Made by a program: the position numbers and the translations under genes | Source: a virus | DNA length: 64,000 nucleotides | IMG/VR virus record: IMGVR_UViG_3300045988_084534 | Coordinates: 37,276-101,275 of that record | Direction: 5' to 3' (one strand) | Notes under the pieces: model-generated | Told to the model about the DNA's origin: nothing | Seen by the model: only the letters and a program-made list of their open reading frames with translations | The model's database searches: none | In this document: one piece after another, positions 1 to 64,000 of the stretch | Layout: each line of letters opens with the position of its first letter | How positions within the stretch are numbered: position 1 is the first letter of the stretch

Positions 1-434
1 TTAGCAAGTGCCATGGAAGTTGCGTCTAGTGGGCTTGCAACATATGGGAATGAATTTTCTGAGGTACTAGGATTAGTAACAGCAGGCACAGAAATTATGC
101 AAGGGAGATCATTGCAGGTTGCACGCGGGTTATCAACGATTGCCTCCCGCATTGCAAAAAATCAAGATGCCCTTGCAGAATATGGAATAGCAGTTCAAGA
201 TGCCAATGGCAATCTAAAGAGCACATATGATGTTCTTGCAGAATTAAAGCCAAAATGGGATCAAATGACCGATGCTCAAAGAGTAGCATTGGGTGACACT
301 CTTGCTGGAACCAATCAATACAAAGTCCTTGCCGCCGTACTCCAGAATTTTGAGCACGCAACAGCGGCGACTGAAACAGCCCTTAATTCCGCTGGCTCTG
401 CGGCACAGGAAAACGCGAAGTACCTAGAGAGCCT
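1..434 (+). CDS. Tail tape measure protein, exon 1 (5' partial, frame open to window edge)
   Basis: TP901-type TMP core (GTEIMQGRSLQVARG...GTNQYKVLAAVLQNF...AQENAKYLESL). The stop at 463-465 lies inside the intron. Joining U434 to C759 restores ...YLESL-EAREQSIKAEFEDF... Confidence 0.85.
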
Positions 435-758
435 TAACAAAATGGGGTTCTATAAACAAGTCTAATTGCGGGAACACCCTTAGAGCCTTATCAACCAAGT
501 TTTAATAGGAATATTAAGATGGCGAGGTTAGTGACCGAGGTATGGTAAAATTGATAAGGATTGGGCAACCAGACGCAACCAAGCGTCCAGAACGGACGAA
601 GGCTCATCGACCATCCCTTAATATGGGAGTAGGAGAAAGTGCTAGTCTCCGAAATGGCTTGACTTGCATAAGCAAGTATGATATGGTCAGTTCTCATATG
701 AAAATATGAGCGGTAGATGTCTACGACTAAGATTTAGCACATCTTAGTGAACATAAAG
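435..758 (+). mobile_element. Group I intron (T4 td-like, IA2-type core), no ORF
   Basis: P1: exon GAGCCU(429-434) pairs with intron GGGUUC(445-450), with U.G at the splice site. The intron ends in G758. The core AUCGACCAUCCCUUAAUAUGGGAGUAGG...GAUAUGGUCAG resembles td AACGACUAUCCC..GGGAGUAGG...GAUAUAGUCUG, with a compensatory P7 change (GACCA/UGGUC). Splicing keeps the frame. Confidence 0.8.
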
Positions 759-3700
759 CGAAGCCCGCGAACAATCCATCAAAGCAGAATTTGAGGATTT
801 TGCAAATCGCGTATTATCCAAAGAAGTAGTAGCAGGATTTTATGATGCTACTGAAGCGGCATTACAATTTATTAACACAGATTTTGGTGCAGCCACCACG
901 AGAATCATAGGCACAACAACGGCTATTACAAGTCTGGTTGGTATTCTTGGCACAATGGGCGCAAAATTGGTGCTTGTTGGTAAACAGCTACAGGCGGCTG
1001 GTGCGGCTAATGGCGTTCTTGGATTCCTTACTACGCCTAAGACACTGCTTATTATAGCTGGCGTGGTAGCCGCTATTGCTGGCTTAGTTGAGGTTATTAA
1101 GTCGGTTGAAAAAGCTCAATATGAGGCAAATCATGCTTTTGAGATAGCAAATCAAAAATTATCTGAGACACAAAACGAAATTAAGTCTACTGAGGAAAAT
1201 TTACAAAGTTATAAAAATTCTCTTAAAGAACTTAATGATGTGGCTGAAAAAGATAGAGGTCTTGCTTGGCAACAAGAACGTGCTGAAATTGAATTAAATA
1301 TTCAAAGTACAGAGACATACTTAAAGCTGTTAGAGCAAAAAGCCAAGTTAGAAGCGCAAACGGCGTATGAATCTAAGTTGCCAACTGGTTATACACTTGC
1401 AGGCAACCTAAACGAAAATAAATATAAGACCGAAGATTATTTTGGCGACTATTTTGCACCTGGCAATTCCCAAGTACAGTTGTCTATGGAGCAAGCTGGT
1501 GTTATAACGGCTGTGTATGACAGCGAATACGAGGCATTATCTAACATCGTTTTAGCACTTGCAAATGCTACAGATGAGCGCTATAGATACATCGAGGCAG
1601 AAGATTTAGCTCAACTTGAAGGCAAATCAACTGAAGAACAAATTCAGATTATGACTGATTTGTTAGGTAATTTGGGAATCAAGTTGTCCGCTACCACTGA
1701 AACGGCTACGCAATCTTTTGCCGCAATGGATAATCTTGCCAATAAATCTGGAGAACTTTCAACTAAAGAGAAAGATTTGGCGCAACGATACTTAGACCTG
1801 TATCGAAATATTGTTATCCTTGGTGTGGCAACCGATGAACAAACAAACAGCTATATTCAACTATTGGCTAGAATGTCTGCATTTGACTTGGAGACGGCTA
1901 GCACAACAGAAAAGATTAGTTGGTTAGCAAATGCTTTTGGTATAACAGCTAGTGAATCTGCAAATCTATTATATGCAACTGGTCAATTATCTCTGATTCA
2001 GGCTCAAGCTGCACGCGACATGGTACAACTTTCTAACGGTATGTGGGCTGCTAAATCTGCGTGTAAACAACTTGACGATGGGACATGGGAATTAAAAGAA
2101 AATTTAGACGAAACCGACGATTCAGCAGAAGACTTGTCCGATTCTCTCAATGCCTATCAAAAATCCATCAAGCAAGTAACCGATGATGAAAAAGCATTTG
2201 TCAATTCGCTATTTGATATGAATGGCAATTTGACCAAAGCGGCTCAACAAGCTCTTACCGCTGATAGTGCTATGGCGAGTTATGCACAGAAAATCCTAGA
2301 GGCTCAACAAGCACAAACGCAGTCTGATTATTCTAATTTAATACTTCAAATTGGTAAGGTTGGAGAAGCAGCTTACGTTAGTAGTAATAGATTACAGTCT
2401 TTGATTGCTAGCATTCCGGGCGTTACTTCTAGTACATGGTCTGCTGAAAATCAGGAATCTGTGATGCGCCGATTGTTTAACAAGCAAACGGGCAAGAACT
2501 GGAAACAAGACGCGGCAGCATATAGTGAATGGTCATCGAATTATTTGTTAAATTTGAGCCAAAAAAAATATGAAGAACGCTTAAAAGAGCTACAAAATCA
2601 AGCAAATGCTATATCTTCATTTGTTCCATCTACAGGTGGCGGAGGTGGCTCATCTTCTACAACATCTCAAAAATCCCCGGCTCAAATTGCGGCAGAAGCG
2701 GCAACGAAAGCGGCTAAGTATAGACTAGATGCCTTACAAGATGAGCTTGATGCGCTCAACGATGAAAAATCGGCACTAGAAGATGAAATTCAGCGAATCC
2801 AAGATGAGGTCAAGGCTGAATATCAGGCTGAGATTGATATTCTCAACGATAAGAAAGAGGCTATCCAAGAGGCATATGAGGCATGGGAAGAAGATGCTGA
2901 TGCTGTACTTGATAGACTCAAAGCAGAAAAGGACGCTATTCAAGCAGTCATTGACGCTATTGACAAAGAGAAAGAACAACTTGAAGCGGCGACCGCCTAT
3001 GCTACTGAATATGCCTCTAGGCAGATTGATGAAATTGACGCGCGGCTAGATGAGCTAGATGCCCGTGAAGCCGAAATCAATAAAAAATATGATGACGAGC
3101 TAGACAAGCTAAAAGCGACCAATAAAGAGCTGGACAAGCAAATTGAGCGCGAGAAGCTGCTACAAAATCTAGCATCTGCTAAAAATAAGAAAAAGCGGGT
3201 ATATTCGGCGCAACAGGGTTATATCCTAGTTGATGATATTGCCGCAATTTCTAAAGCACAGGCAGAGCTTGATAAATTTGACCGTCAGCAAAAACAATCT
3301 CTTGAGAAACAGGAGATTGAAAATAAACGCAAACAAGAGCTGTTAGCATCTGGTGTCGAGGCTGAACGCGCGGCATTAGAAGAGCAGAAAAAGCTCTGGG
3401 AAGAATATAGTAAAAAATGGTCTAGTATTGTTTCTGACTATGAGTTCAAGCAAAATAGACTAGCTTATATTCAGCGATATGGTAAGGCTATTGAGCAACA
3501 GAACTGGCAACAGCGCAATAGAACGGTTGACCAAGCTACCAAAGAATACGCTGATATTATGGCGCGGCTATTGGCTGAACAAGAGCGGATGGCGGCTAAA
3601 GAGGCTGAAATTGCGGCTCAAGAGGCGGCAATGGACGAAGCCAGAATTGCCAATCAGAAAGCAACTGCCGCTATTGAAAAGCAAATCAGCGACCTACAAG

Positions 3701-4377
3701 ATGAAATGGTGGCGGCTCAAGAAGCCAGAACTCGCAAGCAAGTAGAATCTCTAAATGCACTGGCTGATGCTATCGAGGACGCTCAAAGGCGTGTTAATCA
3801 AGCGCAGAAAGATTATGACTCCGCACAAGAAGATGAGGGCGCATATGATGTAGATAAGCCGCGTGTTCTAAAGCAAGTGGGCGGCAAAGCTCCCGATGAT
3901 GCCAAGGTAGGCGATTATATTGCTACGGCAGATGGCATTTATCATATTACTGGCGGATACGCTGGACATTGGAAGAGTAGACGAGTGAGCGGTACTGAGG
4001 GGCGTTCCGACTTAAATAATGCGAGAGCAGCGGCTAATTGGCTAGTTAAAAATGGCTATTTGACCGCTGGCGAATTTGGCTATAGGAGCGGAACAACATC
4101 TGCCACACCGGGCTTACATATGCTCGGTGAAAATGGCCCAGAGCTAGGCGTGTTAAGTCGCGGCGATGGGGTCATCCCAGCCGATATAACCAGAAACCTG
4201 ATGAACATAGGCAAGAATCCAGAGAAATTTGCAAATGCCGCTGTTGCCAGAAATGGCGGCGATATTATCATGCAAGGCGTTACTTTGGCATTCCCCAATG
4301 TGCGTGATGGCAGTGATGCCGCAACATTCACTAAGAATTTTGTCAACTTGGCGCATCAATATGCCTATAAGCGATAA
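759..4377 (+). CDS. Tail tape measure protein, exon 2
   Basis: Open frame from 757. It has a TM-like segment, a long coiled-coil region and the C-terminal motif GLHMLGENGPELGVLSRGDGVIPA typical of TMPs. This is the largest ORF in the tail module. Confidence 0.9.
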
Positions 4378-4384
4378 ATTGAAT

Positions 4385-4412
4385 AAGAGGGGTTGGGCAT
4401 CCCGCCCCTCTT
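4385..4412 (+). terminator. Hairpin after the tape measure gene (weak or partial terminator)
   Basis: AAGAGGGG(4385-4392)...CCCCTCTT(4405-4412), followed by an AT-rich stretch but no clean U-run. Confidence 0.35.
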
Positions 4413-4440
4413 ATATATTAAAACAAGGAGGCAATGATAT

Positions 4441-4683
4441 ATGACATCTGCAAAAGATTTACTAGATGCTATAAATTTGCTGATAGATAAAAAGCTAGAA
4501 AAAACGGCGCAAATATATACCTGTATCGTTACCTCTGTGAACACGACCACAAAAAAATGTACAGTTACAATGGGCGGTGTTAGCATCAATGTGCAATATT
4601 ACGGGAATGCGCCGACACCGGGAAAAGCATATCGTGTATTTGTACCACAGGGCAATACCAGTGATGCTTTTATTATCAATTAA
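4441..4683 (+). CDS. Small tail-module protein, unknown function
   Basis: 80-aa ORF preceded by AAGGAGG, immediately downstream of the TMP gene. Confidence 0.5.
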   Translation: MTSAKDLLDAINLLIDKKLEKTAQIYTCIVTSVNTTTKKCTVTMGGVSINVQYYGNAPTPGKAYRVFVPQGNTSDAFIIN

Positions 4684-4697
4684 GGAGGCGCAATATA

Positions 4698-5804
4698 TTG
4701 GCATTAACTATACCAACATTAAATCAGGTTGCCGCATTTGATGCGGGGTATCCGCAGACATTTACATTCAATGTTATTGGCGGCGACCAAGTAACGGGCA
4801 GTATATTGACCATTAAAACAAATGATGCGGCGGCAACCACAGTTTCTACGATTGAAACCACGTCATTTGATTATATAGTAACATTGCCAGCGGGTAGATT
4901 GACCAATGGCACATATTATCAGGCATATATTCAGACTAAGAACGCGGCGGGTGATACATCCGACCCGTCCAACATCATCCAGTTCTATTGCTATACAACG
5001 CCTGTCTTTGAGTTCGACCCAGCCGTTGTTACAGTAGGCAATTCTAGCGCGTCATTTAATGTGACATATGATCAGCTTCAGAAAGAGCCGCTTGTTCAAT
5101 ATAGATTCTATCTATATAATCAGGCTGGTATTAGAATTTCAGACAGTGGCGTGATTTACACAAATAGTACAGATGTGCCGTTTAGCGGCTCATATCTATT
5201 CACAGGATTTTCTAATAATACAACATATCAGATTGAATGTGTGGGCGTTACATCTGGTAATACATCTATCACTACGGGGCGTTCTACATTTACTGTATCA
5301 TATGAATCGCCATCTGTCTACTCAGATTTTATAGTCACTAATAACTGCGAAGGCGGCTATATGACCATAACATCTAATGTTGTCGGCATTGATGGTACAG
5401 TATTCCCAGAGCCGCCAAAATATGTAGATGACCCATATTCAACACAGGTAGTTCCAAAGAAAGAGTTGGATGTTACAGATAGTGACTCATATGTCGTATG
5501 GGATACTGGATATATCGTTACGGACAATTATGCTCTTGGTGCGTGGATTAGAAACCCCAATCCAAACAGTATGCTAATAGAGCTAAAGAATAATGACGGC
5601 GATATGGTGCAATTATGGTATATGACTAATGATGAAAAATCATGGATGGAACTATATGTAACACCAAGCGGCGATTTATGGAAATATGAAATTAAGAGCG
5701 CAGAAATCGCCGCACCGTCACATGATGAACAGCTATTTATCAAGCTGATATGTGAGAACAACCTATACGATATTAGTATAACTAATAGGGGGGCAGTGGT
5801 ATGA
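4698..5804 (+). CDS. Tail structural protein (distal-tail-like position, Ig/FN3-like N-terminal part)
   Basis: TTG start after AAGGAGG. Its position directly follows the TMP, the sequence is beta-rich, and its end overlaps the next gene. Confidence 0.5.
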   Translation: MALTIPTLNQVAAFDAGYPQTFTFNVIGGDQVTGSILTIKTNDAAATTVSTIETTSFDYIVTLPAGRLTNGTYYQAYIQTKNAAGDTSDPSNIIQFYCYTTPVFEFDPAVVTVGNSSASFNVTYDQLQKEPLVQYRFYLYNQAGIRISDSGVIYTNSTDVPFSGSYLFTGFSNNTTYQIECVGVTSGNTSITTGRSTFTVSYESPSVYSDFIVTNNCEGGYMTITSNVVGIDGTVFPEPPKYVDDPYSTQVVPKKELDVTDSDSYVVWDTGYIVTDNYALGAWIRNPNPNSMLIELKNNDGDMVQLWYMTNDEKSWMELYVTPSGDLWKYEIKSAEIAAPSHDEQLFIKLICENNLYDISITNRGAVV

Positions 5805-6712
5805 TTGGTATTCTAGGATATAATTTTTGTCGTGATGAAGATTGCCTAAATCCATATCCTACTCATGCTAATACGGTGCAATTTACTAGAGCGAGCAATG
5901 CTGTTTATGGGCATCTTAATATCACATCGAATATAGCCAATCCATATCCTGACGAAAATCCACCAACAGCATGGGATTTTAATACCATCATCAATATTGA
6001 TTTTGATGGGGATGTATCTGGCGGCTCGTCTGAAGGCGTAGAGGATATTATTGCTGTAAGAATCAAGCGGCGCATTCATGGTGAATTTGATTGGATGACA
6101 ATTAAGGAATTTACAATCACCAGTTCAGACCAGCTCAAATTTACCACTACAGATAATCTTGGGCTGAATTTCACCACATATGATTATGCTTTTGTTCCCG
6201 TTACGAATCAGGGTGAGGGCAATTATATTATTGCTGAAAGCAAGCTGTCAGAATTTGATGGTGTATTCATTTGTGACCAAGAGACCATCCATAAATTTGA
6301 GGCGGGTGTTGAATATGGCACTAATGATTATGTCCAGAAAATCGGCACGTTTGAGCCATATGGCAGGCAATATCCAGTTGTTATTAGTAATGGTCTAATC
6401 AATTATCAGACTGGTTCATTGACTGGCACAATTCTACCAGTTGATTATACATCCAATGGTAGGCTCAATCGCCAAGAAATGGTTGAAATTAAAAAGACGC
6501 TGGCGGCATTCATGACCAATAAGAAGCCAAAAATCATCAAGGATTTTAATGGCAACGCATGGCTCATTTATATTATTGATAATGTGTCTATTGATTACAA
6601 GAACAATTGGGGAATGGGCATTGCCGACATTACAGCCACATGGATTGAAACGGGTGATGTAAATAACAAGAGCGACCTGTATAAAAACGGATTAATTCCA
6701 ACGGAGGTATAA
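5801..6712 (+). CDS. Tail/baseplate structural protein
   Basis: ATGA overlap with the upstream gene; 303-aa ORF in the tail module with no specific motif recognised. Confidence 0.5.
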   Translation: MIGILGYNFCRDEDCLNPYPTHANTVQFTRASNAVYGHLNITSNIANPYPDENPPTAWDFNTIINIDFDGDVSGGSSEGVEDIIAVRIKRRIHGEFDWMTIKEFTITSSDQLKFTTTDNLGLNFTTYDYAFVPVTNQGEGNYIIAESKLSEFDGVFICDQETIHKFEAGVEYGTNDYVQKIGTFEPYGRQYPVVISNGLINYQTGSLTGTILPVDYTSNGRLNRQEMVEIKKTLAAFMTNKKPKIIKDFNGNAWLIYIIDNVSIDYKNNWGMGIADITATWIETGDVNNKSDLYKNGLIPTEV

Positions 6713-6713
6713 T

Positions 6714-8168
6714 ATGGCATATAATGTTGTAACCTCTGATTTAGATATTATCCGGCAACAGAGCATCAAGAAAATAATTCGGCTATATATACTAGATTTT
6801 AACTATGCTCGTGTTGCTGAAATCAGCGGTAATATGTTGGCTATGAATGTATCTATTGATTCAGAGTCAGATTTGCGCCGTAGCTGTAGCATTGAGCTTG
6901 TAGTAGTAGATGATTCATATAATGTAGCCGCTGGTGGACGTATATGGTTAGACAAATATATCCAACCATATATTGGCTATGAGAACATTCATACTGGTGA
7001 AGTACAGTGGTATAATCAGGGCATATATTTAATCAATGCTCCAAGCTGGCAATATGACGCTGAAACAAAGGTGCTCTCTTTTGCTGGGCTTGATTTGATG
7101 AGCAAATTGACGGGTTTGCGCAATGGGCAGCTAGAGGGCTTGACATATAGTATCCCAGCAGGACAAAATGTGCGCAATGTTATCATTGACACGATTAAAT
7201 TGGCTGGATTCAATAATTATATTGTATCAGAATGTAGAAGCAAGAACGGCGCAATCGTGCTTACTCCATATAATATAGAAATATCGGCAGGCGGCACAGT
7301 ATATGATATTTTGAGCGAATTGCGCGACATTATGCCCAATTATGAGATATTCTTTGATGTTGACGGCGTGTTTATTTATCAACCAATTCCAACTGGACAG
7401 AATGTTCCTGTTAAAATTGATGACACAATGTTAAAAAATGTGCTGCTCAATGAAGCCGTAGATACAGATTTTGAGACAGTTAAGAACTATATTGAGGTAT
7501 ATGGGCAAACATATGACCCCGATTATTATTCGGCTACGACCACATATTCAGGCGGCGTATTGAATCTAACCGTGTCCAGCTTGTCTACAGCAGCGGCTAG
7601 TGTTCCAAATGGTATATTGATTGGATTTACAGCGCCACAAGATATTAACGGCGCAATCAATGTTAAATTAAACAATCTGACATCTGCAATGCCGCTAATT
7701 GACCAATATGGTGAATCGACATATAGTCTTGTATCAGGTGGCTATTACATTATCCAATGGAATTATACAGATGCGTCAACATCGCCATACTATTATATTG
7801 GCAAGCAACAAATCAGCGCCATAGCAAAAGACGATAATCCAGATAGCCCATTTTATATTAGTGGTTCAGTCGGCATGATTAGAGAGGTACTGTCTGGAGG
7901 CGAATATGATAATATTATCACAGATTCATTAGCCCAGCAACAGGCAGATTATTCTTTGTGGCAAAAGACCCGATTACAGGATTCTATTGCATTAAGCATT
8001 ACGCCTGTACCATGGCTTGATGTCAATGATATTATCGGGCATAAGGCTGTTGGCGCATCAGAAGCAAAAAAATATATAGTGAAAAACATATCAACGGATT
8101 ATGGGCAGGTCGATGGTATGCAGACAATCACGGCTATTACCTATTATCCGTTATATCCAGATATTTAA
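6714..8168 (+). CDS. Baseplate/tail hub-like structural protein
   Basis: 484-aa ORF tightly packed after the previous gene. The call rests on position only. Confidence 0.45.
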   Translation: MAYNVVTSDLDIIRQQSIKKIIRLYILDFNYARVAEISGNMLAMNVSIDSESDLRRSCSIELVVVDDSYNVAAGGRIWLDKYIQPYIGYENIHTGEVQWYNQGIYLINAPSWQYDAETKVLSFAGLDLMSKLTGLRNGQLEGLTYSIPAGQNVRNVIIDTIKLAGFNNYIVSECRSKNGAIVLTPYNIEISAGGTVYDILSELRDIMPNYEIFFDVDGVFIYQPIPTGQNVPVKIDDTMLKNVLLNEAVDTDFETVKNYIEVYGQTYDPDYYSATTTYSGGVLNLTVSSLSTAAASVPNGILIGFTAPQDINGAINVKLNNLTSAMPLIDQYGESTYSLVSGGYYIIQWNYTDASTSPYYYIGKQQISAIAKDDNPDSPFYISGSVGMIREVLSGGEYDNIITDSLAQQQADYSLWQKTRLQDSIALSITPVPWLDVNDIIGHKAVGASEAKKYIVKNISTDYGQVDGMQTITAITYYPLYPDI

Positions 8169-8184
8169 TAAGGAGGGAATATAA

Positions 8185-8511
8185 GTGAGTACGGTTTTCC
8201 CCTCGGAAATTCAAACTTTTCCAACAATGCAAGATATGAGCGCCAGTGATGCCGCGCTGGTTAAGCAATATCAAGAGTTAATGAAGCAAGGCAGAATCAA
8301 TTCTGCTAGAGATGTATTGGCGCAAATCAGCAATTATCAGAATAAGCTAGTGACCGCAGAATTACTCAATACAATGAACGATACCATTGTGGCGCTAGAA
8401 GGATATTATACAACGAGATTTAGCCCAGCATATGTTGTATCTGCCACACAGCCAGCTAAACAGGATGTCGGTGATTTCTGGTTTAAGGTCAATAAGGAGA
8501 CAAGTGTCTGA
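8185..8511 (+). CDS. Small structural protein (paralog of 8511..8819)
   Basis: GTG start after AAGGAGGG. It shares the layout ...QY..(L/Y)...G....A...N.M...P....GD.(W/Y)F with the next ORF. Confidence 0.5.
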   Translation: MSTVFPSEIQTFPTMQDMSASDAALVKQYQELMKQGRINSARDVLAQISNYQNKLVTAELLNTMNDTIVALEGYYTTRFSPAYVVSATQPAKQDVGDFWFKVNKETSV

Positions 8512-8819
8512 TGAAATATCAAGATATACATAGAAGTGATGCGGCAATTTGGGCACAATATAAACAATATATTGACGAAGGAAAATATACTGAGGCTGCT
8601 AGTTTGATTGATGGGCTTGATGATAAGGCGCTCATTGCTAATGTATTTAATTACATGACAGGGCAAGATGGCGATTATAGTAAACCCAATCTCAAGACGC
8701 TACAAGAGCACCAAAGTAGCACATTCAAGCAAGACAGGATTCAAGTTGCTACTGAGCCGCCAGCCAATATGAAAGCAGGGGATGTATATTTTCATTTCGA
8801 CAGAGAAATAAGAGGGTGA
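8511..8819 (+). CDS. Small structural protein (paralog of 8185..8511)
   Basis: ATG overlaps the upstream stop (TGATG). The C-terminal PANMKAGDVYFHF matches PAKQDVGDFWFKV in the neighbour. Confidence 0.5.
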   Translation: MKYQDIHRSDAAIWAQYKQYIDEGKYTEAASLIDGLDDKALIANVFNYMTGQDGDYSKPNLKTLQEHQSSTFKQDRIQVATEPPANMKAGDVYFHFDREIRG

Positions 8820-8823
8820 ATAT

Positions 8824-9132
8824 ATGGCGACAACAAAACAAATTACAATGACAGAATATAATGGCACGGATTATGACGTGATATTGCCAAAATCTGTATA
8901 TACAGTGACTGGCACGTTATTAGGTACGGGATGGTCGAACAATCAGCAAACAATCAATATCCCGCAGGTTATGGCTGATAGTGCAGTTATCGTATCCTCT
9001 ACACCTGCTGATGCTGACAAGTATACCAATTCTGGCATTCTATGCACGGCTCAGGGTGATGGTACATTGACATTTACAAGAAAGAGGGCGGCAACATCCG
9101 CCAATATTGGAGTTAATATTTTCATTCTTTAA
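8824..9132 (+). CDS. Small tail-module protein
   Basis: 102-aa ORF with tight spacing to its neighbours. Confidence 0.45.
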   Translation: MATTKQITMTEYNGTDYDVILPKSVYTVTGTLLGTGWSNNQQTINIPQVMADSAVIVSSTPADADKYTNSGILCTAQGDGTLTFTRKRAATSANIGVNIFIL

Positions 9133-9147
9133 TAAGGAGGCGATGTC

Positions 9148-10023
9148 ATGTTAATGAATGTTCGCCCATCTTATCCAGAATTAGAGTATATCAATATTAT
9201 TGACATCACGCCAGAAGATAGAACATTTACAAGTGATATAGGTATAAGAAGCGTAAGTACATGGGGGCCTCTATATTATGAGGGTGAAGCATATCCACAA
9301 AAAGATACAGCGACATATTATCCGAGCGGACACACACCTCCGGGATATATAAGGTATGGTTTCAGAAATTTTACTGTTCATCCAATATCACAAGCCGAAT
9401 TAACTGTTGCTGGCACTGAATCAGAGCAGACATTTCAGCCAAGCAACAATGATGCTTTCTTATATAACAAAGTGACCGTTACTCCAAATCTATTACAGTC
9501 AAAACCACCAGTTACGCCATCTGCGACATCTCAACCTGTTACACCAGATAGTGGATATTATGCGTTGAATAGTGTTACCGTTAAGGGCTTGCCACTTGAA
9601 ACAAAGAATGTTCCAAGCATTACGCAAAACGACCAAGTTTTTACGCCATCTAGCGGATATTATGGCTTTAAGCAAATCAATGTTCCAGCTAGTACCACAT
9701 TGAAGATGTTGACCGTTACGCGCAATAGACCAGATAATATTCCAAATACTGTGGGATTTTCAACGATATATACAATATCTATTTTGACCACTAATAGCAT
9801 GGGATATACAGAGTATCAGAACGGAGTAAATATGATAACGGGCAGTTCTAGTCTAGGTGGTGTGGCAACAATTATTTGGGGTTATGGTGGAGATAGTATG
9901 CTTCAACAAGTGGTCAATTTCAATGAATTGGTAACTGTGACTAGTTCAACTATCAACATAAATATAAGTCAATTTGATCTTCGGTTCTCTGGCGAATATC
10001 AAGTGTTTATAACGGGGGCGTAA
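9148..10023 (+). CDS. Repeat-containing fibre/receptor-binding-like protein, paralog A
   Basis: Tandem units of about 35 aa, e.g. SQPVTPDSGYYALNSVTVKGLPLE and DQVFTPSSGYYGFKQINVP, followed by a unique C-terminal domain. Confidence 0.6.
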   Translation: MLMNVRPSYPELEYINIIDITPEDRTFTSDIGIRSVSTWGPLYYEGEAYPQKDTATYYPSGHTPPGYIRYGFRNFTVHPISQAELTVAGTESEQTFQPSNNDAFLYNKVTVTPNLLQSKPPVTPSATSQPVTPDSGYYALNSVTVKGLPLETKNVPSITQNDQVFTPSSGYYGFKQINVPASTTLKMLTVTRNRPDNIPNTVGFSTIYTISILTTNSMGYTEYQNGVNMITGSSSLGGVATIIWGYGGDSMLQQVVNFNELVTVTSSTININISQFDLRFSGEYQVFITGA

Positions 10024-10025
10024 AT

Positions 10026-10907
10026 ATGATTATTAACAAAAGCCCCAAGGAACTGCTTGGGTTACAAGAGAAAACAATGGAATATGGTGAACATATAACC
10101 CCAGATGCAGGTTATATGGGTTTTAGCAAGGTCACTATCAAAGGAATAACAAAGAGCGACGAATATGTTACGCCGGGAACGACTGAAATCGTGCTAACTA
10201 CGCCAAGTGGCGGCGCAGATACGATTGGCAGTGTGACAGTAAATGGAGTAAAGACGGATACGCTTACTGTATCCCCTAGTCAACAGACACAGGAATTTAC
10301 GCCAACAGCGCCGTCATCAGGATATGATAAGGTGGTTGTTAAAGCTGCTCCAAAATCTATTCTATTTGCCAATCCACAAGAATCCGATGTAACATACACA
10401 AAGAATGTCGGCGATTATGGTATTGGCAGCTTGCTTGTAAAATCTGCGGCGCTACAAGAGAGGACGATATATCCTTCAACATCACCGCAGACCATTAAGC
10501 CGGAATCTGGATATTATGGTATTAGCAAAGTGACTATCAAAGGCGGCACGACCTTAAAAAGCTATGAAAGGATATATCGTGGAGCTGGCGATTATTCTTA
10601 TTGGGATGCTAATGTACCAATAAATGAATTTATAGCAAATCCTACTTGTATTATAGTGTATGCTATCAACGATATGGACGCAGAGGGTGATGTCTATAAT
10701 CTATTTTCATTAACGGCATATCAATCCAATGGACGAATGTATGTAGATGATGGATATATGAGAACAAGGACTGCAAGCATTGCTGATATGTCATATACAA
10801 CGATTGGCAATAATAGGATGGGCTTTAATCTGCCTATATATAATAGTAATGATAGAGCGCTATATAAATCTGGGATGTTTTATTTCATTGGTATTTATGG
10901 TACATAA
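10026..10907 (+). CDS. Repeat-containing fibre/receptor-binding-like protein, paralog B
   Basis: About 5 units, e.g. EHITPDAGYMGFSKVTIKG, QEFTPTAPSSGYDKVVVKAAP and QTIKPESGYYGISKVTIKGG, followed by a unique C-terminus. Confidence 0.6.
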   Translation: MIINKSPKELLGLQEKTMEYGEHITPDAGYMGFSKVTIKGITKSDEYVTPGTTEIVLTTPSGGADTIGSVTVNGVKTDTLTVSPSQQTQEFTPTAPSSGYDKVVVKAAPKSILFANPQESDVTYTKNVGDYGIGSLLVKSAALQERTIYPSTSPQTIKPESGYYGISKVTIKGGTTLKSYERIYRGAGDYSYWDANVPINEFIANPTCIIVYAINDMDAEGDVYNLFSLTAYQSNGRMYVDDGYMRTRTASIADMSYTTIGNNRMGFNLPIYNSNDRALYKSGMFYFIGIYGT

Positions 10908-10928
10908 AAGGATAAGGAGGGAAAATAC

Positions 10929-11137
10929 ATGACAAATATTGAATTGGCAAAAAAGCACGAAGATGTAGCTAAGAAATATAAGACAGTATATATGTGGGGC
11001 TGTTTTGGTCATCCAGTGACCGAGGCGATTATCAGAGAAAAGGCGGCGCAATATCCTAGTTGGTATACAGCGGCAAAGCAGAGAGAACTAAGAAAGCTGG
11101 TCGGCAAGGGATATTTTGCATTTGACTGTGTAAATCT
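10929..11137 (+). CDS. NlpC/P60-type cell-wall peptidase (lysin), exon 1
   Basis: Ends in the ...GKGYFAFDCVNL catalytic-Cys motif. The downstream stop at 11157-11159 lies in the intron. The 5' splice site is at U11137 or alternatively U11131; both keep the frame. Confidence 0.75.
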
Positions 11138-12809
11138 CACTGACTTTAGTGCGCAATAATAGTAATGTTATTGTGTGTTTATTTGAATTGCTGGAAACCC
11201 CTTAGAGACATATCAACCACAACGTAGCTATGAAATATGGGCAAGCGTGATGGTTTGAAAATGATATAGATTGGGCAATCAGCAGCGAAGCTCCGAATAG
11301 GAGAACGTTCAACGACTATCCTGTTAGAGGGAGTACAACGCAAACGATTGGCGTTGGAAGCGGATAAGACCCTATTATATAGGGTGATGATATAGTCTCA
11401 TCTCATATGAAAGTATGAGGAAAATTGTTTGAGTTCACTTATAATACTATAAAAGCAAGGAGGTGGGTATGTGGACAAAAACAGACAACATTACAAGATG
11501 TCATTGCTTAAATGGTGTGAATCGAATAATAGTAATTTGGTTTACGAATGGGATGAAGCAAATGAAATGGCTATGAACGAGATTGGGTCAAGTAGTGGAA
11601 TAAAAGTGAAATGGATATGCTCTAGGTGTGGTTTTCATTTTGAGCAAAGACCTTCAGATAGGGTGAGGGGGCATGGTTGTCCAAAGTGTGCTAGAAAATC
11701 TCATTCAAGCGTCCCCGAAACGATATGTTATTTGGCTATCAAGCAGTATTTTTCAGATGCGATACATGGATATAAAACCGATTGGCTTGGACGTAAAGAA
11801 TTGGACATCTTTATCCCATCTATTAGTGTTGGCATTGAATATGATGGAAATTCTTGGCATAATAAATCCAGAAAACGAACAGATAATGACAAGACGTGGC
11901 TATGCGCCCAGCATAATATCTTGATCTATCGTATAAGAGAAAACGGATGCGAACCAATGGACGACGAGTCAAATAATATTTATTACAAGCCAAGCAAACA
12001 ATACAATGCTCTTAAGTATTCTATTATAGATGTACTAATGAGGCTTGGACATAATAATGTTGCTTTTGATGACTGGGAGTCGCTTATTAATAAGTCTAAA
12101 TGTGAATTTTCCAGTATTGAAAGAAGTAAATCTATTGGTGTAATAAATCCAGAATTTAGTGCAAAATGGGATTACGACAAAAATTATCCTTTAACGCCAT
12201 ATGATATATTGGCTCATTCCAATCATAAAGTATGGTTAAGATGTGATAAAGGACATTTGTATAAAAGAGCGCCAAACTATTCAAATCAAAAAGAATGCCC
12301 CATATGTATAAATAAAATTGTGCTTGAGGGCTATAATGATTTGGCAACAATAAGACCAGATTTGGCGTTGGATTGGAATTATGATAGAAATGGCGAATTA
12401 AAGCCAACGGAAATAACGTTCGGTTCTAATCGACGTATTTGGTGGAAATGCCATGCTTGCGGAAACGAATTTCAATCATCTCCAAATGCTAGAAAAGATA
12501 ATATGGGACATTGTTCAAAATGTGTGTTCACCAATGGCAATGAAACATTATCAAAAAACAAAGCGGTTAATAATAGTCTTGCTGAGTTTTATCCAGAAAT
12601 CGCAAAAGAATGGGATTATAACAATAATGAAAGAACGCCAGACAATGTTGCAAGGATGTCTGGATTGGAAGCGTGGTGGATTTGTTCAAACGGTCATTCT
12701 TGGAAGGCTAGTGTTCATAGTCGAACGCATGATGGGAAAAAGTGTCCATATTGTAAACAAACTCAAACAATAAACTGCTAGGCGTAGTGAACCTAGTTGA
12801 AAGAAAATG
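11138..12809 (+). mobile_element. Group I intron (td-like) carrying a homing-endonuclease ORF near its 3' end
   Basis: The core GUUCAACGACUAUCCUGUUAGAGGGAGUAC...GGAAGCGG...GAUGAUAUAGUCUCAUCUCAUAUGAAAGUAUGAGG matches the td-like cores of the other introns. The 5' block CCCUUAGAGACAUAUCAACC...GAUUGGGCAAUCAG matches the TMP intron. The tail UAGUGAAC...AAAAUG ends in G12809. Candidate P1 is UGUGU/GCGCA and candidate P10 is CUUUA/UAAAG. Confidence 0.75.
11471..12781 (+). CDS. Intron-encoded putative homing endonuclease: PD-(D/E)XK (Vsr/DUF559-like) core plus four treble-clef zinc-ribbon repeats
   Basis: GTG start after AAGGAGGTG. The nuclease core is ELDIFIPSISVGIEYDGNSWHN. There are four repeats of W(D/N)Y(D/N).N....P......S...(V/I)WW.C..GH.(W/F)......R......CP.C. 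Confidence 0.7.
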   Translation: MDKNRQHYKMSLLKWCESNNSNLVYEWDEANEMAMNEIGSSSGIKVKWICSRCGFHFEQRPSDRVRGHGCPKCARKSHSSVPETICYLAIKQYFSDAIHGYKTDWLGRKELDIFIPSISVGIEYDGNSWHNKSRKRTDNDKTWLCAQHNILIYRIRENGCEPMDDESNNIYYKPSKQYNALKYSIIDVLMRLGHNNVAFDDWESLINKSKCEFSSIERSKSIGVINPEFSAKWDYDKNYPLTPYDILAHSNHKVWLRCDKGHLYKRAPNYSNQKECPICINKIVLEGYNDLATIRPDLALDWNYDRNGELKPTEITFGSNRRIWWKCHACGNEFQSSPNARKDNMGHCSKCVFTNGNETLSKNKAVNNSLAEFYPEIAKEWDYNNNERTPDNVARMSGLEAWWICSNGHSWKASVHSRTHDGKKCPYCKQTQTINC

Positions 12810-13290
12810 TAAAGGAATTTTATGGGGCTGGAATGGTAATGCTAGGTCATATACAGGCGGCGCAAGATATGCTAGTAATGGCGTACCAGATGTTAGCGCA
12901 GATGGCATGATTGGCAAATGTAAGAATGTATCAACCACTGGCTGGGATAAGCTGGAAATTGGCGAAGGGCTATGGATGCCCGGACACTGGGGTCTATATA
13001 TTGGCAATGGTCTAGCAGTAGAATGCACGCCTATTTGGAAGAATGGTGTGCAAATCACGGCTGTTGGCAACATTGGTAATAAAGCAGGATATAATAGCCG
13101 CAAATGGACTAAACATGGAAAATTACCATATATTACCTATGTTCAGCCAGAGCCAGATACAGATGATAAGCATGAGGCGAATAAAGCCAAAGTAAAGGCG
13201 CGATTCGGCTTTACAGACAGCACTATTAAATGGCTTGATTCTTATAAATATAATAAAGACATCATGGACAAGCTGGCTAATAAAGGCTAA
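12810..13290 (+). CDS. NlpC/P60-type cell-wall peptidase (lysin), exon 2
   Basis: Continues KGILWGWNGNARSYTGGARYASNGVPD...MPGHWGLYIGNGLAVE (catalytic His region). The exon 1 plus exon 2 length is a multiple of 3. Confidence 0.75.
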
Positions 13291-13301
13291 GAGGTGAATC
13301 T

Positions 13302-14060
13302 ATGATTATCAATGCAAATCAAGGTGGTGGCGGTAATCTACAAGAAAAGACCGCCACCCCATCTACTGCACAACAGATTATTACCCCAGATAGTCAATAT
13401 GATGGCTTGAGCAAGGTGACTATTGCGCCTACGCCGCTAGAGGAAAAAACCGTAAAATCATCAACAGCGCAACAGACAATCACACCAACATCGCCTAATA
13501 TCGGATTTAGTAGTATTACTGTCGAGCCTAATCTATTACAAACAAAATCTGTGACATTGCCTACTAGCCAGCCGATTCAACCAGATACTGGATATTATGG
13601 ATTATCGGGAGTCAATGTATTAGCGCCACTATATCCATTAAACGTAACACCCACATCAACACAGCAAACATTTAATGTTCCTAGTGGATATTATGGGCAT
13701 GGTACTGTTACTGTTGGAGCAGCACCGCAGAATACGGGTTGGTATAAATATTTAACTCTGACAAACACAACCTCTTTATCTATATCGAATCCGGGAATTG
13801 ATGAAATTCTTATCTGTATGATAATGTCACAAGGAACAAATTTACAATATAACTATATTAAAAGTCTACAAATTGTCGGAGACCAATTCTGGAAGGGAGT
13901 TTCTGGCAGTGGAGAATTTATTAACAGTTCGGATTTTTCTGGTGGTAGTATTTCTATCAATAGTTCAACAATTTCTATTATATTACCACAATATAACGGC
14001 ACACAATTATATTTTAATGACTCATATTGTATAACATTTAGCGGAACTAAGATACCATAA
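13302..14060 (+). CDS. Repeat-containing fibre/receptor-binding-like protein, paralog C
   Basis: Four units (AQQIITPDSQYDGLSKVTIAPTPLE, AQQTITPTSPNIGFSSITVEPN, SQPIQPDTGYYGLSGVNV, QQTFNVPSGYYGHGTVTVG) followed by a unique C-terminus. Confidence 0.6.
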   Translation: MIINANQGGGGNLQEKTATPSTAQQIITPDSQYDGLSKVTIAPTPLEEKTVKSSTAQQTITPTSPNIGFSSITVEPNLLQTKSVTLPTSQPIQPDTGYYGLSGVNVLAPLYPLNVTPTSTQQTFNVPSGYYGHGTVTVGAAPQNTGWYKYLTLTNTTSLSISNPGIDEILICMIMSQGTNLQYNYIKSLQIVGDQFWKGVSGSGEFINSSDFSGGSISINSSTISIILPQYNGTQLYFNDSYCITFSGTKIP

Positions 14061-14082
14061 TTGATAAAGGAGGTCGGTAGAG

Positions 14083-14793
14083 GTGAATATAACATTAACG
14101 GGCACAAAAGTCAAGCTCGATAATCGCACATTAGCATTTGAGGGCAATAATGGCGTTGATGATATTATTGTCACTGTGGACACTGACCCGTCATGGACAT
14201 ATAAACTAGACATTGATTACGCAAATGAGAATTGTTGTTGCGGCGACGAGCATTATAATATCATTCAGCTAAATAGAGAGGGTGATGTGTGCTCGGTTAC
14301 GCTAACAATGGGTATGTTGCCGCATAATGGCAGATATATCATGCAGTTGCGCGGAATCAATGAGGACGGACGGGTGTATCACAGTGATTTATTTGAAGTA
14401 TGGGTAAAGAAATCAATCAACCCGTGGAAAATATATACGCCTGTTCCAAGCGAATTTTTACAAATTGAACAAAATATTACAGAGGCGAATCAGCATCCTC
14501 CTTATCCAGACCCCAATGGTTCAGGCTACTGGATGATATGGAATACTGAGAAGCGGCAATACGAGCTTAGTGATATTCCTATAACAGGTGGGAGTGGCGA
14601 TAAAACTTTTACGTTCGCCCAAGTAACAGCATCGGATACATGGGTTATTCATCACGGATTAAATAAGCATCCGTCTGTAACCGTGGTAGATTCAGGGAAC
14701 AATGTTGTCTTGGGCGCAGTGGAATATGTTGATTTGAATAATTGTATATGTAAATTCAACGCGCCTTTTTCTGGTAAGGCGTATTTGAATTAA
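14083..14793 (+). CDS. Tail-fibre-associated protein, unknown function
   Basis: GTG start after AGGAGG; 236-aa ORF between fibre genes. Confidence 0.45.
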   Translation: MNITLTGTKVKLDNRTLAFEGNNGVDDIIVTVDTDPSWTYKLDIDYANENCCCGDEHYNIIQLNREGDVCSVTLTMGMLPHNGRYIMQLRGINEDGRVYHSDLFEVWVKKSINPWKIYTPVPSEFLQIEQNITEANQHPPYPDPNGSGYWMIWNTEKRQYELSDIPITGGSGDKTFTFAQVTASDTWVIHHGLNKHPSVTVVDSGNNVVLGAVEYVDLNNCICKFNAPFSGKAYLN

Positions 14794-14813
14794 ATAAGGA
14801 GGAAGTATAAATT

Positions 14814-16562
14814 ATGGCTACAAAGAAAATTCTAGCAAATTTAGACCTTGTGCAAAATGAGTTACAAAATGCCGTGATTCAGGTGTTAGCTAGTGACCCT
14901 GCTACTGGCAAATTAGGGCAAATTTATTACAATAGCGCAAGTAAGGCGCTCATGCAATATGATGGTGCAAAGTGGAATAGGGTTGGTGTTGTATATCAGC
15001 AAGAATCAACCACTGGCGCTGTTATTACAGGACTTGATGATGCTGGCAATGTTACCACTACTAATGTAACCGGCTTAACTCTTGCTGATTATACACCTGT
15101 TGAGGGTGGCTATGTCAGCACAAATATGAGTCTAGAGGACGCGCTTAACGCTCTTGATACAGCCGTTAAGAATGCCGTAGCTGGTGGTGGTGAAGAGAAC
15201 CAGAACGCATGGTCTAAAATTTCTATTCCGGCTCAGAGTAAGGCTGATACGGCAGTTGCTGGTCAGCTTGAGGATACAACGCTAAGCTCTGATGCTAAAG
15301 TTGATACGTTCACAATCAAGACTGGGAATAAGTGGATTGATGTCAATGGCTCTGGCAAAACGGTTAATATTGGGCATAGCCTATCTGGCGCAACGGCTGG
15401 TGTATATGGCGCATCAAATACTGTTGCCAAAATTACGGTTGATAAAGCTGGTCATGTGACCGAAGTAAATAACGTAGAAATCACCCCAGAGGCTATTGGA
15501 GCGGCTACTACAGCAGAGGTAGAGGCAGCACAGAATGCGGCTACTGCGGCACAAGCAAGCGCAGATGCAAAGGTGGCTTCTGTCACTGCTACTGAAAATG
15601 GCGGCATTGATATTGGCGGCACTAAGACAGCTCCTACTGTTGGTATCAAGCTAGACCCAACACAGGGAAATGCGGCTACTCTAGGAGCGGCTGGTTTAAT
15701 GGTCACGATCCCAGAAGTAAATATTCCTGATTATACCATTGTCAAGCTAGGCACAGCAACAGAGGGCTATATTGCCACATACCAGCTTCAGAAAGATGGC
15801 GTTCAGGCTGGTGTAAATATTGATATTCCAAAGGATTATCTAGTCAAATCGGCTGAAATCAAAACATCTACAGGTGAGGGCGACCCATCTGGTCTACCTG
15901 AAGGCTCTAAATATATTGATTTTGTCATCAATACTAAGGTCGGCACAGGTGAAGAAAGCCATATTTACCTAGACGTTCAGAGCCTAGTTGACGCTTATAC
16001 AGCTGGCAATGGCATCGAGATTAGTGAAGCTAATGTTGTCTCAGCAAAGGTCGTTGCGGCTAATGGTCTGTCTGTTGATACAGATGGCATTAAGATGGGT
16101 GTGGCTTCTACTACTGAGGCAGGTGCAATGAGCGCGACTGACAAGACCAAGCTAGATGGTATTGATACTGGCGCTACTGCCAACACCATCACCCTGAATG
16201 GCACAGCGACTAAAACTCCTAGCTTCTATGCACCTACTACGGCTGGTACTAAGGGGCAACAGCTAGTATCTAATGGCACAGACGCACCTGTATGGCAGGA
16301 TATGCCAACCAACCTCAAGAAATATACGGCAACTAATGGTGCTATTACGGCGGCTGGTGGTGCATTCTCTTGGACTATTGCTGCCGCTACTCATGGCGTT
16401 TCTAGCCCTATCACAGTACAGGTATATGAGGTGGCAACTGGCGGCATGGTGCTAACAGATGTTGGCGTTGCCGCAAATGGCGATGTGACTATTGGTATTA
16501 ACGACACTGCGTCTGTTGGCACATTGACTGCTGGTACATATCGCGTAGTTATTATCGGATAA
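14814..16562 (+). CDS. Tail fibre protein
   Basis: The N-terminus LANLDLVQNELQNAVIQVLASDPATGKLGQIYYNSASKALMQYDGAKWNRVG is a typical fibre adaptor motif. The shaft is Ala/Gly/Thr-rich. Confidence 0.65.
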   Translation: MATKKILANLDLVQNELQNAVIQVLASDPATGKLGQIYYNSASKALMQYDGAKWNRVGVVYQQESTTGAVITGLDDAGNVTTTNVTGLTLADYTPVEGGYVSTNMSLEDALNALDTAVKNAVAGGGEENQNAWSKISIPAQSKADTAVAGQLEDTTLSSDAKVDTFTIKTGNKWIDVNGSGKTVNIGHSLSGATAGVYGASNTVAKITVDKAGHVTEVNNVEITPEAIGAATTAEVEAAQNAATAAQASADAKVASVTATENGGIDIGGTKTAPTVGIKLDPTQGNAATLGAAGLMVTIPEVNIPDYTIVKLGTATEGYIATYQLQKDGVQAGVNIDIPKDYLVKSAEIKTSTGEGDPSGLPEGSKYIDFVINTKVGTGEESHIYLDVQSLVDAYTAGNGIEISEANVVSAKVVAANGLSVDTDGIKMGVASTTEAGAMSATDKTKLDGIDTGATANTITLNGTATKTPSFYAPTTAGTKGQQLVSNGTDAPVWQDMPTNLKKYTATNGAITAAGGAFSWTIAAATHGVSSPITVQVYEVATGGMVLTDVGVAANGDVTIGINDTASVGTLTAGTYRVVIIG

Positions 16563-16580
16563 TATAAGGAATCTAATTAA

Positions 16581-16618
16581 ATATCCCCATGATTGGGATA
16601 TTGTGGGGATATATTTTT
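16581..16618 (+). terminator. Rho-independent terminator
   Basis: ATATCCCCA(16581-16589)...TGGGGATAT(16604-16612) followed by ATTTTT. Confidence 0.65.
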
Positions 16619-16634
16619 AGAAAGGAGGAATTTT

Positions 16635-16922
16635 ATGAAGGAGACATGGGTATGGAATAAAGCTATCCCGCAACGAGATACAAACTATAGTATTGGTTTT
16701 ATTTCAAATGGTAAAAATTTTAACACGATATATTTTTATGCTGATATAACAAGCAGTATGTCATATGATAGTGTAACGGTTGTAACTGGTACAGAAAATA
16801 TGAGTCATTGGACGAATGAAGCATATCGAACCGTTACATTTTCAACCTCGCCAACAGGCGACCTATTAACATACCTACAAGCTAATGCCACAAAACAATC
16901 TGCGGGGGGGGTATTGGCTTGA
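16635..16922 (+). CDS. Small protein, unknown function
   Basis: The internal ATG at 16635 is preceded by GAAAGGAGG. The longer tracked ORF from 16593 would begin inside the terminator. Confidence 0.45.
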   Translation: MKETWVWNKAIPQRDTNYSIGFISNGKNFNTIYFYADITSSMSYDSVTVVTGTENMSHWTNEAYRTVTFSTSPTGDLLTYLQANATKQSAGGVLA

Positions 16923-17977
16923 AGAATCTATCATCGTATAATCAAGATGTATCTGTACCTCGTAAAAAAGATGTTGATGCAAAACAAGATAAAATAACTG
17001 TCAACGGAATCGTCCAAGGAGATGGCAACGGCAATTTTTCTGCGGCGCAAACGGTCAATGGCGAGACCATCGAATTAAACGCCACCGCTGTTGGGCTTGG
17101 AAATGTTGATAACACGAGCGATGCCAATAAGCCGATCAGCACAGCGACACAAGAGGCATTGGACGGCAAACAGGACAAAATCACCGCCTCCGGCATTCTC
17201 AAGGGCGATGGTGCTGGTGGTGTATCAGCGGCTGTTGCCAATACGGATTATGCTACTTGCACGAATTTGAGGAATGGTAGTGCTGAAGGTAGCATAAGAA
17301 CTATAAGTGCAACAGAGGAAAGCTCGACATATACTATAGGAGGATATGCATTAGCGGAAGGATATGATACACGTTCGTCTGGAAACTATAGTCATGCTGA
17401 AGGATTTAAAACAAATGCTTCTGGAGAATATAGTCATGCCGAAGCATATAGAACAAAGGCTTCTGGTGCACAGAGTCACGCAGAAGGATCTTGGACACAA
17501 GCCTTGGATAGCAGCAGCCACTCAGAAGGGAATCGCACAATAGCTTCCGCTGAATTTAGCCATGCAGAAGGAGATAGTACAAAAGCTCAAGGTAAAACTT
17601 CTCATTCCGAAGGAACAGGAACAATAGCTAATCATCTCTCTCAACATGTTCAAGGTGAATACAATATTCCTGACGCTTCTACTACTGTTGCTACAGAGCG
17701 TGGTAATTACGCCCATATTGTGGGTAACGGCACATCTTCTGCAAGTTCCAACGCCCACACTCTTGATTGGTCAGGTAATGCTTGGTTTGCTGGTGATGTA
17801 TATGTGGGCAGCACAAGCGGCACGAATAAAGATGATGGAAGCAAAAAGCTGATAAAAGAGGGCGATGCTGGATTATTGCCTACCGTTACGACCGCTGACA
17901 ACGGGAAATTCCTGCGAGTAGTCAATGGCGCGTGGGCGGCGGCTACGGTCGATAATGCGAATGGAGGTGCATTCTGA
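16919..17977 (+). CDS. Tail fibre/adhesin-like protein with YadA-head-like repeats
   Basis: Duplicated KQDKIT(V/A)(N/S)GI(V/L)(Q/K)GDG.G..SAA units, then about seven xSH(A/S)EGxxTxAxG repeats (NYSHAEGFKTNASGEYSHAEAYRTKASGAQSHAEG...). The C-terminus is LPTVTTADNGKFLRVVNGAW. Confidence 0.6.
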   Translation: MKNLSSYNQDVSVPRKKDVDAKQDKITVNGIVQGDGNGNFSAAQTVNGETIELNATAVGLGNVDNTSDANKPISTATQEALDGKQDKITASGILKGDGAGGVSAAVANTDYATCTNLRNGSAEGSIRTISATEESSTYTIGGYALAEGYDTRSSGNYSHAEGFKTNASGEYSHAEAYRTKASGAQSHAEGSWTQALDSSSHSEGNRTIASAEFSHAEGDSTKAQGKTSHSEGTGTIANHLSQHVQGEYNIPDASTTVATERGNYAHIVGNGTSSASSNAHTLDWSGNAWFAGDVYVGSTSGTNKDDGSKKLIKEGDAGLLPTVTTADNGKFLRVVNGAWAAATVDNANGGAF

Positions 17978-19386
17978 TGGCAGCACCTGAACCTTCCTCC
18001 ATCATTGAATATCTGACAAACAGCACTGACCTGACAAAGGTCGCAGATGCAATCCGCGCGAAGGGCGGTACAACCGAACAGCTTATCTACCCGGACGGCT
18101 TTGTAACGGCGATTGAGGATATTCCGACTGGCGGCACGCCATCTGAACCGCCTGCGGAGGCGGACATCAACTTTTACGATTACGACGGCACATTACTCTA
18201 CGCGTGGACGCTCGCCGAGCTGGCGGGCAAGACGGCGCTGCCAGACCTGCCGACACGCACGGGGCTGATTTGTCAGGGCTGGAACTGGACGCTGGAAAAC
18301 ATTAAGGCGCAGGGGACACCGATCAATGTCGGCGCGAATTACATCACGGACGACGGCGCGACGCGATTTTATCTGGACATCCCGGAGGGCGGCGTGCTGA
18401 CGATGCCGCTGATGATCGCACAATCGGTATCAGGAGGCGTGACGATCTCATGGGGCGATGGACAGACGGAAACCATCTCCGGCACGGGAAATGTACAGAC
18501 CTCGCACACCTATGCAACGCCCGGCAAGTACACACTCAGTCTCCTGCCAGCAGAGGGCTGTGAAATCAATTTTGGGCATTCTGTTGCCGAGCAGAACGTA
18601 TTCGGAAGCATCAGCAACAATAATCTTGCACTGCAAGCAAATGTGAAAAAAGTGGAGCTAGGGCGTGGATTTTCAGGACTTCGCGCATTCTCGCTCCAGA
18701 ATATGCGGGCGGTAACGTGCATCTCAATGCCTGCCGGAATTACATCCATGAATAGCGCCTGTGTTGCACAGTGTGAAGCGCTGAAAGCGATCGCGCTGCC
18801 AAAAAACCTTACTACACTGGGCGGATCGGTGCTTACTTCGTGCACAAGCCTTGCCGTCGTTGCGGCATCGGACAGCACATATCCAGCGAATAACTTTTTG
18901 AGAGGTGCTTACGCCGCTCATAAGCTCATATTCCGCAAAGCGCTGAAAAGTATCGGAAACCTTGCGTTCCAGAACTGCTATGCTTTGTCTGCGGTGTATG
19001 GGATCGGCAACGTCACAAGCATGGGGAACAATGCTTTCCAAAACTGCCGGAACTTGTGCAATGATCTGCCTGCTCTAAAAATCACAAGCGTTCCGGCGAG
19101 TTGCTTCAGTGGATGCTATTCCCTCAGCAGACTGAGATTCACAGGGGCAATTACCAACATTGCGGCAGGTGCATTCACGAACTGTTATGGCATTATGCTC
19201 TACGACTTTACGGGATGTACCGCCGTGCCGACATTGGCGAACACCAACGCGTTCACGGGTATCAATGCAAATTGTAAAATCCAAGTTCCGGCGTCGTTGG
19301 TGGACGAATGGAAAGCCGCCACGAACTGGGCGACGTATGCAGACTACATCGTGGGTATCGCGCAAGGTGGAGGGAGTGCAAATTAA
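17977..19386 (+). CDS. BspA-type leucine-rich-repeat (LRR_5-like) receptor-binding protein
   Basis: Repeats such as IGNLAFQNCYALSAV..., VTSMGNNAFQNCRNL, ITSVPASCFSGCYSLSRL and ITNIAAGAFTNCYGI. The gene is markedly GC-rich relative to its surroundings. Confidence 0.7.
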   Translation: MAAPEPSSIIEYLTNSTDLTKVADAIRAKGGTTEQLIYPDGFVTAIEDIPTGGTPSEPPAEADINFYDYDGTLLYAWTLAELAGKTALPDLPTRTGLICQGWNWTLENIKAQGTPINVGANYITDDGATRFYLDIPEGGVLTMPLMIAQSVSGGVTISWGDGQTETISGTGNVQTSHTYATPGKYTLSLLPAEGCEINFGHSVAEQNVFGSISNNNLALQANVKKVELGRGFSGLRAFSLQNMRAVTCISMPAGITSMNSACVAQCEALKAIALPKNLTTLGGSVLTSCTSLAVVAASDSTYPANNFLRGAYAAHKLIFRKALKSIGNLAFQNCYALSAVYGIGNVTSMGNNAFQNCRNLCNDLPALKITSVPASCFSGCYSLSRLRFTGAITNIAAGAFTNCYGIMLYDFTGCTAVPTLANTNAFTGINANCKIQVPASLVDEWKAATNWATYADYIVGIAQGGGSAN

Positions 19387-19743
19387 ATGATAATCAGAGA
19401 ACACTACAAAACGCGCAGTGACGGCGTGGAGCTGTATAGGACGTATTCGGACGCAGGTTATCTCATCCGGCAGGTGGAAACCGGCGCGGAATACTCCGAG
19501 GCGATTGATATTGCGGACGCGCCATATACCTACACGGAAACGGACAAGCCGGATGTGAGCGGCATTGAGCCGATCCCCGCAGAGCGCGGCATGGAGTACA
19601 CCTATGGGCAGTATTACGCCGACCCGGAGGACGGCGCGCTGTACCTCTGCGGAGTGCCCGGACAGGAGAGCACAGGGACGGTCGTGCTGGACTATCTGCC
19701 GCATGAGCTAGTTGGACAATATTTCGAGGCGGTGAAGCAATGA
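19387..19743 (+). CDS. Small protein in the GC-rich cassette (possible fibre chaperone)
   Basis: 118-aa ORF directly after the LRR gene, with the same high-GC composition. Confidence 0.45.
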   Translation: MIIREHYKTRSDGVELYRTYSDAGYLIRQVETGAEYSEAIDIADAPYTYTETDKPDVSGIEPIPAERGMEYTYGQYYADPEDGALYLCGVPGQESTGTVVLDYLPHELVGQYFEAVKQ

Positions 19744-20213
19744 ATATACTTGGAGTAAACGGAAAGCCTGTTGTGGTGGGCGGTAAGGTCATTTTGCCGC
19801 CGAGTGGCGTGGACGTGAGATTGAATGCTATTACACCTGAAAGATACCAGTATGTTGAAGATGAGAATAAAGCCACTTTAGATTTGAGTGGATTGATTAC
19901 GGGCAACTATTTTATATGCTTTTTTAGTTTTGAAGGAATACAAAGAATCAATGGGAAATCCGTGGAAATCACTATTTCATTTCAATCTATGGGTTCTAAT
20001 TTTATGGGTGGCGCTATTCGTGGAACAGGTGTGTTTTTCTATCGTGATGGTTCTAATGGAGCTGCATCGATAAACGCTTACTTGGAAAGCGGCAGCGATC
20101 ATGTTTATGATATTTCTAACGACTTTACAACGTTGTTAGATTCTGAAGGTTATATCATGGCAAATTGTAGGATAGATCAAGTGAATGCTTCTTATGTAGT
20201 CAGTTGGAACTAA
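19740..20213 (+). CDS. Hypothetical protein
   Basis: ATGA overlap with the upstream gene. Composition returns to AT-rich. Confidence 0.45.
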   Translation: MNILGVNGKPVVVGGKVILPPSGVDVRLNAITPERYQYVEDENKATLDLSGLITGNYFICFFSFEGIQRINGKSVEITISFQSMGSNFMGGAIRGTGVFFYRDGSNGAASINAYLESGSDHVYDISNDFTTLLDSEGYIMANCRIDQVNASYVVSWN

Positions 20214-20237
20214 TAGTGGAGAGGAAGGTAATATAAT

Positions 20238-20561
20238 ATGTCTACAACACAAATTATTAACATTATTGTAGCAGTTCTTAGTGGACTAGCGGCTTGTATT
20301 CCACTAGTAGTTAAGCTAGTAGAATATGTAAAGAAAGCCACCCAAGAAAAGAATTGGGCTGGGCTACTTGGACTAGTTATGAAGTTAATTGCTCAAGCAG
20401 AGCAGAAATTTACTGATGGCGCGACCCGTAAAGAATGGGTTATGGCTATGGTTCAGACAAGCGCAGAATATGTAAATTATCCATTAGATACTCAAGCTCT
20501 AAGCAATATGATTGATGAGCTAGTCAAGTTGACCAACAAAGTTAATGTTGACAAGAAATGA
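20238..20561 (+). CDS. Holin-like protein (LL-H-type layout)
   Basis: 107 aa with an N-terminal TM helix (IINIIVAVLSGLAACIPLVVKLV) and a charged C-terminal part. Preceded by GGAGAGGAAGG. Confidence 0.5.
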   Translation: MSTTQIINIIVAVLSGLAACIPLVVKLVEYVKKATQEKNWAGLLGLVMKLIAQAEQKFTDGATRKEWVMAMVQTSAEYVNYPLDTQALSNMIDELVKLTNKVNVDKK

Positions 20562-20812
20562 GTAAATTAAATTATAAGCGAAAATGGCAAAAAGGGCAGA
20601 TGGCTCGGACGTTAGTAATATACTGCGTCCGAGCTATTACCTTAGTGGCAGTATGGGCAGTAGCCGTCAAAACATATGCCGTCATTAGATATGGCGCAAC
20701 GGATATTAGCGACGTGCTGATTTATGTTGCATCGGCATTTGGCGGAGAATTGCTCTTACTAGCTTTTAAGCGCGTATTTGCCAAAAAGAATGAAAATACA
20801 GATATAGAATAG
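20558..20812 (+). CDS. Two-TM membrane protein (second holin/antiholin-like)
   Basis: 84 aa with two hydrophobic helices. Overlaps the upstream stop. Confidence 0.45.
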   Translation: MSKLNYKRKWQKGQMARTLVIYCVRAITLVAVWAVAVKTYAVIRYGATDISDVLIYVASAFGGELLLLAFKRVFAKKNENTDIE

Positions 20813-20824
20813 AAAGGATAATGT

Positions 20825-21013
20825 ATGATAACCCTATATCGCCCAGCAGGATATGATAATCCAAGAGCGCCAGAATTTATAGGACGCTCTATTGATACTA
20901 AACCAACTGATGTAGAAAACGGCGCAAGCTACATTGAACTAGATACTGGACGCGTATACCGTTATGACAAGGAAAACAACTTATGGATTGAGGGAAAGGA
21001 ACAGCGCCAATGA
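20825..21013 (+). CDS. Small protein, duplicate of the N-terminal module of 21010..22902
   Basis: MITLYRPAGYDNPRAPEFIG...YIELDTGRVYRYDKENNLWIE aligns with MITLTRPAYYDKYRYAQYCG...YYEIDTAKFFRYNETSHEWIE. Confidence 0.5.
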   Translation: MITLYRPAGYDNPRAPEFIGRSIDTKPTDVENGASYIELDTGRVYRYDKENNLWIEGKEQRQ

Positions 21014-22902
21014 TTACATTAACCAGACCGGCTTATTACGACAAGTATAGATATGCCCAATATTGTGGATTAGAGAAAGATGACAAATCAACAATATCAG
21101 CAAACAATGGCGACGAATATTATGAAATAGATACGGCTAAATTTTTTAGATATAATGAAACAAGCCATGAATGGATAGAGCAACCAAGTGATGCCGCACC
21201 TATTGATACTGGTTTGCCGCCTATGACCAGTGAGACAGTAGGGCATTTTCTTAGTAATGATGGTTCTGTGACAAAATGGCAACCAATAGCATCTAAGAAT
21301 TTTGTGATTGGGCTTACTGAACACGTTGACAATGGTACATATACTGCGGATAAGACATGGGTCGAAATTAAGACGGCTTATGATGAATTACAGAATATAG
21401 TCATTAGGCATGATAGTGCAGAAATGCCATTGATGAACGTGCAACTAGCAAATAATGGCGATGCGACATTCTTATTTGGTCATGTTGAGATACAAACTGG
21501 CGGTCAGCGCATTGTGACACGAGGCATTCAATATAGTCATATAGGCGCAACAGATACATGGAGCGACTATGATATGGAGGCTGATTTATCTGAATATCTG
21601 CCATTAGCTGGCGGCAATATGCAAGGCGCATTGACTTTGGCTGGCGCTCCAACAGAAGATAATCATGCCGCAAATAAAGAATATGTGGATAAGCGCAATC
21701 TTGAAGTAAAGTTCACACAAGACGCCACTGCTGGTATTACTACACCTACTGAAATTCGTGAAATTACACAAGCGGTTATAAATAATCGTACTGTTACGGC
21801 TACTCTTGATGGTGATACATATATGCTCATGTCGGCATCTGCGGCTGATGCTTCATTTGTTAGAACTGAGGGCAATACAGTAAGCGTATTAAGATATAAT
21901 ATAGATGATGCTGGTTGGGCAAAAGAACAAACCACCCTGTTAGATACAAAGGGTGGCACAATGACTGGCAATATTGATATGGCGGCACATAGTATTATCA
22001 ATGTGCAGAAAATTCATATTGACGGGCAAGCTAATTTGTATCTTGGCTCTGTTGCTGAAAAGGCTGGAACAACCGGCGCTCGTTTGACAGGAGCGATAAG
22101 TGGTGGTGCGGCATTCGTTAAGCCAGACAAGCAATCTGAGTATGTGCCTGTATCAGTTGGCGCACCAACTGCATCTGAGCACGCTGTCAACTTAGGGCAT
22201 TTAACACAGCCACTATTAGCAGATGCGCCAGCTTCAGACGAATGTATATCCAACAAGAAATATGTTGATGACCAAGTGGCTACAAGAGTTCCATTAGTAA
22301 CAGCCAATCAAGGTCAAATTAAGGCGTATGTGCAAAATGGCACTAAGCCTGATGTATGCCTAGTATCAGATGGTGGAACGGCTCTGTGTATTGCTCGATA
22401 TACAGCCAAAGGACACCTGATTGACCAGACTGCACCCACAGAGAACAATCACTTGACTAATAAGCAGTATGTAGACACAAAGGTGGCTCAGACAGGTGGT
22501 AACATATCTGGCGACTTAATGATTGGCGGTTCATTAACAATCAACGGAATTGGCTCAATGATGGGTACGCCCACACAGAATGTTGACATTGTGAATAAGG
22601 GCTACTTAGATTCATCTATAAGTGATGTTATAAGAAAATCTAGCGTTACGGTAGGCGCAAATTCTAGTGTAAATGTTCCTTTGTCAAACGGCGCATATTT
22701 ACTTACTGTATCAGATGATATGCACGGTGGTCTAGTATTTGTATCTGTTTATCCTTCAGGCGAAACAATAAATGGTCTAGTTAATTTGAATAATTGGAAA
22801 TGTGAAAGAATTAGTAGTGGTAGTGGCGTGACGTTGACAAATAGCGCCACATCCGATATGACGGTATATATTACCTCTATTGGAGAAGGAACATATAGAT
22901 GA
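21010..22902 (+). CDS. Tail fibre-like protein
   Basis: Recurrent fibre motif (EDNHAANKEYVD, ECISNKKYVDD, ENNHLTNKQYVD, NVDIVNKGYLD, EHAVNLGHL) and a Gly/Thr-rich shaft. Confidence 0.6.
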   Translation: MITLTRPAYYDKYRYAQYCGLEKDDKSTISANNGDEYYEIDTAKFFRYNETSHEWIEQPSDAAPIDTGLPPMTSETVGHFLSNDGSVTKWQPIASKNFVIGLTEHVDNGTYTADKTWVEIKTAYDELQNIVIRHDSAEMPLMNVQLANNGDATFLFGHVEIQTGGQRIVTRGIQYSHIGATDTWSDYDMEADLSEYLPLAGGNMQGALTLAGAPTEDNHAANKEYVDKRNLEVKFTQDATAGITTPTEIREITQAVINNRTVTATLDGDTYMLMSASAADASFVRTEGNTVSVLRYNIDDAGWAKEQTTLLDTKGGTMTGNIDMAAHSIINVQKIHIDGQANLYLGSVAEKAGTTGARLTGAISGGAAFVKPDKQSEYVPVSVGAPTASEHAVNLGHLTQPLLADAPASDECISNKKYVDDQVATRVPLVTANQGQIKAYVQNGTKPDVCLVSDGGTALCIARYTAKGHLIDQTAPTENNHLTNKQYVDTKVAQTGGNISGDLMIGGSLTINGIGSMMGTPTQNVDIVNKGYLDSSISDVIRKSSVTVGANSSVNVPLSNGAYLLTVSDDMHGGLVFVSVYPSGETINGLVNLNNWKCERISSGSGVTLTNSATSDMTVYITSIGEGTYR

Positions 22903-22917
22903 AAGGAATGATTGAAT

Positions 22918-23448
22918 ATGGCTAATTTTTGTGGTGGCATTCGCTTAGGCGATGGACTCAAGATTATTAACGGGGTGATTTGTGATGCAAATGCAACAAC
23001 TGTTGATAGAAGTAAAGCAGTATCTACTTGCGGTCAACTCTGGGATGGCGCATTATTTACCGTGGTTAAAGTTGGCGGCGCTGGTTATATCACTCTACAT
23101 GGTTCGGAAGGCGAAGAAATTGGTGCGCCTATTGTGGGTCGTGGGAATTGCGGCGTTGGTCTTGATGGACGTTTTTTCAAGGTAGTAAAGGGCGCTGTTA
23201 CGCTACAAGAGGGCTTCCTACTTACTGTTGATGTAACACCAAAGGATGCTATTATCACCGTGACTGATGTTGATGGTGAAGTGATTGACCCAGTTAGTGG
23301 CAATGCCAAGCAATTCTTACTAAAGGGCATTGGCGACACATATACTGTTACAGCTACTAGAGAAGGATATACTACTGAAGCCAAACAAGTCAAGAATACA
23401 GGCGACCAGACGTTTACTATTGTAATGAAAGAAGCTACTGGCGACTAA
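22918..23448 (+). CDS. Ig/PEGA-like domain protein, last gene of the late operon
   Basis: The ATG at 22918 follows GAAAGGAA. The C-terminal beta-sandwich-like segment is LLTVDVTPKDAIITVTDVDGEVI...YTVTATREGYTTE. Confidence 0.45.
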   Translation: MANFCGGIRLGDGLKIINGVICDANATTVDRSKAVSTCGQLWDGALFTVVKVGGAGYITLHGSEGEEIGAPIVGRGNCGVGLDGRFFKVVKGAVTLQEGFLLTVDVTPKDAIITVTDVDGEVIDPVSGNAKQFLLKGIGDTYTVTATREGYTTEAKQVKNTGDQTFTIVMKEATGD

Positions 23449-23460
23449 TATAAATTTATA

Positions 23461-23508
23461 GGGAACATGAAATAGATAATTATATCTACCATGTTCCCTA
23501 TTTTTTTT
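23461..23508 (+). terminator. Strong bidirectional terminator at the convergence of late (+) and early (-) transcription
   Basis: GGGAACATG(23461-23469)...CATGTTCCC(23490-23498) followed by TATTTTTTTT. Confidence 0.8.
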
Positions 23509-23699
23509 CACTGCCTATCTCTTAGCCCTTGCTCATATCCAGATTCATATGCGGCATCAGCATTCCTAGCATCCTTATTGTGTTTATTGGCAATAAGCTC
23601 CAATAGATTACCAGTCGTGCCATCTTGGGTCATATAGATAGTATCGCCCCATTCATCATCTAGCTCATACCAATCACCGATTCTTCTAAATTTCCACAT
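23508..23699 (-). CDS. Hypothetical small protein
   Basis: 63-aa ORF, last gene of the - strand operon. Confidence 0.45.
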   Translation of the reverse strand: MWKFRRIGDWYELDDEWGDTIYMTQDGTTGNLLELIANKHNKDARNADAAYESGYEQGLRDRQ

Positions 23700-23701
23700 T
23701 A

Positions 23702-23932
23702 CTAATCATCCTCTTCATCCATTTCATCATAGGCTGTCATATATCCTATGTCATATCCCATACCATAATTATCTACACAAATAGTCAATAAATCATACCA
23801 CATAGCAACTGTATCTTCTGTTGTTGTCATAGACGTTTCGATAATAGGCTCATCATGTGGGTTGGTCAGGTCAATAAGTTCAATCCATGAGTCATTATCC
23901 GTGATATGTAGAGTAGGGATAATCATAATCAA
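23702..23932 (-). CDS. Hypothetical acidic small protein
   Basis: 76-aa ORF that overlaps the dut stop. Confidence 0.45.
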   Translation of the reverse strand: MIMIIPTLHITDNDSWIELIDLTNPHDEPIIETSMTTTEDTVAMWYDLLTICVDNYGMGYDIGYMTAYDEMDEEDD

Positions 23933-24387
23933 GTACCAGTAGAGCCAAAGCCGTTTGAGCCGCGCTCAGTAGAATCTAGCTCATCTACTTCAATGATTTC
24001 TATATCATAATAATTTAGTAGAGTAAATTGGGCGATTCTATCACCTTGACGGACAATTCGTGGCGTATCGCTATCATTATATAGAGGCACTAGCCATTCG
24101 CCTGTATACTGCTCATCAATCACGGCTACACAGTTAGCTGGTCTTAGCCCCTGTTTAGTAGCAAGCCCAGAGCGGGCAAATACAGCCGCCCAATAGCCAT
24201 GAGGGATATTAGTGGCAAATCCGGCTGGGATTTTTACTGTACTATGAGGCTCAATGACCACTGTATCAAAATACATAGATTGAACATCGGCATAAATATC
24301 GAAGCAAGCATCTGTGGGATGACTTTTTTGTGGTAGTTTGGCGGTATTTGATAGTCGCTTAATTTTTAATTCAAGCATTGGCATCAT
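23929..24387 (-). CDS. dut: dUTP pyrophosphatase
   Basis: Motifs ARSGLATKQGL, VIDEQYTGEW, GDRIAQ and C-terminal RGSNGFGSTG. Confidence 0.85.
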   Translation of the reverse strand: MMPMLELKIKRLSNTAKLPQKSHPTDACFDIYADVQSMYFDTVVIEPHSTVKIPAGFATNIPHGYWAAVFARSGLATKQGLRPANCVAVIDEQYTGEWLVPLYNDSDTPRIVRQGDRIAQFTLLNYYDIEIIEVDELDSTERGSNGFGSTGT

Positions 24388-24988
24388 ATCCTCTCTGTGT
24401 CAATTCCATGAACATTGGTAATTTTTCAATTGCATCACATAGACAAGCCCAGTCAGGTAGGGCATGATTGCGGCGCTGTTGATAAATTGTCTTGAGTTGT
24501 CTATAATTAGTGGTCATTGCAGCTGTAAGCTCAAAACCGCTGGGAATATTATATAGCATTTCAAGCCGCGCCTCTTTAATCATATCATCAAAGACAGAAA
24601 TGCCCATTTTCTTTAGTTTAACAAGTCGATTATATTCAGCAATCTTTTCATTTAGAATATCAATAGCTCTAGGGTCTACATAGCGATTACACTGCATTCT
24701 TGGGTTCATATTTTGAAGTTTGTGCATTGTAGAGCATGAAGATACAAAATCTAACCAGTGGTAGCGCTCAAATTCGACCCATGCTTTCTCGCTAATTGTT
24801 AGGTCAAACTGGACAATAATACCAGTCAAGAATTGGTCATGTCCAGTACCAGTAGGGCAAGTAGAGCAAGCCTTAATGCCATCTGTGAGGTCGGCGGTCA
24901 AGCCGTCAAGCTCAACCGCCTTTGGATACTTAGCCGCCCTAATCGCCTCATCTAGTCCATATACACGAACATTAGATACATTAGGCAA
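24371..24988 (-). CDS. Divergent ThyX-like (Thy1-fold) protein lacking the canonical RHRxxS motif
   Basis: GHDQFLTGIIVQFDLTISEKAWVEFERYHWLDFVSSCS parallels ThyX GHE..EH..FTF.I....F..Q..RHR..S..S.R, but RHR is replaced by RYH. The C-terminal ELTAAMTTNYRQLKTIYQQRRN resembles the ThyX helical region. Confidence 0.45.
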   Translation of the reverse strand: MPNVSNVRVYGLDEAIRAAKYPKAVELDGLTADLTDGIKACSTCPTGTGHDQFLTGIIVQFDLTISEKAWVEFERYHWLDFVSSCSTMHKLQNMNPRMQCNRYVDPRAIDILNEKIAEYNRLVKLKKMGISVFDDMIKEARLEMLYNIPSGFELTAAMTTNYRQLKTIYQQRRNHALPDWACLCDAIEKLPMFMELTQRGYDANA

Positions 24989-25264
24989 TTAGTAGTCCTC
25001 CTCCTCCATGATTTCATCGGTCACATCCACTACTTCAACATCGACAAGTGTCAGATTTGACCCATCTTCAATCATATCGTATGTAACACGCACTACCTCA
25101 CAGCACATCTCTGGCATATCAGTGTCGTCATGTTCATTGGTCGGTAGCCACACATATTCGCCAACACGCGGAATAATCATACGGGCGGCATGGGTGTATT
25201 CAAATGTATGCTCAGGACGGCACTCCACTGAGCCGTCAACAAAATATCTTAGCTTAAATGTCAT
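24989..25264 (-). CDS. Hypothetical protein
   Basis: Start moved to MTFKLRYF, which follows GGAGGA; this removes the overlap with the upstream ORF. Confidence 0.45.
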   Translation of the reverse strand: MTFKLRYFVDGSVECRPEHTFEYTHAARMIIPRVGEYVWLPTNEHDDTDMPEMCCEVVRVTYDMIEDGSNLTLVDVEVVDVTDEIMEEEDY

Positions 25265-25268
25265 ATTT

Positions 25269-25493
25269 TTAATCCTCCCAATTATATGGCTTGCAGAAAT
25301 AGCTAATCTCATCACCTGAGATATATTTCTGCATAATCACATACATCTCTCTATCTTCATCTTTGCCATCTAGTGGTAGCCACACTAGGTCGCCTTTGCA
25401 CGGTTCTGACATAAAGTCAAATTCATCACATGAGCAAATCCAGTCCTCATTGCCTGGCTTACCTAGATAAAAATTGATACGATTTTCTGTCAT
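25269..25493 (-). CDS. Hypothetical protein
   Basis: 74-aa ORF downstream of nrdJ. Confidence 0.45.
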   Translation of the reverse strand: MTENRINFYLGKPGNEDWICSCDEFDFMSEPCKGDLVWLPLDGKDEDREMYVIMQKYISGDEISYFCKPYNWED

Positions 25494-25509
25494 TTTAGTT
25501 TACCTTCCC

Positions 25510-25926
25510 TTATTCACATTTTGTCCAGCCACATGACTTACAAATTTTGCAACCGCCCTCAAACATAACGGGTTCACCGCATTCAGGGCATACCTCTGTT
25601 GAAATTGTGGCTAGTGCATTGCTCAACTTTTTAATGCTGTCTGTTGCTTTATTAGTAGCCTCTCTTAGATTCTTAGTCACATTAACCACATCATCCTCTT
25701 TATCATCTAGTTCACTCTGCATCTCATTATACATATCTACTAGAGCATTACCAATAGCCATAGGACAACAAGACCCCTTACTGGTATCATGGTGAGTTGC
25801 CTTGCGAGTAGCATAAGATGGGCATACACCAGTTGAATCAAGCTGGTCTTTGATGGTCATAATATCCACACCAGCGCGGCATAGTAGACTGACCATGCGG
25901 CTTAGACCTGTCATGAAATTTGCACA
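25510..25926 (-). CDS. nrdJ: Class II (B12-dependent) ribonucleotide reductase, C-extein
   Basis: Starts with the +1 Cys, CANFMTGLSRMVSLLCRAGV. The C-terminal zinc ribbon is CPECG...CKICKSCG. Confidence 0.85.
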   Translation of the reverse strand, partial: CANFMTGLSRMVSLLCRAGVDIMTIKDQLDSTGVCPSYATRKATHHDTSKGSCCPMAIGNALVDMYNEMQSELDDKEDDVVNVTKNLREATNKATDSIKKLSNALATISTEVCPECGEPVMFEGGCKICKSCGWTKCE

Positions 25927-26886
25927 ATTTCCAGTAATAAAGATTTTACCATTACGACGCAACACAAGCAAACCGCTTGGAACTGTAAAACAATAAGATT
26001 TGCCGTCGATTGGTTTATAATCTTCAATAGTTGCAGTTGATAAGCCATGTACGTTTTGGGTTGTCCAACGCACTCTATAACTATCTTGAATATTTTGTGT
26101 TCCGTTGTTCAATGAAATTGTAGCTCTAAAACCAAGCCTTGTCAATGCAAACTGGATAAAATCAGCTTCGTGCTTTTTTGACGTATAATAAGAACCAAGT
26201 CGGTTTCCTTCGCCAACAGAGCCATCCCAATATACACACTCATCCACAATACATTTTAATTGCTCATCATTACAAGCATACCATTTTGGTGTAAATTGCT
26301 TGTCAATAAACCATTGTTTAACACTTGGAATTGGATGAATATAAAACACGGTATATTCGGTATTGTTGATGTTTTTTTCAGTCCATCCAATATCACAATT
26401 TGTTAGTAGTTGACGAATACGAATTTTCTTTCTATCTTTTTTTACGTTAATAACAATTTTATTTCCATCAAATGTACCATCCGCATAAATTGCAACAAGT
26501 AGTCTAATTATCTCATTACTAAGCGGAATACCATTTGTATTCATAGAGAAGGTGGTTGGAATATGACGATTTTTAGAACCAGCCATGAAATCTTTTACAG
26601 TAATAATTTCATGGGTTAATTTGCTTCTAATTCCAGACATATATTTTGCATAATTTTTATACAAATACATTCTATGATCTTCTGAAAGAACCATATCCAA
26701 TCCAGTTGTATTGTGGAAATATTTCATATTCTCAACATTGTCATTAACAACGTAAGAAATTGGATAGGTTAAAGAAGCCGTTCCATCTTCATTGTACTGC
26801 AACACTTGTTCATACTCATCCATATTATATTCGCTAATTTTTTTCCACTCGATACCATTAAAATATTCAGTATCTTTGTCTACGCA
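25927..26886 (-). mobile_element. Intein (320 aa) with LAGLIDADG homing-endonuclease domain inside nrdJ
   Basis: Begins with Cys (CVDKDTEY) directly after extein ...KGSTGG and ends ...LVLRRNGKIFITGN before Cys+1. Has a block B-like SEDH. LAGLIDADG-type motifs are LLVAIYADGTF and ECVYWDGSVG. Removing it restores KGSTGG-CANF. Confidence 0.85.
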
Positions 26887-28034
26887 TCCACCAGTCGAGC
26901 CTTTATTGAAATATACCTCTTGTAGATTGCCGTCAATGGGGTCAAAGAATGCTAGAACATGAAGTGAGCCGCATCCTGTCTGGATTTTGCGCTTTTTGCC
27001 AATCAGGTCATTGCTTGGTTCAATGATTGAGCCGCGAGGTAGAATGGGGGATGTGGATTCAGGCTTGGTTTCATTATCTTTCTTATTGTCAGTAAGCAAG
27101 ATTCCCTGACGGATTGCATTAGGTCTAAAGATTGTACATCCCTTAATGCCTAGCTTCCAGCACTGCATATAGATGTCCTTGACTTCATCAAACGATGCTT
27201 CAGTAGGCACATTGATTGTCTTGCTAACGCTCATGTCGGTATATTTGCTGATAATAGCAAGCATAGCTACATGGTCATCGACAGACATATTAAGCGCAGT
27301 TGGGAAAATATCATGCTCGTCAAAATCAAGTTGCTCACCCTTATCCTTTAGCTTATGATAGAGATAATAAGCATAATCCATCATCTTGACGATTTTTACG
27401 TCCTTATCGTCCTGACCCCCAATTTTTACCTTGCGGTCATAGCTAAGAGAGAAGATTGGCTCAATGCCACTAGAGCAGTTGTTACCAAATACCATAGAGA
27501 TCGTGCCGCACGGTGCAACCGCTTGAATCTTGGCGTTACGAATACCATATTCAGCCATCTCGGCAATGACATCATGTTCTAGCACAGATTTGACATATGT
27601 GTTATCTGCGTGTTTATCTGGCTCACATAGAGGGAAACAGCCCTTTTCTTTAGCAAGCTGAACTGACGCATAATATTCTGCATTAGTAATCATCTGCATT
27701 AGAGATTCAACATAATCTCTTGCTTCCTGACTATCATACTTCATGCCAAGCATAGCCAGCATATCTGCTAAACCAGTAATGCCAATACCAATGGTGCGCA
27801 TACTCTTCTGATAATTTTCGTAAATCTTGTCAGGGAATTTATTTACATCAATAATATCATCAAGCATACGGACTGCAATAGAGATTGTATTTCTTAGAGC
27901 ATCAGTATCAAGATGTGCTTGCTTGGTAAATGGATTCTTTACAAAATTGTGTAGGAACAATGAGCCAAGATTACAAGCACCGCCATATTGCGATGGGTCT
28001 GTTGCATTGATTGTTCCTGCTAGATATTCAGCGC
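26887..28034 (-). CDS. nrdJ: Class II ribonucleotide reductase, exon 2 / N-extein part
   Basis: Spliced junction reads NP-C-AEYLAGTINATDPSQYGGACNLGSLFL. Followed by RTIGIGITGLADML, APCGTIS and SKTINVP. Confidence 0.85.
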
Positions 28035-28204
28035 CTCACACAATGCGTATCAAATACAGTTCGCATCGTGCGCTAGACTATCGCATCCCCTTGGGGTCTC
28101 CTCGCTTAGTCGTTCAGGCTGGCATTACCCTTGCCCCCTGTAGCTGTGTATTCAGCGTCCAAGTCAATCAGAGGAGATTTTACATCCGCACGTTTATATG
28201 GCTA
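28035..28204 (-). mobile_element. Compact (about 170 nt) ORF-less group I intron in nrdJ
   Basis: P1: exon AUCCGU pairs with intron GCGGAU (28184-28189), with U.G at the splice site. P3 is UCUCCUC/GAGGAGA, P7 is GACUA/UAGUC, P8 is the hairpin ACCCCAAGGGGA, and the terminal nt is G. Splicing creates the catalytic NPC codon (ccg u|gc). Confidence 0.8.
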
Positions 28205-29027
28205 ACGGATTACTACAAACAATTCTTTCTACATACCATGCAGGATTGCGATTATTGGCATTATCCTCATAGAATACGCCCGGTTCACCATTATCATATG
28301 CCATCTGCATGATTTCGTTCCAAATATCACGAGCTGGCACTAGCTTGGTAAATTGCTTATCCCACTTATCTGGCGGCAGTTTATTGCCCTTCTCGTCATA
28401 GATAGGCCAATGTAGTTTAACTTGACCATTCTCAATGACAAGATTCATAAAAGCATCATCTACAACAACAGATAGGTTGAAATGATTTAGCCGTCCTTCT
28501 GTAGCTGATTTAGCATGAATAAATTCAAGAATGTCAGGATGATATACACTGAGCATACCCATGTTTGCACCGCGCCTTGAACCTTGCTGCACAGTAGCCG
28601 TCTGAGCATTAAATACATCCATGAAACTAACTGGACCAGATGCAATAGCATCATTACGGGTTCTATAACCATTAGGCGCTAGATTGCTAAAAGCATAACC
28701 AATTCCGCCACCAGCTTTATGTGTCATAGCGCCTAGCTTAACCGCATTAAAAATCTGCTCCATGCTATTACCAATAATAGGTGCTACAAAGCAGTTATTG
28801 AGAGTTAGCTTTTCGCCAATACCGGCATTGCTCATGGTGCGTCCAGCAGGGAAGAAATAGCCTTCTTTCATAATACTGAAGAATCTATCTGCCCATTTAG
28901 GCGCGTTCCAATTTCCTTCGGCGGATGCTACAAAATCAGCTACACGCCATAGCTGGTTATCATATGACTCACCGTCCTTTTGGTATCTATCTTTCCAGAT
29001 AGATTCATATACCTCATTTACAAACAA
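28205..29027 (-). CDS. nrdJ: Class II ribonucleotide reductase, exon 1
   Basis: TTG start after AGGAGG. Motifs GRTMSNAG, LNNCFV, GGGIGYAFSNL, RRGANMG and ...VCSNP. The tracked stop at 28194 lies inside the intron. Confidence 0.85.
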
Positions 29028-29042
29028 TAAATCATCCTCCTT

Positions 29043-29225
29043 TTAATTCTCCTTAACATGAATAACAATATTTGACTTATTGGTATCCATATCAATTACT
29101 GTATTAATATGGTCAATATCATATAGCTGATTTCCAATGTGGATGCGAACTCGACTATCCATATCACATCCATCTAGCATAGCGGCATACTCCATTATAT
29201 ATCTAATAATATCCGTTGCCAGCAT
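29043..29225 (-). CDS. Hypothetical small protein
   Basis: 60-aa ORF preceded by AAGGAGG, downstream of promoter 29249-29277. Confidence 0.45.
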   Translation of the reverse strand: MLATDIIRYIMEYAAMLDGCDMDSRVRIHIGNQLYDIDHINTVIDMDTNKSNIVIHVKEN

Positions 29226-29248
29226 ATATAATTACCTCCTTGTCATAT

Positions 29249-29277
29249 ATATTATCACGATTCAGTTGATTTGTCAA
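29249..29277 (-). promoter_or_regulatory. Sigma-70-type promoter (TTGACA-17-TAATAT)
   Basis: On the - strand: cTTGACAAatcaactgaatcgtgaTAATAT. The -10 element is weaker than in the other copies. Confidence 0.5.
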
Positions 29278-29452
29278 GAGGCTTTTTTAAGCCTTCGACA
29301 TAGTGATAAATAGAATTGGCACAATCTGAGCATACGTCCTCAACAACTTTAAAATATTCAGCTTTTACGCAATCATTGTCAATGCTAACAGAATATCTGT
29401 CTTTAATGCTTATAATCTCTTTACCACATAAATCACATAGCCATTTGGTCAT
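29255..29452 (-). CDS. Zinc-ribbon small protein
   Basis: CDLCGKE...CSDC. Confidence 0.45.
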   Translation of the reverse strand: MTKWLCDLCGKEIISIKDRYSVSIDNDCVKAEYFKVVEDVCSDCANSIYHYVEGLKKPLDKSTES

Positions 29453-29646
29453 TCTTCATTCTCCTTGTCAAGCAATTTCTTTAATTTCTTTAGACATTCT
29501 GGACAGAGCCAAAATTCAGCTTTACTATAATATGAACCAGTATATCCAAGCTCATTTGTGCCGCATACTGAGCATATTCTGGTTGGCTTCTTAATTGTAG
29601 CTCTTGACTCATAGTCTTTTTCAATAAAGCCCCAAGCGGTATTCAT
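29449..29646 (-). CDS. Zinc-ribbon small protein
   Basis: CSVCGTNE...CPEC. Overlaps the next gene by 4 nt. Confidence 0.45.
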   Translation of the reverse strand: MNTAWGFIEKDYESRATIKKPTRICSVCGTNELGYTGSYYSKAEFWLCPECLKKLKKLLDKENEE

Positions 29647-29658
29647 CTCACATTCTCC

Positions 29659-30048
29659 TTATCTATCAGTTTGTCTATGAGCTTCAATGTGCTCATCATA
29701 ATCACTCCTAAATTTATTTACAGTATCAACAAGCTCATTGATTTTACTAATTAAGTCCTCAACCTGAACACCCCATTGCGGCTTAGTCAATTTTTCAATC
29801 TTCTTCTTTTCTTGCTTAGTGAAATACCCGAATGTATATTTACCAATTCTGCTAAAATGGCGAGGAATGTTAGAACACACAAAATCGAAAGTCATTGTTA
29901 CTTCTTTCCCGTCTTTCTTGACAATCCCTTTCAAAATCAAAGCGTGTTCGTGACAAACCTCTCTCCAATAGATTTTCCAGTAGTCTACATATCCAATCCA
30001 TCCATCCAACGTTTCAACATAATCCCCTACATGAAATTCATAGTTCAT
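29659..30048 (-). CDS. Hypothetical protein
   Basis: 129-aa ORF with operon packing. Confidence 0.45.
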   Translation of the reverse strand: MNYEFHVGDYVETLDGWIGYVDYWKIYWREVCHEHALILKGIVKKDGKEVTMTFDFVCSNIPRHFSRIGKYTFGYFTKQEKKKIEKLTKPQWGVQVEDLISKINELVDTVNKFRSDYDEHIEAHRQTDR

Positions 30049-30369
30049 TTAATCAACATCCTCATCTTCACATCTTTCACCAAGACCACCTAAAATCATA
30101 GCATAAATTTCTAAGAATTTATTGGTAATACCAGTAGTAATCTTAGCCATATTAGCCATTGTTCCATCATCCTTTGACCAATCCCAGCCATGCCATGCAC
30201 ATTCACTCTGCCAATAGTCAAGATAGAAAATCCTGTCATCATAGAGCTTTTCGATAATTGGCTTTAGATCAAGTAGATTATCGTGCACACCTGTCATAGT
30301 AACAGGCTTGTAACCATTATCGTTAATCATCTTGTTAATTTTATCAGCAGAATAAGTAAACGGGTTCAT
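30049..30369 (-). CDS. Hypothetical protein
   Basis: 106-aa ORF abutting its neighbours. Confidence 0.45.
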   Translation of the reverse strand: MNPFTYSADKINKMINDNGYKPVTMTGVHDNLLDLKPIIEKLYDDRIFYLDYWQSECAWHGWDWSKDDGTMANMAKITTGITNKFLEIYAMILGGLGERCEDEDVD

Positions 30370-31182
30370 TTAATCATCATCTCCTTTAGACCATCTGTTG
30401 TTATATTTAGTAATTTGATAATTTACTTGATTTTCAATATTTTTATTTTCGCAATCAATATCTTCTGGATAATTTAAGTAGGCAAATTCCCCATGCTCGT
30501 GATATGCAGCAATATCGTAGGCGTGTGCAGCTTCCTCTGGCGTTTCCCATCTACCAAGATAAACATTTTTCCCTTTTATCCTACAAAATGCAGAATACTT
30601 TTCGTCTGTTTTAGATACTCCCTTTAAGCCGATTTTATTTCTTTTATTTGGAGCAATATTTATATTGTTTTGTCGCGGAGTGCATTTCCTCATATTTTCT
30701 CTGCGATTATCGCCTTTATTTAGATTTCTATGATCGTAATACGCCCCAAATAAAAACCTATGTAATCGCATACGCATTCGTTTGCCATCCGACAAATACC
30801 AATATCCAGAATCTTTTTCTTTTCCAATATGTGCAAATTTTAATCTATCAAGATTATCCGCATCAACAATAGTGTAATCGGACATATCATCGAGATAAAT
30901 TTTTACATAATCTCCTTCTATTTCATAATGATTAAAAGGTTTCTTTCTTGCTTTAGAAATATATTCGCTTCTGGCGCATCCGCATGATTTGCAACTTCCA
31001 CTTCTTAATAATGCAAGCGTAAGAGTCCTAATTGTTTTATTTTCGCAATCGCATTGACAAATAACTCTGCGTTGGTAGCATTTCTTATTCCTTGTTTTAG
31101 AAAAATATTCTTTTGGCTCTGTTTCGTCTATGACTGTCCAGTGTGAATATTTATTGCCTATGACATCAAGTTTTTCAGCCAA
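30370..31182 (-). CDS. Free-standing HNH endonuclease with C-terminal AP2 DNA-binding domain
   Basis: HNH motif DHRNLNKGDNRRENMRKCTPRQN. AP2-like segment YSAFCRIKGKNVYLGRWETPEEAAHAYDIAAYHEHGEFAYLN. The N-terminal Cys module (C.C.CENK...SCKSCGC) is shared with the polB-intron HNH. Confidence 0.75.
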   Translation of the reverse strand: MAEKLDVIGNKYSHWTVIDETEPKEYFSKTRNKKCYQRRVICQCDCENKTIRTLTLALLRSGSCKSCGCARSEYISKARKKPFNHYEIEGDYVKIYLDDMSDYTIVDADNLDRLKFAHIGKEKDSGYWYLSDGKRMRMRLHRFLFGAYYDHRNLNKGDNRRENMRKCTPRQNNINIAPNKRNKIGLKGVSKTDEKYSAFCRIKGKNVYLGRWETPEEAAHAYDIAAYHEHGEFAYLNYPEDIDCENKNIENQVNYQITKYNNRWSKGDDD

Positions 31183-33305
31183 GTATTTCTCTCCTTTTCT
31201 TCTTGTATTTTTATGCCATCTTTAACACAATCAATATCTGCGATTAAAACAAGGTTTTTTTGCGCTCTTGAAACTGCCGTATATAATAAGTTTCGTGTTA
31301 ATAATCTTGCATGGGATTTATCTGCAACTACAATTACGGCTTTAGCTTGACAACCCTGTGATGAATGCGTAGAAATTGCATATGCTAATAGCATATTCTT
31401 GATATGCGCTTTATCCACTATGCAATCGCCGCAATCATACCGCACAATCATATATGGCTCTTTTTCATCAGGCACAATTTCCATTACTGTACCAATATCG
31501 CCATTAGCTACAAAAGCCGTATCATCATCAACAAGCGGCATAGCATATTCATTCTTTTTATTGATTACCTTATCACCCACTTTGAAATAGATAGGCGTAT
31601 CATTGACTGTATGCCCAACCTTGCTTAATTCATTTGGATTGAATTTGGCTTGAATCGCCGCATTGATAGCCAATGAGCCAACATCGCCCTTATTGAATGG
31701 AGATAGAATCAGTACATCATCCTTACTATATCCATCCGCTAAGAGCCGCGCATATTCTTGCTCAATTTGATTGATTACTAATGTATCAGTTTTAATGAAC
31801 TTATAATCTGTGAAAGTATCTGTCAGATGGTCATTTACTCCATTTCGTACATCAGTAGCTATGGTAATAATGCCAGATGTGTTATATCTGAACACCTTAG
31901 TTAAGTTGCATACAGGCACGATGCCGCTATCAAGCATATCCTCAACAATATTGCCGCAAGCAATAGATGCAAGCTGAGATGGGTCAGCTATGAAGATTAT
32001 CTTGGTACGGTCTGTTACCTTATCAAATAGCATTGATAGCAAATGGACGCTAACCATACCCATCTCGTCAATTAACACATAATCGCCCAGATTGCCATCA
32101 CAAGTTAAGAACATATGAATTGTACTTGCTTCACGTCCTGTTGCTTCTCTTAGCCTCTTTGCCGCGATTCCAGTTGGGGATAATAGGGTATAAGTATAAT
32201 TATTGGCTTCTAGCATCTCAATGATTGCCTTGGTTGTTTGGCTCTTGCCCGTTCCGGCGCTTCCCGTCAGCATCATCACATCCTGCTTACAAGCCATCTC
32301 AAGAATCTGTGCCTGTTCATCTGTCAGCTCTAAGCCGTCTACGTTTGTAAACTTCTGCCAATCCATAGGATAATAATGTGGATTGGCTATTTTTTTCTTG
32401 ATAACATCAGCGATATGCTGTTCAGCATTATATGTGGTTTGTAGAGCTGTATTTTGGCTAGGAGCGTCATAATGTACTTGCGCTGATTTAGTCACAACAT
32501 CGAGGAGGCTACGAATACACTGAGGCGCGCGGCGTTTGACTATATCGAATAATGCCTTAGCTTGCATCCTTGTATTGCCGTTCAGCTCATTATGCTTTAA
32601 GGCATAAATAGTAGCCGCCTCGCATCGTTCATAGCTATCAAGCCATTTTCTTGTTTTCTTAATTATCGCCTTATCAGCTCTATCAAATGACCACTCAAGC
32701 AAGTTAATCATAACAGAATATGGATTGGTATTTATATCCTTGCTAAATCCATATACATTTTTATATGTTGCGGCGATTTTGTTTATATCCTCATCATGCT
32801 CAATACCCCAAGCATATGTTTCGCCCATAAATTCAACGCGCTTATTGATTGTCTTGATTTTATCAATATATCTTGGTAATAGCACCTTACCTACACCACG
32901 AATTTTTTTATAGTCCAGCTTGTCGGCTTCACCATTTAGTACCATACTGACAAAATGAGGATATGCGGCATGACATGATTCAGCTTGCCCATTGGTCATT
33001 AAGCTGCGTAGCGTCTGCAATTCGGCTTTTTCGGTCAAGTTGAATTTGCCATCTTTAGCCACAAATCCAGCAAAGCCAATGAATTTATAGCTGTATTTGT
33101 ATTTATCGTCCACACATGGCTCTATGATACAATCAATGGATTGCCCCATCTTTAGGTCTGCTATACCAGTTCCTTTTAGGCTGATTGTGCCATATTTAGG
33201 ATGGGTTTCTATTGTTTCATCCTTAGTGCTGCATGATATAATTGAGAAATTGGATTCAGGGTTGTTGAATATCATGCGCATGGGAGTTAATTTTACTGTT
33301 TGCAT
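31158..33305 (-). CDS. RecD-like SF1 DNA helicase
   Basis: Walker A is LTGSAGTGKSQT and Walker B is YVLIDEMGMVS. The C-terminal AISTHSSQGCQAKAVIVV...LLYTAVSRAQKNLVLI is also present. Confidence 0.8.
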   Translation of the reverse strand: MQTVKLTPMRMIFNNPESNFSIISCSTKDETIETHPKYGTISLKGTGIADLKMGQSIDCIIEPCVDDKYKYSYKFIGFAGFVAKDGKFNLTEKAELQTLRSLMTNGQAESCHAAYPHFVSMVLNGEADKLDYKKIRGVGKVLLPRYIDKIKTINKRVEFMGETYAWGIEHDEDINKIAATYKNVYGFSKDINTNPYSVMINLLEWSFDRADKAIIKKTRKWLDSYERCEAATIYALKHNELNGNTRMQAKALFDIVKRRAPQCIRSLLDVVTKSAQVHYDAPSQNTALQTTYNAEQHIADVIKKKIANPHYYPMDWQKFTNVDGLELTDEQAQILEMACKQDVMMLTGSAGTGKSQTTKAIIEMLEANNYTYTLLSPTGIAAKRLREATGREASTIHMFLTCDGNLGDYVLIDEMGMVSVHLLSMLFDKVTDRTKIIFIADPSQLASIACGNIVEDMLDSGIVPVCNLTKVFRYNTSGIITIATDVRNGVNDHLTDTFTDYKFIKTDTLVINQIEQEYARLLADGYSKDDVLILSPFNKGDVGSLAINAAIQAKFNPNELSKVGHTVNDTPIYFKVGDKVINKKNEYAMPLVDDDTAFVANGDIGTVMEIVPDEKEPYMIVRYDCGDCIVDKAHIKNMLLAYAISTHSSQGCQAKAVIVVADKSHARLLTRNLLYTAVSRAQKNLVLIADIDCVKDGIKIQEEKERNTWLKNLMS

Positions 33306-33306
33306 A

Positions 33307-34002
33307 TTATCCCTTATATTTGAACAATTTTTCTACTTTCTTTGGTTGATTGGATTTATTGTAGTCAAGTGTTCTCGTTAATTCTTGCGACCAAATACAT
33401 TCAAAATCATCTGGCGAAGATTCCTCGCTGATATATACATTACATCTCTTAGATAGCTGACACATATAATCCCAAAATTCATTCGTGTCAAATTGCCCAA
33501 CTGTATATCCTGTCGTATTAGCATAAGGCGGATCACAATATACAACTGCGCCATCTGGAATTTCTACGTCATGGTAGTCAAGGCAAGTAAATGTAGCAGA
33601 TTGTACTCCGGGTAAATCTTTAAGCAAACTGCGTTCTGCTCTTGCACAATAATTATCACCTCTCTTATTGCTTGCCAGACCGCCCCACCATTTGCCGCCA
33701 AATGAGCAACCAAAGCCAACAAATCCAGTCAATGCAGGATTTTCGTCCATATTAGCTTTAACACGATAATCTTCTTCTTTAGTTACAACATCAGGCGGCA
33801 TCCAACCATTTTGTAATGCTTGCCACATAGCAATAAGATATGGATGTTTGTCATTGAGAATTTTAACATCTGCTTGCACTTTTGATTCAATAGCGCATGA
33901 ACCACAGAACAGACTTACAAACGATGTGTTTTTACCGATAGCTGAATTTAATACCTCTGCAATTTGTTTAGAAATGCGGCTTTTGCCACCCATATATCGC
34001 AT
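33307..34002 (-). CDS. dam: DNA N6-adenine methyltransferase (Dam/D12 class)
   Basis: N-terminal MGGKSR and catalytic CDPPYANTTGY. Confidence 0.8.
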   Translation of the reverse strand: MRYMGGKSRISKQIAEVLNSAIGKNTSFVSLFCGSCAIESKVQADVKILNDKHPYLIAMWQALQNGWMPPDVVTKEEDYRVKANMDENPALTGFVGFGCSFGGKWWGGLASNKRGDNYCARAERSLLKDLPGVQSATFTCLDYHDVEIPDGAVVYCDPPYANTTGYTVGQFDTNEFWDYMCQLSKRCNVYISEESSPDDFECIWSQELTRTLDYNKSNQPKKVEKLFKYKG

Positions 34003-34262
34003 TATTTATCCTCCTCAATTAGTAACATATCCCACTCATCAATAATCATCTTCATCAATGCAGTTGCACCCCAAGCTGGTTCAAATCCGTGGTTATATGC
34101 GTAATAGATGTGTGCCACATTGATAAATGTAATCCAACGATACTTGCTTGCTGCCACCTTAAATTCGTTATTACCTGTTATGCTTACATTTGCTTTTAAT
34201 AAGCTATTGCAGATATGACATACAGCATCAAGCCATGCTTCATAGGTCAATACGTCTTGCAT
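34002..34262 (-). CDS. Hypothetical protein
   Basis: 86-aa ORF overlapping the dam start by 1 nt. Confidence 0.45.
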   Translation of the reverse strand: MQDVLTYEAWLDAVCHICNSLLKANVSITGNNEFKVAASKYRWITFINVAHIYYAYNHGFEPAWGATALMKMIIDEWDMLLIEEDK

Positions 34263-34511
34263 TTATGATTCCCTCCAAGCGTCATAGATTTCAATGGCTG
34301 GTTCATAGCCTTCAGTGCTGATAATAAGCTCCCGATGAAGGTCGAGACTCAAATTGACAAGTTGCTTCAAAGAATTGATATGAATATACGTTCTGATATT
34401 TTTGCACTTATCCTGCTTTTCATCCAATTCATATTCATTGAGCACGGGATAATTCTTTCTAAGGTCATTAAGCGTGGGGTAATAGTCAGTTTGATGAATC
34501 CAGATTTTCAT
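34263..34511 (-). CDS. Hypothetical protein
   Basis: 82-aa ORF preceded by CAGGAGG, downstream of promoter 34545-34573. Confidence 0.45.
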   Translation of the reverse strand: MKIWIHQTDYYPTLNDLRKNYPVLNEYELDEKQDKCKNIRTYIHINSLKQLVNLSLDLHRELIISTEGYEPAIEIYDAWRES

Positions 34512-34544
34512 AATTAAAACAACCTCCTGTTCTTTGATAAATCA

Positions 34545-34573
34545 AGTATATCATAGAATCAGGAGGTTGTCAA
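34545..34573 (-). promoter_or_regulatory. Sigma-70-type promoter (TTGACA-17-TATACT)
   Basis: On the - strand: aTTGACAacctcctgattctatgaTATACT. Confidence 0.65.
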
Positions 34574-34586
34574 TACCCTATTTTAA

Positions 34587-34841
34587 TTATTTTTCAATCA
34601 TTTTCTTTAATTCTGCAAATAGCTCTCTACCGCAAATAGGGCAAGTAGAATCAATGTCAACTACATATTTTTCATCTACCATTAAGCCGCAATTTGGGCA
34701 TTTAATAGGCGCATATTTTAGTGGATGTTCAGTCCGTTTGCGGCGATTTCTTTCTGCTCTGCTCAATTTCTTCCTTCTCCTTATATTTTGCTCTGTATTC
34801 ATTTCGCTTGGTTTCATCACCATCATTCCACCATTTGACAT
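34587..34841 (-). CDS. Basic zinc-ribbon protein (start uncertain; overlaps the upstream gene in another frame)
   Basis: RRRKKLSRAERNRRKR...CPNCG...CPICG. Overlaps the 3' end of 34729..35826 by 74-113 nt, depending on which Met is used. Confidence 0.4.
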   Translation of the reverse strand: MSNGGMMVMKPSEMNTEQNIRRRKKLSRAERNRRKRTEHPLKYAPIKCPNCGLMVDEKYVVDIDSTCPICGRELFAELKKMIEK

Positions 34842-35826
34842 TGATATAATCTAATACCTTAGCCATACCAAGTCCCTTATCAGGAATCCACATGCCAGTT
34901 TGTTCATCATATTTGCCACCGCGCATACAATAATCATAAAGTTGTGGGTGGGTTTGAGCAAGAATTTGAAATTTATTAGGATGCTCAAGATGACAGCCAT
35001 AACCGCAGAACACGCACCCAGTTCGCTTCTGTTTGGTTGTTGTATACACGCCACCCTCACATACAATATCCCCGTACACGGCGGAACAATATGGCACATT
35101 GAACTTTAGCAAATATTTAAGTACGTCGGATTTAGACCAAAAGGAGAGTGGCTTTGAAGAAGGTCTATCACCATCAAAAGCATTACATCCTGTCCGCAAC
35201 CAAGCAGTCTTTCTTGTGGTTGACTCTTGAGCCATCGTTCCAATAAAAGGATGGTAGTTAGTCTGTTTCTCATAAATTTTTGCCGGGTGCTTTTTCATAA
35301 TGTAACAACACTGGTTTGCTAATGGTATGTCACCATTTGTTAGATATTTCCATTTAATATTTCCCTGTCGAAAAGGATTTATCGTTCCGTCTGGATTAAC
35401 GCCGTTCATTTTGTCGATACCGTATTGACTGCCGTTTTTTGCTGAATATACAGCATAAGACAACTCCTTACTAATCAATGGGTATCCATACCGTGTGATA
35501 ACTTCGGGAAATGTAATATGCTCATACTGCCGAGATTTACGGTTATATACAGACGGCTTGAGGACGATAACATTTGACTTACTCATAATGAACTCACGCA
35601 GTTCAGGATATTCCAAACCAGTATCGCAATATACGTCCACCACATCAGGATATATGCGATGCACAAGATGGCTCAGTACGGTGCTATCTACACCACCACT
35701 ATTACTGATATACACCTTCCCATCCCAATGTTCATACCATTCAATAATTCTAGCCGTACTAATTTGGATTTTTTCTTCAAGAGATTTAGATTGCAGCTCT
35801 TTCAAATCTTCCTTTGTATGGTTCAT
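34729..35826 (-). CDS. PAPS-reductase-family PP-loop ATP pyrophosphatase (DndC/SspD/IbrA-like) with Cys-rich C-terminal region
   Basis: PP-loop SNSGGVDSTV, CCYIMKKHP, QESTTRK, and the C-terminal cluster GCVFCGYGCH. Confidence 0.7.
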   Translation of the reverse strand: MNHTKEDLKELQSKSLEEKIQISTARIIEWYEHWDGKVYISNSGGVDSTVLSHLVHRIYPDVVDVYCDTGLEYPELREFIMSKSNVIVLKPSVYNRKSRQYEHITFPEVITRYGYPLISKELSYAVYSAKNGSQYGIDKMNGVNPDGTINPFRQGNIKWKYLTNGDIPLANQCCYIMKKHPAKIYEKQTNYHPFIGTMAQESTTRKTAWLRTGCNAFDGDRPSSKPLSFWSKSDVLKYLLKFNVPYCSAVYGDIVCEGGVYTTTKQKRTGCVFCGYGCHLEHPNKFQILAQTHPQLYDYCMRGGKYDEQTGMWIPDKGLGMAKVLDYINVKWWNDGDETKRNEYRAKYKEKEEIEQSRKKSPQTD

Positions 35827-36920
35827 CTTACGAATTTCTCCTTATACTCAACCACAGCATTTATAAATGCATCAATATCACGTTCTGTTGTTTCATCACC
35901 AAATGACACTCTAACAACACGGCTTGCCTCATCATTGGTTAAGCCGCAAGCATTGAGCACTCTAAAATCATGTAGACTAGAACAAGCAGAGCCGCCAATT
36001 CCAATATATATCTGCTTAGATGCTAGATACTGTTGCAAGCTATCAGCGTTAATATCATCAAATATAATGGCATTGATAGCAAATACGCTATGTGCTGGTT
36101 CATTTGCATCTGACTTATCTGGTTTTAACACATTATTGATAACAGCTCCATGAATATCATTATCAGTGAATTTATCAAGCATATATCGGTATAGCTCATA
36201 TGCTCTTGCCTCATGTTTCTCTGCGTTCTTACAAGTATCCTCAGTAGCATCAGCCATAGCCATAGCACCAGCTAGATTAGGTGTGCCATGCAGTTTGAAA
36301 TCGCCTAGCCATTTGTCTAGTCTATCTGAAATCCAAGCACATCCAATACCAAGCTCCGTTGCAATCTTATGCCCAGAAAAACAATAAAAATCGCACCAAT
36401 CATCAATGTTTGGTTCAATGGGTGTGTGTCCAACTTGAGCCGTTCCATCACAGATATAAAACCCATTATGCTTATGAACAAGCTCTCCAATCTGCTTAGT
36501 TGGAAAAATTTCACCTGTGATATTTTGAACGGCTTGCCATAATACAAATAGCGTATCAAATCTGCTTGAAAATTCATCATGAATAGACAACGACTTGTCC
36601 AATAAGCCTACATTATTAACCACGCCTGTTTCATATTTAAAGAAGCTATCATGTTCATAAGCAGAGCAAATGACACTATAAAAAGAAGCAGTCTGGCTTC
36701 TAATAGCATTCATCAAATTCTCAATCAACTGGCTACTTGTGCCGCCAAATACAACCTTACCACTCTTTGCGCCAATAGCTGCCTTTACTCTATTTGCACA
36801 ATCATCAAGCAATTTCTGTTCCTTATAGGCATAGTTGGCATTAGGATTAAGAAATTGACCATATTTACTACATGGATATTTGATGAATGGATTAGTTGCG
36901 GCGTAATCAAGATAAATCAA
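35823..36920 (-). CDS. Class V aminotransferase-fold cysteine desulfurase (NifS/IscS/DndA-like)
   Basis: LDYAATNP, PLP-Lys motif FSGHK, HGTPN and active-site loop GGSACSS. Overlaps both neighbours by 4 nt. Confidence 0.75.
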   Translation of the reverse strand: MIYLDYAATNPFIKYPCSKYGQFLNPNANYAYKEQKLLDDCANRVKAAIGAKSGKVVFGGTSSQLIENLMNAIRSQTASFYSVICSAYEHDSFFKYETGVVNNVGLLDKSLSIHDEFSSRFDTLFVLWQAVQNITGEIFPTKQIGELVHKHNGFYICDGTAQVGHTPIEPNIDDWCDFYCFSGHKIATELGIGCAWISDRLDKWLGDFKLHGTPNLAGAMAMADATEDTCKNAEKHEARAYELYRYMLDKFTDNDIHGAVINNVLKPDKSDANEPAHSVFAINAIIFDDINADSLQQYLASKQIYIGIGGSACSSLHDFRVLNACGLTNDEASRVVRVSFGDETTERDIDAFINAVVEYKEKFVR

Positions 36921-38545
36921 TTAAAATATTCACTCCAATCATATTCATTTTCTTTTGGTTTATCAATAATTTCATATCTCTCAATAATGGCTTGAGGCTT
37001 AATCTGTCCATTATATTCATTCAATCCAAGCGATACTACTACTTCTATGGATTTGCCTTGAGCAGATTCAAATTGACTTGCTTCTTCATTACTAACAAAG
37101 AATTTGATGAACTCAATGTCGTCCTGAACTAGCTTAACGGTAGTTGAACGATTACGATATACATAAATCTGCGGAGATGTTAAAGTACAATGGAATAACG
37201 GCTTGCTTACATCTTTAGCCCATAGGATATTATTTTCTACACACACATTTGCAAGATTGCGTGTGATATTATTAGGCTCGATTTGAGTCGCTACTTCAAT
37301 ATCTGGCTCTACGTCCAAATCAAGTCCATCTAAGAATCGCGCAAATCGCTTGAGGTTTGATTTCTTGACGGTGATACCAGCTGCGGCATCATGCCCTTGA
37401 CATTTAGCTAATCCTGATTCATTGATAATCTCAAGTAAATCAATGGGGCTACGCATCGAGCCAGACCATGTTGTGCTATTTAGCTCTCTCAGCAGGAATG
37501 TAGGCTTATTATATTTACCACAGAATTTATTGGCTACAAGCCCTAAATAGGATTTATTCTCAGGTTCGCCAAAGCCTATAATAACCTTATGAGATGTGTC
37601 AAGCCCATCTGACAGCTTATCTACGACCTTCTTGACTTGATAATCCTGCTTGGACTTGACGGCTTTCATAGCCTTTATAGCGGCTTCTGGCTCAATTTTG
37701 CCAATCAGCGTATCAAAGAATAACCGCTTAGTAGACTGGTCATCGCTACGAGCCAGCGCATTAGCAAGAGGCGCAATGCCAAATGCCACACCCTCTGGAT
37801 TAACGCCACGATTGCAACAATGCTCTAAGCAGTATTTAATAAATGGATTGGTTGGATTCGTCAAGCCGTCATATACATATTTGCGGTTCTCAAGTGAACG
37901 TAAGCTGCAAATATCAGATATTAGACTAACTGCCACTAGGTCTTTGAAAGATTGATTTGAGCCAAGCGCACAAGCAAATTTTTCTACAACGCCTGTACCA
38001 CTAATATCTATATTACAAGTATATGTGACCTTAACACCATTATAGATGCGTTCAACTAGCTCAAGTTGGTCATCTGGCATTGGTGGAATAATAACACTAT
38101 TATATGGATTGACTACAACGGCGTATTTATTTTCCCTTTTTGCAACAAATTCAATGATATGGTGGTCTAAGATAATAACCTTGATACCATGTTCATATAG
38201 TTCTCTACAAGCATCAACCTCATTCGACCCAGCATCAGGGATAATAAGCGTCTTTACATTTGCGGCAATAATATCAGATAATAGGTCACTACAACCATGC
38301 TGTTTGCCGGTGTGAAAAAACATAATCGGCTCGATGCTTGGATGATATTCTTTACATAGCATGTAGGCAATAGCAGCCGAACAAGCCCCATCGAGGTCGG
38401 AATCAACAACAATGCCAATATTACCAGTAATATGATTAAACATATCAACAGCTACATCCATATTCTTATACATATCAGGCGATTGATATTCAATACTATC
38501 TGGATTTAGATATGCGTCAACATCAGTTAATTGGCAAGCGGCCAA
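36917..38545 (-). CDS. DHH-family phosphoesterase / RecJ-like ssDNA exonuclease
   Basis: Motifs VVDSDLDGACS, IIPDAGS, IILDHH and QGHDAAAG. Confidence 0.7.
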   Translation of the reverse strand: MAACQLTDVDAYLNPDSIEYQSPDMYKNMDVAVDMFNHITGNIGIVVDSDLDGACSAAIAYMLCKEYHPSIEPIMFFHTGKQHGCSDLLSDIIAANVKTLIIPDAGSNEVDACRELYEHGIKVIILDHHIIEFVAKRENKYAVVVNPYNSVIIPPMPDDQLELVERIYNGVKVTYTCNIDISGTGVVEKFACALGSNQSFKDLVAVSLISDICSLRSLENRKYVYDGLTNPTNPFIKYCLEHCCNRGVNPEGVAFGIAPLANALARSDDQSTKRLFFDTLIGKIEPEAAIKAMKAVKSKQDYQVKKVVDKLSDGLDTSHKVIIGFGEPENKSYLGLVANKFCGKYNKPTFLLRELNSTTWSGSMRSPIDLLEIINESGLAKCQGHDAAAGITVKKSNLKRFARFLDGLDLDVEPDIEVATQIEPNNITRNLANVCVENNILWAKDVSKPLFHCTLTSPQIYVYRNRSTTVKLVQDDIEFIKFFVSNEEASQFESAQGKSIEVVVSLGLNEYNGQIKPQAIIERYEIIDKPKENEYDWSEYFN

Positions 38546-38597
38546 ATATTCCCTTAAAAATGTGGCTTCATTAAGGGAATCTAGTAGTGGATGAATC

Positions 38598-38834
38598 TTA
38601 ATCTAAATCACCATCCTTTTTTGGCAAGTTGATGTATGCCCACTGGTCATCATCATATATTGTAGATTGATCGTAATCATATAAGCATTCCCATACATCA
38701 CAATTATATTCATCTACAACCCTTTTCATAATAAACATGACTTCTTCTGGATATGTTTCTCCGCATTTACACGCTACCAAAACAGGAATATTATATGGTG
38801 GCAATCCCTCACTTGTCCTATTCCATTCAATCAT
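38598..38834 (-). CDS. DUF551-like small protein (paralog family)
   Basis: MIEWNRTSEGLPPYNIPVLV...WAYINLPKKDG. Confidence 0.55.
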   Translation of the reverse strand: MIEWNRTSEGLPPYNIPVLVACKCGETYPEEVMFIMKRVVDEYNCDVWECLYDYDQSTIYDDDQWAYINLPKKDGDLD

Positions 38835-38836
38835 AT

Positions 38837-39103
38837 TTATTCACCATCCTTTTCTGGCAGATTGAAATAAGCCCACCAATCATTAGAAAAATATATTGTC
38901 CCAATGCTGCCATTTTTGTCTTGCCAATCCATCTTTTCTTCAATTTCATTCGTGCCTGTATATGGGTCATAAACCGTGACATCAACCTTTACATATCTGC
39001 TTTGCTTAATATAATGTTGCCCACTGCGCGGTCTATATGTAAGTACCCATTCATCTATTGGCGGTAAATCAGATACACCTATAACTCTATGCCATTCAAT
39101 CAT
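38837..39103 (-). CDS. DUF551-like small protein (paralog family)
   Basis: MIEWHRVIGVSDLPPIDEWVL...WWAYFNLPEKDG. Confidence 0.55.
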   Translation of the reverse strand: MIEWHRVIGVSDLPPIDEWVLTYRPRSGQHYIKQSRYVKVDVTVYDPYTGTNEIEEKMDWQDKNGSIGTIYFSNDWWAYFNLPEKDGE

Positions 39104-39465
39104 TCTTTTTCTCCTCCAATCTTAAACGACCTACCTTTCTTAGCTCTAAGATAGCCAGAGCGATATGCCAAAGCAATAGCTTTAACTGTCTCATCTGCAT
39201 TGAACATAGTATGGTCATGATAGTAACATCCATACTTTAGAACATCTGCTTTGTACAATTTCGGCTCGAGCATCTTGTAGATTTCGTCATCGGTCATATC
39301 AGGGATTTCTTCATATGGCATAATAACACTTTCCGGCATGATGATACGATAACCGTTGCCAATCTCAACATAATATCCACCAAATGCCTTGCCTCCAATA
39401 CGGCCAAGCAGCAAATTTGGCGAACTCTTAAGGACCACCATATCTCTTATTTTGAATTTACTCAT
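39100..39465 (-). CDS. Hypothetical protein
   Basis: 121-aa ORF with a 4-nt overlap with the downstream gene. Confidence 0.45.
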   Translation of the reverse strand: MSKFKIRDMVVLKSSPNLLLGRIGGKAFGGYYVEIGNGYRIIMPESVIMPYEEIPDMTDDEIYKMLEPKLYKADVLKYGCYYHDHTMFNADETVKAIALAYRSGYLRAKKGRSFKIGGEKE

Positions 39466-39472
39466 AATAAAA

Positions 39473-40087
39473 TCAACCTCCTCGATTTAACATTGCTTTT
39501 TCTTTTGCGCTCAATCGCCATGTTGGTGTATATTCAGTGCAAAGATGCGTTCCCTTGATTTTCTTAACGTATATTAACTTAATCTCTGTATCTAACCTCT
39601 TTGATTTATTTTGCATACCATTATGTGTCTTTGTACTACCCTTTGTTTGTCCTACATATTCCCAATTATCAGCTTTATACATACATCCTTTTCTTGTTTC
39701 GTTCTCAATGACAAATGTTTCAAATCCATGAACACGCACATGATACTGCGCTTCCCAATCTGCGGCGATTTGTTTGCGCCACATAGCTAAAATTTGCGTA
39801 CCAAGATTAGGCAAGTTCTTTTCCAACCGAAATACAGTATTGTTAATAATTGAGTTAAGCGCGACCCTCTTATTTTCTTTTGTCAAGCCGAAATAATCAT
39901 CTCTGGCTTTTACAGCATATACAGCAGATGCACCAGAAATAATCCCAACTGTCTCGCCATCCAATTTTATAAGATAATGAATTTGCTGACCAAATGTGCC
40001 ATGATTCGGTATATAATGTCTATCTCTAATTTCTTGATATTCTGGATTACTACGTTTACATCTTATCAGCTCTACATTATATTTCAT
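39473..40087 (-). CDS. DUF4338-like protein (the domain also found in Druantia DruA)
   Basis: HYL...G..VG...ASAVYAVKARDDYFG...NNTVFRL...NLGTQILAMW....DW...Y......ETFV.....G..YKADNW.YVGQTKG matches my recollection of the DUF4338 signature. Confidence 0.45.
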   Translation of the reverse strand: MKYNVELIRCKRSNPEYQEIRDRHYIPNHGTFGQQIHYLIKLDGETVGIISGASAVYAVKARDDYFGLTKENKRVALNSIINNTVFRLEKNLPNLGTQILAMWRKQIAADWEAQYHVRVHGFETFVIENETRKGCMYKADNWEYVGQTKGSTKTHNGMQNKSKRLDTEIKLIYVKKIKGTHLCTEYTPTWRLSAKEKAMLNRGG

Positions 40088-40125
40088 AAATAATAAAAAT
40101 CAACCTCCTTATTATTGATATAGTG

Positions 40126-40154
40126 ATTATATCATAAAGGAGGCTGATTGTCAA
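40126..40154 (-). promoter_or_regulatory. Sigma-70-type promoter (TTGACA-17-TATAAT)
   Basis: On the - strand: cTTGACAatcagcctcctttatgaTATAAT. Confidence 0.7.
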
Positions 40155-40162
40155 GAACTATA

Positions 40163-41215
40163 TTAAATTTTTACCCTACTTTCCCATAATTTCATTGCTT
40201 GCTTATATGGTATATCCATCATATTGCATTTATACATATTATATCCTTGATTATTATATACTATGCCGACTGAAAAATATGGCTTTAGCTTAGCCGCCAA
40301 TTTCTTCATCTTAACCACAAAGAACTTAAATTCATCATCACCTACTTGCTTATAGTCGCTATCCAGACATAATACCACATCATTCACACCTAGCTCTAGC
40401 AATAGCTGTATATGTTGTTTGCTTATATTAGAGCCAAAGACGGCTAGAGCATTATACAAATTGTAGCTTGGCGCTTTTAGCACTGACTTTTCACTCTCAA
40501 ATAGCACTACTTGATGTGATTTTTCAATAGCATCTTTATTTTGGTCATATCCATACATGACTTGTGACGTTGCCAGCTTTAGCACCTGTCCATCCAGCGT
40601 ACATATTGGTCTATATTTGCCCTTAGCTACATCTTGTTCTCTTGTATATCTCCCTCTTACGCCTACTAGCTGTCCATTAAATAGGACAGGTATGGATATA
40701 CACGCCTGACGCGCATACCAGCCTATACCAAATTTATCAAGTATATCCGCTGAAATTCCATAATCCAGCCATTCTTGCGGATATAAATGGTCAAACAGAG
40801 ATAATATGGACTTGTCATATGTCAAGAGCTTATCTGGCTCTGGCTCGGCATTAGGTAAAAATTGGCGCAATTCAGCCCAATTATCAAGTTGTTCATTTTG
40901 CTCTATTTGCCCTACTTGTAGATGCAGGACTGAGCAGATATATGACACAGCTTGATTGAAGTCAAGATGCTTGACGTGCTGAACTAGAGATATGACATCA
41001 CCTGAAAAGCCGCAGCTCCAACAGTGGAATGAGCCAGATTCCATATAATACCATAATTTGGGTTTATGCTTATCCCAATCAGAACCCCAATGACAAATTG
41101 AGCCGAATATCAGATTATTGCTATCAGCCTTCATCAATGGCGCACCCATAGCATCCATTAGCTCTATAATGCGGTCTTCAGTTAGTTGCGATTTGAGAGA
41201 TGTGATGTCAATCAT
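40163..41215 (-). CDS. dnaG: DNA primase (DnaG-type: CHC2 zinc finger plus TOPRIM)
   Basis: Zinc finger CH...17...FHCWSCGFSGDVISLV. TOPRIM residues VVLFESEKSVLK...VVLCLDSD. Confidence 0.75.
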   Translation of the reverse strand: MIDITSLKSQLTEDRIIELMDAMGAPLMKADSNNLIFGSICHWGSDWDKHKPKLWYYMESGSFHCWSCGFSGDVISLVQHVKHLDFNQAVSYICSVLHLQVGQIEQNEQLDNWAELRQFLPNAEPEPDKLLTYDKSILSLFDHLYPQEWLDYGISADILDKFGIGWYARQACISIPVLFNGQLVGVRGRYTREQDVAKGKYRPICTLDGQVLKLATSQVMYGYDQNKDAIEKSHQVVLFESEKSVLKAPSYNLYNALAVFGSNISKQHIQLLLELGVNDVVLCLDSDYKQVGDDEFKFFVVKMKKLAAKLKPYFSVGIVYNNQGYNMYKCNMMDIPYKQAMKLWESRVKI

Positions 41216-41481
41216 ATTTCATAGGGTTCACTTTCCCATCTAGCACCACAGGTGTAGCAACTGTAACAATCCACTTGCATATAGCGAAATTTGAACGAAC
41301 CCTCTGCATAATTCCTACAAGTCAAAGCCTCGGATAATCCTTTATTTAGAATTCCCTCTTTGAAATATTCAAGAAAGTTTTTTGTTTCCCCACAGCAGGG
41401 ACAAACATCACAACCCACATTAGCTAATTTCTTTCTTTGAGCATCATTTAGAGCGTCGTAATTGCTTCTAGTAATTTTCAT
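41212..41481 (-). CDS. Cys-rich small protein
   Basis: CDVCPCCGE...CYSCYTCG. Confidence 0.45.
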   Translation of the reverse strand: MKITRSNYDALNDAQRKKLANVGCDVCPCCGETKNFLEYFKEGILNKGLSEALTCRNYAEGSFKFRYMQVDCYSCYTCGARWESEPYEI

Positions 41482-41690
41482 TTATGTCTCCTTTTGACAA
41501 TGATTGGAATTTCTCCTCGTCTATCTTTCCATTCCCAATAATAATCACTGTCATTTATAGTGGCGACAAGAAAATCCATAGCATCTGCAAGTTCACCGGC
41601 ATAGCAATAGTATGCTCCACCATAATCTCCTCCATGTTGAACGGCAGCTTCAATAACGTTGTTTAATGCTTTAAGTTGTTTATCGTTCAT
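41478..41690 (-). CDS. Hypothetical small protein
   Basis: 70-aa ORF with overlapping stop/start. Confidence 0.45.
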   Translation of the reverse strand: MNDKQLKALNNVIEAAVQHGGDYGGAYYCYAGELADAMDFLVATINDSDYYWEWKDRRGEIPIIVKRRHK

Positions 41691-41886
41691 TTATATTCTC
41701 CTTATACCACAATACAATTTCCTCTGGCACATATCTCTGTACCACTTTAACAAACGGCGCTTCATCATCGTGTAGTCCAATCACAATATCGTAGTCTTGA
41801 TAATATGGCACATCAGCCAATAGTTTAGCTGCATTTACGGCAATATCCTGTGCACATAGTTGTAACTTTTTTACTCTATCAATCAT
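41680..41886 (-). CDS. Hypothetical small protein
   Basis: 68-aa ORF with overlapping stop/start. Confidence 0.45.
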   Translation of the reverse strand: MIDRVKKLQLCAQDIAVNAAKLLADVPYYQDYDIVIGLHDDEAPFVKVVQRYVPEEIVLWYKENINER

Positions 41887-43355
41887 TTAGCATACACCAA
41901 CCTTGTTCTTTGAAGATTATAGGGATTATCAAATTTTGTGGTTACAAAACAATCCTTTGTTCGACCTGTATTCAAATCAAGATGAAAATATATCTTAATT
42001 CCTTGTTCAACTTGTGAAAAGCGCATTTTATAGACGGATAAGCACCTGTTTGGCTTTACCTTATCAGGATATTTTTCCATCATCATATCAGCTATCTCTT
42101 GCTCTTTACGGCGCAATGGCATGATTACGCCAGCCACATCAGCCTTGTTTTGAATGGCTCTTGAACCAGCCGCAACGCCACTATCCATAATCTCCTGCGT
42201 CATAGCATTAGCGTTTACCTGAGTAAATGTCAAGACGGCTATATTATATTCAACAGCTAAATCCTTGAGCTTGCTTGCTATACCAGATAGCACCTGATCT
42301 GAACGAGTAGATACACCATTCTTTTTAGCTAAGTCGCTTGATACAGATGAGGATTCAACGATATAATCATAACATAGAAAGCCTACTTGCTTATTGACTA
42401 CATAATCCTTTACATAGGATTCAATTAGGTCAACAGTATAATTAGGCATTGTAACAATATATAGCTTAGATTCATGCAGAATTTTAATAGCCTCATCTAC
42501 ACGTTCTTCTTCGCCTTCCTCGTACCGCCCATTTAGGATGCTAAAGCATGGTACGCCGCTAATTGTAGCCACAATCTTAGGCGTAATTTCAGTATCACCA
42601 GCCATCTCAAATTGGAGATATAGACCAGCCTTATGCTGATAGCATGGATTATCTACATATTGCTCCTTATCTATATCATAGATTCTAGGACAGCATACTT
42701 GCACAAGATTGGCTAAGCCAAGAGTTGACTTGCCTACGCCTGAGCCGACTGAATAAATAGATAGTTGCCCCGGAATCCAGCCTCTAGCCGCTGTGTTTAG
42801 ATATTCACTAAAGGTTGTTGCGCCAAATAGCGGTTCTGCCTTGAAGCCCTCTTTAACTGCCTCAAATCCATCACCGGCTTTTAGTTCATCTATATCTTTG
42901 TCTTTATAGAATTGCTTCTTTATAGCTATCTGCTGTGCATCAAAATATTGTACTATATCTTCTATGTTTGCTTTATCATCTTGCTCAAATTTGTCTACGT
43001 TGTAGCCAGCCGTCTTATATGAACGGAGTAACGTTGCGCGGCGTACATTGTTGTAATAGACCTCAAAATTACCTACATTAGCAAGTTGCTTGACTGTATC
43101 AATGAAATCGTCTAGCTGATTTAGCTTGAATATATCCTCTACTTGCTTATTGTTCTTACATAGTATATAGAGGTCTAGTGCAGATATAGATTCAGCTCCA
43201 CGTTTAGCTAAAGCAACACAACCCTGCCACAATCTGAGATGAAAATCGACCGTGAAATCATCTCTGCTTAGGGGGTACTTATCAGAAATAGCAAGAGAGG
43301 GCTTGATTAGCAAACAACCCAATAGCAACCTAACAGAATTTTGGTCATAGAGCAA
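41883..43355 (-). CDS. dnaB: Replicative DNA helicase (DnaB-like)
   Basis: The N-terminal LLGCLLIKPSL is DnaB-N-like. Walker A is SVGSGVGKSTLG. A RecA-like core follows. Confidence 0.7.
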   Translation of the reverse strand: MLYDQNSVRLLLGCLLIKPSLAISDKYPLSRDDFTVDFHLRLWQGCVALAKRGAESISALDLYILCKNNKQVEDIFKLNQLDDFIDTVKQLANVGNFEVYYNNVRRATLLRSYKTAGYNVDKFEQDDKANIEDIVQYFDAQQIAIKKQFYKDKDIDELKAGDGFEAVKEGFKAEPLFGATTFSEYLNTAARGWIPGQLSIYSVGSGVGKSTLGLANLVQVCCPRIYDIDKEQYVDNPCYQHKAGLYLQFEMAGDTEITPKIVATISGVPCFSILNGRYEEGEEERVDEAIKILHESKLYIVTMPNYTVDLIESYVKDYVVNKQVGFLCYDYIVESSSVSSDLAKKNGVSTRSDQVLSGIASKLKDLAVEYNIAVLTFTQVNANAMTQEIMDSGVAAGSRAIQNKADVAGVIMPLRRKEQEIADMMMEKYPDKVKPNRCLSVYKMRFSQVEQGIKIYFHLDLNTGRTKDCFVTTKFDNPYNLQRTRLVYAK

Positions 43356-43418
43356 TGATTATTCCTCCACTATACCTTTGATTTCTTTTACCTTTTCAAT
43401 ATATTCTTTGAAGCTAAA

Positions 43419-43724
43419 TCATTTATCTTTCATTAGATGTCCAACTTTATCAATCGTGTTGTGATCATCTATATGGACTCGCACATATTTACCCTTTAGG
43501 TCTTCCCATTTATCAACCTCAAGCGTTTTCATCAACTCAATAATAGCACCATATCCATCAGATGAACCGTAATGTCCAGCTTCATTACACCAATGGTCAA
43601 GGCAGTAACCACCCATACCACCACCCCAACCAGCACCTTCAACAAAAATATAGGCCGTTAGACAGCCATGATCTTCACCTAATTTAGTATCTGTAATTTT
43701 AGCATTTAGCGTTTCGTTTCTCAT
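43419..43724 (-). CDS. Hypothetical protein
   Basis: 101-aa ORF. Confidence 0.45.
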   Translation of the reverse strand: MRNETLNAKITDTKLGEDHGCLTAYIFVEGAGWGGGMGGYCLDHWCNEAGHYGSSDGYGAIIELMKTLEVDKWEDLKGKYVRVHIDDHNTIDKVGHLMKDK

Positions 43725-43836
43725 ACTACCTTATTCCTCCTTGCTTAATACGTCTAATTCACAGAATGTGCCTTGCCAATGCGGGCAATCTGTATCAGGA
43801 GCGGTGCATTTAGCACCATCTTTATATGGACACATA

Positions 43837-44100
43837 TTAACTATACACCTCATCAAAATATATCCACTGCCCACATTCATGACAGTATCTAAAATCAGAG
43901 TTGATTGGCTCTCCACAAGCAGGACAACGACCCTCCCAATTATGAAAATCAGCCCAATATGTTTTTTCTGCCTTTCGCGGTATCTGTTTCTTCAGCGCTT
44001 TAATAATGGTATCCATATACGGCTCAATATCGCCTGTATCAAGCATACCGCTTGTTAAAGCATCAAGAGCTTCATCGTATTCATTGACATATTGTTTCAT
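43837..44100 (-). CDS. Zinc-ribbon small protein
   Basis: CPACGEPINSDFRYCHECG. Confidence 0.45.
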   Translation of the reverse strand: MKQYVNEYDEALDALTSGMLDTGDIEPYMDTIIKALKKQIPRKAEKTYWADFHNWEGRCPACGEPINSDFRYCHECGQWIYFDEVYS

Positions 44101-44594
44101 AATCTAGCATTCTCCGGCAGTTTAATTCTAATCCAGCAATCAGAGCTATCTACAAGCCGCTCTTCACCCGTGTCACTATCTACCCATTCATGTTCATCAC
44201 AACGATATTCGCACATATGGCATAGCGGATATAGATATTCTCCATCTTCTGTGCAATGTGCAACCAATACTTCTTCAAAATCATTTGGCAGTTCGTCGTT
44301 TAATACTTTATTCCATTTCATTATTTCTGGTTCCTCCTTATCAATATTATCCCAATCAATCATCTGTCCACAACTGTGGCAATATGTATCCTTAATCCTA
44401 CCATAATCATGCTCTATGCCCATATCGCAATTAGGACAGGCCCATCCCTCTGCATCTTCTTCTTTACGATAATAGGGTTTATCTGGTAACTGCTTATTAA
44501 GGGCATCTACGATAGCACAAAGCACCTCTGGATCAGATTCATACATGATATTTGAGAACACCCATCTTAGTGCCTCATTATAATCATATTCCAT
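44097..44594 (-). CDS. Zinc-ribbon protein with C-terminal DUF551-like module
   Basis: CPNCD...CHSCG, then IMKWNKVLNDELPNDFEEVLV...CWIRIKLPEN. Confidence 0.5.
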   Translation of the reverse strand: MEYDYNEALRWVFSNIMYESDPEVLCAIVDALNKQLPDKPYYRKEEDAEGWACPNCDMGIEHDYGRIKDTYCHSCGQMIDWDNIDKEEPEIMKWNKVLNDELPNDFEEVLVAHCTEDGEYLYPLCHMCEYRCDEHEWVDSDTGEERLVDSSDCWIRIKLPENARL

Positions 44595-44597
44595 TTC

Positions 44598-44819
44598 TTA
44601 TTCCTCCGGCAATTCAATATATGCCCAACGGTCAATATCTGATGCGCCAATATATTCTGTCCCGCCATCATAATATTCCCAGCATCCGTTTTCACTATAT
44701 TTCATAACATAAACAAAATTTTCGTTGTATTGGTCATAATAATTTGGCATCGCAACAAACACAGGTTTTTTAATTGGAGGCAATTCGTCACTCACTTTAT
44801 GCCATTTCATCATCATCAA
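44598..44819 (-). CDS. DUF551-like small protein (paralog family)
   Basis: MKWHKVSDELPPIKKPVFV...RWAYIELPEE. Confidence 0.55.
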   Translation of the reverse strand: MMMMKWHKVSDELPPIKKPVFVAMPNYYDQYNENFVYVMKYSENGCWEYYDGGTEYIGASDIDRWAYIELPEE

Positions 44820-45072
44820 TCTCCTTCACAACCATATTATCTTTATCAACTCTAAAGTCAGCAACTCTAAAACAATGAAAATCAGAGCAACATCCACAGC
44901 CATCAGCTATTTTTTGATGCTCTTGGTCATCATGTAATCCACACCCAACTAGCCCACTACAAACAATATCTCCGTCTTTATTAAAGAAAAATTCATGATG
45001 GGCATACATACAGAAATCACAACAAGCAAATTTTAGACATTCTTCAGAGCATCCAATCATTTTATGCTTCAT
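44797..45072 (-). CDS. Cys-rich small protein
   Basis: 91 aa with about 14 Cys residues. Confidence 0.4.
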   Translation of the reverse strand: MKHKMIGCSEECLKFACCDFCMYAHHEFFFNKDGDIVCSGLVGCGLHDDQEHQKIADGCGCCSDFHCFRVADFRVDKDNMVVKEIDDDEMA

Positions 45073-45551
45073 CCAAATACATCCTCCTCATCATTTCTTT
45101 TCACAATCGTCTCAATCCCATCTTCAGCTTGCCATTGCTGTATATTTTGTCTTACCTGATTTAGCCAAGTATAATATTTTTTACATTCATCGTATTTATA
45201 CTTGACTAGTCCGAGCGGCGATTTAGATATATCCAATCCTTGCTCTTTATTGATATATCTGATAGTATAAGCAATGCCTCCATATGTCATATCAGGGTTA
45301 TCGCTCATTAGCTTCGCAAGTTGTATGCCTACAAGTCGCATATTGGCATCAGGGGCGATTTGGTGTATATAATCCAGCAATTTGCGCCTATCATCTTTTG
45401 ATTCTGTCTTTGGCTTGGCAGTATGAGCATTGATATAATCCTGCTTACATTGCTCACAGCAAAAATAGAATTTAGGCTTATATTCGATTGCATTTTGTTT
45501 TGGCGTTGATTTACCACATTGACGGCATTTAATTGTAGGTGGCTTTCTCAT
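45069..45551 (-). CDS. Zinc-finger protein, unknown function
   Basis: CRQCG...CCEQC at the N-terminus; 160 aa. Confidence 0.45.
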   Translation of the reverse strand: MRKPPTIKCRQCGKSTPKQNAIEYKPKFYFCCEQCKQDYINAHTAKPKTESKDDRRKLLDYIHQIAPDANMRLVGIQLAKLMSDNPDMTYGGIAYTIRYINKEQGLDISKSPLGLVKYKYDECKKYYTWLNQVRQNIQQWQAEDGIETIVKRNDEEDVFG

Positions 45552-45700
45552 TCGCTCACCACTCTTGCCGCGTCTACTCTAAGGTCAATACGACGAGCTT
45601 TAGCAATCGCCTCATCAAAAGAATCGGCTTCAACGTAAATGTACGTTTTCTTATTGCCATTGATATAGTCATAATACCACGCTTCCCATTTCATCATCAT
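45548..45700 (-). CDS. Small ORF (50 aa) missing from the ORF track
   Basis: GGAGGT then ATG at 45700. Translation is MMMKWEAWYYDYINGNKKTYIYVEADSFDEAIAKARRIDLRVDAARVVSE. Its stop overlaps the next ATG (ATGA). It lies downstream of promoter 45725-45753. Confidence 0.5.
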   Translation of the reverse strand: MMMKWEAWYYDYINGNKKTYIYVEADSFDEAIAKARRIDLRVDAARVVSE

Positions 45701-45724
45701 TACCTCCATCTCTTTGATAATCTA

Positions 45725-45753
45725 AGTATAGCATATATTGATTGATTTGTCAA
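45725..45753 (-). promoter_or_regulatory. Sigma-70-type promoter (TTGACA-17-TATACT)
   Basis: On the - strand: cTTGACAaatcaatcaatatatgcTATACT. Confidence 0.65.
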
Positions 45754-46379
45754 GAGGAAATTATCTCATATTCTAACATCCACTTATCAATTTCTTCTTG
45801 ACTCATAGCCGCATCTGTTCTCTTACAATCAACCACGCTAAGACCGCTAGGATGCGTTATGACTCGATTTTGCTCTATGCTATATCCTACATCATATTCA
45901 AGCCGCAATCGGCATATACAGCCCTCACAGCCGTCAGGACGCTTGATATTGAATACCCTAGGCGAATCGCCGCATATATTTAAGAACCGGCTCGAATCAA
46001 TCCATTGTCCATCCATTTCTATGTTCATGCTATCAGGCGCATTATCTTCAACGATACGGCAATATTGTACATTATAATACAATGATTTTTTCCATTCATT
46101 GATATTGCCTGATACCAATAGCCTAGTAGGCATATCAGATTTTTTCATTGTATAATAATGTTTGTTTTTGACATATATATAGCTGTCTATTCGTGGATGG
46201 ATATATTGCACCATATTGAGTAATGATTTGATTTGCGCCTCATTCCATTTGCGACTCAATGTTTGGCTCATGGTAAGGCATTGATTATTGGTGATGACGC
46301 TGAATCTGGTTTTCATATGGGTCTGATATAGGTCAATTCGCAGCTCTTGCAGTTGAGCTACACATAGAAATCTATTCAA
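45750..46379 (-). CDS. Hypothetical protein
   Basis: TTG start 7 nt after GAGGTG; 209 aa. Confidence 0.45.
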   Translation of the reverse strand: MNRFLCVAQLQELRIDLYQTHMKTRFSVITNNQCLTMSQTLSRKWNEAQIKSLLNMVQYIHPRIDSYIYVKNKHYYTMKKSDMPTRLLVSGNINEWKKSLYYNVQYCRIVEDNAPDSMNIEMDGQWIDSSRFLNICGDSPRVFNIKRPDGCEGCICRLRLEYDVGYSIEQNRVITHPSGLSVVDCKRTDAAMSQEEIDKWMLEYEIISS

Positions 46380-46398
46380 GCATCATCACCTCACAGAT

Positions 46399-46427
46399 AT
46401 TATATAATAAAAAGGCGGGATTGTCAA
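46399..46427 (-). promoter_or_regulatory. Sigma-70-type promoter whose -35 lies in the loop of the preceding terminator
   Basis: On the - strand: cTTGACAatcccgcctttttattaTATAAT. Confidence 0.65.
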
Positions 46428-46438
46428 GCCCCGCCTTT
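46405..46438 (-). terminator. Rho-independent terminator after the SSB-like gene
   Basis: On the - strand: AAAGGCGGG-gcttgacaat-CCCGCCTTT followed by TTATTAT. Confidence 0.7.
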
Positions 46439-46445
46439 AATATTT

Positions 46446-47078
46446 TTATAGATTGAATGGATTATCGTCAGAATCATCCCACGGATTTTCTGATTCAGCA
46501 GGAGTTGGCGTATCAGTAGGCGTTGTATTGAATACATCACCAAAATCAGGAATTGGGTCATTGGCAGGAGCGGTTGTTGTTTTGGTGGTGGTTAGTCTCT
46601 TAATCTCTCTGATTGTGAAATCACCACTACGAATCTTGTCTGCACTGTGGAACATATCTGGCTTGCAACTAACGGCAACCTTACCATTCTGTCCTACAAA
46701 TTCCTCCTCACGGAATGTTGCACCAACCAGCTTCTTTACAAACTGCTGTTCATGCTCCTCATCCCAAACAAATCCCTTGTTACTATTCTGAACAGCGGTT
46801 ACAAACTGCTTAAAGAATGGAAGGGCGCGTTCGTTATTTTCATCATAGGACTTAGAGAATCTGCCGCCCCACTTTTTATTCTCGTTTGTGTTTGACTTAT
46901 ACCGCTCATTATAATAATCCTTATATTCGCCCTCTGCGATGTCATAGTAGAAATCTAGCCGGTTATACTCAGGCACATCGACAACCTCCAAGATGCGAAG
47001 GACGTAGCCTCCGACTGGCAGTCTCTTATAACTACCGCTTCCTGCTTCCTTAACCTTACTTAGATCAACTTTCTTCAT
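46446..47078 (-). CDS. SSB-like protein (DUF669-type, acidic C-terminal tail)
   Basis: N-terminal SGSYKRLPVGGYVLRILEV and C-terminal WDDSDDNPFNL. Adjacent to the Sak4-like ATPase. Confidence 0.5.
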   Translation of the reverse strand: MKKVDLSKVKEAGSGSYKRLPVGGYVLRILEVVDVPEYNRLDFYYDIAEGEYKDYYNERYKSNTNENKKWGGRFSKSYDENNERALPFFKQFVTAVQNSNKGFVWDEEHEQQFVKKLVGATFREEEFVGQNGKVAVSCKPDMFHSADKIRSGDFTIREIKRLTTTKTTTAPANDPIPDFGDVFNTTPTDTPTPAESENPWDDSDDNPFNL

Positions 47079-47146
47079 AATTCTTTACCTTTCTGAAATT
47101 TAATGAATTTTATTTATATCTTACTCAGCTTTTTTAGCTGTAGTAA

Positions 47147-47779
47147 TTAGAAATCTTTCAGCGCATCAATGACCAGTATAATGTCATTAGGAATTTCATC
47201 CTTTTCAAACGCGCCTCTTGGTGTCTTAGCGGTGCTATTCTTGGCTCTTGTTTCAAACACATATTCGCCATTCTCATTGATTCGAGATAGTAGCACAGTG
47301 GTCATCTTGCTCTCAAGACAAATCTTGTTGAGCTTGCGCCCATTAGTAAGCATACAGGTAAATCCGTCATCACTGGTCTGAGTATGACCAATGAGAATCA
47401 CAGTCAGATCGTCACGCATCTTATTAGAGAAATCAACAATGCTATATACGCTCTGTGCTAAGTCCATCCATTTGTCATATGCCTTTTCCTTGGCTCGGCG
47501 CATCTCATCTGCTACCATACATCCATTTAATGTATCAATCACAAGATACTTAATCTGCTTCTGCTTATCATTGATTTGCTGCATCAGACTATAAATAGAA
47601 TTGGGGTCATCACATACAAAATAGTTCTTATTTGCCTTATTGTACTGATTACGCCATCCTTTCCAACTTAGTCCCTTACCATCCGCATCAATATAGAATG
47701 TCAGCTTTGGGTCAAGATGTTCTAGGCTAGTTGTCTTACCAGAACCGCTTGCTCCAAGAATCATAATTGCCTTACTCAT
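47147..47779 (-). CDS. Sak4-like RecA-fold ATPase (AAA_24-type recombination protein)
   Basis: Walker A is ILGASGSGKTTS and Walker B-like is YLVIDTLN; about 210 aa. Confidence 0.6.
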   Translation of the reverse strand: MSKAIMILGASGSGKTTSLEHLDPKLTFYIDADGKGLSWKGWRNQYNKANKNYFVCDDPNSIYSLMQQINDKQKQIKYLVIDTLNGCMVADEMRRAKEKAYDKWMDLAQSVYSIVDFSNKMRDDLTVILIGHTQTSDDGFTCMLTNGRKLNKICLESKMTTVLLSRINENGEYVFETRAKNSTAKTPRGAFEKDEIPNDIILVIDALKDF

Positions 47780-47787
47780 TTACTTAC

Positions 47788-47988
47788 TTAATCCTCCTCT
47801 AATTTTACACAATATTCTGATTCATAAAATATACAATCTTCACAATTAAATGTATTGTAGCAACACTCTTTGCAATTCTTTGGCACATCATATCCCATAT
47901 CACTATACCAATCATATTGACTATCAAGCGCAATCGGGCAATGCCCGGTCACACATTCATTTGCACAGAATCCTTTACATTTCTTCAT
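47788..47988 (-). CDS. Cys-rich small protein
   Basis: 66 aa with 12 Cys residues. Confidence 0.4.
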   Translation of the reverse strand: MKKCKGFCANECVTGHCPIALDSQYDWYSDMGYDVPKNCKECCYNTFNCEDCIFYESEYCVKLEED

Positions 47989-49436
47989 GCTTCTTCCACA
48001 CTTTCATCTCCTGATACGTTTCAGATAATGTCACCCATTCGCCATTTTCGTCTTTTTTCATTTTGTTTTTCTCTTGCAATACTACCCTTGCTACATCACC
48101 CTTTTGTAATTGATGGTTCGTCCAGAATTTCTTACTAGCTCTATATGTGCGTTCTGCCCCATAACAAATATTGTATAGTGTGCAATAAACCGTACCGTAT
48201 CCTGTTGTCTTGACATCTAGCACTAACCAGTCATTAGAGTCTGAATTGGGGTCACTGCAATCTACATATCCTAATAGCTCAATCTGCCATTTCAGCTTAT
48301 CAGCAATAGTTGTCTTAGGCATTTTCATTGAGCGCAGGATTGATAAGATGATGCCGCGATTATCAAGCTGACTAGCTGTTTTCTCTGTTAGCTTACCAGT
48401 ATACGGCGTAAGCATATCTACATTATAACCCATTTTAGCCCATTTGTCAAGTTTAATTGTCTTACATTTTGAAAAATTTTTATATATATCAATGCCAATT
48501 AGCAATGCTTTAGCAGAACCATAGCAATCAAGATAGCCCAACTTAATCAATTTATCAAGTTGCGAATAACCGCATTTTAGATTGGGCAAATCATCAAGTA
48601 AATCGAGGAATGATGGATATGGCTTTTCTTTACCAATCAATTCTATCTCATTCTTGATTTCGTTATCTACACCCTTGATTTCATTCTTAACCTTAGATTG
48701 ACCTCTGCCTGTTAAGAAATCGTTAAGACGCTTATTGGCTTCATCAATATAATATTGCTTATCAAGATAATCTGGTACTTTTACGCCTATGACGTTCTCG
48801 TTATAGATAAAGCATCTATCAGCAGTTCCAGCCATCTTTTCAGGATTGCCACCATCTTTTACCTTGAATACACCAGCATCCGATTCTCTTGTAGATGCAA
48901 ATACGCGTAATACGCGCTCTCTTAAAACCGTGTCGCCGTGCATAGAATGGACATATGAACCGCCTATTTTGACAATCTTCTGAAATTCAATCAGGTCATT
49001 ACAGTTGTTGATTGTATCTTCAATGGGTGTACCTGAGATGAAATAAGAATTGAGGGCTTTGTTAAGAATAGGCAGGTCATAATCAACCTTGCTCAATTTC
49101 TTTACATACGCGCCTTTGCTTTTCGGACCATCCTCTTCAACTAAGATATAGTTATTTACATCCTTTTGCCAGATAGCTGAAGCATAATCAAATTCAAGAG
49201 ATAGCCGCACCCTCTTTTCCCAATCGTGCATGATTTGCTCAACAATCGGTTCATTTGCTTCATCCTCAAAATAGACATATACACCATCTGTGTTAGACTG
49301 AATCAATTTACAGTATGGCTCAATTTTCTCAATCAAGTCAAGCAACAATAGCTGACCTGTTACACAGACACACCGGCACATTCTTGGATCGTATAGTGGA
49401 TTGTGTTCATCACCAGATGCCCCGTAAGTCGAATTT
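47975..49436 (-). CDS. Family B DNA polymerase, exon 2
   Basis: The spliced junction gives motif B KIVL-NSTYGA. Motif C is SNTDGVYV. The frame is open back to 49436. Confidence 0.85.
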
Positions 49437-49542
49437 CCTTAATACCCATGATTTACCATTTACATGAGAGTAGACTATATCATCAAGTTCACCGCTTCCA
49501 TCGTCGTGCCAATAGACGATGTACTCCCGTAAGGGATAGTCG

Positions 49543-50046
49543 TTACACTTTATTCTTATAGTAATCGGCGCATTTTCTTTGGGTTTTATTTTTCTGTTGC
49601 TCTTGAATGGTTATCCACCTGCAATTATCAGGTTCATAATTTCCATCATTGTTTATTCTATCTATGGTTAATCCTTCACGATAACCAGATATTCTTGACC
49701 ACTCGTAGAAATTTTCAAATTTATACCATTCTTTACAAATTGAAATTCCTCTACCGCCATATCTTTGATAATGTTTGTCATTTGGATTATTTACTCTATT
49801 TTTCATAGATGCCCAAACATGATATAGCTTGGTTTTAGATTGATTATGAGTAATAATGGCGTGATCAAATTGCAAGCAACCGCAACTTTTAACAGTTCCA
49901 TTTTTAAGACAATCTGATCTAACTTTACATTTATTACCACATTCGCATACACAGTTCCAGTAACTATGCTTTTTATCCATATGCGAAAAATCTTGTACTG
50001 TCAATCTTCCAAAAACCTGTCCAGAAATATCAATTCGTTTCCCCAA
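49543..50046 (-). CDS. Intron-encoded HNH homing endonuclease
   Basis: C.CECGNKC...SCGC zinc module, YGGRGISICKEW, and HNH tail IDRINNDGNYEPDNCRWITIQEQQKN. Confidence 0.8.
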   Translation of the reverse strand: MGKRIDISGQVFGRLTVQDFSHMDKKHSYWNCVCECGNKCKVRSDCLKNGTVKSCGCLQFDHAIITHNQSKTKLYHVWASMKNRVNNPNDKHYQRYGGRGISICKEWYKFENFYEWSRISGYREGLTIDRINNDGNYEPDNCRWITIQEQQKNKTQRKCADYYKNKV

Positions 50047-50126
50047 AACATTTACACCGACTTTCCAAAAATCTTAGCACGGGATTGCCCTAAAATAGTG
50101 GAGGGTGTTCCCCGTTAGCACTTATT

Positions 50127-50155
50127 ATTATATCACATTTTCAATAAAATGTCAA
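50127..50155 (-). promoter_or_regulatory. Sigma-70-type promoter inside the polB intron, upstream of the HNH ORF
   Basis: On the - strand: aTTGACAttttattgaaaatgtgaTATAAT. Confidence 0.6.
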
Positions 50156-50215
50156 TACTTTTAAGCACACCTTTGGCAAAGTTCAATGAATTTTTTAATT
50201 GACCCCAATTCGTTA

Positions 50216-51189
50216 AGGACAATTTTATACGGCTTCTGCATTGGATTCTTTTCTTTCTTTAGCTTTAGGCGCGTATCTCTAATCTGCCTATACAAATCAG
50301 GGTCTTTAACATTACGACTGAGCAATCCATACTCAATCATAATGGATGGGTATAGAGATGCCACGTCAGCACATAGAATCTTGCCTTTGTATTGGAAATT
50401 ATCGATGCACCCATGTATGCCGCCCCAACCAATGACATGTGGAATACCGGCTATTGTGGTATATAACGATTTATCTACTCTATGATTCTTTGGGTCTTGA
50501 AACCATTCTAGCACATATCTATATTTATCCAGAATCAATGTATCAGGATAAATAATGTCAAATTCATCATCGTGCTTTTGCTTGACTGCACCTAGAATTT
50601 TAGCGACAAGCTGCGCCTTTGTTCTATTGAAATCCTCAAGCGGTAAATTGAACGCCTCAATCAATGATGCTTGGCTATCAAATTCCTCATGCTTTGCGTC
50701 GAACACCTCAATGGTCTGCTCAACATCATGGGTACAGTAATATATTGTCTGCTCAAGTTCATCTCTAGTCAACGGATGGTCAATAGTAAAATCAATATCA
50801 GACTCTTTGATTTGCTGACCCATAAAACCCTCAAATTGCTTAAGGCTATGGAATTTATCACTAATGTCAAAATTAAGCAAAGGATATTGCTCTTTTTGTT
50901 CCTTGGTTAAAATTTGATGCTCTTTCAATCCTTTGTTAATTAGAGCATCGTTCACTTCATATGCGTTTTTGCCACACAATAGTGATTTAAGCAACGGCGC
51001 ATCATAATTTCTTGAATTATAGCCAACCCATATATAGCCTAGCTTATTACATTTTTCATATACTTGCCGCAATCGGTCTACATCATTATGTATGATACAT
51101 TTACGCTTTGAGGTGTAGTCGATTAGCACAACTAACCAATCGTATCTAAACACCTCAAAGTCATAGAACATTAGTTTATAGTTCATCAC
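50216..51189 (-). CDS. Family B DNA polymerase, exon 1 (exonuclease domain plus motif A)
   Basis: ExoI is FYDFEVF, ExoII is GYNSRNYDAPLL, ExoIII is YCTHDVEQT and motif A is CADVASLYPSIM. The tracked tail ...ELGSIKKF... is intron sequence. Confidence 0.85.
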
Positions 51190-51204
51190 TTCATCAACTC
51201 AAAT

Positions 51205-51477
51205 CTACTCTTTTTCAAATTCTGGACAAATCTCTCGCAGATGTTTGGAGCAATAATAATAGTAATTGTATAATGAGCCACTAAATGGATACACTCCTAC
51301 TTTTGCAAAATTCTTATGTTCTTCATCGTTCGCTAATCGAGCCATTCTGCAATATTTGTAATCCTTGCACCATGCTCCAACCGTGCAATTTTCTACTTTT
51401 GCGTTGATTTCGTCGGTCAATTTTTTAATATCATCGTTGAGTTGATTGATTGTATCGTTATATGCGTCGGATAGCAA
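51205..51477 (-). CDS. Coiled-coil/Cys protein; probably longer, starting at 51557 across a frame break at A6 (51504-51509)
   Basis: An upstream ATG at 51557 encodes MDIFGKRKISELELALKK. A -1 shift on the A-run continues SNEERNEYKLLSDAYNDTINQL... Confidence 0.45.
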   Translation of the reverse strand: MLSDAYNDTINQLNDDIKKLTDEINAKVENCTVGAWCKDYKYCRMARLANDEEHKNFAKVGVYPFSGSLYNYYYYCSKHLREICPEFEKE

Positions 51478-51561
51478 CTTATATTCGTTTCTTTCTTCGT
51501 TGCTTTTTTAAGCGCCAACTCAAGCTCTGAGATTTTACGCTTACCAAAAATATCCATCTTT

Positions 51562-51981
51562 TTATTCCTCCTCATATTTCTTTTTTAATCTATCAAGTTC
51601 CGCTAATTCTTTCTGTTTTAACGCTTCTGCCTTCTTCGCGGCTTCTCTTTCTCTTTGTGGTGCAGCAAGCATCCAATTAAATTCTTTCTGTGCGTTTTTG
51701 GCTGTTTCGCGCATCTCAAGGTACTGATATAACAAATCTTGGGCAATTTTTTCTGCCTTCTTACGATCAAATCTGTCCTGATTTACCGTTACTTTAATCC
51801 AGTCCCACCAACCACCACAATCAATGTAGTTTGACTGGACATCCCCAGAATATACAGAATATCTATCAGGCTCATTCAGCATGTTCCACGAGCCATTGTT
51901 ATACCTGAATGTGACTTTATGGCTATATGGAGGATGAACGTCCGATACGTCATCTTTTCCGTCAAGACAATTTACATACAA
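51562..51981 (-). CDS. Hypothetical protein; probably longer, starting at 52111 across a frame break at A8 (52006-52013)
   Basis: AGGAGG then ATG at 52111 encodes MSKIYLVVQGYYSDWDILGYFTNKDEAEKWCILKK. The other frame continues KKDKYYAPYVLYVNCLDG... Confidence 0.45.
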   Translation of the reverse strand: MYVNCLDGKDDVSDVHPPYSHKVTFRYNNGSWNMLNEPDRYSVYSGDVQSNYIDCGGWWDWIKVTVNQDRFDRKKAEKIAQDLLYQYLEMRETAKNAQKEFNWMLAAPQREREAAKKAEALKQKELAELDRLKKKYEEE

Positions 51982-52124
51982 AACATATGGTGCATAGTAT
52001 TTATCTTTTTTTTAAGATACACCATTTTTCTGCCTCATCCTTATTCGTGAAATAACCTAAAATATCCCAATCACTATAATATCCTTGAACTACCAAATAA
52101 ATTTTGGACATATTTTATTCCTCC

Positions 52125-52766
52125 TTATTCATGCTTCATCGGGCATACACACCCATCACCATTTTCAGCCGTTACATAAATCGGGCTGATACTATTTGTC
52201 GCATATGCCTTACAATCAGGCAGACATTCCATAGCATTAAGTAGATACTGAGGATTGACCCAAAGATTCAATTCCTCATTAAGTAGATAATCAGCTACCT
52301 TCTCAAGATTATTCTTTTCTTTGATTTTATGCGTTTTGATGAACACTTTGAGTTCACCAATATCAGGCAGTTTGATTTCTTTAGAACCGTCCATAGGTTT
52401 AACAATCTGCTCAAATTGCATTTCCTGTCCATGATATTTTTCATCAATCTCAGGCAGGAGTGTCTTTTCATTGAATCTAACCGCTACAAAAGAATCACAT
52501 ACACAATACAACGTCGAGCCATCTATTGTTTGATTGGTGAACATACCTTCAATAACAGGTATCTTGAGCGATTTAGCATTTTTAATGATACGATTAGCCG
52601 CAGTTATAATTGACTTAGTTCCAGATTTCTTTGACTGTTCAATGAGCATATCCGCTTCAAGTTGTTTCAGTGTGATATTCATATCCTTGGCAATTAGATA
52701 CAACCCGGCAGTATCGCAAGAAACGCACCATGATTTAATAGTATTGTATAGCTTTTTAGTGGTCAT
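52125..52766 (-). CDS. Possible sliding-clamp (DnaN C-terminal)-like protein
   Basis: The C-terminal VNPQYLLNAMECL...PIYVTAENGDGCVCPMK resembles DnaN (f)NakYLlDaL...P....d....yvlMPmr. The start was moved to MTTKKLY because the promoter TSS lies near 52792. Confidence 0.35.
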   Translation of the reverse strand: MTTKKLYNTIKSWCVSCDTAGLYLIAKDMNITLKQLEADMLIEQSKKSGTKSIITAANRIIKNAKSLKIPVIEGMFTNQTIDGSTLYCVCDSFVAVRFNEKTLLPEIDEKYHGQEMQFEQIVKPMDGSKEIKLPDIGELKVFIKTHKIKEKNNLEKVADYLLNEELNLWVNPQYLLNAMECLPDCKAYATNSISPIYVTAENGDGCVCPMKHE

Positions 52767-52798
52767 AATAACAACCGCCCCTTTCATTTGATACTTGG

Positions 52799-52827
52799 AT
52801 TATATCATAGATTGGAGCGGTTGTCAA
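52799..52827 (-). promoter_or_regulatory. Sigma-70-type promoter (TTGACA-17-TATAAT)
   Basis: On the - strand: aTTGACAaccgctccaatctatgaTATAAT. Confidence 0.7.
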
Positions 52828-52837
52828 TAGGGTTTAT

Positions 52838-53041
52838 TTAATTTTTTTCTATTGATTCACCAACAATTTCAAATAAATGCGGGAACTCAGGAAGCAATAT
52901 AATATTTCGTCCGAGTAGAGTAAGACGCAAAACCTTCATCCACGCTTCGGCATCTTTACTCCTTATACCGTCTTTGAATCTAACAATATATGTGCCACCA
53001 TCTTGTAGAGATTTAACGGTTCTAATTTCTTCATTATTCAT
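52838..53041 (-). CDS. Hypothetical small protein
   Basis: ATGA overlap with the upstream stop; starts MNNEEIRTV. Confidence 0.45.
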   Translation of the reverse strand: MNNEEIRTVKSLQDGGTYIVRFKDGIRSKDAEAWMKVLRLTLLGRNIILLPEFPHLFEIVGESIEKN

Positions 53042-54438
53042 ATGAATACCTTCTGATTTTGCTGAGTACATATTACTCTACTTGATTTACCTTGTTTAAT
53101 TAGCTCATCTTGTAGAGTATTGGCAAACTCTACTTTACTTGAAAATTCACTATGTACTAAGCATAGTTTATCATAATCTATATTCTGGTAATATTGCATT
53201 AGTTGGTTATAATTAGCATGAGATGAAAATGTATTTAAACAATATATCTGAGCATTGTTCTGAATCATCTCACCATCAAGCATGATTTCTTTTGCACCAT
53301 GCTTAATTTCATATGCAAGCGTATTAGGACTAGCATATCCAGAGAATAGCACAGCATTGCGGCTATTAGGCAAGATATATTTGAGATGCGCCAAAGCCCG
53401 TCCAGCGTTCAGCATGCCGCTACTAGCCACTATAATGGCTCGTTCATTTGATTGCTGAATAGCTTGACTTTCTTCCCACGATTCAATTAGCCGTAGATTC
53501 AACTTATCTTCATAATCTAGTTGCTCTGACCATGCCCTATAGATACGACAAGCAAGCGGCGAATCAAGATAAACAGGAATCATCTGTCCATCAATCTTGT
53601 GCTCTGTAGATCGGGTGCGCCATAGAACATCAAGAATATCCTCTACACGTTGTAGACTAAAAGCTGGCATCAGTATACGATTATATTGGCATATAGCGGC
53701 ATTGATAATCTGTTCATCATACCATCGGTCTTTCTTCATGCTATAGCATCTAGTCTGGTCACTATATGTGCATTCTCCAACCACAACATTACATCTTGGC
53801 AATGACTCGATTGGTGGTACAGATACGCTCTTGGCTTCTGTATTGAAATCACCAGTAAAACCAATTCGCTTGATGCTGTAGCCCTGTTTAATTTCCAACA
53901 CAGCTTGAGCCGAATGGATGATATGTCCAGCATGATAATATGTCAGCTTTGCACCGCCTACAATGGTCGTAGGAACTCCAAACGGTACTTCAACAATCCA
54001 TTGCATTACTTTATCAATATCAGTCTCAGTAGCCAATGACGGCGCTTTGATTCCATGCTTATTCTGCATCTTTAAGCTATCCTGCGCCATGATTTTAATG
54101 CAATCATCCATCATTATCTTGAGAATAGGAATTGAGCCTTGAGGGATATAAATATATGCTTGCATACCCATAGCAACAGCGGCAAGCAACCCAAGACAAT
54201 GGTCAGCGTGTAGATGGGATATGATAACGCCATGCACCGTCTTTGGCTTGATTTTCTTCATTTGGTCACGATTGGCGCGATAATCAGCTACTAGATTATT
54301 GGTCTGGATTAGACCCATATCAACAGCTAATTTGATATTATCGAATCGAACAATCGTGCATGAGCCAGTTACAGATGCAGAATTACCGCCAATAAAATGC
54401 AGATATGGCTTGGATGTACCAGATGATTTAGCTGACAT
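53038..54438 (-). CDS. Metallo-beta-lactamase / beta-CASP family nuclease (RNase J/CPSF-like)
   Basis: HLHADHCLG (HxHxDH), YYHAGH, and the beta-CASP C-terminal FSSHANYNQL. The start at MSAKSS follows GAGGAG. Confidence 0.7.
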   Translation of the reverse strand: MSAKSSGTSKPYLHFIGGNSASVTGSCTIVRFDNIKLAVDMGLIQTNNLVADYRANRDQMKKIKPKTVHGVIISHLHADHCLGLLAAVAMGMQAYIYIPQGSIPILKIMMDDCIKIMAQDSLKMQNKHGIKAPSLATETDIDKVMQWIVEVPFGVPTTIVGGAKLTYYHAGHIIHSAQAVLEIKQGYSIKRIGFTGDFNTEAKSVSVPPIESLPRCNVVVGECTYSDQTRCYSMKKDRWYDEQIINAAICQYNRILMPAFSLQRVEDILDVLWRTRSTEHKIDGQMIPVYLDSPLACRIYRAWSEQLDYEDKLNLRLIESWEESQAIQQSNERAIIVASSGMLNAGRALAHLKYILPNSRNAVLFSGYASPNTLAYEIKHGAKEIMLDGEMIQNNAQIYCLNTFSSHANYNQLMQYYQNIDYDKLCLVHSEFSSKVEFANTLQDELIKQGKSSRVICTQQNQKVFI

Positions 54439-54748
54439 TAGCCGACTCCTCATCCTTTTTACCAGTAGGCATATACGCCCATGCTACTACGTCATCCCAA
54501 TCGCCGCGATTATCTAAGTATGTTCCACTATATTCAGTATGTCTATCTATCATACAAATATCTTGCCATACATCACCGCTTTTACCCAATACTAGAATCT
54601 TTCTATTGTTATCTGGCAATTCACAGTTAAACATATAAAGAGGATATTCATATTCGGCTAAACCCCATTCGGCAAATTCTTCAATTTCTTCCTCAGTAGG
54701 TGGTCTAGTCACAACCTCATGCCATACAATTTTTTCAATCCATTCCAT
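54428..54748 (-). CDS. Hypothetical protein
   Basis: The start MEWIEKIVW follows GGAGGG, with a TAATG overlap with the upstream gene. Confidence 0.45.
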   Translation of the reverse strand: MEWIEKIVWHEVVTRPPTEEEIEEFAEWGLAEYEYPLYMFNCELPDNNRKILVLGKSGDVWQDICMIDRHTEYSGTYLDNRGDWDDVVAWAYMPTGKKDEESANVS

Positions 54749-54945
54749 TAAGCTGACTTGCCCTCCTTCCTCATCTTTAGTACATTTCTCAGTACACAAT
54801 CCATACAATTCAAATCAGCATCATTCCACATCTTATCTCTCTGTGCTGTCATGCGCGGATCGATTTTTACATATTTATCACAATCAGATTGATAATCACA
54901 ACGGTTACAAGGAATTTCATACAATTTTTGAGGTCTACGGCTCAT
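54748..54945 (-). CDS. Cys-containing small protein
   Basis: 65-aa ORF containing CNRCDYQSDC...C.DC. Confidence 0.4.
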   Translation of the reverse strand: MSRRPQKLYEIPCNRCDYQSDCDKYVKIDPRMTAQRDKMWNDADLNCMDCVLRNVLKMRKEGKSA

Positions 54946-55217
54946 TCATATTCCTCCTCATATTCAGGCTCAGAATCAACTTGGAATCCAATAGCTTGCG
55001 TCATTTGTGAACTGGGTTTAATTGTTTCAGCGGCAGCTTGTGCCTCTCTCTGGTCAAGCTCTAGGTCAATCTGCATACGACCAATCTTAGCATTGATGGC
55101 TGACTGCACCAAATCAATAATTGAGTTACACAGAGGCAACAGATAACTTACAAACAGCACTGCGCCTCCTGCAATCCATAGTGGCGTTAGGTCGTTCTTT
55201 TTATTTATATGAAACAA
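54942..55217 (-). CDS. Small membrane protein
   Basis: N-terminal TM helix LWIAGGAVLFVSYLLPL and an acidic C-terminus. Confidence 0.45.
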   Translation of the reverse strand: MFHINKKNDLTPLWIAGGAVLFVSYLLPLCNSIIDLVQSAINAKIGRMQIDLELDQREAQAAAETIKPSSQMTQAIGFQVDSEPEYEEEYE

Positions 55218-55289
55218 CCTCCTCTATCATTGTTGTCTAAAAATATAAGAATTAGGAATAACACAAGTGTGACAAAAAGTTTAATAGAA

Positions 55290-55505
55290 TCATTCATTTT
55301 CTCTCATTTTCACTCTGACATCTGCTTCAGCCACCTTTGCTTTAATTAGTTCTTTAATTGCTTTAGCAGATGTGATGTTGGCAATTTGCTTATCAATGGA
55401 ATAAATACAGGCGTTCCATCCAGCCATTAGCCCCTTATCAAACCATTCTTTGAATTTTGCATCAAGATTCTCTTTCAGAAAATCATGCAGTTCTTCATTA
55501 GACAT
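55290..55505 (-). CDS. Hypothetical small protein
   Basis: The start MSNEELHDF overlaps the upstream stop (ATGTCTAA). Confidence 0.45.
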   Translation of the reverse strand: MSNEELHDFLKENLDAKFKEWFDKGLMAGWNACIYSIDKQIANITSAKAIKELIKAKVAEADVRVKMRENE

Positions 55506-55794
55506 AATAATCTCCTGTATAAATATCGCAATTTGGACAGTATGTTTCTGTGACTGTTTCATAATATGGCGGCTCATCTACCTCGCCATGATATTCTTTA
55601 TGAGTATATGTTTCCAGTTTACAACCACAAGTTGTGCATCGCCCCATATCATCAAGAGCAATTTGAGAATGAACAGCAAGCGGCAGGCATTTTAGTGACG
55701 CTAAATATAACAGACAATCAGCCGCAATATCCTCATCAACGCCATTGTAATGCTCTACAACGGCCTCTACAACCTCATCGTGCATATCTGTCAT
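55498..55794 (-). CDS. Zinc-ribbon small protein
   Basis: CTTCGC...CPNC. Confidence 0.45.
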   Translation of the reverse strand: MTDMHDEVVEAVVEHYNGVDEDIAADCLLYLASLKCLPLAVHSQIALDDMGRCTTCGCKLETYTHKEYHGEVDEPPYYETVTETYCPNCDIYTGDYYV

Positions 55795-56342
55795 TACGAT
55801 ACTAGCTCCAGCTTTTCAAGACGCACAACGAATTCAATATCCGTTTTTTCATGTCTTACAAGAGCGACCCGTACATTCTTATTGATAGTTCTATCAAGGT
55901 GATCTCCTACATACAGTACCTCATATCTCCACAATTTATCTGGAAGGACACCAGAAAAAGCAGTAGACATAGTTCTCATAATGTCATAAGTGGTAACCTC
56001 AGCAGTGTCAAAGAAATCACAGAGCTTATTTGGGTTATAAAAATCAGTAAATACGAATTTAACCTTATCTCCAACCTTAATTTCTCTTGGCTTCTTTGCT
56101 TCAGCCATTCTTTCCTTCAGCTCATCAATGCCGACCTGTAGCCGCCAATCATCGTCAGGATGACAACGAGCCTCAACCTTTTTACCATCCTTACTCGTCA
56201 TCGTCATGCGATTGCCCTCAATATGTAGATCATAATCGCCTTCTAGCCACTTAGGTGCTAGATTCTTTTCATAGAATTTATGTTCAAAATTCATCTTGTC
56301 TTTATTTTCCTTTATTGCTTTCTCAATTTCTTCCTCAAACAT
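55794..56342 (-). CDS. Hypothetical protein
   Basis: 182-aa ORF. Confidence 0.45.
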   Translation of the reverse strand: MFEEEIEKAIKENKDKMNFEHKFYEKNLAPKWLEGDYDLHIEGNRMTMTSKDGKKVEARCHPDDDWRLQVGIDELKERMAEAKKPREIKVGDKVKFVFTDFYNPNKLCDFFDTAEVTTYDIMRTMSTAFSGVLPDKLWRYEVLYVGDHLDRTINKNVRVALVRHEKTDIEFVVRLEKLELVS

Positions 56343-56476
56343 ATAAAATACGCTTGAGTTATCGTCCTACTTGCAAAGCCACAGATGGACATATGAGAAA
56401 TATACCCATGTTTTTGCTGGCTTCCCATTATGAATAAATTGTGTACCCGTTTTAATCATTTTTGCATCCTCCTCAA

Positions 56477-57313
56477 TTAAAAATTAACAACGCTCATTGC
56501 ATTTACTGCTCTCTGTTCAGTTCTCTTAACGTACCTAGATGTGATCTGGATTCCAGAATGTCCCATTGCCTTACTAATGACCTCAATAGGCACATCAGCT
56601 TCAGACATCATAGTAGCAAATGTACGGCGCATCGTATGATTACTAACATGTAATTCCTCCCAATTCTCAATACCAGCTTTTCTAGCACATACCTTGAGCA
56701 TTGCACTGGTATTCTTACCATCCATTTTATTGCCACGATTACCAACGAACAAATATTCACAGCCATCCTTGCGCTCATTGGTAATATAGCTATCAATCAG
56801 CTTAATCGTTTCATCAGCCAGACCAACTAGTCTATCTTTATCGCCCTTACCACGGATGACCAGTACATTATTACTACGGCTTTCATACTGTTCAAGCGTG
56901 ATATTAGCAAGCTCATGGATACGCAAGCCGGTCTGAGCAAGCATCATGATAATCGCCTTATTGCGCTCATTGGTCGCAGCATATATCATCGACCTTACCT
57001 GTTCACCATTAAGAGCCGACTGTTCACGATTCTTAATCTGCGGCGCTTCAAGCATCTCAGCCGGATTGCGACTAATGAACTCGTTCCTATAAAGGAATTT
57101 GAAATATTCACGAACCGCAGATGTTCTCTGAGCAACAGATGCAGAGCTAAGATTGCTCATGCTGGACTGCCACAATTCAAGGTCAATCGGCTTGATTTCG
57201 GCTTCAGGCTTATTGACATAATCCAAGCAATTCTCAATCGCCTTGGTGTATTCATGAATAGTACCTTCACTACGGTGCTTTGCTCTCAAACTCATAACAA
57301 ACAGTTCATTCAT
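56477..57313 (-). CDS. Tyrosine recombinase / phage integrase family (XerC/D-like)
   Basis: GLRIHEL (Arg I), HTMRRTFAT (HxxR) and GHSGIQITSRYV (catalytic Tyr). The start at MNELFVM follows GAAGGAG, downstream of promoter 57343-57371. Confidence 0.8.
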   Translation of the reverse strand: MNELFVMSLRAKHRSEGTIHEYTKAIENCLDYVNKPEAEIKPIDLELWQSSMSNLSSASVAQRTSAVREYFKFLYRNEFISRNPAEMLEAPQIKNREQSALNGEQVRSMIYAATNERNKAIIMMLAQTGLRIHELANITLEQYESRSNNVLVIRGKGDKDRLVGLADETIKLIDSYITNERKDGCEYLFVGNRGNKMDGKNTSAMLKVCARKAGIENWEELHVSNHTMRRTFATMMSEADVPIEVISKAMGHSGIQITSRYVKRTEQRAVNAMSVVNF

Positions 57314-57342
57314 ATCATTCAGCTCCTTCAGTTGATGGTTTA

Positions 57343-57371
57343 AGTATAACACCATAGTGAAGATTTGTCAA
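57343..57371 (-). promoter_or_regulatory. Sigma-70-type promoter (TTGACA-17-TATACT)
   Basis: On the - strand: cTTGACAaatcttcactatggtgtTATACT. Confidence 0.65.
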
Positions 57372-57383
57372 GAGTTATTTTTT

Positions 57384-57614
57384 TTATTTTGGGAATGCCT
57401 CACATACTCTTACGCCGTCAGCATATAAATACCACTTGCCACTCTCCGCATCTTGCTTGAAATCGTAATGCGTAGTAATTTTCATTGCTATGTCAATGTC
57501 ATGCTGTGTAATTGTAATTGGTTTAATTTCATGACTAAAGCAATTATGTGATTCAGCAACTAACTTGTCGCCATTGTAAAATTTAACAATGCCTGTTTCT
57601 GCTACATATCGCAT
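57384..57614 (-). CDS. Hypothetical small protein
   Basis: 76-aa ORF. Confidence 0.45.
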   Translation of the reverse strand: MRYVAETGIVKFYNGDKLVAESHNCFSHEIKPITITQHDIDIAMKITTHYDFKQDAESGKWYLYADGVRVCEAFPK

Positions 57615-57636
57615 TTCACCACCTCATTTCTTTTAG

Positions 57637-57670
57637 AAAAATCCCTACAATCTTTCGACCATAGGGATTT
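57637..57670 (-). terminator. Rho-independent terminator after the HU gene
   Basis: On the - strand: AAAATCCCTA-tggtcgaaagattg-TAGGGATTTT followed by TCT. Confidence 0.65.
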
Positions 57671-57685
57671 TAACAGGAGGATTAT

Positions 57686-57961
57686 TTACTCATTGATTTC
57701 TGCCTTTAGTGTGCTTGTCGGCTTAAATGTCAGAGCATACTTGGCAGGAACTTCAATGGTTTCACCAGTCTGTGGATTACGAGCCGTTCTTGCATCACGC
57801 AGCTTGGTTGTGAACTTGCCAAAGCCATGAATCACAACATCCTCATGCTGGACTAGGCTATGCTTGATATAGTCAATGAACGTGTCTACGATCTCAGTTG
57901 TGTCCTTAATCGTATTTTCTGTGCTATCTGCCACAAACTTGACGATTTCTTTCTTGGTCAT
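57686..57961 (-). CDS. hup: HU/IHF-family DNA-binding protein
   Basis: MTKKEIV...GFGKFTTKLRDARTARNPQTGETIEVPAKYALTFKP. Confidence 0.85.
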   Translation of the reverse strand: MTKKEIVKFVADSTENTIKDTTEIVDTFIDYIKHSLVQHEDVVIHGFGKFTTKLRDARTARNPQTGETIEVPAKYALTFKPTSTLKAEINE

Positions 57962-58083
57962 AAATTCCTTTTAGTTTCCTTTCAGTTTCTAATAAAATTT
58001 TATTAAAACAAGTCGCAATGTTCATGCGCATATTGACTTGATAATGGTACTGGTTATTATCTATGTACACTCAATTTCATATA

Positions 58084-58335
58084 TCACTTAATACGTTTAG
58101 GACGCTTCCTATTAAGAAACACTTTTCTTCGATTAGACAACCACTTAATCTGTTCTTTAGTCAGTTCCTCACTTAAATCTACAAAACAAACTTTAGGATA
58201 AACACTATTCATCCAATTAGAAAGTTCATAAAGGTCTTTGAATGTTCTAGCAAACTTACCTTTAAATTTCCTATTGAAATGGTCAACTGTACCAATTCTA
58301 ACACAAGTTACTTTAATCATCTTAATCTCCTCCAA
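58084..58335 (-). CDS. Basic small protein
   Basis: GGAGGAG then ATG, directly after the rRNA-like locus; 83 aa. Confidence 0.45.
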   Translation of the reverse strand: MEEIKMIKVTCVRIGTVDHFNRKFKGKFARTFKDLYELSNWMNSVYPKVCFVDLSEELTKEQIKWLSNRRKVFLNRKRPKRIK

Positions 58336-59407
58336 TAAGTCATTTCATCTACACAGTAAGCAGAGGTGTTTACTCTTACTCCTTCGCACATCCTAACAAT
58401 TTGTGCCCCTCGTAATCTAATGATTACACTTTCTCAACCCTCGATTACTCTGACTTACCCAACACCCTCTTATCATTAAGCAAGTTTACATCGTAGTTGT
58501 TGGGTGCCTGAATGACTAGGCATTACATAAGACTCATATTGGGCGTGCTTACTACACTTGATATTGAAATCTAGCCCCTCTGGTGCGGGATAGGGAACTC
58601 GAATCCCTACGCCTTGCGGCAACAGATTTTAAGTCTATCGTGGCTGCCATTACACCAATCCCGCATATTCAATCTCAAGCCGACTTCCTACCTCATAGCT
58701 ATTTCTAGCATCGGCTCGTGAATGATGTTTACATATGATGTGCTATTACGCCAAAAAATCCATGTCTCTAAGGCATATCTCAACATACAACATAATGCTT
58801 AGAGAGACAAATTTGTATGCCAACAGTCGCTAACTGCTCTTGAGAACAAGTGGATATTGGACTACCATTTCTGGACGGGGCGACCGATTTATCCTTATGC
58901 AAAGCACTATGTTCATCCACTGTTAGTGACTCGCGATTGGGCTTCCTCCAATTTAACTGTCACCATTGCCACGATTTACTCTTTAGACGATGGCTGCTTC
59001 TAAGCCAACGTTTCATATGCTTGAATAATATCCTTATATCACCTTTGCCGTTATGTTTTTGTCCTCATGCTAACGGAACACGCTCAGGCGCGACCCCAAT
59101 TCTCTATTAAGCTATCTGCCGCTTCTCAAACTCTGCACAGACCCGCTTCACAGGTGTGATATAGATTTGACGGTTATCTTCAAATCCGTTCGGATATTAT
59201 ATTGATACAGTATTTGTCTTTGTACTTCAGACACTCCCACCGCTGTATCACCGGGTTCGAGCCGTTTCTTTACTCTAGCTGGCTCTATACACTAGCTCTA
59301 AATGATGGCTGTTCATCTCACTCCATTTACTACTGCTCCTGTACTCCCCAGTCCGGCGTTCCATGGATAACGTCATCTGTGGGCTTCGTAGCACCATCAT
59401 CTTTACA
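58336..59407 (-). ncRNA. Large non-coding locus collinear with 23S rRNA domain II (5' segment 58665-59407, embedded tRNA-Leu, 3' segment 58336-58580)
   Basis: There is no credible - strand ORF. A consensus promoter lies at 59414-59442. Blocks matching E. coli 23S occur in 23S order, including an exact GUUGGCUUAGAAGCAGCCAUC (58989-59009) and GCGUAAUAGC (58742-58751). See the findings for the full block list. The ends are approximate. Confidence 0.6.
58581..58664 (-). tRNA. tRNA-Leu (anticodon UAA), type II, CCA encoded
   Basis: Acceptor stem GCGGGAU/AUCCCGC, 3-bp D stem, anticodon arm AUAGA-CUUAAAA-UCUGU, variable arm GCC-GCAA-GGC, T arm AGGGA-UUCGAGU-UCCCU, and discriminator A followed by CCA. 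Confidence 0.9.
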
Positions 59408-59413
59408 TTCTCA

Positions 59414-59442
59414 ATTATACCATACTTGATTTTATTTGTCAA
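59414..59442 (-). promoter_or_regulatory. Consensus sigma-70 promoter with extended -10, driving the rRNA-like locus
   Basis: On the - strand: cTTGACAaataaaatcaagtaTGgTATAAT (17-nt spacer). Confidence 0.75.
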
Positions 59443-59584
59443 GTGTTAAATTGCATTTATTTAATGTTTTTTCAATGGCTTCATCAAGTTCTTTTTCTAC
59501 TTTACGCCAGTATAGATACACAATCAACATTCCAACTGCAACGCCAGCCGCAAATGAGCCTAGACAAGATAATAAAATAATCAT
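59432..59584 (-). CDS. Possible 50-aa single-TM protein (not in the ORF track)
   Basis: MIILLSCLGSFAAGVAVGMLIVYLYWRKVEKELDEAIEKTLNKCNLTLDK. No clear RBS. Its end overlaps the promoter -35. Confidence 0.3.
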   Translation of the reverse strand: MIILLSCLGSFAAGVAVGMLIVYLYWRKVEKELDEAIEKTLNKCNLTLDK

Positions 59585-59645
59585 ACACTAATAATCAATA
59601 AATTTTCCTAAACATCTAACCCTACAACTTACCTTACTTAATCAA

Positions 59646-59882
59646 CTAATCTGAATTTTCTTCATTATTAGTCAATGATTTCTTTGCTAAACGAGCTGAT
59701 TTTAGCCGTTCAGCCGCAGCTTGTTTCTGTTCATCTGTCATTGAGCGGGTACGCCCTGATTTGCCAAATCTCAAGTCATAAAGCGGACAAGACTTAATTG
59801 GACAATGCTTTACTTCGTTTGCGGAATCGCCTGAACATTGTAAACAATATTGTCGTATTCGTTTTAGCGGAGATATTTCCAT
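59646..59882 (-). CDS. Zinc-finger small basic protein
   Basis: GAGGTG then ATG. Sequence contains CLQCSGDSANEVKHCPIKSCPLYDLRFG. Confidence 0.5.
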   Translation of the reverse strand: MEISPLKRIRQYCLQCSGDSANEVKHCPIKSCPLYDLRFGKSGRTRSMTDEQKQAAAERLKSARLAKKSLTNNEENSD

Positions 59883-59913
59883 ATTATCACCTCGTTAGTT
59901 TATATTTTGTTCA

Positions 59914-60003
59914 TGGTCTTCCCGGCTGGGTACGATCCAGCACATGCCTTGTGAGGGTCTTACTCTTATAAGGAGTAGGCTTTTCCAATTAAGCTACGGG
60001 AAG
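59914..60003 (-). tRNA. Atypical tRNA, anticodon UAU (Ile/AUA) with a 19-nt variable region and a non-canonical T-loop
   Basis: Acceptor stem CUUCCCG/CGGGAAG followed by ACCA, D arm GCUU-AAUUGGAA-AAGC, anticodon arm UACUC-CUUAUAA-GAGUA, variable region AGACCCUCACAAGGCAUGU, and T arm GCUGG-AUCGUAC-CCAGC. Confidence 0.6.
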
Positions 60004-60101
60004 ATATTTGAGCCTTTTATCGTCATGCTCAGGACTATATTCTAGGAGGTTCACAATGAAGAACTGTAATTGAGATTACCCAATTTCTCAATCACATCTG
60101 T

Positions 60102-60130
60102 ATTATACCATATGAGATGCTATTTGTCAA
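60102..60130 (-). promoter_or_regulatory. Sigma-70-type promoter (TTGACA-17-TATAAT) upstream of the atypical tRNA
   Basis: On the - strand: cTTGACAaatagcatctcatatggTATAAT. Confidence 0.7.
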
Positions 60131-60335
60131 GAATTATTTTTTCAAATTTTTCTCGCCATTCATCGCGCCAGATATTGATTGCATCCATATCCCCAGATCG
60201 CTCATATTCGTAGCAACAAGCTCCAACGGCTTGAAAGGCATAAGATTTGACATCAAAATAATCATTGCACATAGTTGCCGTTTGGTATGTTTCTTCAAGG
60301 AACTTGATTAATTTCTTATCCATAATATTTACCAT
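60120..60335 (-). CDS. Hypothetical small protein
   Basis: 71-aa ORF downstream of promoter 60355-60383. Confidence 0.45.
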   Translation of the reverse strand: MVNIMDKKLIKFLEETYQTATMCNDYFDVKSYAFQAVGACCYEYERSGDMDAINIWRDEWREKFEKIILDK

Positions 60336-60354
60336 CCTTTCATTTGGTAATTAT

Positions 60355-60383
60355 ATTATATCACACAATTAGTCATTTGTCAA
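60355..60383 (-). promoter_or_regulatory. Sigma-70-type promoter (TTGACA-17-TATAAT)
   Basis: On the - strand: cTTGACAaatgactaattgtgtgaTATAAT. Confidence 0.7.
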
Positions 60384-60535
60384 GAACAAATTTTATTCAT
60401 TTTAATAAATGTTTCACAAGCCCAGCCATTGAGAACTGGCACTTCATCACACCTATAACCCCATAGTCCAGTTTCTCGGTCATAGCAGTCAACGTGGCAA
60501 AGGTAATCACCGAACATAAAATAGGTATTAAGCAT
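60380..60535 (-). CDS. Cys-containing small protein
   Basis: The start MLNTYFMF overlaps the upstream stop (ATGCTTAA). Confidence 0.4.
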   Translation of the reverse strand: MLNTYFMFGDYLCHVDCYDRETGLWGYRCDEVPVLNGWACETFIKMNKICS

Positions 60536-60752
60536 AAGTCCAACCATCCACATAATATGTTTCACATACATCTGATACATCGTCTCTGTCCGACTTAATA
60601 TTCAACGTTGCATATGTAGGATTTGCGCCTTCATATACAATTTTTAGTTTACAGTCAAGCCCAAGATTTTTCATTACAGAGGTGATTTTATAAAATGCCT
60701 TGTTAAGCAATTCTTCTCTACGCTGATATTCTTCTACTGTTGTCATAATCAT
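60528..60752 (-). CDS. Hypothetical small protein
   Basis: 74-aa ORF preceded by GAGGGAG. Confidence 0.45.
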   Translation of the reverse strand: MIMTTVEEYQRREELLNKAFYKITSVMKNLGLDCKLKIVYEGANPTYATLNIKSDRDDVSDVCETYYVDGWTYA

Positions 60753-60775
60753 TATCTCCCTCGTTTGGTAACTTG

Positions 60776-60804
60776 ATTATACTATATAGAATTTGATTTG
60801 TCAA
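60776..60804 (-). promoter_or_regulatory. Sigma-70-type promoter (TTGACA-17-TATAAT)
   Basis: On the - strand: cTTGACAaatcaaattctatatagTATAAT. Confidence 0.7.
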
Positions 60805-60807
60805 GTA

Positions 60808-61383
60808 TTATTTGAATAATTCTTCAAGATTTCTGACATGATATTGTCTATCTTTCAAATCGTCCACTCTAGTTCTAGCCAGTTCCCAATTTGAATTAAC
60901 AAAGCCGCTTTTCATCACATCGGCTATGATTTGCTCGTCCTTATATTTGCGCCGTTCTAGCCGTAAATCATGTAGTAGCTTATATATCTTATATCCATCT
61001 CTAGCATTGTATGAATTGAACTCAATAGCATGAAGTACATCCTGAATTTTATTCTCTACCTCAGTCAATTTATGATCCATCCATGGCGCTCTTGCTACAA
61101 GCTGGTCATGTAGATCGCAGAACGAGCCAATTTGTGCCAATGCTGAATCATAATTTACCAATTCCACATTTGTAAACTGGTCGAAATCGACGGGTTTAGA
61201 TGGCGCATCAATCTGTTGCACAAAATAACCCAGATTGCGCATTTGCTTTGGTAGATTAGCAAGCGCATTATCGGCTTTGGTTTTATCATGGAATTGAAAT
61301 GATTCATTCAATTCGGGCGTTGGAACGAATTGCTTAATTGCATTCTGCATGAGATAGTATTTATTGTTATAGAGTACATACAT
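60808..61383 (-). CDS. Hypothetical protein
   Basis: 191-aa ORF. Confidence 0.45.
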   Translation of the reverse strand: MYVLYNNKYYLMQNAIKQFVPTPELNESFQFHDKTKADNALANLPKQMRNLGYFVQQIDAPSKPVDFDQFTNVELVNYDSALAQIGSFCDLHDQLVARAPWMDHKLTEVENKIQDVLHAIEFNSYNARDGYKIYKLLHDLRLERRKYKDEQIIADVMKSGFVNSNWELARTRVDDLKDRQYHVRNLEELFK

Positions 61384-61385
61384 AA

Positions 61386-61670
61386 CTATCTTTTCTTTCT
61401 TTTCAATTTGCGGCGTTCAGCACGATTTCCAATTTTATCCTCTTTGGGAGGTTCTATAACGTATTTGTCACACTCATCCAATCTTGTATTTGGAATATCA
61501 TAACACAACCAACCAGCATCTGAGCCGTCAGCATTTATTAACTTCTTTTTCATCCGAATCTTATAATTACCATCTGGTTTTAACGTAACAATGGCATATT
61601 CTTCACGGAGTGCAGAATCTAATTTCTCCACATCGTATTTGAAATCCCATTTTATATTCTTGTTTTTCAT
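61386..61670 (-). CDS. Hypothetical basic protein
   Basis: 94-aa ORF downstream of promoter 61677-61705. Confidence 0.45.
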   Translation of the reverse strand: MKNKNIKWDFKYDVEKLDSALREEYAIVTLKPDGNYKIRMKKKLINADGSDAGWLCYDIPNTRLDECDKYVIEPPKEDKIGNRAERRKLKRKKR

Positions 61671-61676
61671 GACTCA

Positions 61677-61705
61677 ATTATACCATATTCATTTACATTT
61701 GTCAA
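61677..61705 (-). promoter_or_regulatory. Sigma-70-type promoter (TTGACA-17-TATAAT)
   Basis: On the - strand: aTTGACAaatgtaaatgaatatggTATAAT. Confidence 0.7.
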
Positions 61706-62295
61706 TCCCATAAAGCAAAGAATTTTGTAGCGCCAATTTCAAAGATGAATTTTTGAGATTCATGCCAATCACTACGTCCATATGCGGGTGCATAGAAATA
61801 TAGAATCGGCTCGTCTGTAATAAAATCCTCATCATCAAAAATCTGTGATACGGCTCGGCGCACATTATCAGCTGCATCGGTCGATTCTTCCGCAAGCATA
61901 TCCATTGATTTCCAACCAGCATATTGATAATTGATTCTTACTTCTTCAGGCGTATAATCATGCTTTAGCATAGCATTATAGATACACTGCGCTACAGCTA
62001 ACATTGCATCATATGGCTCACCGCCTACTTCACCAGCCACCATACATTCAATATATAGCCGCCAATCGTCAGTGAGATTGAATTTTACGGCACGGGGCAG
62101 CTCGGCGCTGGTTAGCTCGTTGACAACCACAGGTGTCATGTCAATATATGTTACAGGGATTTCACGACTTGTTGGCTTTTCAATTTCAATTTCTTGTTCT
62201 ACAATCTGTGGCTCGATTTTATCATTTGCAGCATTATATACCAGAGCCGACATGACAATAATAGCCGCCAGCCCAGAAGCAATAATCATTTTCAT
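61702..62295 (-). CDS. Membrane-anchored SleB-type cell-wall hydrolase domain protein
   Basis: N-terminal anchor MKMIIASGLAAIIVMSALV. ECMVAGEVGGEPYDAMLAVAQCIYNAM resembles the SleB/Hydrolase_2 motif (A)EARGEP..G..AVA.V(I/V).NR. Confidence 0.55.
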   Translation of the reverse strand: MKMIIASGLAAIIVMSALVYNAANDKIEPQIVEQEIEIEKPTSREIPVTYIDMTPVVVNELTSAELPRAVKFNLTDDWRLYIECMVAGEVGGEPYDAMLAVAQCIYNAMLKHDYTPEEVRINYQYAGWKSMDMLAEESTDAADNVRRAVSQIFDDEDFITDEPILYFYAPAYGRSDWHESQKFIFEIGATKFFALWD

Positions 62296-62927
62296 TTTTC
62301 CAATTCTCCCATCTTATTGATTTGATACCATCCTACAATATCTCCATCCATACCCGGAGTCGTATTGATACATGGATTTGAATTTGTATAGATAGGCCCA
62401 TCAATGATATTCGTATCTACATAAAACTCAATATATTCGCCACATCGAATTGGATTTCCCAGCTCGTCATAGCGTCCTGATATAGTACCAATCATATGCT
62501 CATCATCTAACGTATGGTCATTATGCTTAACATCCACTTTGACGATTGGAATTTCTGTGCCGTCCGAACAAACAAAAATCCAGCGTGTGCCGATTGAATC
62601 AGCATGATAACCGCCAAAATATGAGCCGAGCGCGGCAGCAATGAATCCATCATCATCACGCAGATAGCCATCATCGCATACGGTCAACGATTTTAGAATT
62701 TGATTCTGCGCCACACGATAATCTGTGTATGCTTTAGTGGCTAGAGCAACAGGTGCGACTTCATAGTCTGAAACGGATTGATAGCATCGTATCTCACCGT
62801 CTTGATTCACTACATACCATGTGATTGTATCATCTGGATTCGCGGCTTCAGCATTATTACTAAGCCAACCAATAAATCCAATGATACCCAAGATAATAAA
62901 TAACCATTTCCAAAATCTAATTTCCAT
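62292..62927 (-). CDS. Membrane-anchored protein, first gene after the leftward promoter
   Basis: The start MEIRFWKWLFIILGIIGFIGWL follows GAAGGAGG. The longer tracked ORF would begin inside the promoter. Confidence 0.5.
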   Translation of the reverse strand: MEIRFWKWLFIILGIIGFIGWLSNNAEAANPDDTITWYVVNQDGEIRCYQSVSDYEVAPVALATKAYTDYRVAQNQILKSLTVCDDGYLRDDDGFIAAALGSYFGGYHADSIGTRWIFVCSDGTEIPIVKVDVKHNDHTLDDEHMIGTISGRYDELGNPIRCGEYIEFYVDTNIIDGPIYTNSNPCINTTPGMDGDIVGWYQINKMGELEK

Positions 62928-62955
62928 TTTTGACCTCCTTCGATTTTGTAAACGG

Positions 62956-62984
62956 ATTGTAACATATATGAATCCATTTGTCAA
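62956..62984 (-). promoter_or_regulatory. Sigma-70-type promoter (TTGACA-17-TACAAT), outermost of the - strand series in this window
   Basis: On the - strand: cTTGACAaatggattcatatatgtTACAAT. Confidence 0.65.
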
Positions 62985-63176
62985 GTACGATTTTCAAATT
63001 TGATTCTACGATTGTAAATATCAATTTCAATTTTGGAATTTAATTTTCGGGCTGTATTTACATATAGGAAAATCAATTTTCATTTTCCAGCTCGTGCATA
63101 TATAGATATACAATAACAATAACCATTATCATTTATATATCCATATATCAATCAATCGATACATTAACATATCCAT

Positions 63177-63226
63177 CTACATCATTATGCACATAAATGA
63201 TGTAGGTAACAATACGCATGATGTAG
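63177..63226. repeat. Inverted repeat CTACATCATT/AATGATGTAG plus a third direct half-site
   Basis: 63177-63186 is the reverse complement of 63196-63205 (9-nt spacer). ATGATGTAG occurs again at 63218-63226. Confidence 0.6.
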
Positions 63227-64000
63227 ATAGATATGTTTATCGACAATACGCAGCTTTATGTCTATAAATATAAACATTACTTTCATACATATATCACGAT
63301 TTATATTAGTATCAAAGTAACACATATCATGATTTTCACATTTTTTCATATGAATATTCACTCACATCATCACATTTTCTGTAGGAGATTTGTGTACATT
63401 CGCACATTTTTCCATCGTAAAATAATGTGTGAATGTCAGTTGTTCTAAGTTCGGTGCGAATAACCTATATATATATATGATATACACCATATAAGCTATG
63501 AGCGCAAATTACATCCTAGTCATGTCGCGCCGTCTGTGTTGATTTGAGCCGAGTTCACATACATCCTAGGCAAGATATGCCCGTAGTCGATTCGAGCCGC
63601 TACGGACAACGCAGAGCCTTATAGATTATATATACATATAAGCGATTGTATATACTAGGGCGCGGGAAAATAAAATGTTGCTCTCGCATACGCGCATGCG
63701 AGAAAAAATCCGGGTCGATTGTACGCCCGAAAAAAATAAACATCAAAAAATACGTTTACACACGAATGTTCGCAAAATTGATTTACACTTTAATTTATTA
63801 AAGCATATGCTGGAAAAAACAGGGAATTAGATTAGTCTAACTCATATGGTAAAAATTGACAAGTTGGAATTTGTGCAGATTGCATAATGTAGACTGTTAC
63901 CGCTTGTGTATATTGTATAATGCCTCTGTAGCGGCTCTAGTGGACGTATATGGCGCGAACTATACCGGGAATATAGGAACATAGGGAAGCAAAAAAAAAG

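What the first reader, a model, noticed from the sequence alone, without database searches (positions are those of the whole stretch)
435..50215. Exceptional density of self-splicing elements: four related group I introns, one intein and three homing-type endonucleases, each inserted at a catalytic or conserved motif
The introns interrupt four genes.
- The tape measure gene (435-758).
- The NlpC/P60 lysin (about 11138-12809), cut at FDC(VNL)|KGILW.
- nrdJ (28035-28204), cut at NP|C.
- polB (49437-50215), cut at motif B KIVL|NSTYG.

An intein additionally sits at nrdJ GG|C.

The introns share sequence blocks.
- The lysin and polB introns share AACGACUAUCC..GGGAGUAC...GGAAGCGG...GAUGAUAUAGUCU.
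- The TMP and lysin introns share CCUUAGAG.C.UAUCAACC and GAUUGGGCAA(C/U)CAG.
- The TMP intron has the compensatory P7 variant GACCA/UGGUC.

These shared blocks suggest intragenomic spread of one intron lineage. That lineage has reached a structural gene (the TMP) and a lysis gene, which are unusual targets compared with the classic nucleotide-metabolism genes.
Basis: partly seen in the sequence, partly recalled or inferred. Interest (0 to 1): 0.75.

Follow-up and report, generated by a model that had tools for sequence, protein, structure and literature searches.

The report
Four introns, one intein, gut phage
An uncultured gut phage really does carry four optional self-splicing group I introns and one intein in its tape-measure, lysin, nrdJ and DNA polymerase genes; this is a known kind of parasitism, apart from a 170-base ORF-less nrdJ intron that the standard Rfam model misses.

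Summary
All four intervening sequences and the intein are real, optional insertions. For each one, close relatives (90-100% protein or 92-96% DNA identity) carry an exact empty site, and other relatives carry the same element.

Corrections and limits:
- The lysin intron is 11141-12809, not 11138-12809. Empty alleles read FDCVNL-T-KG.
- NlpC/P60 membership of the lysin is not supported by Pfam.
- The four introns are not one lineage. TMP and lysin are sisters (65% identity over 256 nt). polB shares only the 3' core with the lysin intron. The nrdJ intron belongs to a separate compact family.
- The "shared blocks" are family-wide core motifs found in 75 other viral contigs, and the lysin intron has closer relatives in other phages. 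Spread within this genome is therefore not supported.
- TMP and lysin are already published intron targets, an intron plus an intein in one RNR gene is known from SPbeta, and Bacillus phage AR9 has a gene annotated as six joined pieces.

The new part is the nrdJ intron. It is 170 nt and has no ORF. Rfam RF00028 gives no hit to it at E<=10. It belongs to a family of at least 119 compact introns whose core shows strong covariation (98.7% of cells paired, against 39-49% in slid controls).

Nothing here was tested experimentally.

The parts
1..434 (+). Tape measure gene, 5' exon. The gene runs off the left end of the window.
   Evidence: Pfam PhageMin_Tail matches residues 4-99. The exon ends ...YLESL with U434 paired to G in P1 (GAGCCU/GGGUUC), read from the sequence.
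435..758 (+). TMP group I intron, 324 nt, no ORF. P7 is GACCA/UGGUC. It has P7.1/P7.2 inserts, a P9 hairpin CUCAUAUGAAAAUAUGAG, a P9.1 helix AGAUGU/ACAUCU, and omega-G at 758.
   Evidence: RF00028 scores 40 bits, E 2e-8, full length. It is 66% identical over 285 nt to RF00028-positive introns in the TMP genes of relatives and 73% identical to an intron of Bacillus phage AR9 gene g189. Empty site: P0121. Same intron: P0129.
759..4377 (+). Tape measure gene, 3' exon.
   Evidence: It is in frame with exon 1. The protein alignment across the junction is gapless against the TMPs of Enterocloster phage CB473P1 and Geobacillus phage E3 and against P0121-P0127.
10929..11140 (+). Lysin gene, 5' exon (corrected end).
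   Evidence: Collinear DNA of L397, 96% identical, stops aligning at window 11140. The empty allele reads GTAAATCTCAC-G-AAGGGC. PHROG 3513 'endolysin' matches at 8.5e-14. There is no Pfam hit.
11141..12809 (+). Lysin group I intron, 1669 nt (corrected from 11138). The ribozyme core lies at 11141-11419 and the ORF sits in the 3' peripheral region (P9.1-type position). The 3' tail at 12782-12809 shares UAGUGAAC with the TMP intron. Omega-G is G12809. The proposed P10 is UAAAG (12810-14) with CUUUA (11144-48).
   Evidence: RF00028 scores 93.9 bits at 11122-11419. The P1 hairpin CACUG/UAGUG appears in the MFE fold. The junctions are fixed by P0001, L397, L001 and L002.
11471..12781 (+). Intron-encoded endonuclease ORF, 436 aa, with a GTG start 6 nt after AAGGAGGTG. 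It has an N-terminal nuclease region followed by four treble-clef zinc ribbons.
   Evidence: Pfam DUF4379 matches four times, 3.5e-56. PHROG 559 matches at 7e-29 and PHROG 3339 'homing endonuclease' also matches. PMC11878797 reports that PHROG 559 proteins carry a VSR-type nuclease domain and are encoded in introns.
12810..13290 (+). Lysin gene, 3' exon.
   Evidence: The spliced product is 230 aa, the same length as P0001 and 97% identical to it.
28205..29027 (-). nrdJ (class II ribonucleotide reductase), 5' exon, ending ...CSNP plus the T of the Cys codon.
   Evidence: It aligns to Thermotoga NrdJ 1xjk across the junction, E 7e-80.
28035..28204 (-). Compact group I intron, 170 nt, no ORF and no P2. 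Intron coordinates: P1 is exon AUCCGU with GCGGAU (16-21), and U28205 pairs with G. P3 is 28-34 with 102-108 (7 bp, as in A2). P4 is CUUG/CAGG. P5 is GCUG/CAGC. P6 is GGGC/GCCU plus GG/CC. P7 is GACUA/UAGUC. P8 is CCC/GGG. The core of the P9 stem is 139-143 with 158-162. Omega-G is G28035.
   Evidence: The boundaries are exact against empty alleles L005-L014. The same element, 96.5-98.8% identical, occurs in six other contigs. Family covariation supports P3, P4, P6 and P8. P5 and P9 show compensatory changes against the same-site introns in L394 (179 nt) and L332 (180 nt). There is no RF00028 hit.
25510..28034 (-). nrdJ 3' exon, which includes the intein. The mature NrdJ is 795 aa.
25927..26886 (-). 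Intein, 320 aa, inserted at GSTGG|C. It has Cys1 (CVDKD...), a C-terminal ...ITGN, a +1 Cys (CANF), and LAGLIDADG-like motifs LLVAIYADG and VYWDGSVG.
   Evidence: The joined exteins align in one piece at 91-100% identity in 14 close relatives that lack the intein. L019-L021 carry an intein 88-89% identical at the same site. Pfam LAGLIDADG_3 is weak, at 18.8 bits against a cutoff of 22.5. The protein also matches intein-bearing PHROGs.
50216..51189 (-). Family B DNA polymerase gene, 5' exon, ending ...KIV plus CT.
49437..50215 (-). polB group I intron, 779 nt. P1 is AUUGUCCU/GGGGUCAAU with U50216 paired to G. The P4-P6 region is CGGGGAACACCCU...AGGGCAAUCCCG. The ORF sits between P6 and P7. The 3' part runs P7 ACGACUAU, P7.1, P7.2, GGAAGCGG, then J8/7-P7' GAUGAUAUAGUCU. 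Omega-G is G49437. No normal P8 could be drawn.
   Evidence: Empty-site alleles L033-L035 and L046 are 92-94% identical in DNA. An ORF-less homologue sits at the same site (KIVI|NGTYG) in L258, with a compensatory P1 change: exon C to A and guide G to U. RF00028 matches only the 3' core, at 14.9 bits.
49543..50046 (-). Intron-encoded HNH-type endonuclease ORF, 167 aa. Its stop codon overlaps the 5' strand of P7.
   Evidence: PHROG 374 'HNH endonuclease' matches at 4e-66 and PHROG 2081 at 7.5e-30. PHROG 2081 proteins are encoded in DNA polymerase introns in Bastillevirinae (PMC11878797). There is no Pfam or PDB sequence hit.
47975..49436 (-). polB 3' exon, beginning (L)NSTYGASGDE...
   Evidence: It aligns to Sulfolobus PolB 1s5j across the junction.

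Best explanation
The window is part of an uncultured phage of roughly 85-95 kb from human-gut samples. Four essential or late genes have each been colonised independently by mobile group I introns from at least three structural lineages, and nrdJ has also been colonised by a LAGLIDADG-type intein.

Inferred mechanism, from established group I chemistry:
- In each pre-mRNA, the internal guide sequence near the 5' end of the intron pairs with the last bases of the upstream exon to form P1.
- An external guanosine bound in P7 attacks the 5' splice site.
- The terminal G of the intron then occupies the same pocket, and the freed exon end attacks the 3' splice site. This joins the exons and restores the conserved motif.

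The lysin and polB introns carry their own endonucleases (a VSR-like nuclease with zinc ribbons, and an HNH enzyme). These presumably cut empty alleles during co-infection, so that repair copies the intron in.

The TMP intron (324 nt) and the nrdJ intron (170 nt) have no ORF. They must move by ordinary recombination or by a nuclease supplied in trans, or they persist because precise loss is rare.

The intein is removed after translation through Cys1, the C-terminal Asn and the +1 Cys.

Shown here: the exact boundaries, the optional presence among near-identical phages, the group-I core by covariance model or covariation, and exon bases that fit each intron's guide sequence.

Inferred only: actual splicing, endonuclease activity and the route of mobility.
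For: Boundaries and presence/absence:
- nrdJ.
- polB.
- Lysin.
- TMP.
- Intein.

Ribozyme identity:
- RF00028 scores 93.9 bits for the lysin intron and 40 bits, E 2e-8, for the TMP intron.
- The polB 3' core matches, and there is a same-site ORF-less homologue in L258.
- The nrdJ intron aligns with 91 other distinct copies. RNAalifold recovers P3, P4, P6 and P8, and 17 of 22 pairs show compensatory changes.
- In the pair counts, 98.7% of cells are paired, against 82.4% when shuffled and 39-49% when slid. 402 cells have changes on both sides, against 113.5 expected.

Guide-exon fit:
- nrdJ alleles with the intron have Pro codon CCG, which pairs with GCGGAU. Empty alleles have CCC or CCA.
- The window polB has Val codon GTC, which pairs with the guide GGGG. 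Empty alleles have GTG or GTT.
- L258 shows a compensatory change between exon and guide.

Splice-site rules: U.G at the 5' splice site in TMP, nrdJ and polB, and a terminal G in all four.

Protein continuity across the junctions.

Endonuclease families: and PMC11878797.
Against: - There is no RNA or biochemical evidence. Splicing is inferred.
- Only one of the four introns passes Rfam's gathering score.
- The lysin intron, as delimited by empty alleles plus the terminal-G rule, has C-G rather than U.G at the 5' splice site.
- A normal P8 cannot be drawn for the polB intron.
- The nrdJ intron lacks P2 and is very small, so it may need a protein helper.
- The intein lacks the usual penultimate His (it ends ..GN), and its LAGLIDADG match is below the Pfam cutoff.
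Confidence: 0.85

Rival explanations
1. One reading: one intron lineage has multiplied inside this genome and so reached the TMP, lysin, nrdJ and polB genes.
For: The TMP and lysin introns are clearly sisters. They are 65% identical over 256 nt (E 9e-16), including the P5 extension blocks, the P9 hairpin and the 3' tail UAGUGAAC. The lysin and polB introns share the P7 - P7.1 - P7.2 - GGAAGCGG - J8/7 block.
Against: The nrdJ intron matches none of the other three and belongs to a separate compact family. The polB 5' half does not match the lysin or TMP introns. The lysin intron is 75-77% identical to introns in other phages (L195/L199, L221), which is closer than to its genome-mates. The lysin/polB block occurs exactly in 75 other viral contigs. 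The P4-P6 region of the TMP intron is 73% identical to an intron of Bacillus phage AR9. Relatives carry different introns at the same or neighbouring sites.
Confidence: 0.1
2. Some of the interrupted genes are split genes or pseudogenes and are not spliced. In particular, nrdJ could be made as two polypeptides that assemble, as in Aeromonas phage Aeh1 NrdA or Thermus phage phiYS40 NrdJ, with the 170-nt piece as a dead remnant.
For: Split RNR genes without splicing are documented (PMC3653736). The 170-nt element has no Rfam hit, its MFE z-score is only -1.67, and it carries no ORF.
Against: The break falls inside the Cys codon of NPC-AE. Downstream there is no in-frame ATG or GTG and no ribosome-binding site before a TTG 25 codons in. 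The element keeps every core helix, with compensatory changes both among its own copies (C142-G159 to U.G to U-A) and across 92 family members. Three diverged nrdJ genes carry it at the identical position with the same P1. It keeps U.G at the 5' splice site and a terminal G.
Confidence: 0.07
3. The ORF-less introns (nrdJ, TMP) are real group I introns but no longer splice on their own. On this view they depend on a phage or host protein, or on the ORF-bearing introns' proteins acting as maturases.
For: The nrdJ intron is very small, with no P2, a 3-bp P8 and a 4-bp P4. In Bastillevirinae, four of eight spliced phage introns spliced only in infected cells and not in vitro (PMC11878797 abstract).
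Against: The core is under strong structural selection. From memory and not checked here, engineered sunY derivatives of about 180 nt are catalytically active. No maturase candidate was identified.
Confidence: 0.3

Closest known systems
Group I introns in the tape measure genes of Bacillus cereus-group prophages (TMP-IVS1-3; Tourasse & Kolsto 2008, PMC2504315)
   Same: ORF-less or ORF-bearing group I introns sit at several alternative sites in a TMP gene. Similar introns occur at different sites and different introns at the same site, with patchy distribution among related phages. The window and its relatives show the same pattern.
   Different: The host clade differs (a gut phage, against Bacillus prophages), and no sequence comparison with those introns was made here. 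The site in the window (YLESL|EAR) was not compared with IVS1-3.
Intron plus intein in one ribonucleotide reductase gene of Bacillus phage SPbeta ('lightning strikes twice'; cited in PMC3653736)
   Same: [quoted passage not shown]
   Different: Here the gene is class II nrdJ, not class Ib nrdE. The intron is a 170-nt ORF-less compact type placed inside the thiyl-radical Cys codon.
Phage IA-type introns with P7.1/P7.2, such as the T4 td/nrdB/nrdD introns and those of Twort, SPO1, AR9 and the Bastillevirinae (PMC11878797)
   Same: The lysin, TMP and polB introns have the insert between P7 and P3', ORFs in peripheral loops, and HNH or VSR-like endonucleases of PHROG families 559 and 2081, which are also intron-encoded in Bastillevirinae. 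The TMP intron is 73% identical to an AR9 intron. polB motif B is a target here, and DNA polymerase genes are the commonest target in that paper.
   Different: No subgroup assignment was computed here. The resemblance of the polB P4-P6 region to the T4 nrdD (sunY) intron rests on memory of that sequence. The lysin intron has C-G at the 5' splice site.
The small group I intron in the T-loop of a Clostridium tmRNA gene, and other small bacterial tRNA or tmRNA introns (subgroup labels recalled from memory, not verified)
   Same: The compact family found here includes a 195-nt copy in the T-loop of a tmRNA gene (L284) with the same J3/4-P4, J6/7-P7 and J8/7 sequences as the window's nrdJ intron.
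   Different: The window copy is in a protein-coding phage gene, is 25 nt shorter, and has a single P9 hairpin instead of the additional 3' hairpins seen in most members.
Azoarcus pre-tRNA-Ile intron (about 205 nt), often cited as the small self-splicing group I model (from memory)
   Same: It is a minimal, ORF-less bacterial-type group I ribozyme.
   Different: There is no sequence similarity. The window's intron is about 35 nt shorter and has not been tested for activity.

Membership tests
Group I intron | A conserved catalytic core (P3-P8 with the P7 guanosine pocket) recognised by a covariance model or supported by covariation. | tested here: met
   Lysin: RF00028 at 93.9 bits, above the gathering score of 50. 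TMP: 40 bits, E 2e-8, below the gathering score, but homologous to RF00028-positive introns. nrdJ: no RF00028 hit, but the core helices are supported by covariation in 92 sequences. polB: only partly met, with a 3' core match of 14.9 bits and a P8 that could not be drawn.
Group I intron | A P1 helix between the end of the 5' exon and an internal guide, with a U.G wobble at the 5' splice site. | tested here: inconclusive
   Met for TMP (U434.G), nrdJ (U28205.G) and polB (U50216.G), with exon-guide co-variation. Not met for the lysin intron, where C11140-G11149 is a Watson-Crick pair.
Group I intron | A guanosine as the last intron nucleotide (omega-G). | tested here: met
   G758, G12809, G28035 and G49437. 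For nrdJ and polB, the boundaries are fixed independently by empty alleles.
Group I intron | Precise removal restores an uninterrupted, conserved coding sequence, and intron-less alleles exist. | tested here: met
Group I intron | Guanosine-dependent self-splicing. | not testable with these tools
   This needs in vitro transcription and GTP labelling, or RNA from infected cells.
Intein (HINT domain with nested LAGLIDADG endonuclease) | An in-frame insertion with Cys/Ser at position 1, a C-terminal Asn, and Cys/Ser/Thr at +1. Intein-less alleles are colinear. | tested here: met
   The sequence runs C(VDKD)...(ITG)N|C(ANF). The joined exteins align in one piece at 91-100% identity in 14 close relatives.
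Intein (HINT domain with nested LAGLIDADG endonuclease) | Recognised HINT and LAGLIDADG profile matches, block B TxxH, and a penultimate His. | tested here: inconclusive
   Only LAGLIDADG_3 matches, at 18.8 bits against a cutoff of 22.5. No HINT profile hit was reported. The penultimate residue is Gly. Homology to intein-bearing PHROGs 32482 and 12229 and to the L019-L021 intein.
None of the 120 listed homologues carries a precomputed NlpC/P60 domain; a few have LysM PF01476 or SH3 PF08239 additions. Only PHROG 3513 'endolysin' matches. The fold was not modelled.
HNH homing endonuclease (polB intron ORF) | A profile match to the HNH / His-Me finger family, and a location inside an intron. | tested here: met
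   PHROG 374 at 4e-66, plus PHROGs 3377 and 2081. The ORF lies wholly inside the intron. There is no Pfam or PDB hit, so the catalytic motif itself was not checked.
VSR-like (PD-(D/E)XK) intron endonuclease, PHROG 559 (lysin intron ORF) | A profile match to PHROG 559 and a nuclease motif of the E-x-D-G...H type. | tested here: inconclusive
   PHROG 559 matches at 7e-29 over residues 31-164. The motif GIEYDGNSWH is visible in the sequence. The VSR domain assignment for PHROG 559 is taken from PMC11878797, not computed here.

The most novel reading that the evidence does not exclude
The 170-nt nrdJ element may be a fully self-sufficient group I ribozyme. That would make it smaller than any natural self-splicing group I intron I can recall (Azoarcus is about 205 nt, from memory). 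It would also represent a large, environmentally widespread compact family (at least 119 metagenome loci, in phage genes and a tmRNA gene) that the Rfam group I model does not detect at all. If so, current intron surveys of phage and bacterial genomes would be systematically missing these elements.
Probability: 0.3. Interest if true: 0.6.

Novelty: new member of a known kind. Interest (0 to 1): 0.4.

Why it matters
For annotation: gene callers split all four genes. Database proteins end in intron read-through (P0129) or start after an intron (P0121), so the TMP, lysin, NrdJ and PolB of this phage group are mis-annotated unless the introns are modelled.

For biology: the group offers a natural population series for studying intron and intein gain and loss at single-nucleotide resolution. 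The series has empty sites, the same intron at the same site, and a different intron 2 nt away.

For RNA work: the compact family is a source of minimal group I ribozymes, and it shows a blind spot in RF00028-based screens.

None of this changes the current understanding of how such elements work.

Tried and rejected
- A megablast of the first 14 kb against INPHARED phages found nothing.
- A plain MAFFT alignment of the three ribozymes could not align the nrdJ intron to the others.
- The MFE fold of the nrdJ intron alone is unconvincing, with a z-score of -1.67, because P3 and P7 form a pseudoknot. Comparative analysis was needed.
- A global pairwise identity with shuffles did not discriminate, since shuffled sequences reached about 60%. 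It was replaced by BLAST between the ribozymes.
Both are in frame, but they delete residues that are present, and encoded by the same bases, in the empty alleles at 97% identity.
- A regex scan for further P7 pairs found only the four known cores plus a loose match at 57656-57874 on the plus strand. That match lies opposite the coding strand and has no Rfam support.
- Pfam scans of 20 other large ORFs found no further intein or intron-split gene.
- PDB sequence searches did not identify the nuclease domains of the two intron ORFs.
- Literature searches for the smallest known group I intron and for the tmRNA intron paper returned nothing usable. Those comparisons rest on memory and are marked as such.
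- No custom covariance model was built, because regex, BLAST and RNAalifold already answered the questions.

Full report
WHAT THE WINDOW IS.
The window holds a phage structural and lysis module on the + strand: tape measure, tail proteins and lysin. A replication module lies on the - strand:
- class II ribonucleotide reductase
- RecD-like helicase
- Dam-type methylase
- RecJ-like nuclease
- primase
- DnaB
- family B polymerase
- beta-CASP nuclease
- integrase
- two tRNAs

There is no near-identical record among deposited phages. Many IMG/VR, ENA and Logan contigs of 76-98 kb, mostly from human-gut samples, are 92-99% identical gene by gene.

CHECK OF THE OBSERVATION.
Rfam over the whole window at gathering score finds one group I intron, at 11122-11419 in the lysin gene (93.9 bits). 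Targeted, more permissive searches gave three results:
- a full-length match of 40 bits (E 2e-8) for the TMP insert
- only a 3' core match (14.9 bits, E 0.9) for the polB insert, whose ribozyme is split by a 167-aa ORF
- nothing at all for the 170-nt nrdJ insert

A whole-window search at E<=1 again returned only the lysin intron. By the covariance model alone, then, one intron is certain, one is probable and two are open.

The spliced NrdJ aligns to Thermotoga NrdJ straight through ...SNPCAE... against ...TNPCGE.... The spliced PolB aligns to Sulfolobus PolB through motif B, YKIVLNSTYGASGDEHNPLYDPR against [23 protein letters not shown]. The spliced TMP aligns without a gap to the TMPs of an Enterocloster phage and a Geobacillus phage.

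EMPTY AND OCCUPIED ALLELES.
The strongest evidence comes from relatives.

nrdJ:
- Ten loci (L005-L014) are uninterrupted and read AATCC[C/A]T|G[T/C]GCTGAA.
- Two IMG/VR loci and four metagenome loci carry the same 170 nt at the same position, at 96.5-98.8% identity, while their flanking exons are 85-97% identical.
- Five loci (L017, L019-L022) carry an unrelated insert of about 903 nt with an ORF, placed 2 nt downstream after the full Cys codon. It has its own matching P1 (CCCUGU/GCAGGG).

polB:
- Four relatives, 92-94% identical in DNA, have the empty site ATTGT[G/T]CT|[T/A]AATTC.
- A distant polB (L258) has an ORF-less homologue of the intron at the same place (KIVI|NGTYG). Its exon base -2 and the paired guide base have both changed, C-G to A-U.

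Lysin:
- P0001 is a 230-aa uninterrupted protein, 97% identical, on an 89-kb contig whose DNA is collinear with the window at 96% identity.
- The DNA alignment stops at window 11140 and resumes after 12810.
- The empty site reads GTAAATCTCAC-G-AAGGGC.

TMP:
- P0121 (90% identical) reads ...ENAKYLESLEAREQSLKAEFEDF... without interruption.
- P0129, from a 95-kb contig, ends ...YLESLNKMGFYKQV. This is the same read-through into the same intron as in the window.

Intein:
- The 47+71-residue joined extein query aligns in one piece at 91-100% identity in 14 close relatives.
- Three relatives have an intein 88-89% identical at the same GG|C site.

Every element is therefore an optional insertion with boundaries known to the nucleotide.

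CORRECTION OF THE LYSIN JUNCTION.
Those read FDCVNLTKG in P0001, P0002, P0006 and L002, and FDCVNLIKA in L001. Exon 1 of the window itself continues ...AAT CTC ACT. The insertion therefore lies between C11140 and A12811, with one T that can be assigned to either side.

Because a group I intron ends in G, the intron is 11141-12809. The 5' exon then ends in C11140. In the MFE fold, C11140 pairs with G11149 in a P1 hairpin, CACUG/UAGUG. The next guide bases, CUUUA (11144-48), can pair with the start of exon 2, UAAAG, as P10. A C-G pair in place of the U.G wobble at the cleavage site is unusual, and I flag it as unexplained. cDNA cannot resolve it, because both assignments give the same product.

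THE nrdJ INTRON.
It is 170 nt and has no ORF. By hand it can be drawn with these helices:

| Helix | Sequence or position |
|---|---|
| P1 | exon AUCCGU with GCGGAU; U.G at the splice site |
| P3 | UCUCCUC/GAGGAGA (28-34 with 102-108) |
| P4 | CUUG/CAGG |
| P5 | GCUG/CAGC |
| P6 | GGGC/GCCU plus GG/CC |
| P7 | GACUA/UAGUC |
| P8 | CCC/GGG |
| P9 | a long hairpin that ends 2 nt before the terminal G |

There is no P2. Alone it folds only marginally better than shuffles.

These come from soils, peat, lakes and guts. An alignment of 92 distinct copies gave the following:
- RNAalifold independently predicted P3, P4, P6 and P8, and 17 of 22 pairs show changes on both sides.
- With P7 added as a pseudoknot, 98.7% of cells are paired, against 82.4% after shuffling and 39-49% when partners are slid by 1-3 columns.
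- 402 cells have double changes, against 113.5 expected.
- P4 and P7 are nearly invariant, so they say nothing either way.

Among the window-type copies, the few substitutions preserve pairing. C142-G159 becomes U.G in L018 and U-A in L023; G67A turns U.G into U-A; and C84U turns G-C into G.U.

Two diverged nrdJ genes carry family members of 179 and 180 nt at the identical position, with the same P1 and with compensated P5 and P9 stems. They are L394, reading NP|CGEQP, and L332, reading NP|CAEEP. Alleles with the intron have the Pro codon CCG, which pairs with the guide, while empty alleles have CCC or CCA.

Another family member (195 nt) sits in the T-loop of a tmRNA gene. A further one lies in an unidentified gene of a 40-kb viral contig, with a guide that matches that exon.

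RF00028 reports none of the compact copies, either at gathering score in 18 loci or at E<=10 in 5 short loci.

I conclude that the 170-nt element is a real member of a large compact group-I-type family that the general Rfam model does not see. Whether it splices unaided is untested.

ARE THE FOUR INTRONS ONE LINEAGE?
BLAST between the four ribozymes, with the ORFs removed, gives three results:
- lysin-TMP: 65% over 256 nt (E 9e-16), plus a shared 3' tail
- lysin-polB: 65% over 106 nt, the 3' core only
- nrdJ: nothing significant against any of the other three

The lysin intron is closer to an intron in a relative's TMP gene (77% over 239 nt, L195/L199) and to L221 (75%). Both are RF00028-positive. 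The P4-P6 region of the TMP intron is 69-73% identical to introns of Bacillus phages AR9/PBS1 and of Bastillevirinae.

The window therefore holds at least three lineages: TMP/lysin, polB and the compact nrdJ type. The shared blocks are conserved core, not evidence of copying within this genome.

ENDONUCLEASES.
- The lysin-intron ORF (436 aa) has four DUF4379 treble-clef zinc ribbons. Its N-terminal region matches PHROG 559 and PHROG 3339. PMC11878797 reports PHROG 559 proteins as VSR-domain nucleases encoded in terminase introns.
- The polB-intron ORF (167 aa) matches HNH PHROGs 374 and 2081. PHROG 2081 is intron-encoded in DNA polymerase genes of Bastillevirinae.
- The intein has LAGLIDADG-like motifs, but only a sub-threshold Pfam match.
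- The TMP and nrdJ introns encode nothing.

HOW UNUSUAL IS THIS?
- Group I introns at three sites in prophage TMP genes, in tail-tube and terminase genes, and in Staphylococcus phage lysin genes are described in PMC2504315.
- SPbeta nrdE carries an intron and an intein (PMC3653736).
- A Siophivirus genome has six introns in two genes (PMC11878797).
- AR9 gene g189 is annotated as a join of six pieces.
- In the window's own relatives, one 3-kb TMP stretch has three RF00028 introns.

Four introns plus an intein in 64 kb is high, but it is within the known range, and the targets are not new.

VERDICT.
The interpretation of a single spreading lineage and of novel targets is not supported. The noteworthy residue is the 170-nt ORF-less nrdJ intron and the compact family behind it.

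Noticed in passing
L195:1-2873 (IMGVR_UViG_3300045988_095194), and protein clusters P0121 and P0142-P0160: The TMP gene of relatives carries three RF00028 introns within 3 kb. Database proteins stop at ...GDTLAG or start at MQGRSL. So this phage group uses at least two further TMP insertion sites (query residues about 34 and about 99), both of which are empty in the window.
   Followed up: partly
L017, L019-L022, about 2096-2999: A different intron of about 903 nt, with a LAGLIDADG-looking ORF, occupies nrdJ 2 nt downstream of the window's insertion point, after the complete Cys codon. Its guide GCAGGG matches its own exon CCCUGU.
   Followed up: partly
L284:699-893: A 195-nt member of the compact intron family interrupts the T-loop of a tmRNA gene (GGGUUCGAU|...|UCCCAC). 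Rfam calls the tmRNA but not the intron.
   Followed up: partly
L279:258-481 and about 770-908: One 1.4-kb metagenome contig holds an RF00028-positive intron and, about 300 nt downstream, a compact-family copy that RF00028 does not report.
   Followed up: no
window 33307-36920 (-): Three adjacent genes encode a D12-class adenine methyltransferase, a PAPS-reductase-domain protein and a class V aminotransferase (cysteine-desulfurase-like). This may be a DNA modification module.
   Followed up: no
window 11471-12781 (+), residues 290-430: The DUF4379 zinc-ribbon repeats of the lysin-intron endonuclease match kinetoplastid mitoribosomal protein mS66 chains in the PDB (E 1e-9). No solved structure matched the nuclease domain by sequence.
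   Followed up: no
L399 (Bacillus phage AR9 KU878088.1 149146-155764): The virion RNA polymerase beta-subunit gene g189 is annotated as six joined pieces with an HNH-AP2 endonuclease inside. One of its introns is 73% identical to window 463-583.
   Followed up: partly
L277:about 1250-1460 (-): A compact-family intron lies in an unidentified ORF of a 40.5-kb viral contig (exon ...LDGTNPTSI|). Its P1 guide GUCGAUG matches that exon, and its P5, P8 and P9 are compensated relative to the window copy.
   Followed up: partly
window 9148-10907 and 13302-14060 (+): The ORFs on either side of the lysin gene share a repeated motif (...TP.SGYYG..KVTV...), so the lysin sits between paralogous tail or fibre-like genes.
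   Followed up: no
window 56477-60003 (-): A tyrosine integrase gene sits next to tRNA-Leu(UAA) and tRNA-Ile(UAU) genes, which suggests a temperate or formerly temperate phage.
   Followed up: no
L005:5-634, L007:10-432, L012/L013:1-978: In some relatives, a sequence 33-43% identical to the window's intein lies about 2.4-3.3 kb upstream of the nrdJ junction, in a neighbouring gene. The window has no intein there.
   Followed up: no

Follow-up and report, generated by a model that had tools for sequence, protein, structure and literature searches.

Two group I introns of phage T4, those of td and nrdD (sunY), belong to subgroup IA2, carry the helices P7.1 and P7.2, lie in conserved coding sequence and encode a homing endonuclease (HEG) of the free-standing type; the ORF of td is a GIY-YIG ORF placed inside the core. 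Subgroup IA is marked by these two extra helices, inserted after the 5' strand of P7 and before the 3' strand of P3. The prototype of another HEG type, EDxHD (Vsr-like), is I-Bth0305I from the recA group I intron of Bacillus phage 0305phi8-36 (PMC3239194; PDB 3R3P). An outgroup of EDxHD/Vsr HEGs with three to five CapR/DUF4379/DUF723-like domains was described in 2025 from group II and group I introns of phages (PMC12350094), and a 2025 study of terL introns of Bastillevirinae lists PHROG 559 as a VSR-type intron-encoded protein (PMC11878797). Phage lysin genes with group I introns have been known since 2000 (J Virol 74:611, as cited in PMC5601072 and PMC11878797), so that both the intron and the HEG type reported below are of kinds already described. 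Natural C·G pairs at the 5' splice site have a precedent in fungal mitochondrial group I introns (Hur & Waring 1995, NAR 23:4466, as cited in PMC6468297).

Here we analyse a 230-aa lysin gene of a ~100-kb phage of gut Clostridia. The gene lies at positions 10929-13290 of the window (the whole 64,000-nt stretch examined, positions 37,276 to 101,275 of IMG/VR record IMGVR_UViG_3300045988_084534) and is interrupted by a 1669-nt group I intron. The insertion is very probably a mobile, self-splicing group I intron of subgroup IA type.

Boundaries of the Intron

The ORFs at 10929-11159 and 12787-13290 are the two halves of a single lysin gene, and the window matches the full length of the Rfam model RF00028 (model positions 1-253, window 11122-11419; 93.9 bits, gathering score 50, E 7e-23); both observations bear out the original prediction that a group I intron splits a lysin gene (table 1). 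The boundaries are defined by intron-less alleles. The sister contig L003, which is 95.9% identical to the window and lacks the intron, is colinear with it up to position 11140 and resumes at 12823 (blastn), and every one of the 81 intron-less alleles examined reads DCVNLTKG. This places the junction inside the Thr71 codon, between AC and U, and the intron at 11141-12809; because a T stands on both sides, 11142-12810 is an equally valid description and yields an identical mRNA. Exon 1 ends in CUCAC and exon 2 begins with UAAAGG, the ligated junction predicted by homology being ...AAUCUCAC followed by UAAAGGA, and the corresponding allele of L003, the presumed cleavage target, reads GATTGTGTAAATCTCACGAAGGGCTTACTCTGG. 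Once joined, the exons make 693 nt (230 aa and a stop codon), the same length as the L003 gene, and an intron-less protein, P0121, likewise has 230 aa and is 96% identical to the product of the joined exons. Two details of the original prediction are corrected by these alleles: exon 1 does not end after DCVNL, and the gene is split not at the presumed catalytic Cys but four codons (11 nt) past the codon of Cys67.

The same intron occupies the same site in contigs L001, L002, L044, L045 and L046, which, with L044-L046 taken as one lineage, gives four intron-bearing lineages including the window. Another contig, L047 (carrying P0219), was considered as a split allele and rejected, its gene not being split. 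A megablast search of GenBank phages with window 9000-15000 gave no match. In IMG/VR, 34 loci where related introns occupy different sites were retrieved with the conserved core GGAGAACGTTCAACGACTATCC; with the guide sequence CTCACTGACTTTAGTGCG, the one match, in an unrelated high-GC contig (L006), was due to chance.

Table 1. Features of the split lysin gene, its intron and the downstream holin region (window coordinates).
Feature	Position	Strand	Description and basis
Lysin exon 1	10929..11140	+	212 nt, M1 to first two bases of Thr71 codon; ORF list, intron-less homologues, L003 blastn
Presumptive nucleophile Cys67 codon	11127-11129	+	Within exon 1
P1 hairpin	11136..11153	+	Exon CUCAC and intron U11141 with internal guide AGUGCG (11148-11153); MFE fold
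Group I intron	11141..12809	+	1669 nt; RF00028, boundaries from L003 and 80 other alleles without the intron
P2	11154-11173	+	GUAA loop; Rfam alignment and pair counts
P3	11178-11185 with 11361-11368	+	Rfam alignment
P4	11189-11194 with 11279-11284	+	Rfam alignment
P5/P5a/P5b/P5c	within core 11154..11419	+	Rfam alignment
P6	11285-11308	+	Rfam alignment
P7	11314-11318 with 11393-11397	+	Rfam alignment
P7.1	11319-11332	+	Folded from 40-nt insertion in Rfam alignment
P7.2	11336-11356	+	Folded from 40-nt insertion in Rfam alignment
P8	11369-11385	+	Rfam alignment
P9	11402-11419	+	GAAA loop; Rfam alignment
Shine-Dalgarno-like AAGGAGG	11458..11464	+	6 nt upstream of ORF start codon; read from sequence
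Intron ORF, putative homing endonuclease	11471..12781	+	436 aa, GTG start; ORF list
DUF4379 zinc ribbon 1	11513..11704	+	~aa 15-78; ligands C50, C53, C70, C73; Pfam PF14311
Vsr-like / EDxHD-type nuclease domain (predicted)	11705..12115	+	~aa 79-215; domain profile against PDB, hhalign, Pfam on homologues
DUF4379 zinc ribbons 2-4	12143..12769	+	~aa 225-433; Pfam PF14311
3' tail	12778..12809	+	Hairpin CUAGG...CCUAG (12778-12796), then UUGAAAGAAAAU, omega G 12809
Lysin exon 2	12810..13290	+	481 nt, third base of Thr71 codon to stop; contains H130 and E142
Holin	20238-20561	+	PHROG 6918, E 8e-9
Small membrane ORF	20558-20812	+	84 aa; adjoins holin

Identity of the Split Gene

Residues D66, C67, H130 and E142 are invariant and, in the structural model, C67 begins a helix (67-75), H130 begins a strand (130-136) and E142 ends another (139-142). 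The arrangement looked for in NlpC/P60 enzymes is a Cys that opens a helix, with a His and, 12 residues further on, a third polar residue on neighbouring strands. Weak profile matches in the PDB (E 0.014 to 2.6) are all to NlpC/P60 proteins (10 of 10), aligned on GHxGIYxG..(H/E). Pfam gave no match for the window lysin, PF00877 (NlpC/P60) not reaching its gathering score, and a Foldseek search of the PDB with the model (pLDDT 90.8) returned nothing below E 1. Because so confident a model finds no fold match in the PDB, we put forward the assignment to NlpC/P60, and with it a catalytic Cys67, tentatively; the predicted catalytic Cys rests on the invariant residues and the weak profile matches, with no backing from the fold search.

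The holin-like genes expected ~7 kb downstream are indeed found there, as a PHROG holin and a small membrane ORF. This distance and the position of the lysin between fibre-like ORFs would be explained if the split gene encoded a virion-associated (tail) peptidoglycan hydrolase used for entry rather than an endolysin. Such a role would also fit the PHROG endolysin match, which covers positions 915-1035, well inside a profile of 1434 positions, and the occurrence of the domain at the C terminus of proteins of 1700-1900 aa. We consider it possible but doubtful, because in L044-L046 the holin gene directly follows the orthologous split gene, no second lysin candidate is seen beside the window holins, and many relatives are proteins of 230-340 aa with LysM, SH3 or SLH wall-binding modules, which is the usual layout of endolysins. 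A lysin role as such is supported by the PHROG endolysin match and by fusions, in relatives, of this domain with LysM, GH25, glucosaminidase, phage tail lysozyme, CHAP and CW_7.

The Ribozyme Core

The fold of the ribozyme is conserved and covarying. In six intron copies (five distinct), the same sequences from which the structure was derived, the 83 pairs of the core are 99.3% paired and nine are changed on both sides, whereas slid controls are 32-44% paired. These compensatory changes fall in P2, P5, P5a, P5c and P6; P3, P4, P7 and P8, the P3/P7 pseudoknot among them, are invariant or show one-sided changes only, and P7.1 and P7.2, whose presence assigns the core to subgroup IA, are 100% paired and invariant. 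The core had been described as td-like, which is right at the level of the subgroup but not for the position of the ORF, which here lies 3' of P9. Conservation extends to the 3' end, where the last 50 nt of the intron are 94-96% identical between copies with ~71% identical ORFs, the tail hairpin includes the ORF stop codon (UAG, 12779-12781), and G12809, as the omega G, directly precedes U12810 of exon 2. A further pairing, GUUCACU (11433-11439) with AGUGAAC (12786-12792), would close the ORF loop in the window; as it is not conserved in L001 and L002, it was dropped.

Taken with the non-canonical C-G pair at the 5' splice site described below, the insertion might be seen as a dead, non-splicing intron in a lysin pseudogene. 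We find this hardly credible, given a core that stays ~94% identical between copies, with nine compensatory pairs, while the ORFs have fallen to ~71% and the exons to ~73% identity and synonymous sites are saturated; in addition, the exon frames are open and every invariant residue is kept in four lineages.

The 5' Splice Site

For a functional intron, the homology-defined junction makes C11140-G11149 the splice-site pair. Because intron-less alleles set this junction, the pair is C-G and not the U·G wobble that is near-universal in group I introns. Every intron-bearing lineage sampled has CTC followed by AC and T across the junction, whereas among the intron-less alleles CTG and CTT occur beside CTC, and ACT does not occur. 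When 11124-11176 is folded, the MFE structure contains the corresponding P1 hairpin (CACUG/UAGUG), which comprises five pairs only and, being invariant across copies, shows no covariation. The P10-like pairing proposed earlier is present, the guide CUUUA (11144-11148) pairing with UAAAG of exon 2 (12810-12814), and P1 and P10, as read from the sequence, are contiguous along the guide.

The original prediction had left the 5' splice site at U11131 or U11137. Splicing at the canonical-looking U11131 (P1 UGUGU/GCGCA), the one alternative with a U·G pair, would give a 227-aa lysin reading ...FDCV-KGILW: the Rfam covariance model itself favours this P1, with U11131·G11151, the conserved U·G pair is thereby supplied, and the 9-nt shift preserves the reading frame. 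It would, however, remove the conserved N69-L70-T71, a tripeptide kept in 81 of 81 intron-less alleles (L70 at least 90% conserved, with V68 and K72 invariant), and in the sister phage without the intron AAATCTCAC belongs to the exon. Moreover, A11155 and C11154 belong to P2 by compensatory changes, which leaves this version of P1 with just three exon pairs; the MFE fold prefers the downstream hairpin, and P10 would not be contiguous with that P1. Splicing at U11131 is thus very unlikely, neither of the two proposed sites is retained, and we conclude that the Rfam alignment places the 5' splice site wrongly by 9 nt.

The Intron ORF and Its Zinc Ribbons

The intron ORF is intact and under purifying selection (dN/dS of 0.114/0.763, ~0.15, between L001 and L002). 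In L044, the 436-aa orthologue begins with an ATG that lines up with the GTG start of the window ORF (11471), for which reason ATG 11498 was rejected as a start, and the frame of ATG 11469 was discarded because it closes after 40 codons; AAGGAGG also precedes the ORF start in L001, L002 and L044. The protein, whose AF2 model has a mean pLDDT of 88.6, is arranged as one zinc ribbon, a Vsr-like nuclease domain and three further zinc ribbons.

Pfam matches PF14311 (DUF4379) in four stretches (187.7 bits against a gathering score of 24.5, E 3.5e-56), in agreement with the four DUF4379-like treble-clef ribbons that had been proposed from the sequence. Each ribbon has four Cys/His ligands that are invariant or at least 90% conserved: C50, C70 and C73 of the first are invariant in the ORF family, and those of ribbons 2-4 are C258/H262/C276/C279, C327/C330/C348/C351 and C405/H409/C425/C428. 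Ribbons 2-4 match DUF4379 proteins of kinetoplastid mitoribosomes in sequence and fold, and phmmer of the full ORF against the PDB retrieves DUF4379 mitoribosomal proteins only. NCBIfam gave no match for either the ORF protein or the lysin, and Pfam detected in the ORF no NUMOD or HTH and, at E up to 1, no HNH family. The best PHROG match is PHROG 559 (E 7e-29), whose label 'HNH' is a misnomer in view of this Pfam result and of the VSR signature reported for the family (PMC11878797). As had been predicted, then, the ORF is of neither GIY-YIG, HNH nor LAGLIDADG type, its features being those of a Vsr/DUF559-like nuclease with four DUF4379 ribbons.

The Putative Nuclease Domain

The motif ELDIFIP...IEYDGNSWHN, from which a Vsr-like core had been proposed, is present and forms the most conserved block of the ORF family. 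When the PDB is searched with a profile of the domain, the best match is I-Bth0305I (3r3p_A, E 0.009); a domain-only profile is required to reach this entry, full-ORF phmmer being insufficient. Alignment by hhalign with full I-Bth0305I (85%, E 6e-6) places D112 on D196, D125 on N208, H130 on H213 and D138 on D222, the four ORF residues being invariant or consensus in the family; for E83, which lies in the motif TSFPE (at least 90% conserved), the correspondence to E170 is positional only. The candidate active site comprises E83, D112, E123, D125, H130, D138 and K141. Among 30 homologues, Pfam finds MTES_1575 in 26, DUF2726 in 23 and DUF559 in 4; the window protein by itself falls below every Pfam nuclease threshold. 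The AF2 model of aa 81-157 follows the order helix-strand-strand-strand-helix-strand, and full-length Foldseek searches of the PDB return weak matches to the restriction enzymes EcoT38I (E 0.014), BstEII and PspGI and to the nucleases Bax1 and SfsA, which are weak because the zinc ribbons dominate the search. Judged from sequence, the resemblance to I-Bth0305I is modest; it supports the Vsr-like core but not the implied novelty of the endonuclease, since Vsr-like EDxHD HEGs are already known (PMC3239194).

An intron that splices could also carry this ORF as a decaying passenger, or for another role such as that of an RNA-binding maturase. The DUF4379 proteins of known structure are RNA-bound ribosomal or assembly proteins, the window protein alone has no significant Pfam nuclease match, and the ORF is only ~66% identical between copies against ~94% for the ribozyme. 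We nonetheless regard this as unlikely, because all EDxHD-equivalent residues and 16 of 16 zinc ligands are intact, dN/dS is low and four lineages keep a full-length ORF. In phages and mobile elements, its relatives occur as free-standing genes, which is usual for HEGs, and the exons diverge in a patch of at most 30 nt on each side of the junction, as expected from homing co-conversion: the window and L003 are identical at 47 of 60 positions within 30 nt on either side and at 58 of 60 positions 31-60 nt away.

Proposed Splicing and Homing

With the ORF taken as a putative HEG, the intron would be laid out as a ribozyme (P1-P9, including P7.1/P7.2) in its first ~280 nt, a 436-aa HEG with its own Shine-Dalgarno sequence after P9, and a conserved ~30-nt tail with a hairpin and a terminal G. 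We infer that P1 forms between the guide (11144-11153) and CUCAC, the last bases of exon 1; after attack by guanosine, the guide would pair with the start of exon 2, UAAAG, as P10. The exons would then be joined as GUA AAU CUC AC plus U AAA GGA, restoring DCVNLTKG and giving a 230-aa NlpC/P60-like peptidoglycan hydrolase. By analogy with I-Bth0305I, the protein would act as a Vsr-like nuclease whose four flanking DUF4379 ribbons most likely read DNA. In mixed infections, it would cut intron-less lysin alleles, which do exist, near the insertion site, and recombinational repair would copy the intron together with a short stretch of flanking exon. More speculatively, and with the odds clearly against it, the locus could join a phage ribozyme that is efficient with a C-G 5' splice site to a modular DUF4379 reader, built around a Vsr-like nuclease, in which each ribbon recognises a few bp. 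On this reading the ribbon array might also bind the intron RNA, making the protein a dual homing endonuclease and maturase, as solved DUF4379 proteins bind rRNA.

To our knowledge, the Vsr-plus-DUF4379 HEGs were recognised as a group only in 2025 and no member has been characterised biochemically. The locus provides a well-resolved natural system for them: beside the phage with the intron there are a sister without it, 96% identical and with an intact target, three more lineages that carry the intron, and intron-less targets by the hundred. Nucleic-acid recognition by DUF4379 zinc ribbons could be studied with it, as could, in vivo, the tolerance of C-G at the cleavage site of a group I ribozyme. 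For annotation, it shows that public data call the lysin as two fragments and mislabel PHROG 559 as 'HNH'; the current understanding of introns or homing is unchanged by it.

Comparison with Known Systems

The T4 td and nrdD (sunY) introns resemble the window intron in being phage group I introns with P7.1/P7.2, a conserved coding site and a HEG. Since the window ORF lies 3' of P9, the arrangement is closer to nrdD/sunY than to td, and the splice-site pair of both T4 introns is U·G, whereas it is C-G here. The natural C·G introns of Hur & Waring (1995), as cited, are organellar, and that of the window is from a phage.

With I-Bth0305I the window shares a phage group I intron and a predicted Vsr-like core with the same catalytic positions, in a modular design that sets apart a DNA-binding part (a presumptive one in the window). 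In I-Bth0305I, NUMOD/HTH repeats make up the N-terminal part, the nuclease is C-terminal and zinc sites are absent, whereas here the nuclease stands between one and three DUF4379 ribbons; its ORF interrupts P5, while ours follows P9, and sequence similarity between the two is remote (19% over 53 columns). The HEGs of 2025 (PMC12350094, PMC11878797) combine treble-clef repeats with a Vsr-like nuclease in phage introns, as the window ORF is predicted to do; their host genes and clades differ from the lysin and the gut-Clostridia phages found here. As described, those of PMC12350094 have a C-terminal nuclease and repeats that are distantly DUF4379-like, whereas bona fide DUF4379 ribbons (187.7 bits) flank the nuclease in the window. 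The lysin intron of J Virol 74:611, to judge by the title of that report, differs from ours in lysin family, insertion site and intron ORF.

The Enterocloster phages CB457P1, CB457P2 and CB473P1-P3 (OP172753-OP172757) also carry an intron, which is unannotated. The core of CB457P1 ranks best among isolated phages, with 77% identity over 61% of the core query, against 68% in the other four. Its ORF lies downstream of P9, as in the window, but is I-TevI-like (GIY-YIG), annotated as 'intron-associated endonuclease 1', and its intron splits a different, unnamed gene. A related core with a different HEG indicates that the same ribozyme scaffold can host different HEGs.

Gene Layout and Identity of the Intron

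Two short open reading frames (ORFs) flank a 436-aa ORF in the window (table below), with a gap of ~300 nt separating the 76-aa ORF from the 436-aa ORF. The Rfam model RF00028 matches over its full length at 11122–11419 (93.9 bits, gathering score 50; E 7e-23), and this is the only group I intron that Rfam finds across the whole window. The protein obtained by joining the two outer ORFs has 4589 homologs, the best of which, P0121 from the intron-less sister contig L003, is an uninterrupted lysin of 230 aa and 96% identical. On these comparisons, the 76- and 167-aa ORFs are identified as two halves of one gene. Given the Rfam match and the uninterrupted homologs, the split of a lysin gene by a group I intron, as put forward in the original prediction, is real, far beyond chance. 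We consider this a genuine mobile group I intron in a phage lysin gene, carrying a predicted homing endonuclease (HEG) that is Vsr-like and flanked by DUF4379 ribbons; the intron is probably active. The original prediction is largely upheld as an observation, except for the splice site and the unusual character of the endonuclease, the latter overtaken by the literature. The single tRNA of the window has a long variable arm and the anticodon loop CUUAAAA, and can be read as a phage-carried tRNA-Leu(UAA).

Features of the lysin locus and the tRNA of the window
Feature	Coordinates	Strand	Assignment or score
76-aa ORF	10929–11159	+	Lysin 5′ half (predicted)
436-aa ORF, GTG start	11471–12781	+	Intron ORF
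167-aa ORF	12787–13290	+	Lysin 3′ half (predicted)
tRNA, only one in window	58584–58664	−	Rfam 49.4 bits

Position of the Splice Junction

Uninterrupted homologs contain the sequence FDCVNLTKG(I/L)LWGWNG. L003 is colinear with and 95.9% identical to window positions 4930–11140 and becomes alignable again from 12823; because its DNA reads GTA AAT CTC ACG AAG GGC at the junction, AAATCTCAC (11132–11140) is exon. DCVNLTKG is likewise encoded by all 80 further intron-less alleles found in IMG/VR and, together with L003, these place the intron at 11141–12809 (1669 nt). A T is present on both sides of the junction, so that 11142–12810 gives the same mRNA, but the obligatory final G is present only with 11141–12809. 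Exon 1 (212 nt) and exon 2 (481 nt) add up to 693 nt, that is 230 aa plus a stop codon, exactly the length in L003, and the ligated exons would read ...GTAAATCTCAC joined to TAAAGGAATT.

The two 5′ splice sites initially proposed, U11131 and U11137, are both refuted by L003 and the 80 other alleles. Splicing at U11131 would be in frame, yet would remove N69-L70-T71 from an almost invariant stretch. The P1 of the Rfam model, in which U11131 pairs with G11151, is rejected by the exon status of 11132–11140. To satisfy the U·G consensus, the Rfam alignment (11122–11156) wrongly shifts both P1 and the 5′ splice site upstream by 9 nt, to U11131·G11151; reliance on such alignments alone for splice sites would leave this lysin mis-annotated, with 3 aa deleted in frame. 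The gene is not split at the presumptive catalytic Cys itself, as had been suggested: the intron lies four codons 3′ of Cys67, in the same helix. HEG targets typically lie in conserved catalytic sequence, as does this site near Cys67.

Ribozyme Structure and Conservation

The guide 5′-CUUUAGUGCG-3′ occupies 11144–11153. With the corrected junction, its AGUG..G pairs with C11136, C11138, A11139, and C11140 of exon 1 and with intron U11141, while its CUUUA pairs with UAAAG of exon 2 (12810–12814), the P10-like pairing noted from the start. The last base of exon 1 and the first of exon 2 fall on adjacent guide nucleotides (C11140-G11149 and U12810-A11148), the geometry expected for exon ligation, and an unconstrained fold of 11124–11176 picks the corrected P1 hairpin and P2. 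CTC AC/T (the slash marking the junction) is kept in 4/4 intron-bearing lineages; in intron-less alleles, Leu is also encoded by CTG or CTT, and Thr by ACA, ACG, or ACC, never ACT. Such a codon choice fits a pairing constraint. The 5′ splice-site pair of group I introns is almost always U·G, and the corrected junction implies a C-G pair instead; Hur and Waring are said to have put natural exceptions on record in 1995. P1 is invariant among the sampled copies, so that covariation is no test of it. The corrected P1 with its C-G pair is the least certain element of the whole model, and also the RNA's most unusual feature.

The same intron occupies the same insertion site in five other contigs (L001, L002, and L044–L046). 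Identity of the window to L001 or L002 is ~94% in the core, ~71% in the ORF, and ~73% in the exons, with saturated synonymous sites (pS 0.75–0.80). P1–P9 were drawn from the Rfam alignment and complementarity, and pairs were counted on six copies (five distinct): the 83 pairs are paired in 99.3% of cells, in a sample that amounts to three lineages and with a structure derived from the same sequences. Nine pairs, in P2, P5, P5a, P5c, and P6, changed on both sides; controls slid by 1–3 columns were 32–44% paired and gave 0–2 such pairs. The ribozyme is, as judged by these comparisons, conserved as a structure. Compensatory changes assign C11154 and A11155 to P2, leaving the Rfam-style P1 shorter still. 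P7.1 and P7.2, a feature of subgroup IA phage introns, are both present, so that the core described as td-like is so at the level of subgroup IA only.

The ORF lies 3′ of P9 and is followed by a ~30-nt tail (94–96% conserved), in which a small hairpin overlaps the ORF stop codon. At the 3′ end of the ORF (12755–12781), a 1-nt indel relative to L001 (5270–5290) and L002 alters the C-terminus, which reads ...CKQTQTINC* in the window and L044 and ...CKQLEQ* in L001; the stop codon of the window ORF is thereby shifted into the conserved hairpin.

The Interrupted Lysin

The 230-aa lysin has no match in Pfam or NCBIfam but matches PHROG 3513 ("endolysin"); its family is large, with 2296 clusters at 50% identity. 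In relatives, its ~190-aa domain occurs in fusions with LysM, SH3, SLH, GH25 muramidase, glucosaminidase, phage tail lysozyme, CHAP, or CW_7 domains, company that clearly marks it as a peptidoglycan-hydrolase module. D66, C67, H130, and E142 are invariant. In an AF2 model (pLDDT 90.8), C67 begins a helix and H130 and E142, 12 residues apart, lie on adjacent strands. The profile has 10 weak matches in the PDB, each to an NlpC/P60 endopeptidase and each with the His motif as the aligned region, and a Foldseek search of the model against the PDB found nothing. That the lysin is NlpC/P60-like, with Cys67 as its catalytic residue, is a reasonable inference from sequence and model. Genomic relatives are prophage-like regions in gut Clostridia, among them Oscillospiraceae and Lachnospiraceae.

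As originally described, the lysin stands among fiber-like genes, ~7 kb from the holins. In L044–L046 (ENA and Logan contigs), the fourth of the intron-bearing lineages, a Phage_holin_6_1 gene lies directly 3′ of the split lysin, a normal lysis cassette; the lysis module is rearranged between these phages and that of the window. The ORFs flanking the lysin (9148–10907 and 13302–14060; 291, 293, and 252 aa) share a ~35-aa repeat, Q..ITP(D/S)sGYyG(F/L)SkVTV...l..K.v; no PHROG match was obtained for any of them, and they presumably represent a family of repeat proteins, so far undescribed, that serve as fibers or decoration.

The Predicted Intron-Encoded Endonuclease

Pfam identifies four DUF4379 treble-clef zinc ribbons in the intron ORF (187.7 bits, every ligand intact). 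The ~140-aa domain between ribbon 1 and ribbons 2–4 gave no Pfam match from the window protein alone; in 30 homologs, the same segment matched MTES_1575 (26/30, best 1e-8), DUF2726 (23/30), DUF559 (4/30), and Vsr (1/30). The top PDB match of its profile (E 0.009) was 3r3p, which is the I-Bth0305I catalytic domain, and hhalign against full I-Bth0305I, from phage 0305phi8-36, gave 85% probability (E 6e-6), aligning D112, D125, H130, D138, and K141 with D196, N208, H213, D222, and K225. The five "EDxHD" positions comprise D196, N208, H213, and D222, all aligned here, and E170 (PMC3239194); E83, in a conserved TSFPE motif, corresponds to E170 by position. In the AF2 model (pLDDT 88.6), aa 81–157 form a helix-strand-strand-strand-helix-strand core. 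Full-length Foldseek against the PDB, dominated by the ribbons, listed three restriction enzymes (EcoT38I, BstEII, PspGI) and two nucleases (Bax1, SfsA); against viral models, it returned numerous proteins of giant viruses and Listeria/Staphylococcus phages under the names "restriction endonuclease," "homing endonuclease," and "treble clef." The Vsr/DUF559-like nuclease with four DUF4379 ribbons recognized at the outset is supported by the Pfam, 3r3p, and hhalign scores. As estimated from L001 and L002, the ORF is under purifying selection, because dN is 0.114 against a dS of 0.763.

Among the relatives are proteins of 600–750 aa that occur in bacterial mobile elements and have more ribbons, as well as free-standing short genes, for example gp39 of Listeria phage A511 (L043, 2459–3091). 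The solved DUF4379 structures are only of kinetoplastid mitoribosome proteins or assembly factors (mS66, mt-SAF33; PDB 7aor, 6sga, 6hiv, 6yxx); since the domain contacts RNA there, one may ask whether the phage ribbons bind DNA only.

Mobility and Related Introns

Intron-bearing and intron-less lysin alleles coexist in closely related phages. The homologs also include exon-2-only proteins of 162–165 aa, which are candidates for further intron-bearing alleles; P0227, the only one examined, is such an allele. Comparing window 11110–11140 and 12810–12840 with L003 6183–6242, identity is 47/60 over the 30 nt on each side of the junction and 58/60 at 31–60 nt, against ~96% overall. This patch, which matches no sampled intron-bearing donor, probably reflects either co-conversion of the flanking exon or target-site divergence or drift.

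In Enterocloster phage CB457P1, a related core carries a GIY-YIG (I-TevI-like) ORF in the same post-P9 position, which indicates that HEGs have probably been exchanged on this ribozyme scaffold. The CB457P1 intron (OP172753.1, 8296–9715) is unannotated, the feature table being empty under the match, and splits two "hypothetical protein" CDSs. The isolated phages OP172754–OP172757 also have an unannotated group I intron with a related core; ORF and gene content come from CB457P1 only.

Comparison with Known Endonucleases

Vsr-like HEGs in phage group I introns have been known since I-Bth0305I (PMC3239194). HEGs that combine an EDxHD/Vsr-like nuclease with between three and five CapR/DUF4379/DUF723-like domains were described in 2025, in work on phage group II introns that reports them from group I introns too and calls them a large unrecognized outgroup (PMC12350094). 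In a 2025 survey of Bastillevirinae, PHROG 559, found in terL introns, is a VSR-signature protein despite its "HNH" label (PMC11878797), and PHROG 559 is the top PHROG match of our intron ORF (E 7e-29). Members of PHROG 559, though labeled "HNH endonuclease," are Vsr-like nucleases with DUF4379 ribbons; 54 Listeria phage records, A511 and P100 among them, contain small free-standing members (~210 aa, one ribbon plus nuclease). The claim of an unusual type is overtaken by these three studies: the intron ORF is not a new type of endonuclease, and residual novelty is limited to the C-G splice-site pair and the uncharacterized zinc-ribbon array. Compared with the HEGs of PMC12350094, the nuclease is here in the middle of the protein, the repeats are clearly DUF4379, and the host gene and host clade differ.

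Follow-up and report, generated by a model that had tools for sequence, protein, structure and literature searches.

[quoted passage not shown] Phage RNR genes that combine an intron with an intein are therefore of a known kind. Here we analysed a locus with the same arrangement as SPbeta bnrdE, located in a window of 64,000 nt of viral DNA (the whole stretch under analysis, whose numbering is used throughout). Whereas the SPbeta and A9 genes are class Ib nrdE, the gene in the window is a class II nrdJ, coding for the vitamin-B12-dependent form of the enzyme that makes DNA precursors; its intron is ORF-less, only 170 nt long and from a family missed by Rfam RF00028, and its intein lies in the TSCPD domain. 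The greater interest of the locus lies in the family of compact, P2-less introns. Overall, the sequence evidence indicates that this is very probably a working phage class II nrdJ bearing two independent selfish elements, one removed at the RNA level and the other at the protein level.

Organization of the interrupted nrdJ gene

The coordinates of the gene, its interruptions and their motifs are collected in Table 1. An AGGAGG ribosome-binding site lies 8 nt upstream of the TTG start codon, and aligned homologs begin (MFVNEVY) at the same position. Exon 3 encodes the remainder of the TSCPD domain (Pfam) and a C-terminal CxxC...CxxC zinc-ribbon tail. The intron splits a cysteine codon as T|GC (...VCSNP-C-AEYLAG...), and splicing would give the protein sequence VCSNPCAEYLAG across the break between exons 1 and 2. 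The intein insert (CVDKD...FITGN, followed by Cys) interrupts ...KGSTGG|CANFMTG..., and its removal would leave the junction peptide KGSTGGCANFMTG. GC content is 0.50 in the intron, 0.41 in the exons and 0.327 in the intein.

Table 1. Positions of features of the interrupted nrdJ gene in the window
Feature	Position	Strand	Remarks
Whole interrupted nrdJ	25510..29027	-	TTG start at 29027; stop 25510-25512
Exon 1	28205..29027	-	823 nt; residues 1-274 and T (base 1 of the Cys275 codon)
Exon 1 domains		-	Pfam Ribonuc_red_lgN and first part of lgC
P1 5' strand	28210-28205	-	AUCCGU; last 6 nt of exon 1
Intron	28035..28204	-	170 nt; ORF-less, group I-type; phase 1 of Cys codon
P10 strand	28192-28190	-	CGU; can pair with 3' exon GCG
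Internal guide	28189-28184	-	GCGGAU; pairs with exon AUCCGU; U·G at 5' splice site
P3	28176-28171 / 28103-28098	-	CUCCUC / GAGGAG; encloses P4, P5, P6 and 5' strand of P7
P4	28163-28160 / 28140-28137	-	
P5	28156-28153 / 28146-28143	-	
P6	28135-28133 / 28119-28117	-	
P7	28111-28107 / 28080-28076	-	GACUA / UAGUC; P3/P7 pseudoknot, putative G-binding-type site
Extra P7 pair	A28113-U28075	-	across bulged C28112
P8	28096-28093 / 28090-28087	-	between P7 strands
J8/7	28086-28081	-	AUGCGA; between P7 strands
P9 hairpin	28070-28062 / 28047-28039	-	
Intron 3' end	G28035 (last base)	-	terminal UGAG; omega-G
Exon 2	26887..28034	-	1148 nt; last two bases of Cys275 to Gly657; N-extein ends ...FNKGSTGG
Intein	25927..26886	-	960 nt in frame (320 codons)
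Intein block A	26886-26860	-	CVDKDTEYF, with Cys1
Intein block B	26703-26674	-	..LSEDH; fits (T/S)xxH
LAGLIDADG motif 1	26502-26470	-	LLVAIYADGTF
LAGLIDADG motif 2	26250-26215	-	IVDECVYWDGSV
Intein blocks F/G	25995-25927	-	YCFTVPSGLLVLRRNGKIFITGN
Exon 3 / C-extein	25510..25926	-	417 nt including stop; starts at +1 Cys, CANFMTG...

The exons sum to 823 + 1148 + 417 = 2388 nt, or 796 codons, in keeping with the original prediction that the three coding segments form a multiple of three. Once both inserts were removed, and only then, the product scored 527.6 bits against the NrdJ model TIGR02504 (NrdJ_Z; cut-off 399.95). The PRK08665 model matched it end to end, up to position 758 of 759. The best PDB match was Thermotoga maritima NrdJ (1xje, E 7e-80), whose NPCGE aligns with NPCAE of the spliced protein, without a break over NPC(G/A)E. 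Over 100 homologs without interruptions (780-814 aa, 87-94% identity) are also colinear with the 795-aa protein, and in five homologs of 91-95% identity the alignment gap is exactly the 320 aa of the intein. The +1 Cys of the TSCPD domain, directly after the intein, is conserved.

A close allele (L190; product P0070, 794 aa) lacks both intron and intein and reads through SNPCAEY. Its DNA fixes both junctions, the intein-less site being GGCTCTACTGGTGGATGTGCCAATTTCATG and the intein junction GGTGGA|TGTGC. Because this close allele is uninterrupted and the gap is exactly 320 residues, the interruptions cannot be attributed to chance. Relative to the same allele, dN/dS of the exons is 0.084 and is low in all three, which are thus under purifying selection. 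The claim that nrdJ was invaded twice thus held with every coordinate confirmed to the base: excision yields the continuous 795-aa class II RNR that had been predicted, now recognised by the NrdJ model; the proposed junctions, SNP-C-AEYLAG and KGSTGG-CANFMTG, agree with the uninterrupted allele; and the gap looked for in homolog alignments is present at exactly 320 residues.

Exon 1 meets a stop codon soon after the break, an in-frame UAA occupying nucleotides 13-15 of the intron, and split phage RNRs exist, such as NrdA of Aeromonas phage Aeh1 (PMC3653736). The gene could accordingly be read as an RNR in pieces whose polypeptides assemble as in Aeh1, or as a case of ribosomal bypassing, in either case with no RNA splicing. 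We give this explanation a negligible chance of being correct. The break falls inside the catalytic Cys codon, so neither fragment would carry the cysteine; exon 2 has neither a start codon nor a ribosome-binding site where it begins; and the RNA structure of the insert is conserved, covaries and follows the splice-site rules, as described below.

The 170-nt insert has a group I-type core

The insert has a complete group I core comprising P1 and P3-P9, with a P3/P7 pseudoknot, a putative G-binding-type P7 and a terminal G. P2 is lacking: just 7 nt separate P1 from P3, and J3/4 is likewise 7 nt (UGAUUGA). The absence of P2 and of P7.1/P7.2 presumably argues against an IA subtype. With a P8 of 3-4 bp closed by a tiny loop, and with P5 and P6 reduced to a minimum, this copy will not necessarily fold unaided. 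In the single-sequence minimum free energy fold, whose energy is unremarkable (z = -1.67), six of the eight helices recur.

Rfam RF00028 gave no match to the intron at E<=10 when run on 27950-28300, and none at 12 other loci of the family. The same model does detect another intron in the window, at 93.9 bits. A hammerhead-like Rfam match on the intron (E 3.8) was set aside as chance. RF00028 does not cover all group I subtypes (PMC6125680). Given its silence here, the group I assignment rests on the helix model and on covariation within the family; these two lines of evidence support the original proposal that a group I intron interrupts the NPC active-site codon, which is that of the thiyl-radical Cys.

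Covariation and spread of the intron family

While megablast against GenBank phages returned no relatives of the intron, the first two were found by sensitive blastn, and the family extends to over 190 viral contigs. When 166 family introns were made into a profile, leaving out the window copy and its near relatives, it had a single match in the window, at 28196-28075 on the minus strand (E = 4.8e-28). A search of genome contigs with a 19-nt tag gave nine matches, eight of which are accounted for here (all except L243): L239 carries the intron, with an NPCAEE exon junction, and L240 holds its 3' region. In the other six (L241, L242 and L244-L247) the flanks are unrelated and the matches look like chance.

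In an alignment of nine RNR-sited introns, 94% of cells are paired and 19 of 41 pairs are changed on both sides. This level of pairing was matched by none of 500 shuffles, and slid controls reached 34-51%. All six P1 pairs are intact in the nine introns, as is the 3' end, GUGUGA(C)G. Compensatory change in P1 is seen in L208 and L218, where exon CCA is matched by the guide GUGGAU. P10 comprises 3-5 bp, and in the alignment its +2 position covaries (C-G versus U-A) with the choice of Cys codon, UGC or UGU. Across the wider family, a crude script found a P1-like stem with a U·G beside J1/3 in 153 of 194 members.

The core is also maintained among 135 family representatives, which are paired at P3 (97%), P4 (99.8%), P6 (100%), P7 (100%) and P8 (96%) with multiple pair types. 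In P7, C-G and G-C are exchanged for one another, as are A-U and G-C or U-A. The pair across the P7 bulge (bulged C or A) is formed in 135/135, as A-U (94), G-C (37) or C-G (4). One lineage of the family occupies the N-P-|C codon in RNR genes that differ greatly from one another.

Among 46 parsed RNR-sited copies, 31 are ORF-less at 167-190 nt and retain every core helix, with compensatory changes. Sister introns at the same site as the window copy have in P8 either a GIY-YIG ORF (27.4 bits, above 22.6) or an ORF of weak HNH similarity (14.6 bits, below the cut-off of 21.4). The window intron has no endonuclease gene and would, in view of these sister copies with GIY-YIG or HNH genes in P8, be a minimal derivative.

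Several features would suit a decayed group I relic that no longer self-splices, leaving the gene either dead or reliant on an RNA-folding protein of phage or host: the silence of RF00028, the lack of P2 and other peripheral helices, the very short P8 of this copy, its weak fold z-score and the absence of an intron-encoded protein. Decay is nevertheless unlikely. The 31 ORF-less copies keep all core helices through compensatory change; the related phage L124 keeps the same intron, with a compensatory change in P9 (C-G to U-A between the window and L124); and exon dN/dS is low. Moreover, splicing helped by a protein would still be splicing.

The usual lower bound on the size of group I introns is about 205 nt, the length of the Azoarcus intron. 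A literature search on the smallest or minimal group I introns produced nothing usable; in GISSD, IA3/IB4 introns span 203-392 nt (PMC6125680). Against this background we tentatively suggest a broader reading, which we hold at less than even confidence: that the ORF-less RNR introns of 167-190 nt are autonomously self-splicing, are smaller than all other natural group I introns and form an undescribed subgroup without P2, common in uncultured and almost absent from cultured phages, with one lineage specialised for homing to the codon of the thiyl-radical Cys (AAYCCNU|G) in RNR genes of widely differing types.

The 320-aa insert resembles a class 1 intein with a LAGLIDADG endonuclease

The intein has 69 homologs that cover 100% of its length and lie inside unrelated host proteins. 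They share its ends, CVDxDTEYF ... YCFTVPSGxLVLRRNxxIFITGN|[C/S/T]. Cys1, LSEDH and Asn320 are present in the window copy, and the alignment positions C9, H79 and N328 are invariant or nearly so. The same holds in the family for A143-D144-G145 and W228-D229-G230 of the two LAGLIDADG motifs (...IYADG and ...VYWDG). An AlphaFold (AF2) model of the intein had a pLDDT of 87.2 and a pTM of 0.88. Its top Foldseek matches were the solved inteins TliVMA, PhoVMA, PI-SceI and PI-PfuI (E about 1e-15 to 2e-8), and the next were I-DmoI and I-Tsp061I (E 4e-6). The insert is thus predicted to combine a HINT fold with an I-DmoI-like LAGLIDADG endonuclease.

A sequence search of the PDB with the intein gave no match. 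Comparison with intein blocks and profile models, proposed in the original prediction, had a divided outcome: the motif blocks are present, but at E<=10 Pfam returned just LAGLIDADG_3 (18.8, cut-off 22.5), with no intein or Hint domain, and NCBIfam returned nothing relevant. Consequently, the intein call, placed at GG|C as had been proposed, is supported by the ortholog gap, the motifs, the homologs and the predicted fold. By fold, motifs and its 69 homologs, the insert is best classified as a putative class-1-type intein with a LAGLIDADG endonuclease. A literature search on inteins in the TSCPD domain found no report of this site.

The intein ends in ...ITGN, and the original prediction correctly noted that the penultimate His is missing. 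Gly occupies this position (G:6) here and in 23/23 aligned family members. The penultimate His is often missing in phage class 1 inteins (PMC5050341), its absence is a known, tolerated variant (PMC5050341; PMC4031507) and complete splicing is documented for a phage intein that ends in Gly-Asn (PMC5050341). With Gly-Asn constant throughout the family, and with this splicing-competent precedent, the variant mechanism that had also been suggested is not needed.

One such variant is a class 3-like route, in which Cys F:4 of block F (YCF), and not Cys1, would attack the N-terminal junction. This would suit the missing penultimate His; Cys F:4 and Thr G:5 show little or no variation in the family, and Cys F:4 is the defining nucleophile of class 3 inteins (PMC4031507). 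Class 3 inteins, however, have no nucleophile at residue 1 and carry a Trp(B:12)-Cys(F:4)-Thr(G:5) triplet (PMC4031507, PMC5050341), whereas at least 90% of this family retain Cys1, and position B:12, which varies among members, holds Met in the window copy, so that just Cys F:4 and Thr G:5 fit. Cys is also the second commonest residue at F:4 across inteins generally (PMC4031507), and the Gly-Asn intein of Bethlehem gp51, which is counted as class 1, does splice (PMC5050341). The class 3-like route is therefore improbable, and the ordinary class 1 route is retained below.

Proposed route to active NrdJ

We propose that the pre-mRNA folds such that the guide pairs with the end of exon 1, and that free guanosine, bound at the G-C pair of P7, attacks just 3' of the U in the wobble pair. 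Guanosine would then give way to the terminal G, and exon joining would restore UGC. Owing to the UAA 13 nt into the intron, unspliced RNA would give just a 277-aa fragment. The RNA-spliced mRNA encodes a precursor of 1115 aa, with the 320-aa intein placed in the C-terminal TSCPD domain before the conserved Cys. Intein splicing would proceed by the ordinary class 1 route: a thioester would form at Cys1, transfer to Cys+1 would follow, and Asn320 would cyclise without a penultimate His, giving 795-aa NrdJ and a free LAGLIDADG endonuclease. The latter could cut intein-less alleles of co-infecting relatives, while the intron may spread by recombination or with help in trans.

Comparison with known systems

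A homologous intron of 172 nt is found at the identical N-P-|C position in the RNR of Roseobacter phage CRP-118 (OR420741; gp44/gp45), a 41-kb podovirus whose RNR belongs to a different clade (GTNPCSEIILRPYQF). The CRP-118 record has two separate CDS and no annotated intron. Gene callers would report ORFs of 277 and 816 aa in the window, the equivalent of what GenBank does for CRP-118, and because such genes are split, RNR-based virome surveys and annotation will miss or truncate them. Although the intron family occurs in more than 190 viral contigs, Rfam cannot flag it; a covariance model made from the alignment would recover members.

The helix order P1-P3-P4-P5-P6-P7-P3'-P8-P7'-P9, the splice-site U·G and the terminal G are shared with canonical introns (Tetrahymena LSU, Azoarcus tRNA-Ile, T4 td/nrdB/nrdD and Twort nrdE). 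In canonical group I introns, P7 likewise has an additional pair that spans a bulged nucleotide, and we take the bulge pair in the window to match Tetrahymena C262-G312 / A263 / G264-C311. In contrast to them, the window family lacks P2 and measures 167-190 nt, compared with 205 nt in Azoarcus. Should the 170-nt form self-splice, it would be a natural group I ribozyme of very small size, in which the core's need for peripheral structure could be tested.

The intein belongs to a phage family that has many members, all ending in Gly-Asn, and its insertion point in the TSCPD domain appears to be new; the family should be useful for studying how Asn cyclisation is aided without a penultimate His. 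Over the whole model its best fold matches are PI-SceI, PI-PfuI and TliVMA/PhoVMA, which combine HINT and LAGLIDADG parts at 10-14% identity; compared with these, no extra DNA-recognition region was recognised in the window intein, which is smaller (320 aa). Its mycobacteriophage relatives found here are primase inteins of ~24% identity. The intein of mycobacteriophage Bethlehem gp51 is likewise described as class 1 in layout, having Cys1, LAGLIDADG and Gly-Asn at its end; it splices completely, and changing its penultimate Gly to His slows splicing (PMC5050341).

The nrdJ gene carries two inserts

The first nrdJ frame covers the all-alpha domain of the RNR together with positions 1-211 of its barrel, ending at LAI-stop directly after ...VCSNP. 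A second long frame, mechanically 27960-25510, holds the remainder of the barrel and a TSCPD domain, along with a weak signal for LAGLIDADG. Removal of the 170-nt intron and the 320-aa intein leaves 823+1148+417 nt, equal to 795 codons plus stop. The spliced product scored 527.6 bits against TIGR02504 NrdJ_Z (cut-off 399.95) and aligned to PRK08665 as a single stretch (positions 28-758 of 759); its closest solved structure, Thermotoga maritima NrdJ (E 7e-80), matched without a break over ...NPC(A/G)E. The original prediction of an nrdJ gene with two inserts, an intron and an intein, proved right.

A protein search returned >100 NrdJ homologs (87-94% identity, 780-814 aa, contigs of 85-99 kb), every one uninterrupted. 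Aligned with the precursor, they were continuous over the intron site (VCSNPCAEYLAG), and the gap anticipated at the intein was found, exactly 320 residues long, with ...KGSTGG before it and CANFMTG... after it. DNA of an uninterrupted allele (L190) sets both junctions to the base, between AATCCAT and GTGCGG and between GGTGGA and TGTGCC. Relative to L190, nrdJ has a dN/dS of 0.084 over the whole gene, low in every exon; function has therefore been maintained in the interrupted gene, and this depends on both inserts being removed. At the intron site (28195-28215) four synonymous differences from L190 fall inside 12 nt (AGT/AGC, CCG/CCA, TGC/TGT, GCT/GCG), among which CCG supplies the base required by P1. 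This cluster looks as if it arose either by co-conversion of a tract or because P1/P10 pairing was selected for.

The nrdJ gene of a related phage (L124, IMGVR_UViG_3300013947_000002) has the same 170-nt intron without the intein, indicating that the two elements of the window were gained or lost independently. It also carries an extra ~865-nt insert (2416-3280, at KAGG/GIGYAF), read as a further intron. The 183-aa ORF of this insert, which looks HNH-like by eye, has sub-threshold RF00028 matches around it (34.8 and 22.5 bits). From the sequences we infer splicing of the nrdJ intron and intein, endonuclease activity and mobility.

Features of the window, with the hand-assigned elements of the nrdJ intron
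Feature	Coordinates	Strand	Description
nrdJ start	29027	-	TTG, preceded by AGGAGG ribosome-binding site
nrdJ exon 1	29027-28205	-	
nrdJ intron	28204-28035	-	170 nt
nrdJ exon 2	28034-26887	-	
nrdJ intein	26886-25927	-	320 aa
nrdJ exon 3	25926-25510	-	
P1		-	exon AUCCGU / guide GCGGAU; U·G at cut
P1-P3 joiner			7 nt, A-rich
P3			CUCCUC/GAGGAG
P4			CUUG/CAGG
P5			GCUG/CAGC
P6			GGC/GCC
P7			GACUA/UAGUC
P8			CCC(C)/(G)GGG
J8/7			AUGCGA
P9			9 bp
Intron 3' end			terminal G
Second, canonical group I intron	11122-11419 (in region 10929-13290)	+	RF00028, 93.9 bits
436-aa ORF	11471-12781	+	between putative exons; four DUF4379 treble-clef zinc fingers
tRNA-Leu(UAA)	58581-58664	-	long variable arm; Rfam-reported
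tRNA-Ile(UAU)	59914-60003	-	not among Rfam matches for the window

The intron belongs to a compact group I family

Rfam gave no group I match at the nrdJ intron, also when a 351-nt slice was searched at E<=10, and it does detect the other group I intron of the window. The missing match is not decisive, because RF00028, the Rfam group I intron model, is known not to cover all structural subtypes (PMC6125680). Helices were assigned by hand; the shortness of the P1-P3 joiner leaves no P2. A plain MFE fold recovered six of the assigned helices, with an energy z-score of just -1.67.

Sensitive blastn identified relatives in Roseobacter phage CRP-118 (at the same RNR site) and in a metagenomic podovirus (splitting a coat gene), and exact-motif scans of IMG/VR yielded 74 stretches and then at least 120 further. 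When nine RNR-sited introns (167-190 nt) were aligned, 94% of cells were paired and both sides had changed in 19 of 41 pairs; 0/500 shuffles were as good, and slid controls reached just 34-51%. Among 135 family representatives (<88% identical), gathered by nhmmer to take in motif variants, pairing was 97% for P3, 99.8% for P4, 100% for both P6 and P7, and 96% for P8, with P7 exchanging C-G for G-C and A-U for G-C or U-A. All 135 have an extra P7-closing pair across a bulged base (A-U 94, G-C 37, C-G 4), matching the layout of the Tetrahymena guanosine-binding site. Covariation of P1 extends to the exon, with the Pro codon CCA accompanied by the guide GUGGAU (viral stretches L208 and L218), and P10 position +2 tracks the UGC/UGU choice. 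The G of J8/7 (AUGCGA) becomes A solely where P4 U-A becomes C-G (4/4; alignment columns 122 and 41/63), which may reflect a base triple or else a single lineage. A family profile built with the window left out matched the window once (E 4.8e-28).

An intron lineage sited at the RNR catalytic Cys codon

The 3' tag ATGCGATAGTCYAGCGCAC is present in 56 IMG/VR contigs, and the downstream exon reads C-x-E in 59 of 66 tag matches. Since the proteins flanking these introns are highly dissimilar (GTNPCSEIILRPYQF, ATNPCGEQPLPP, GYNPCAEQSL, CSNPCAEYLAG), the lineage aims at conserved N-P-C DNA and not at a single gene family. Of 46 RNR-sited copies parsed, 31 are ORF-less (167-190 nt); the other 15 (597-784 nt) have an ORF in P8, whose product is either of GIY-YIG type (~200 aa, Pfam 27.4 > 22.6) or ~131 aa long with weak HNH similarity, under the Pfam cut-off.

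Among GenBank phages the family occurs in just 2 of 50,697 records. In CRP-118 (L001, OR420741; 3008-3180) a 172-nt intron joins ...FGTNP to CSEIILRPYQF; the GenBank annotation divides this RNR between two CDS (gp44 and gp45) and places the gp45 start ~230 nt too late. In MW202674 (L002; 2995-3150) a family intron interrupts a P22-like coat protein gene, and the annotation over it is a 39-aa 'hypothetical protein'. Many viral contigs have several copies within a few kb (L101 5000-6900, L005, L085, L109 and others), in some of which ORFs begin inside the P6 loop (…GGGGCAAGAUUAUGAAA…). The multi-copy contigs suggest genes invaded at many sites.

The intein has features of an ordinary class-1 element

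Pfam, NCBIfam and PDB sequence searches recognised no splicing domain in the intein. Its AlphaFold model is confident (pLDDT 87, pTM 0.88), with endonuclease-bearing inteins as the first fold matches (TliVMA 8e-15, PI-SceI, PhoVMA, PI-PfuI) and I-DmoI after them. Sixty-nine database proteins match it, down to E 1e-105, most spanning all 320 residues. Their hosts are unrelated (DnaC/IstB-like and DnaA ATPases, terminase, RtcB, PhoH, guanylate kinase, ABC ATPase), the usual insertion being in the P-loop, between GxxG and (C/S/T)GK; in two of the 69, both NrdJ fragments, the intein occupies the same site as in the window. The family occurs in 169 GenBank phage records, almost all unannotated. One example, a 668-aa 'RNA ligase' of Klebsiella phage FKP3 (L003 1595-3601, PP895363), holds an unannotated family intein at residues 181-492, ending FITGN before C, with 81% DNA identity to the window across the intein's last 78 nt. 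The conserved ends read CVDxDTEYF ... LSxxH ... YCFTVPSGxLVLRRNxxIFITGN, followed by C, S or T, and both LAGLIDADG Asp-Gly pairs are retained. The GC content of 0.327, versus 0.41 in the exteins, suggests recent import.

The ...ITGN end, without a penultimate His, had been taken to indicate a possible variant splicing mechanism. Gly is invariant at this position (23/23 aligned members) and is thus a family trait, not damage. In phage class-1 inteins Gly, Lys or Ser is frequent there, and the intein of mycobacteriophage Bethlehem gp51, which ends in Gly-Asn, splices completely and is slowed by Gly to His (PMC5050341); given the invariance and this precedent, a variant mechanism need not be invoked. 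Cys at block F position 4, the second commonest residue there across inteins generally (PMC4031507), is invariant in the family. Unlike class 3 inteins, which have no residue-1 nucleophile and carry Trp at B:12, the family retains Cys1 and lacks that Trp; the intein is therefore read as ordinary class-1, in which Asn would be helped to cyclise by another group, a candidate being the invariant Arg-Arg of LRRN.

A second intron interrupts a putative hydrolase gene

The canonical intron interrupts a small gene directly after ...GYFAFDC. This looks like the catalytic-Cys motif of a putative NlpC/P60-type cell-wall hydrolase; Pfam gave no confirmation of hydrolase identity for the 10929-13290 gene. 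Its second exon is likely the 12787-13290 frame (...PGHWGLYIGNG...).

Comparison with known systems

That a phage RNR gene can contain an intron as well as an intein is textbook knowledge, as in SPbeta bnrdE (PMC3653736), and the combination in the window is thus already known in kind. The added interest lies in the intron family, which is compact, without P2, invisible to Rfam and abundant in uncultured phages, and one lineage of which targets the codon for the catalytic Cys in RNRs.
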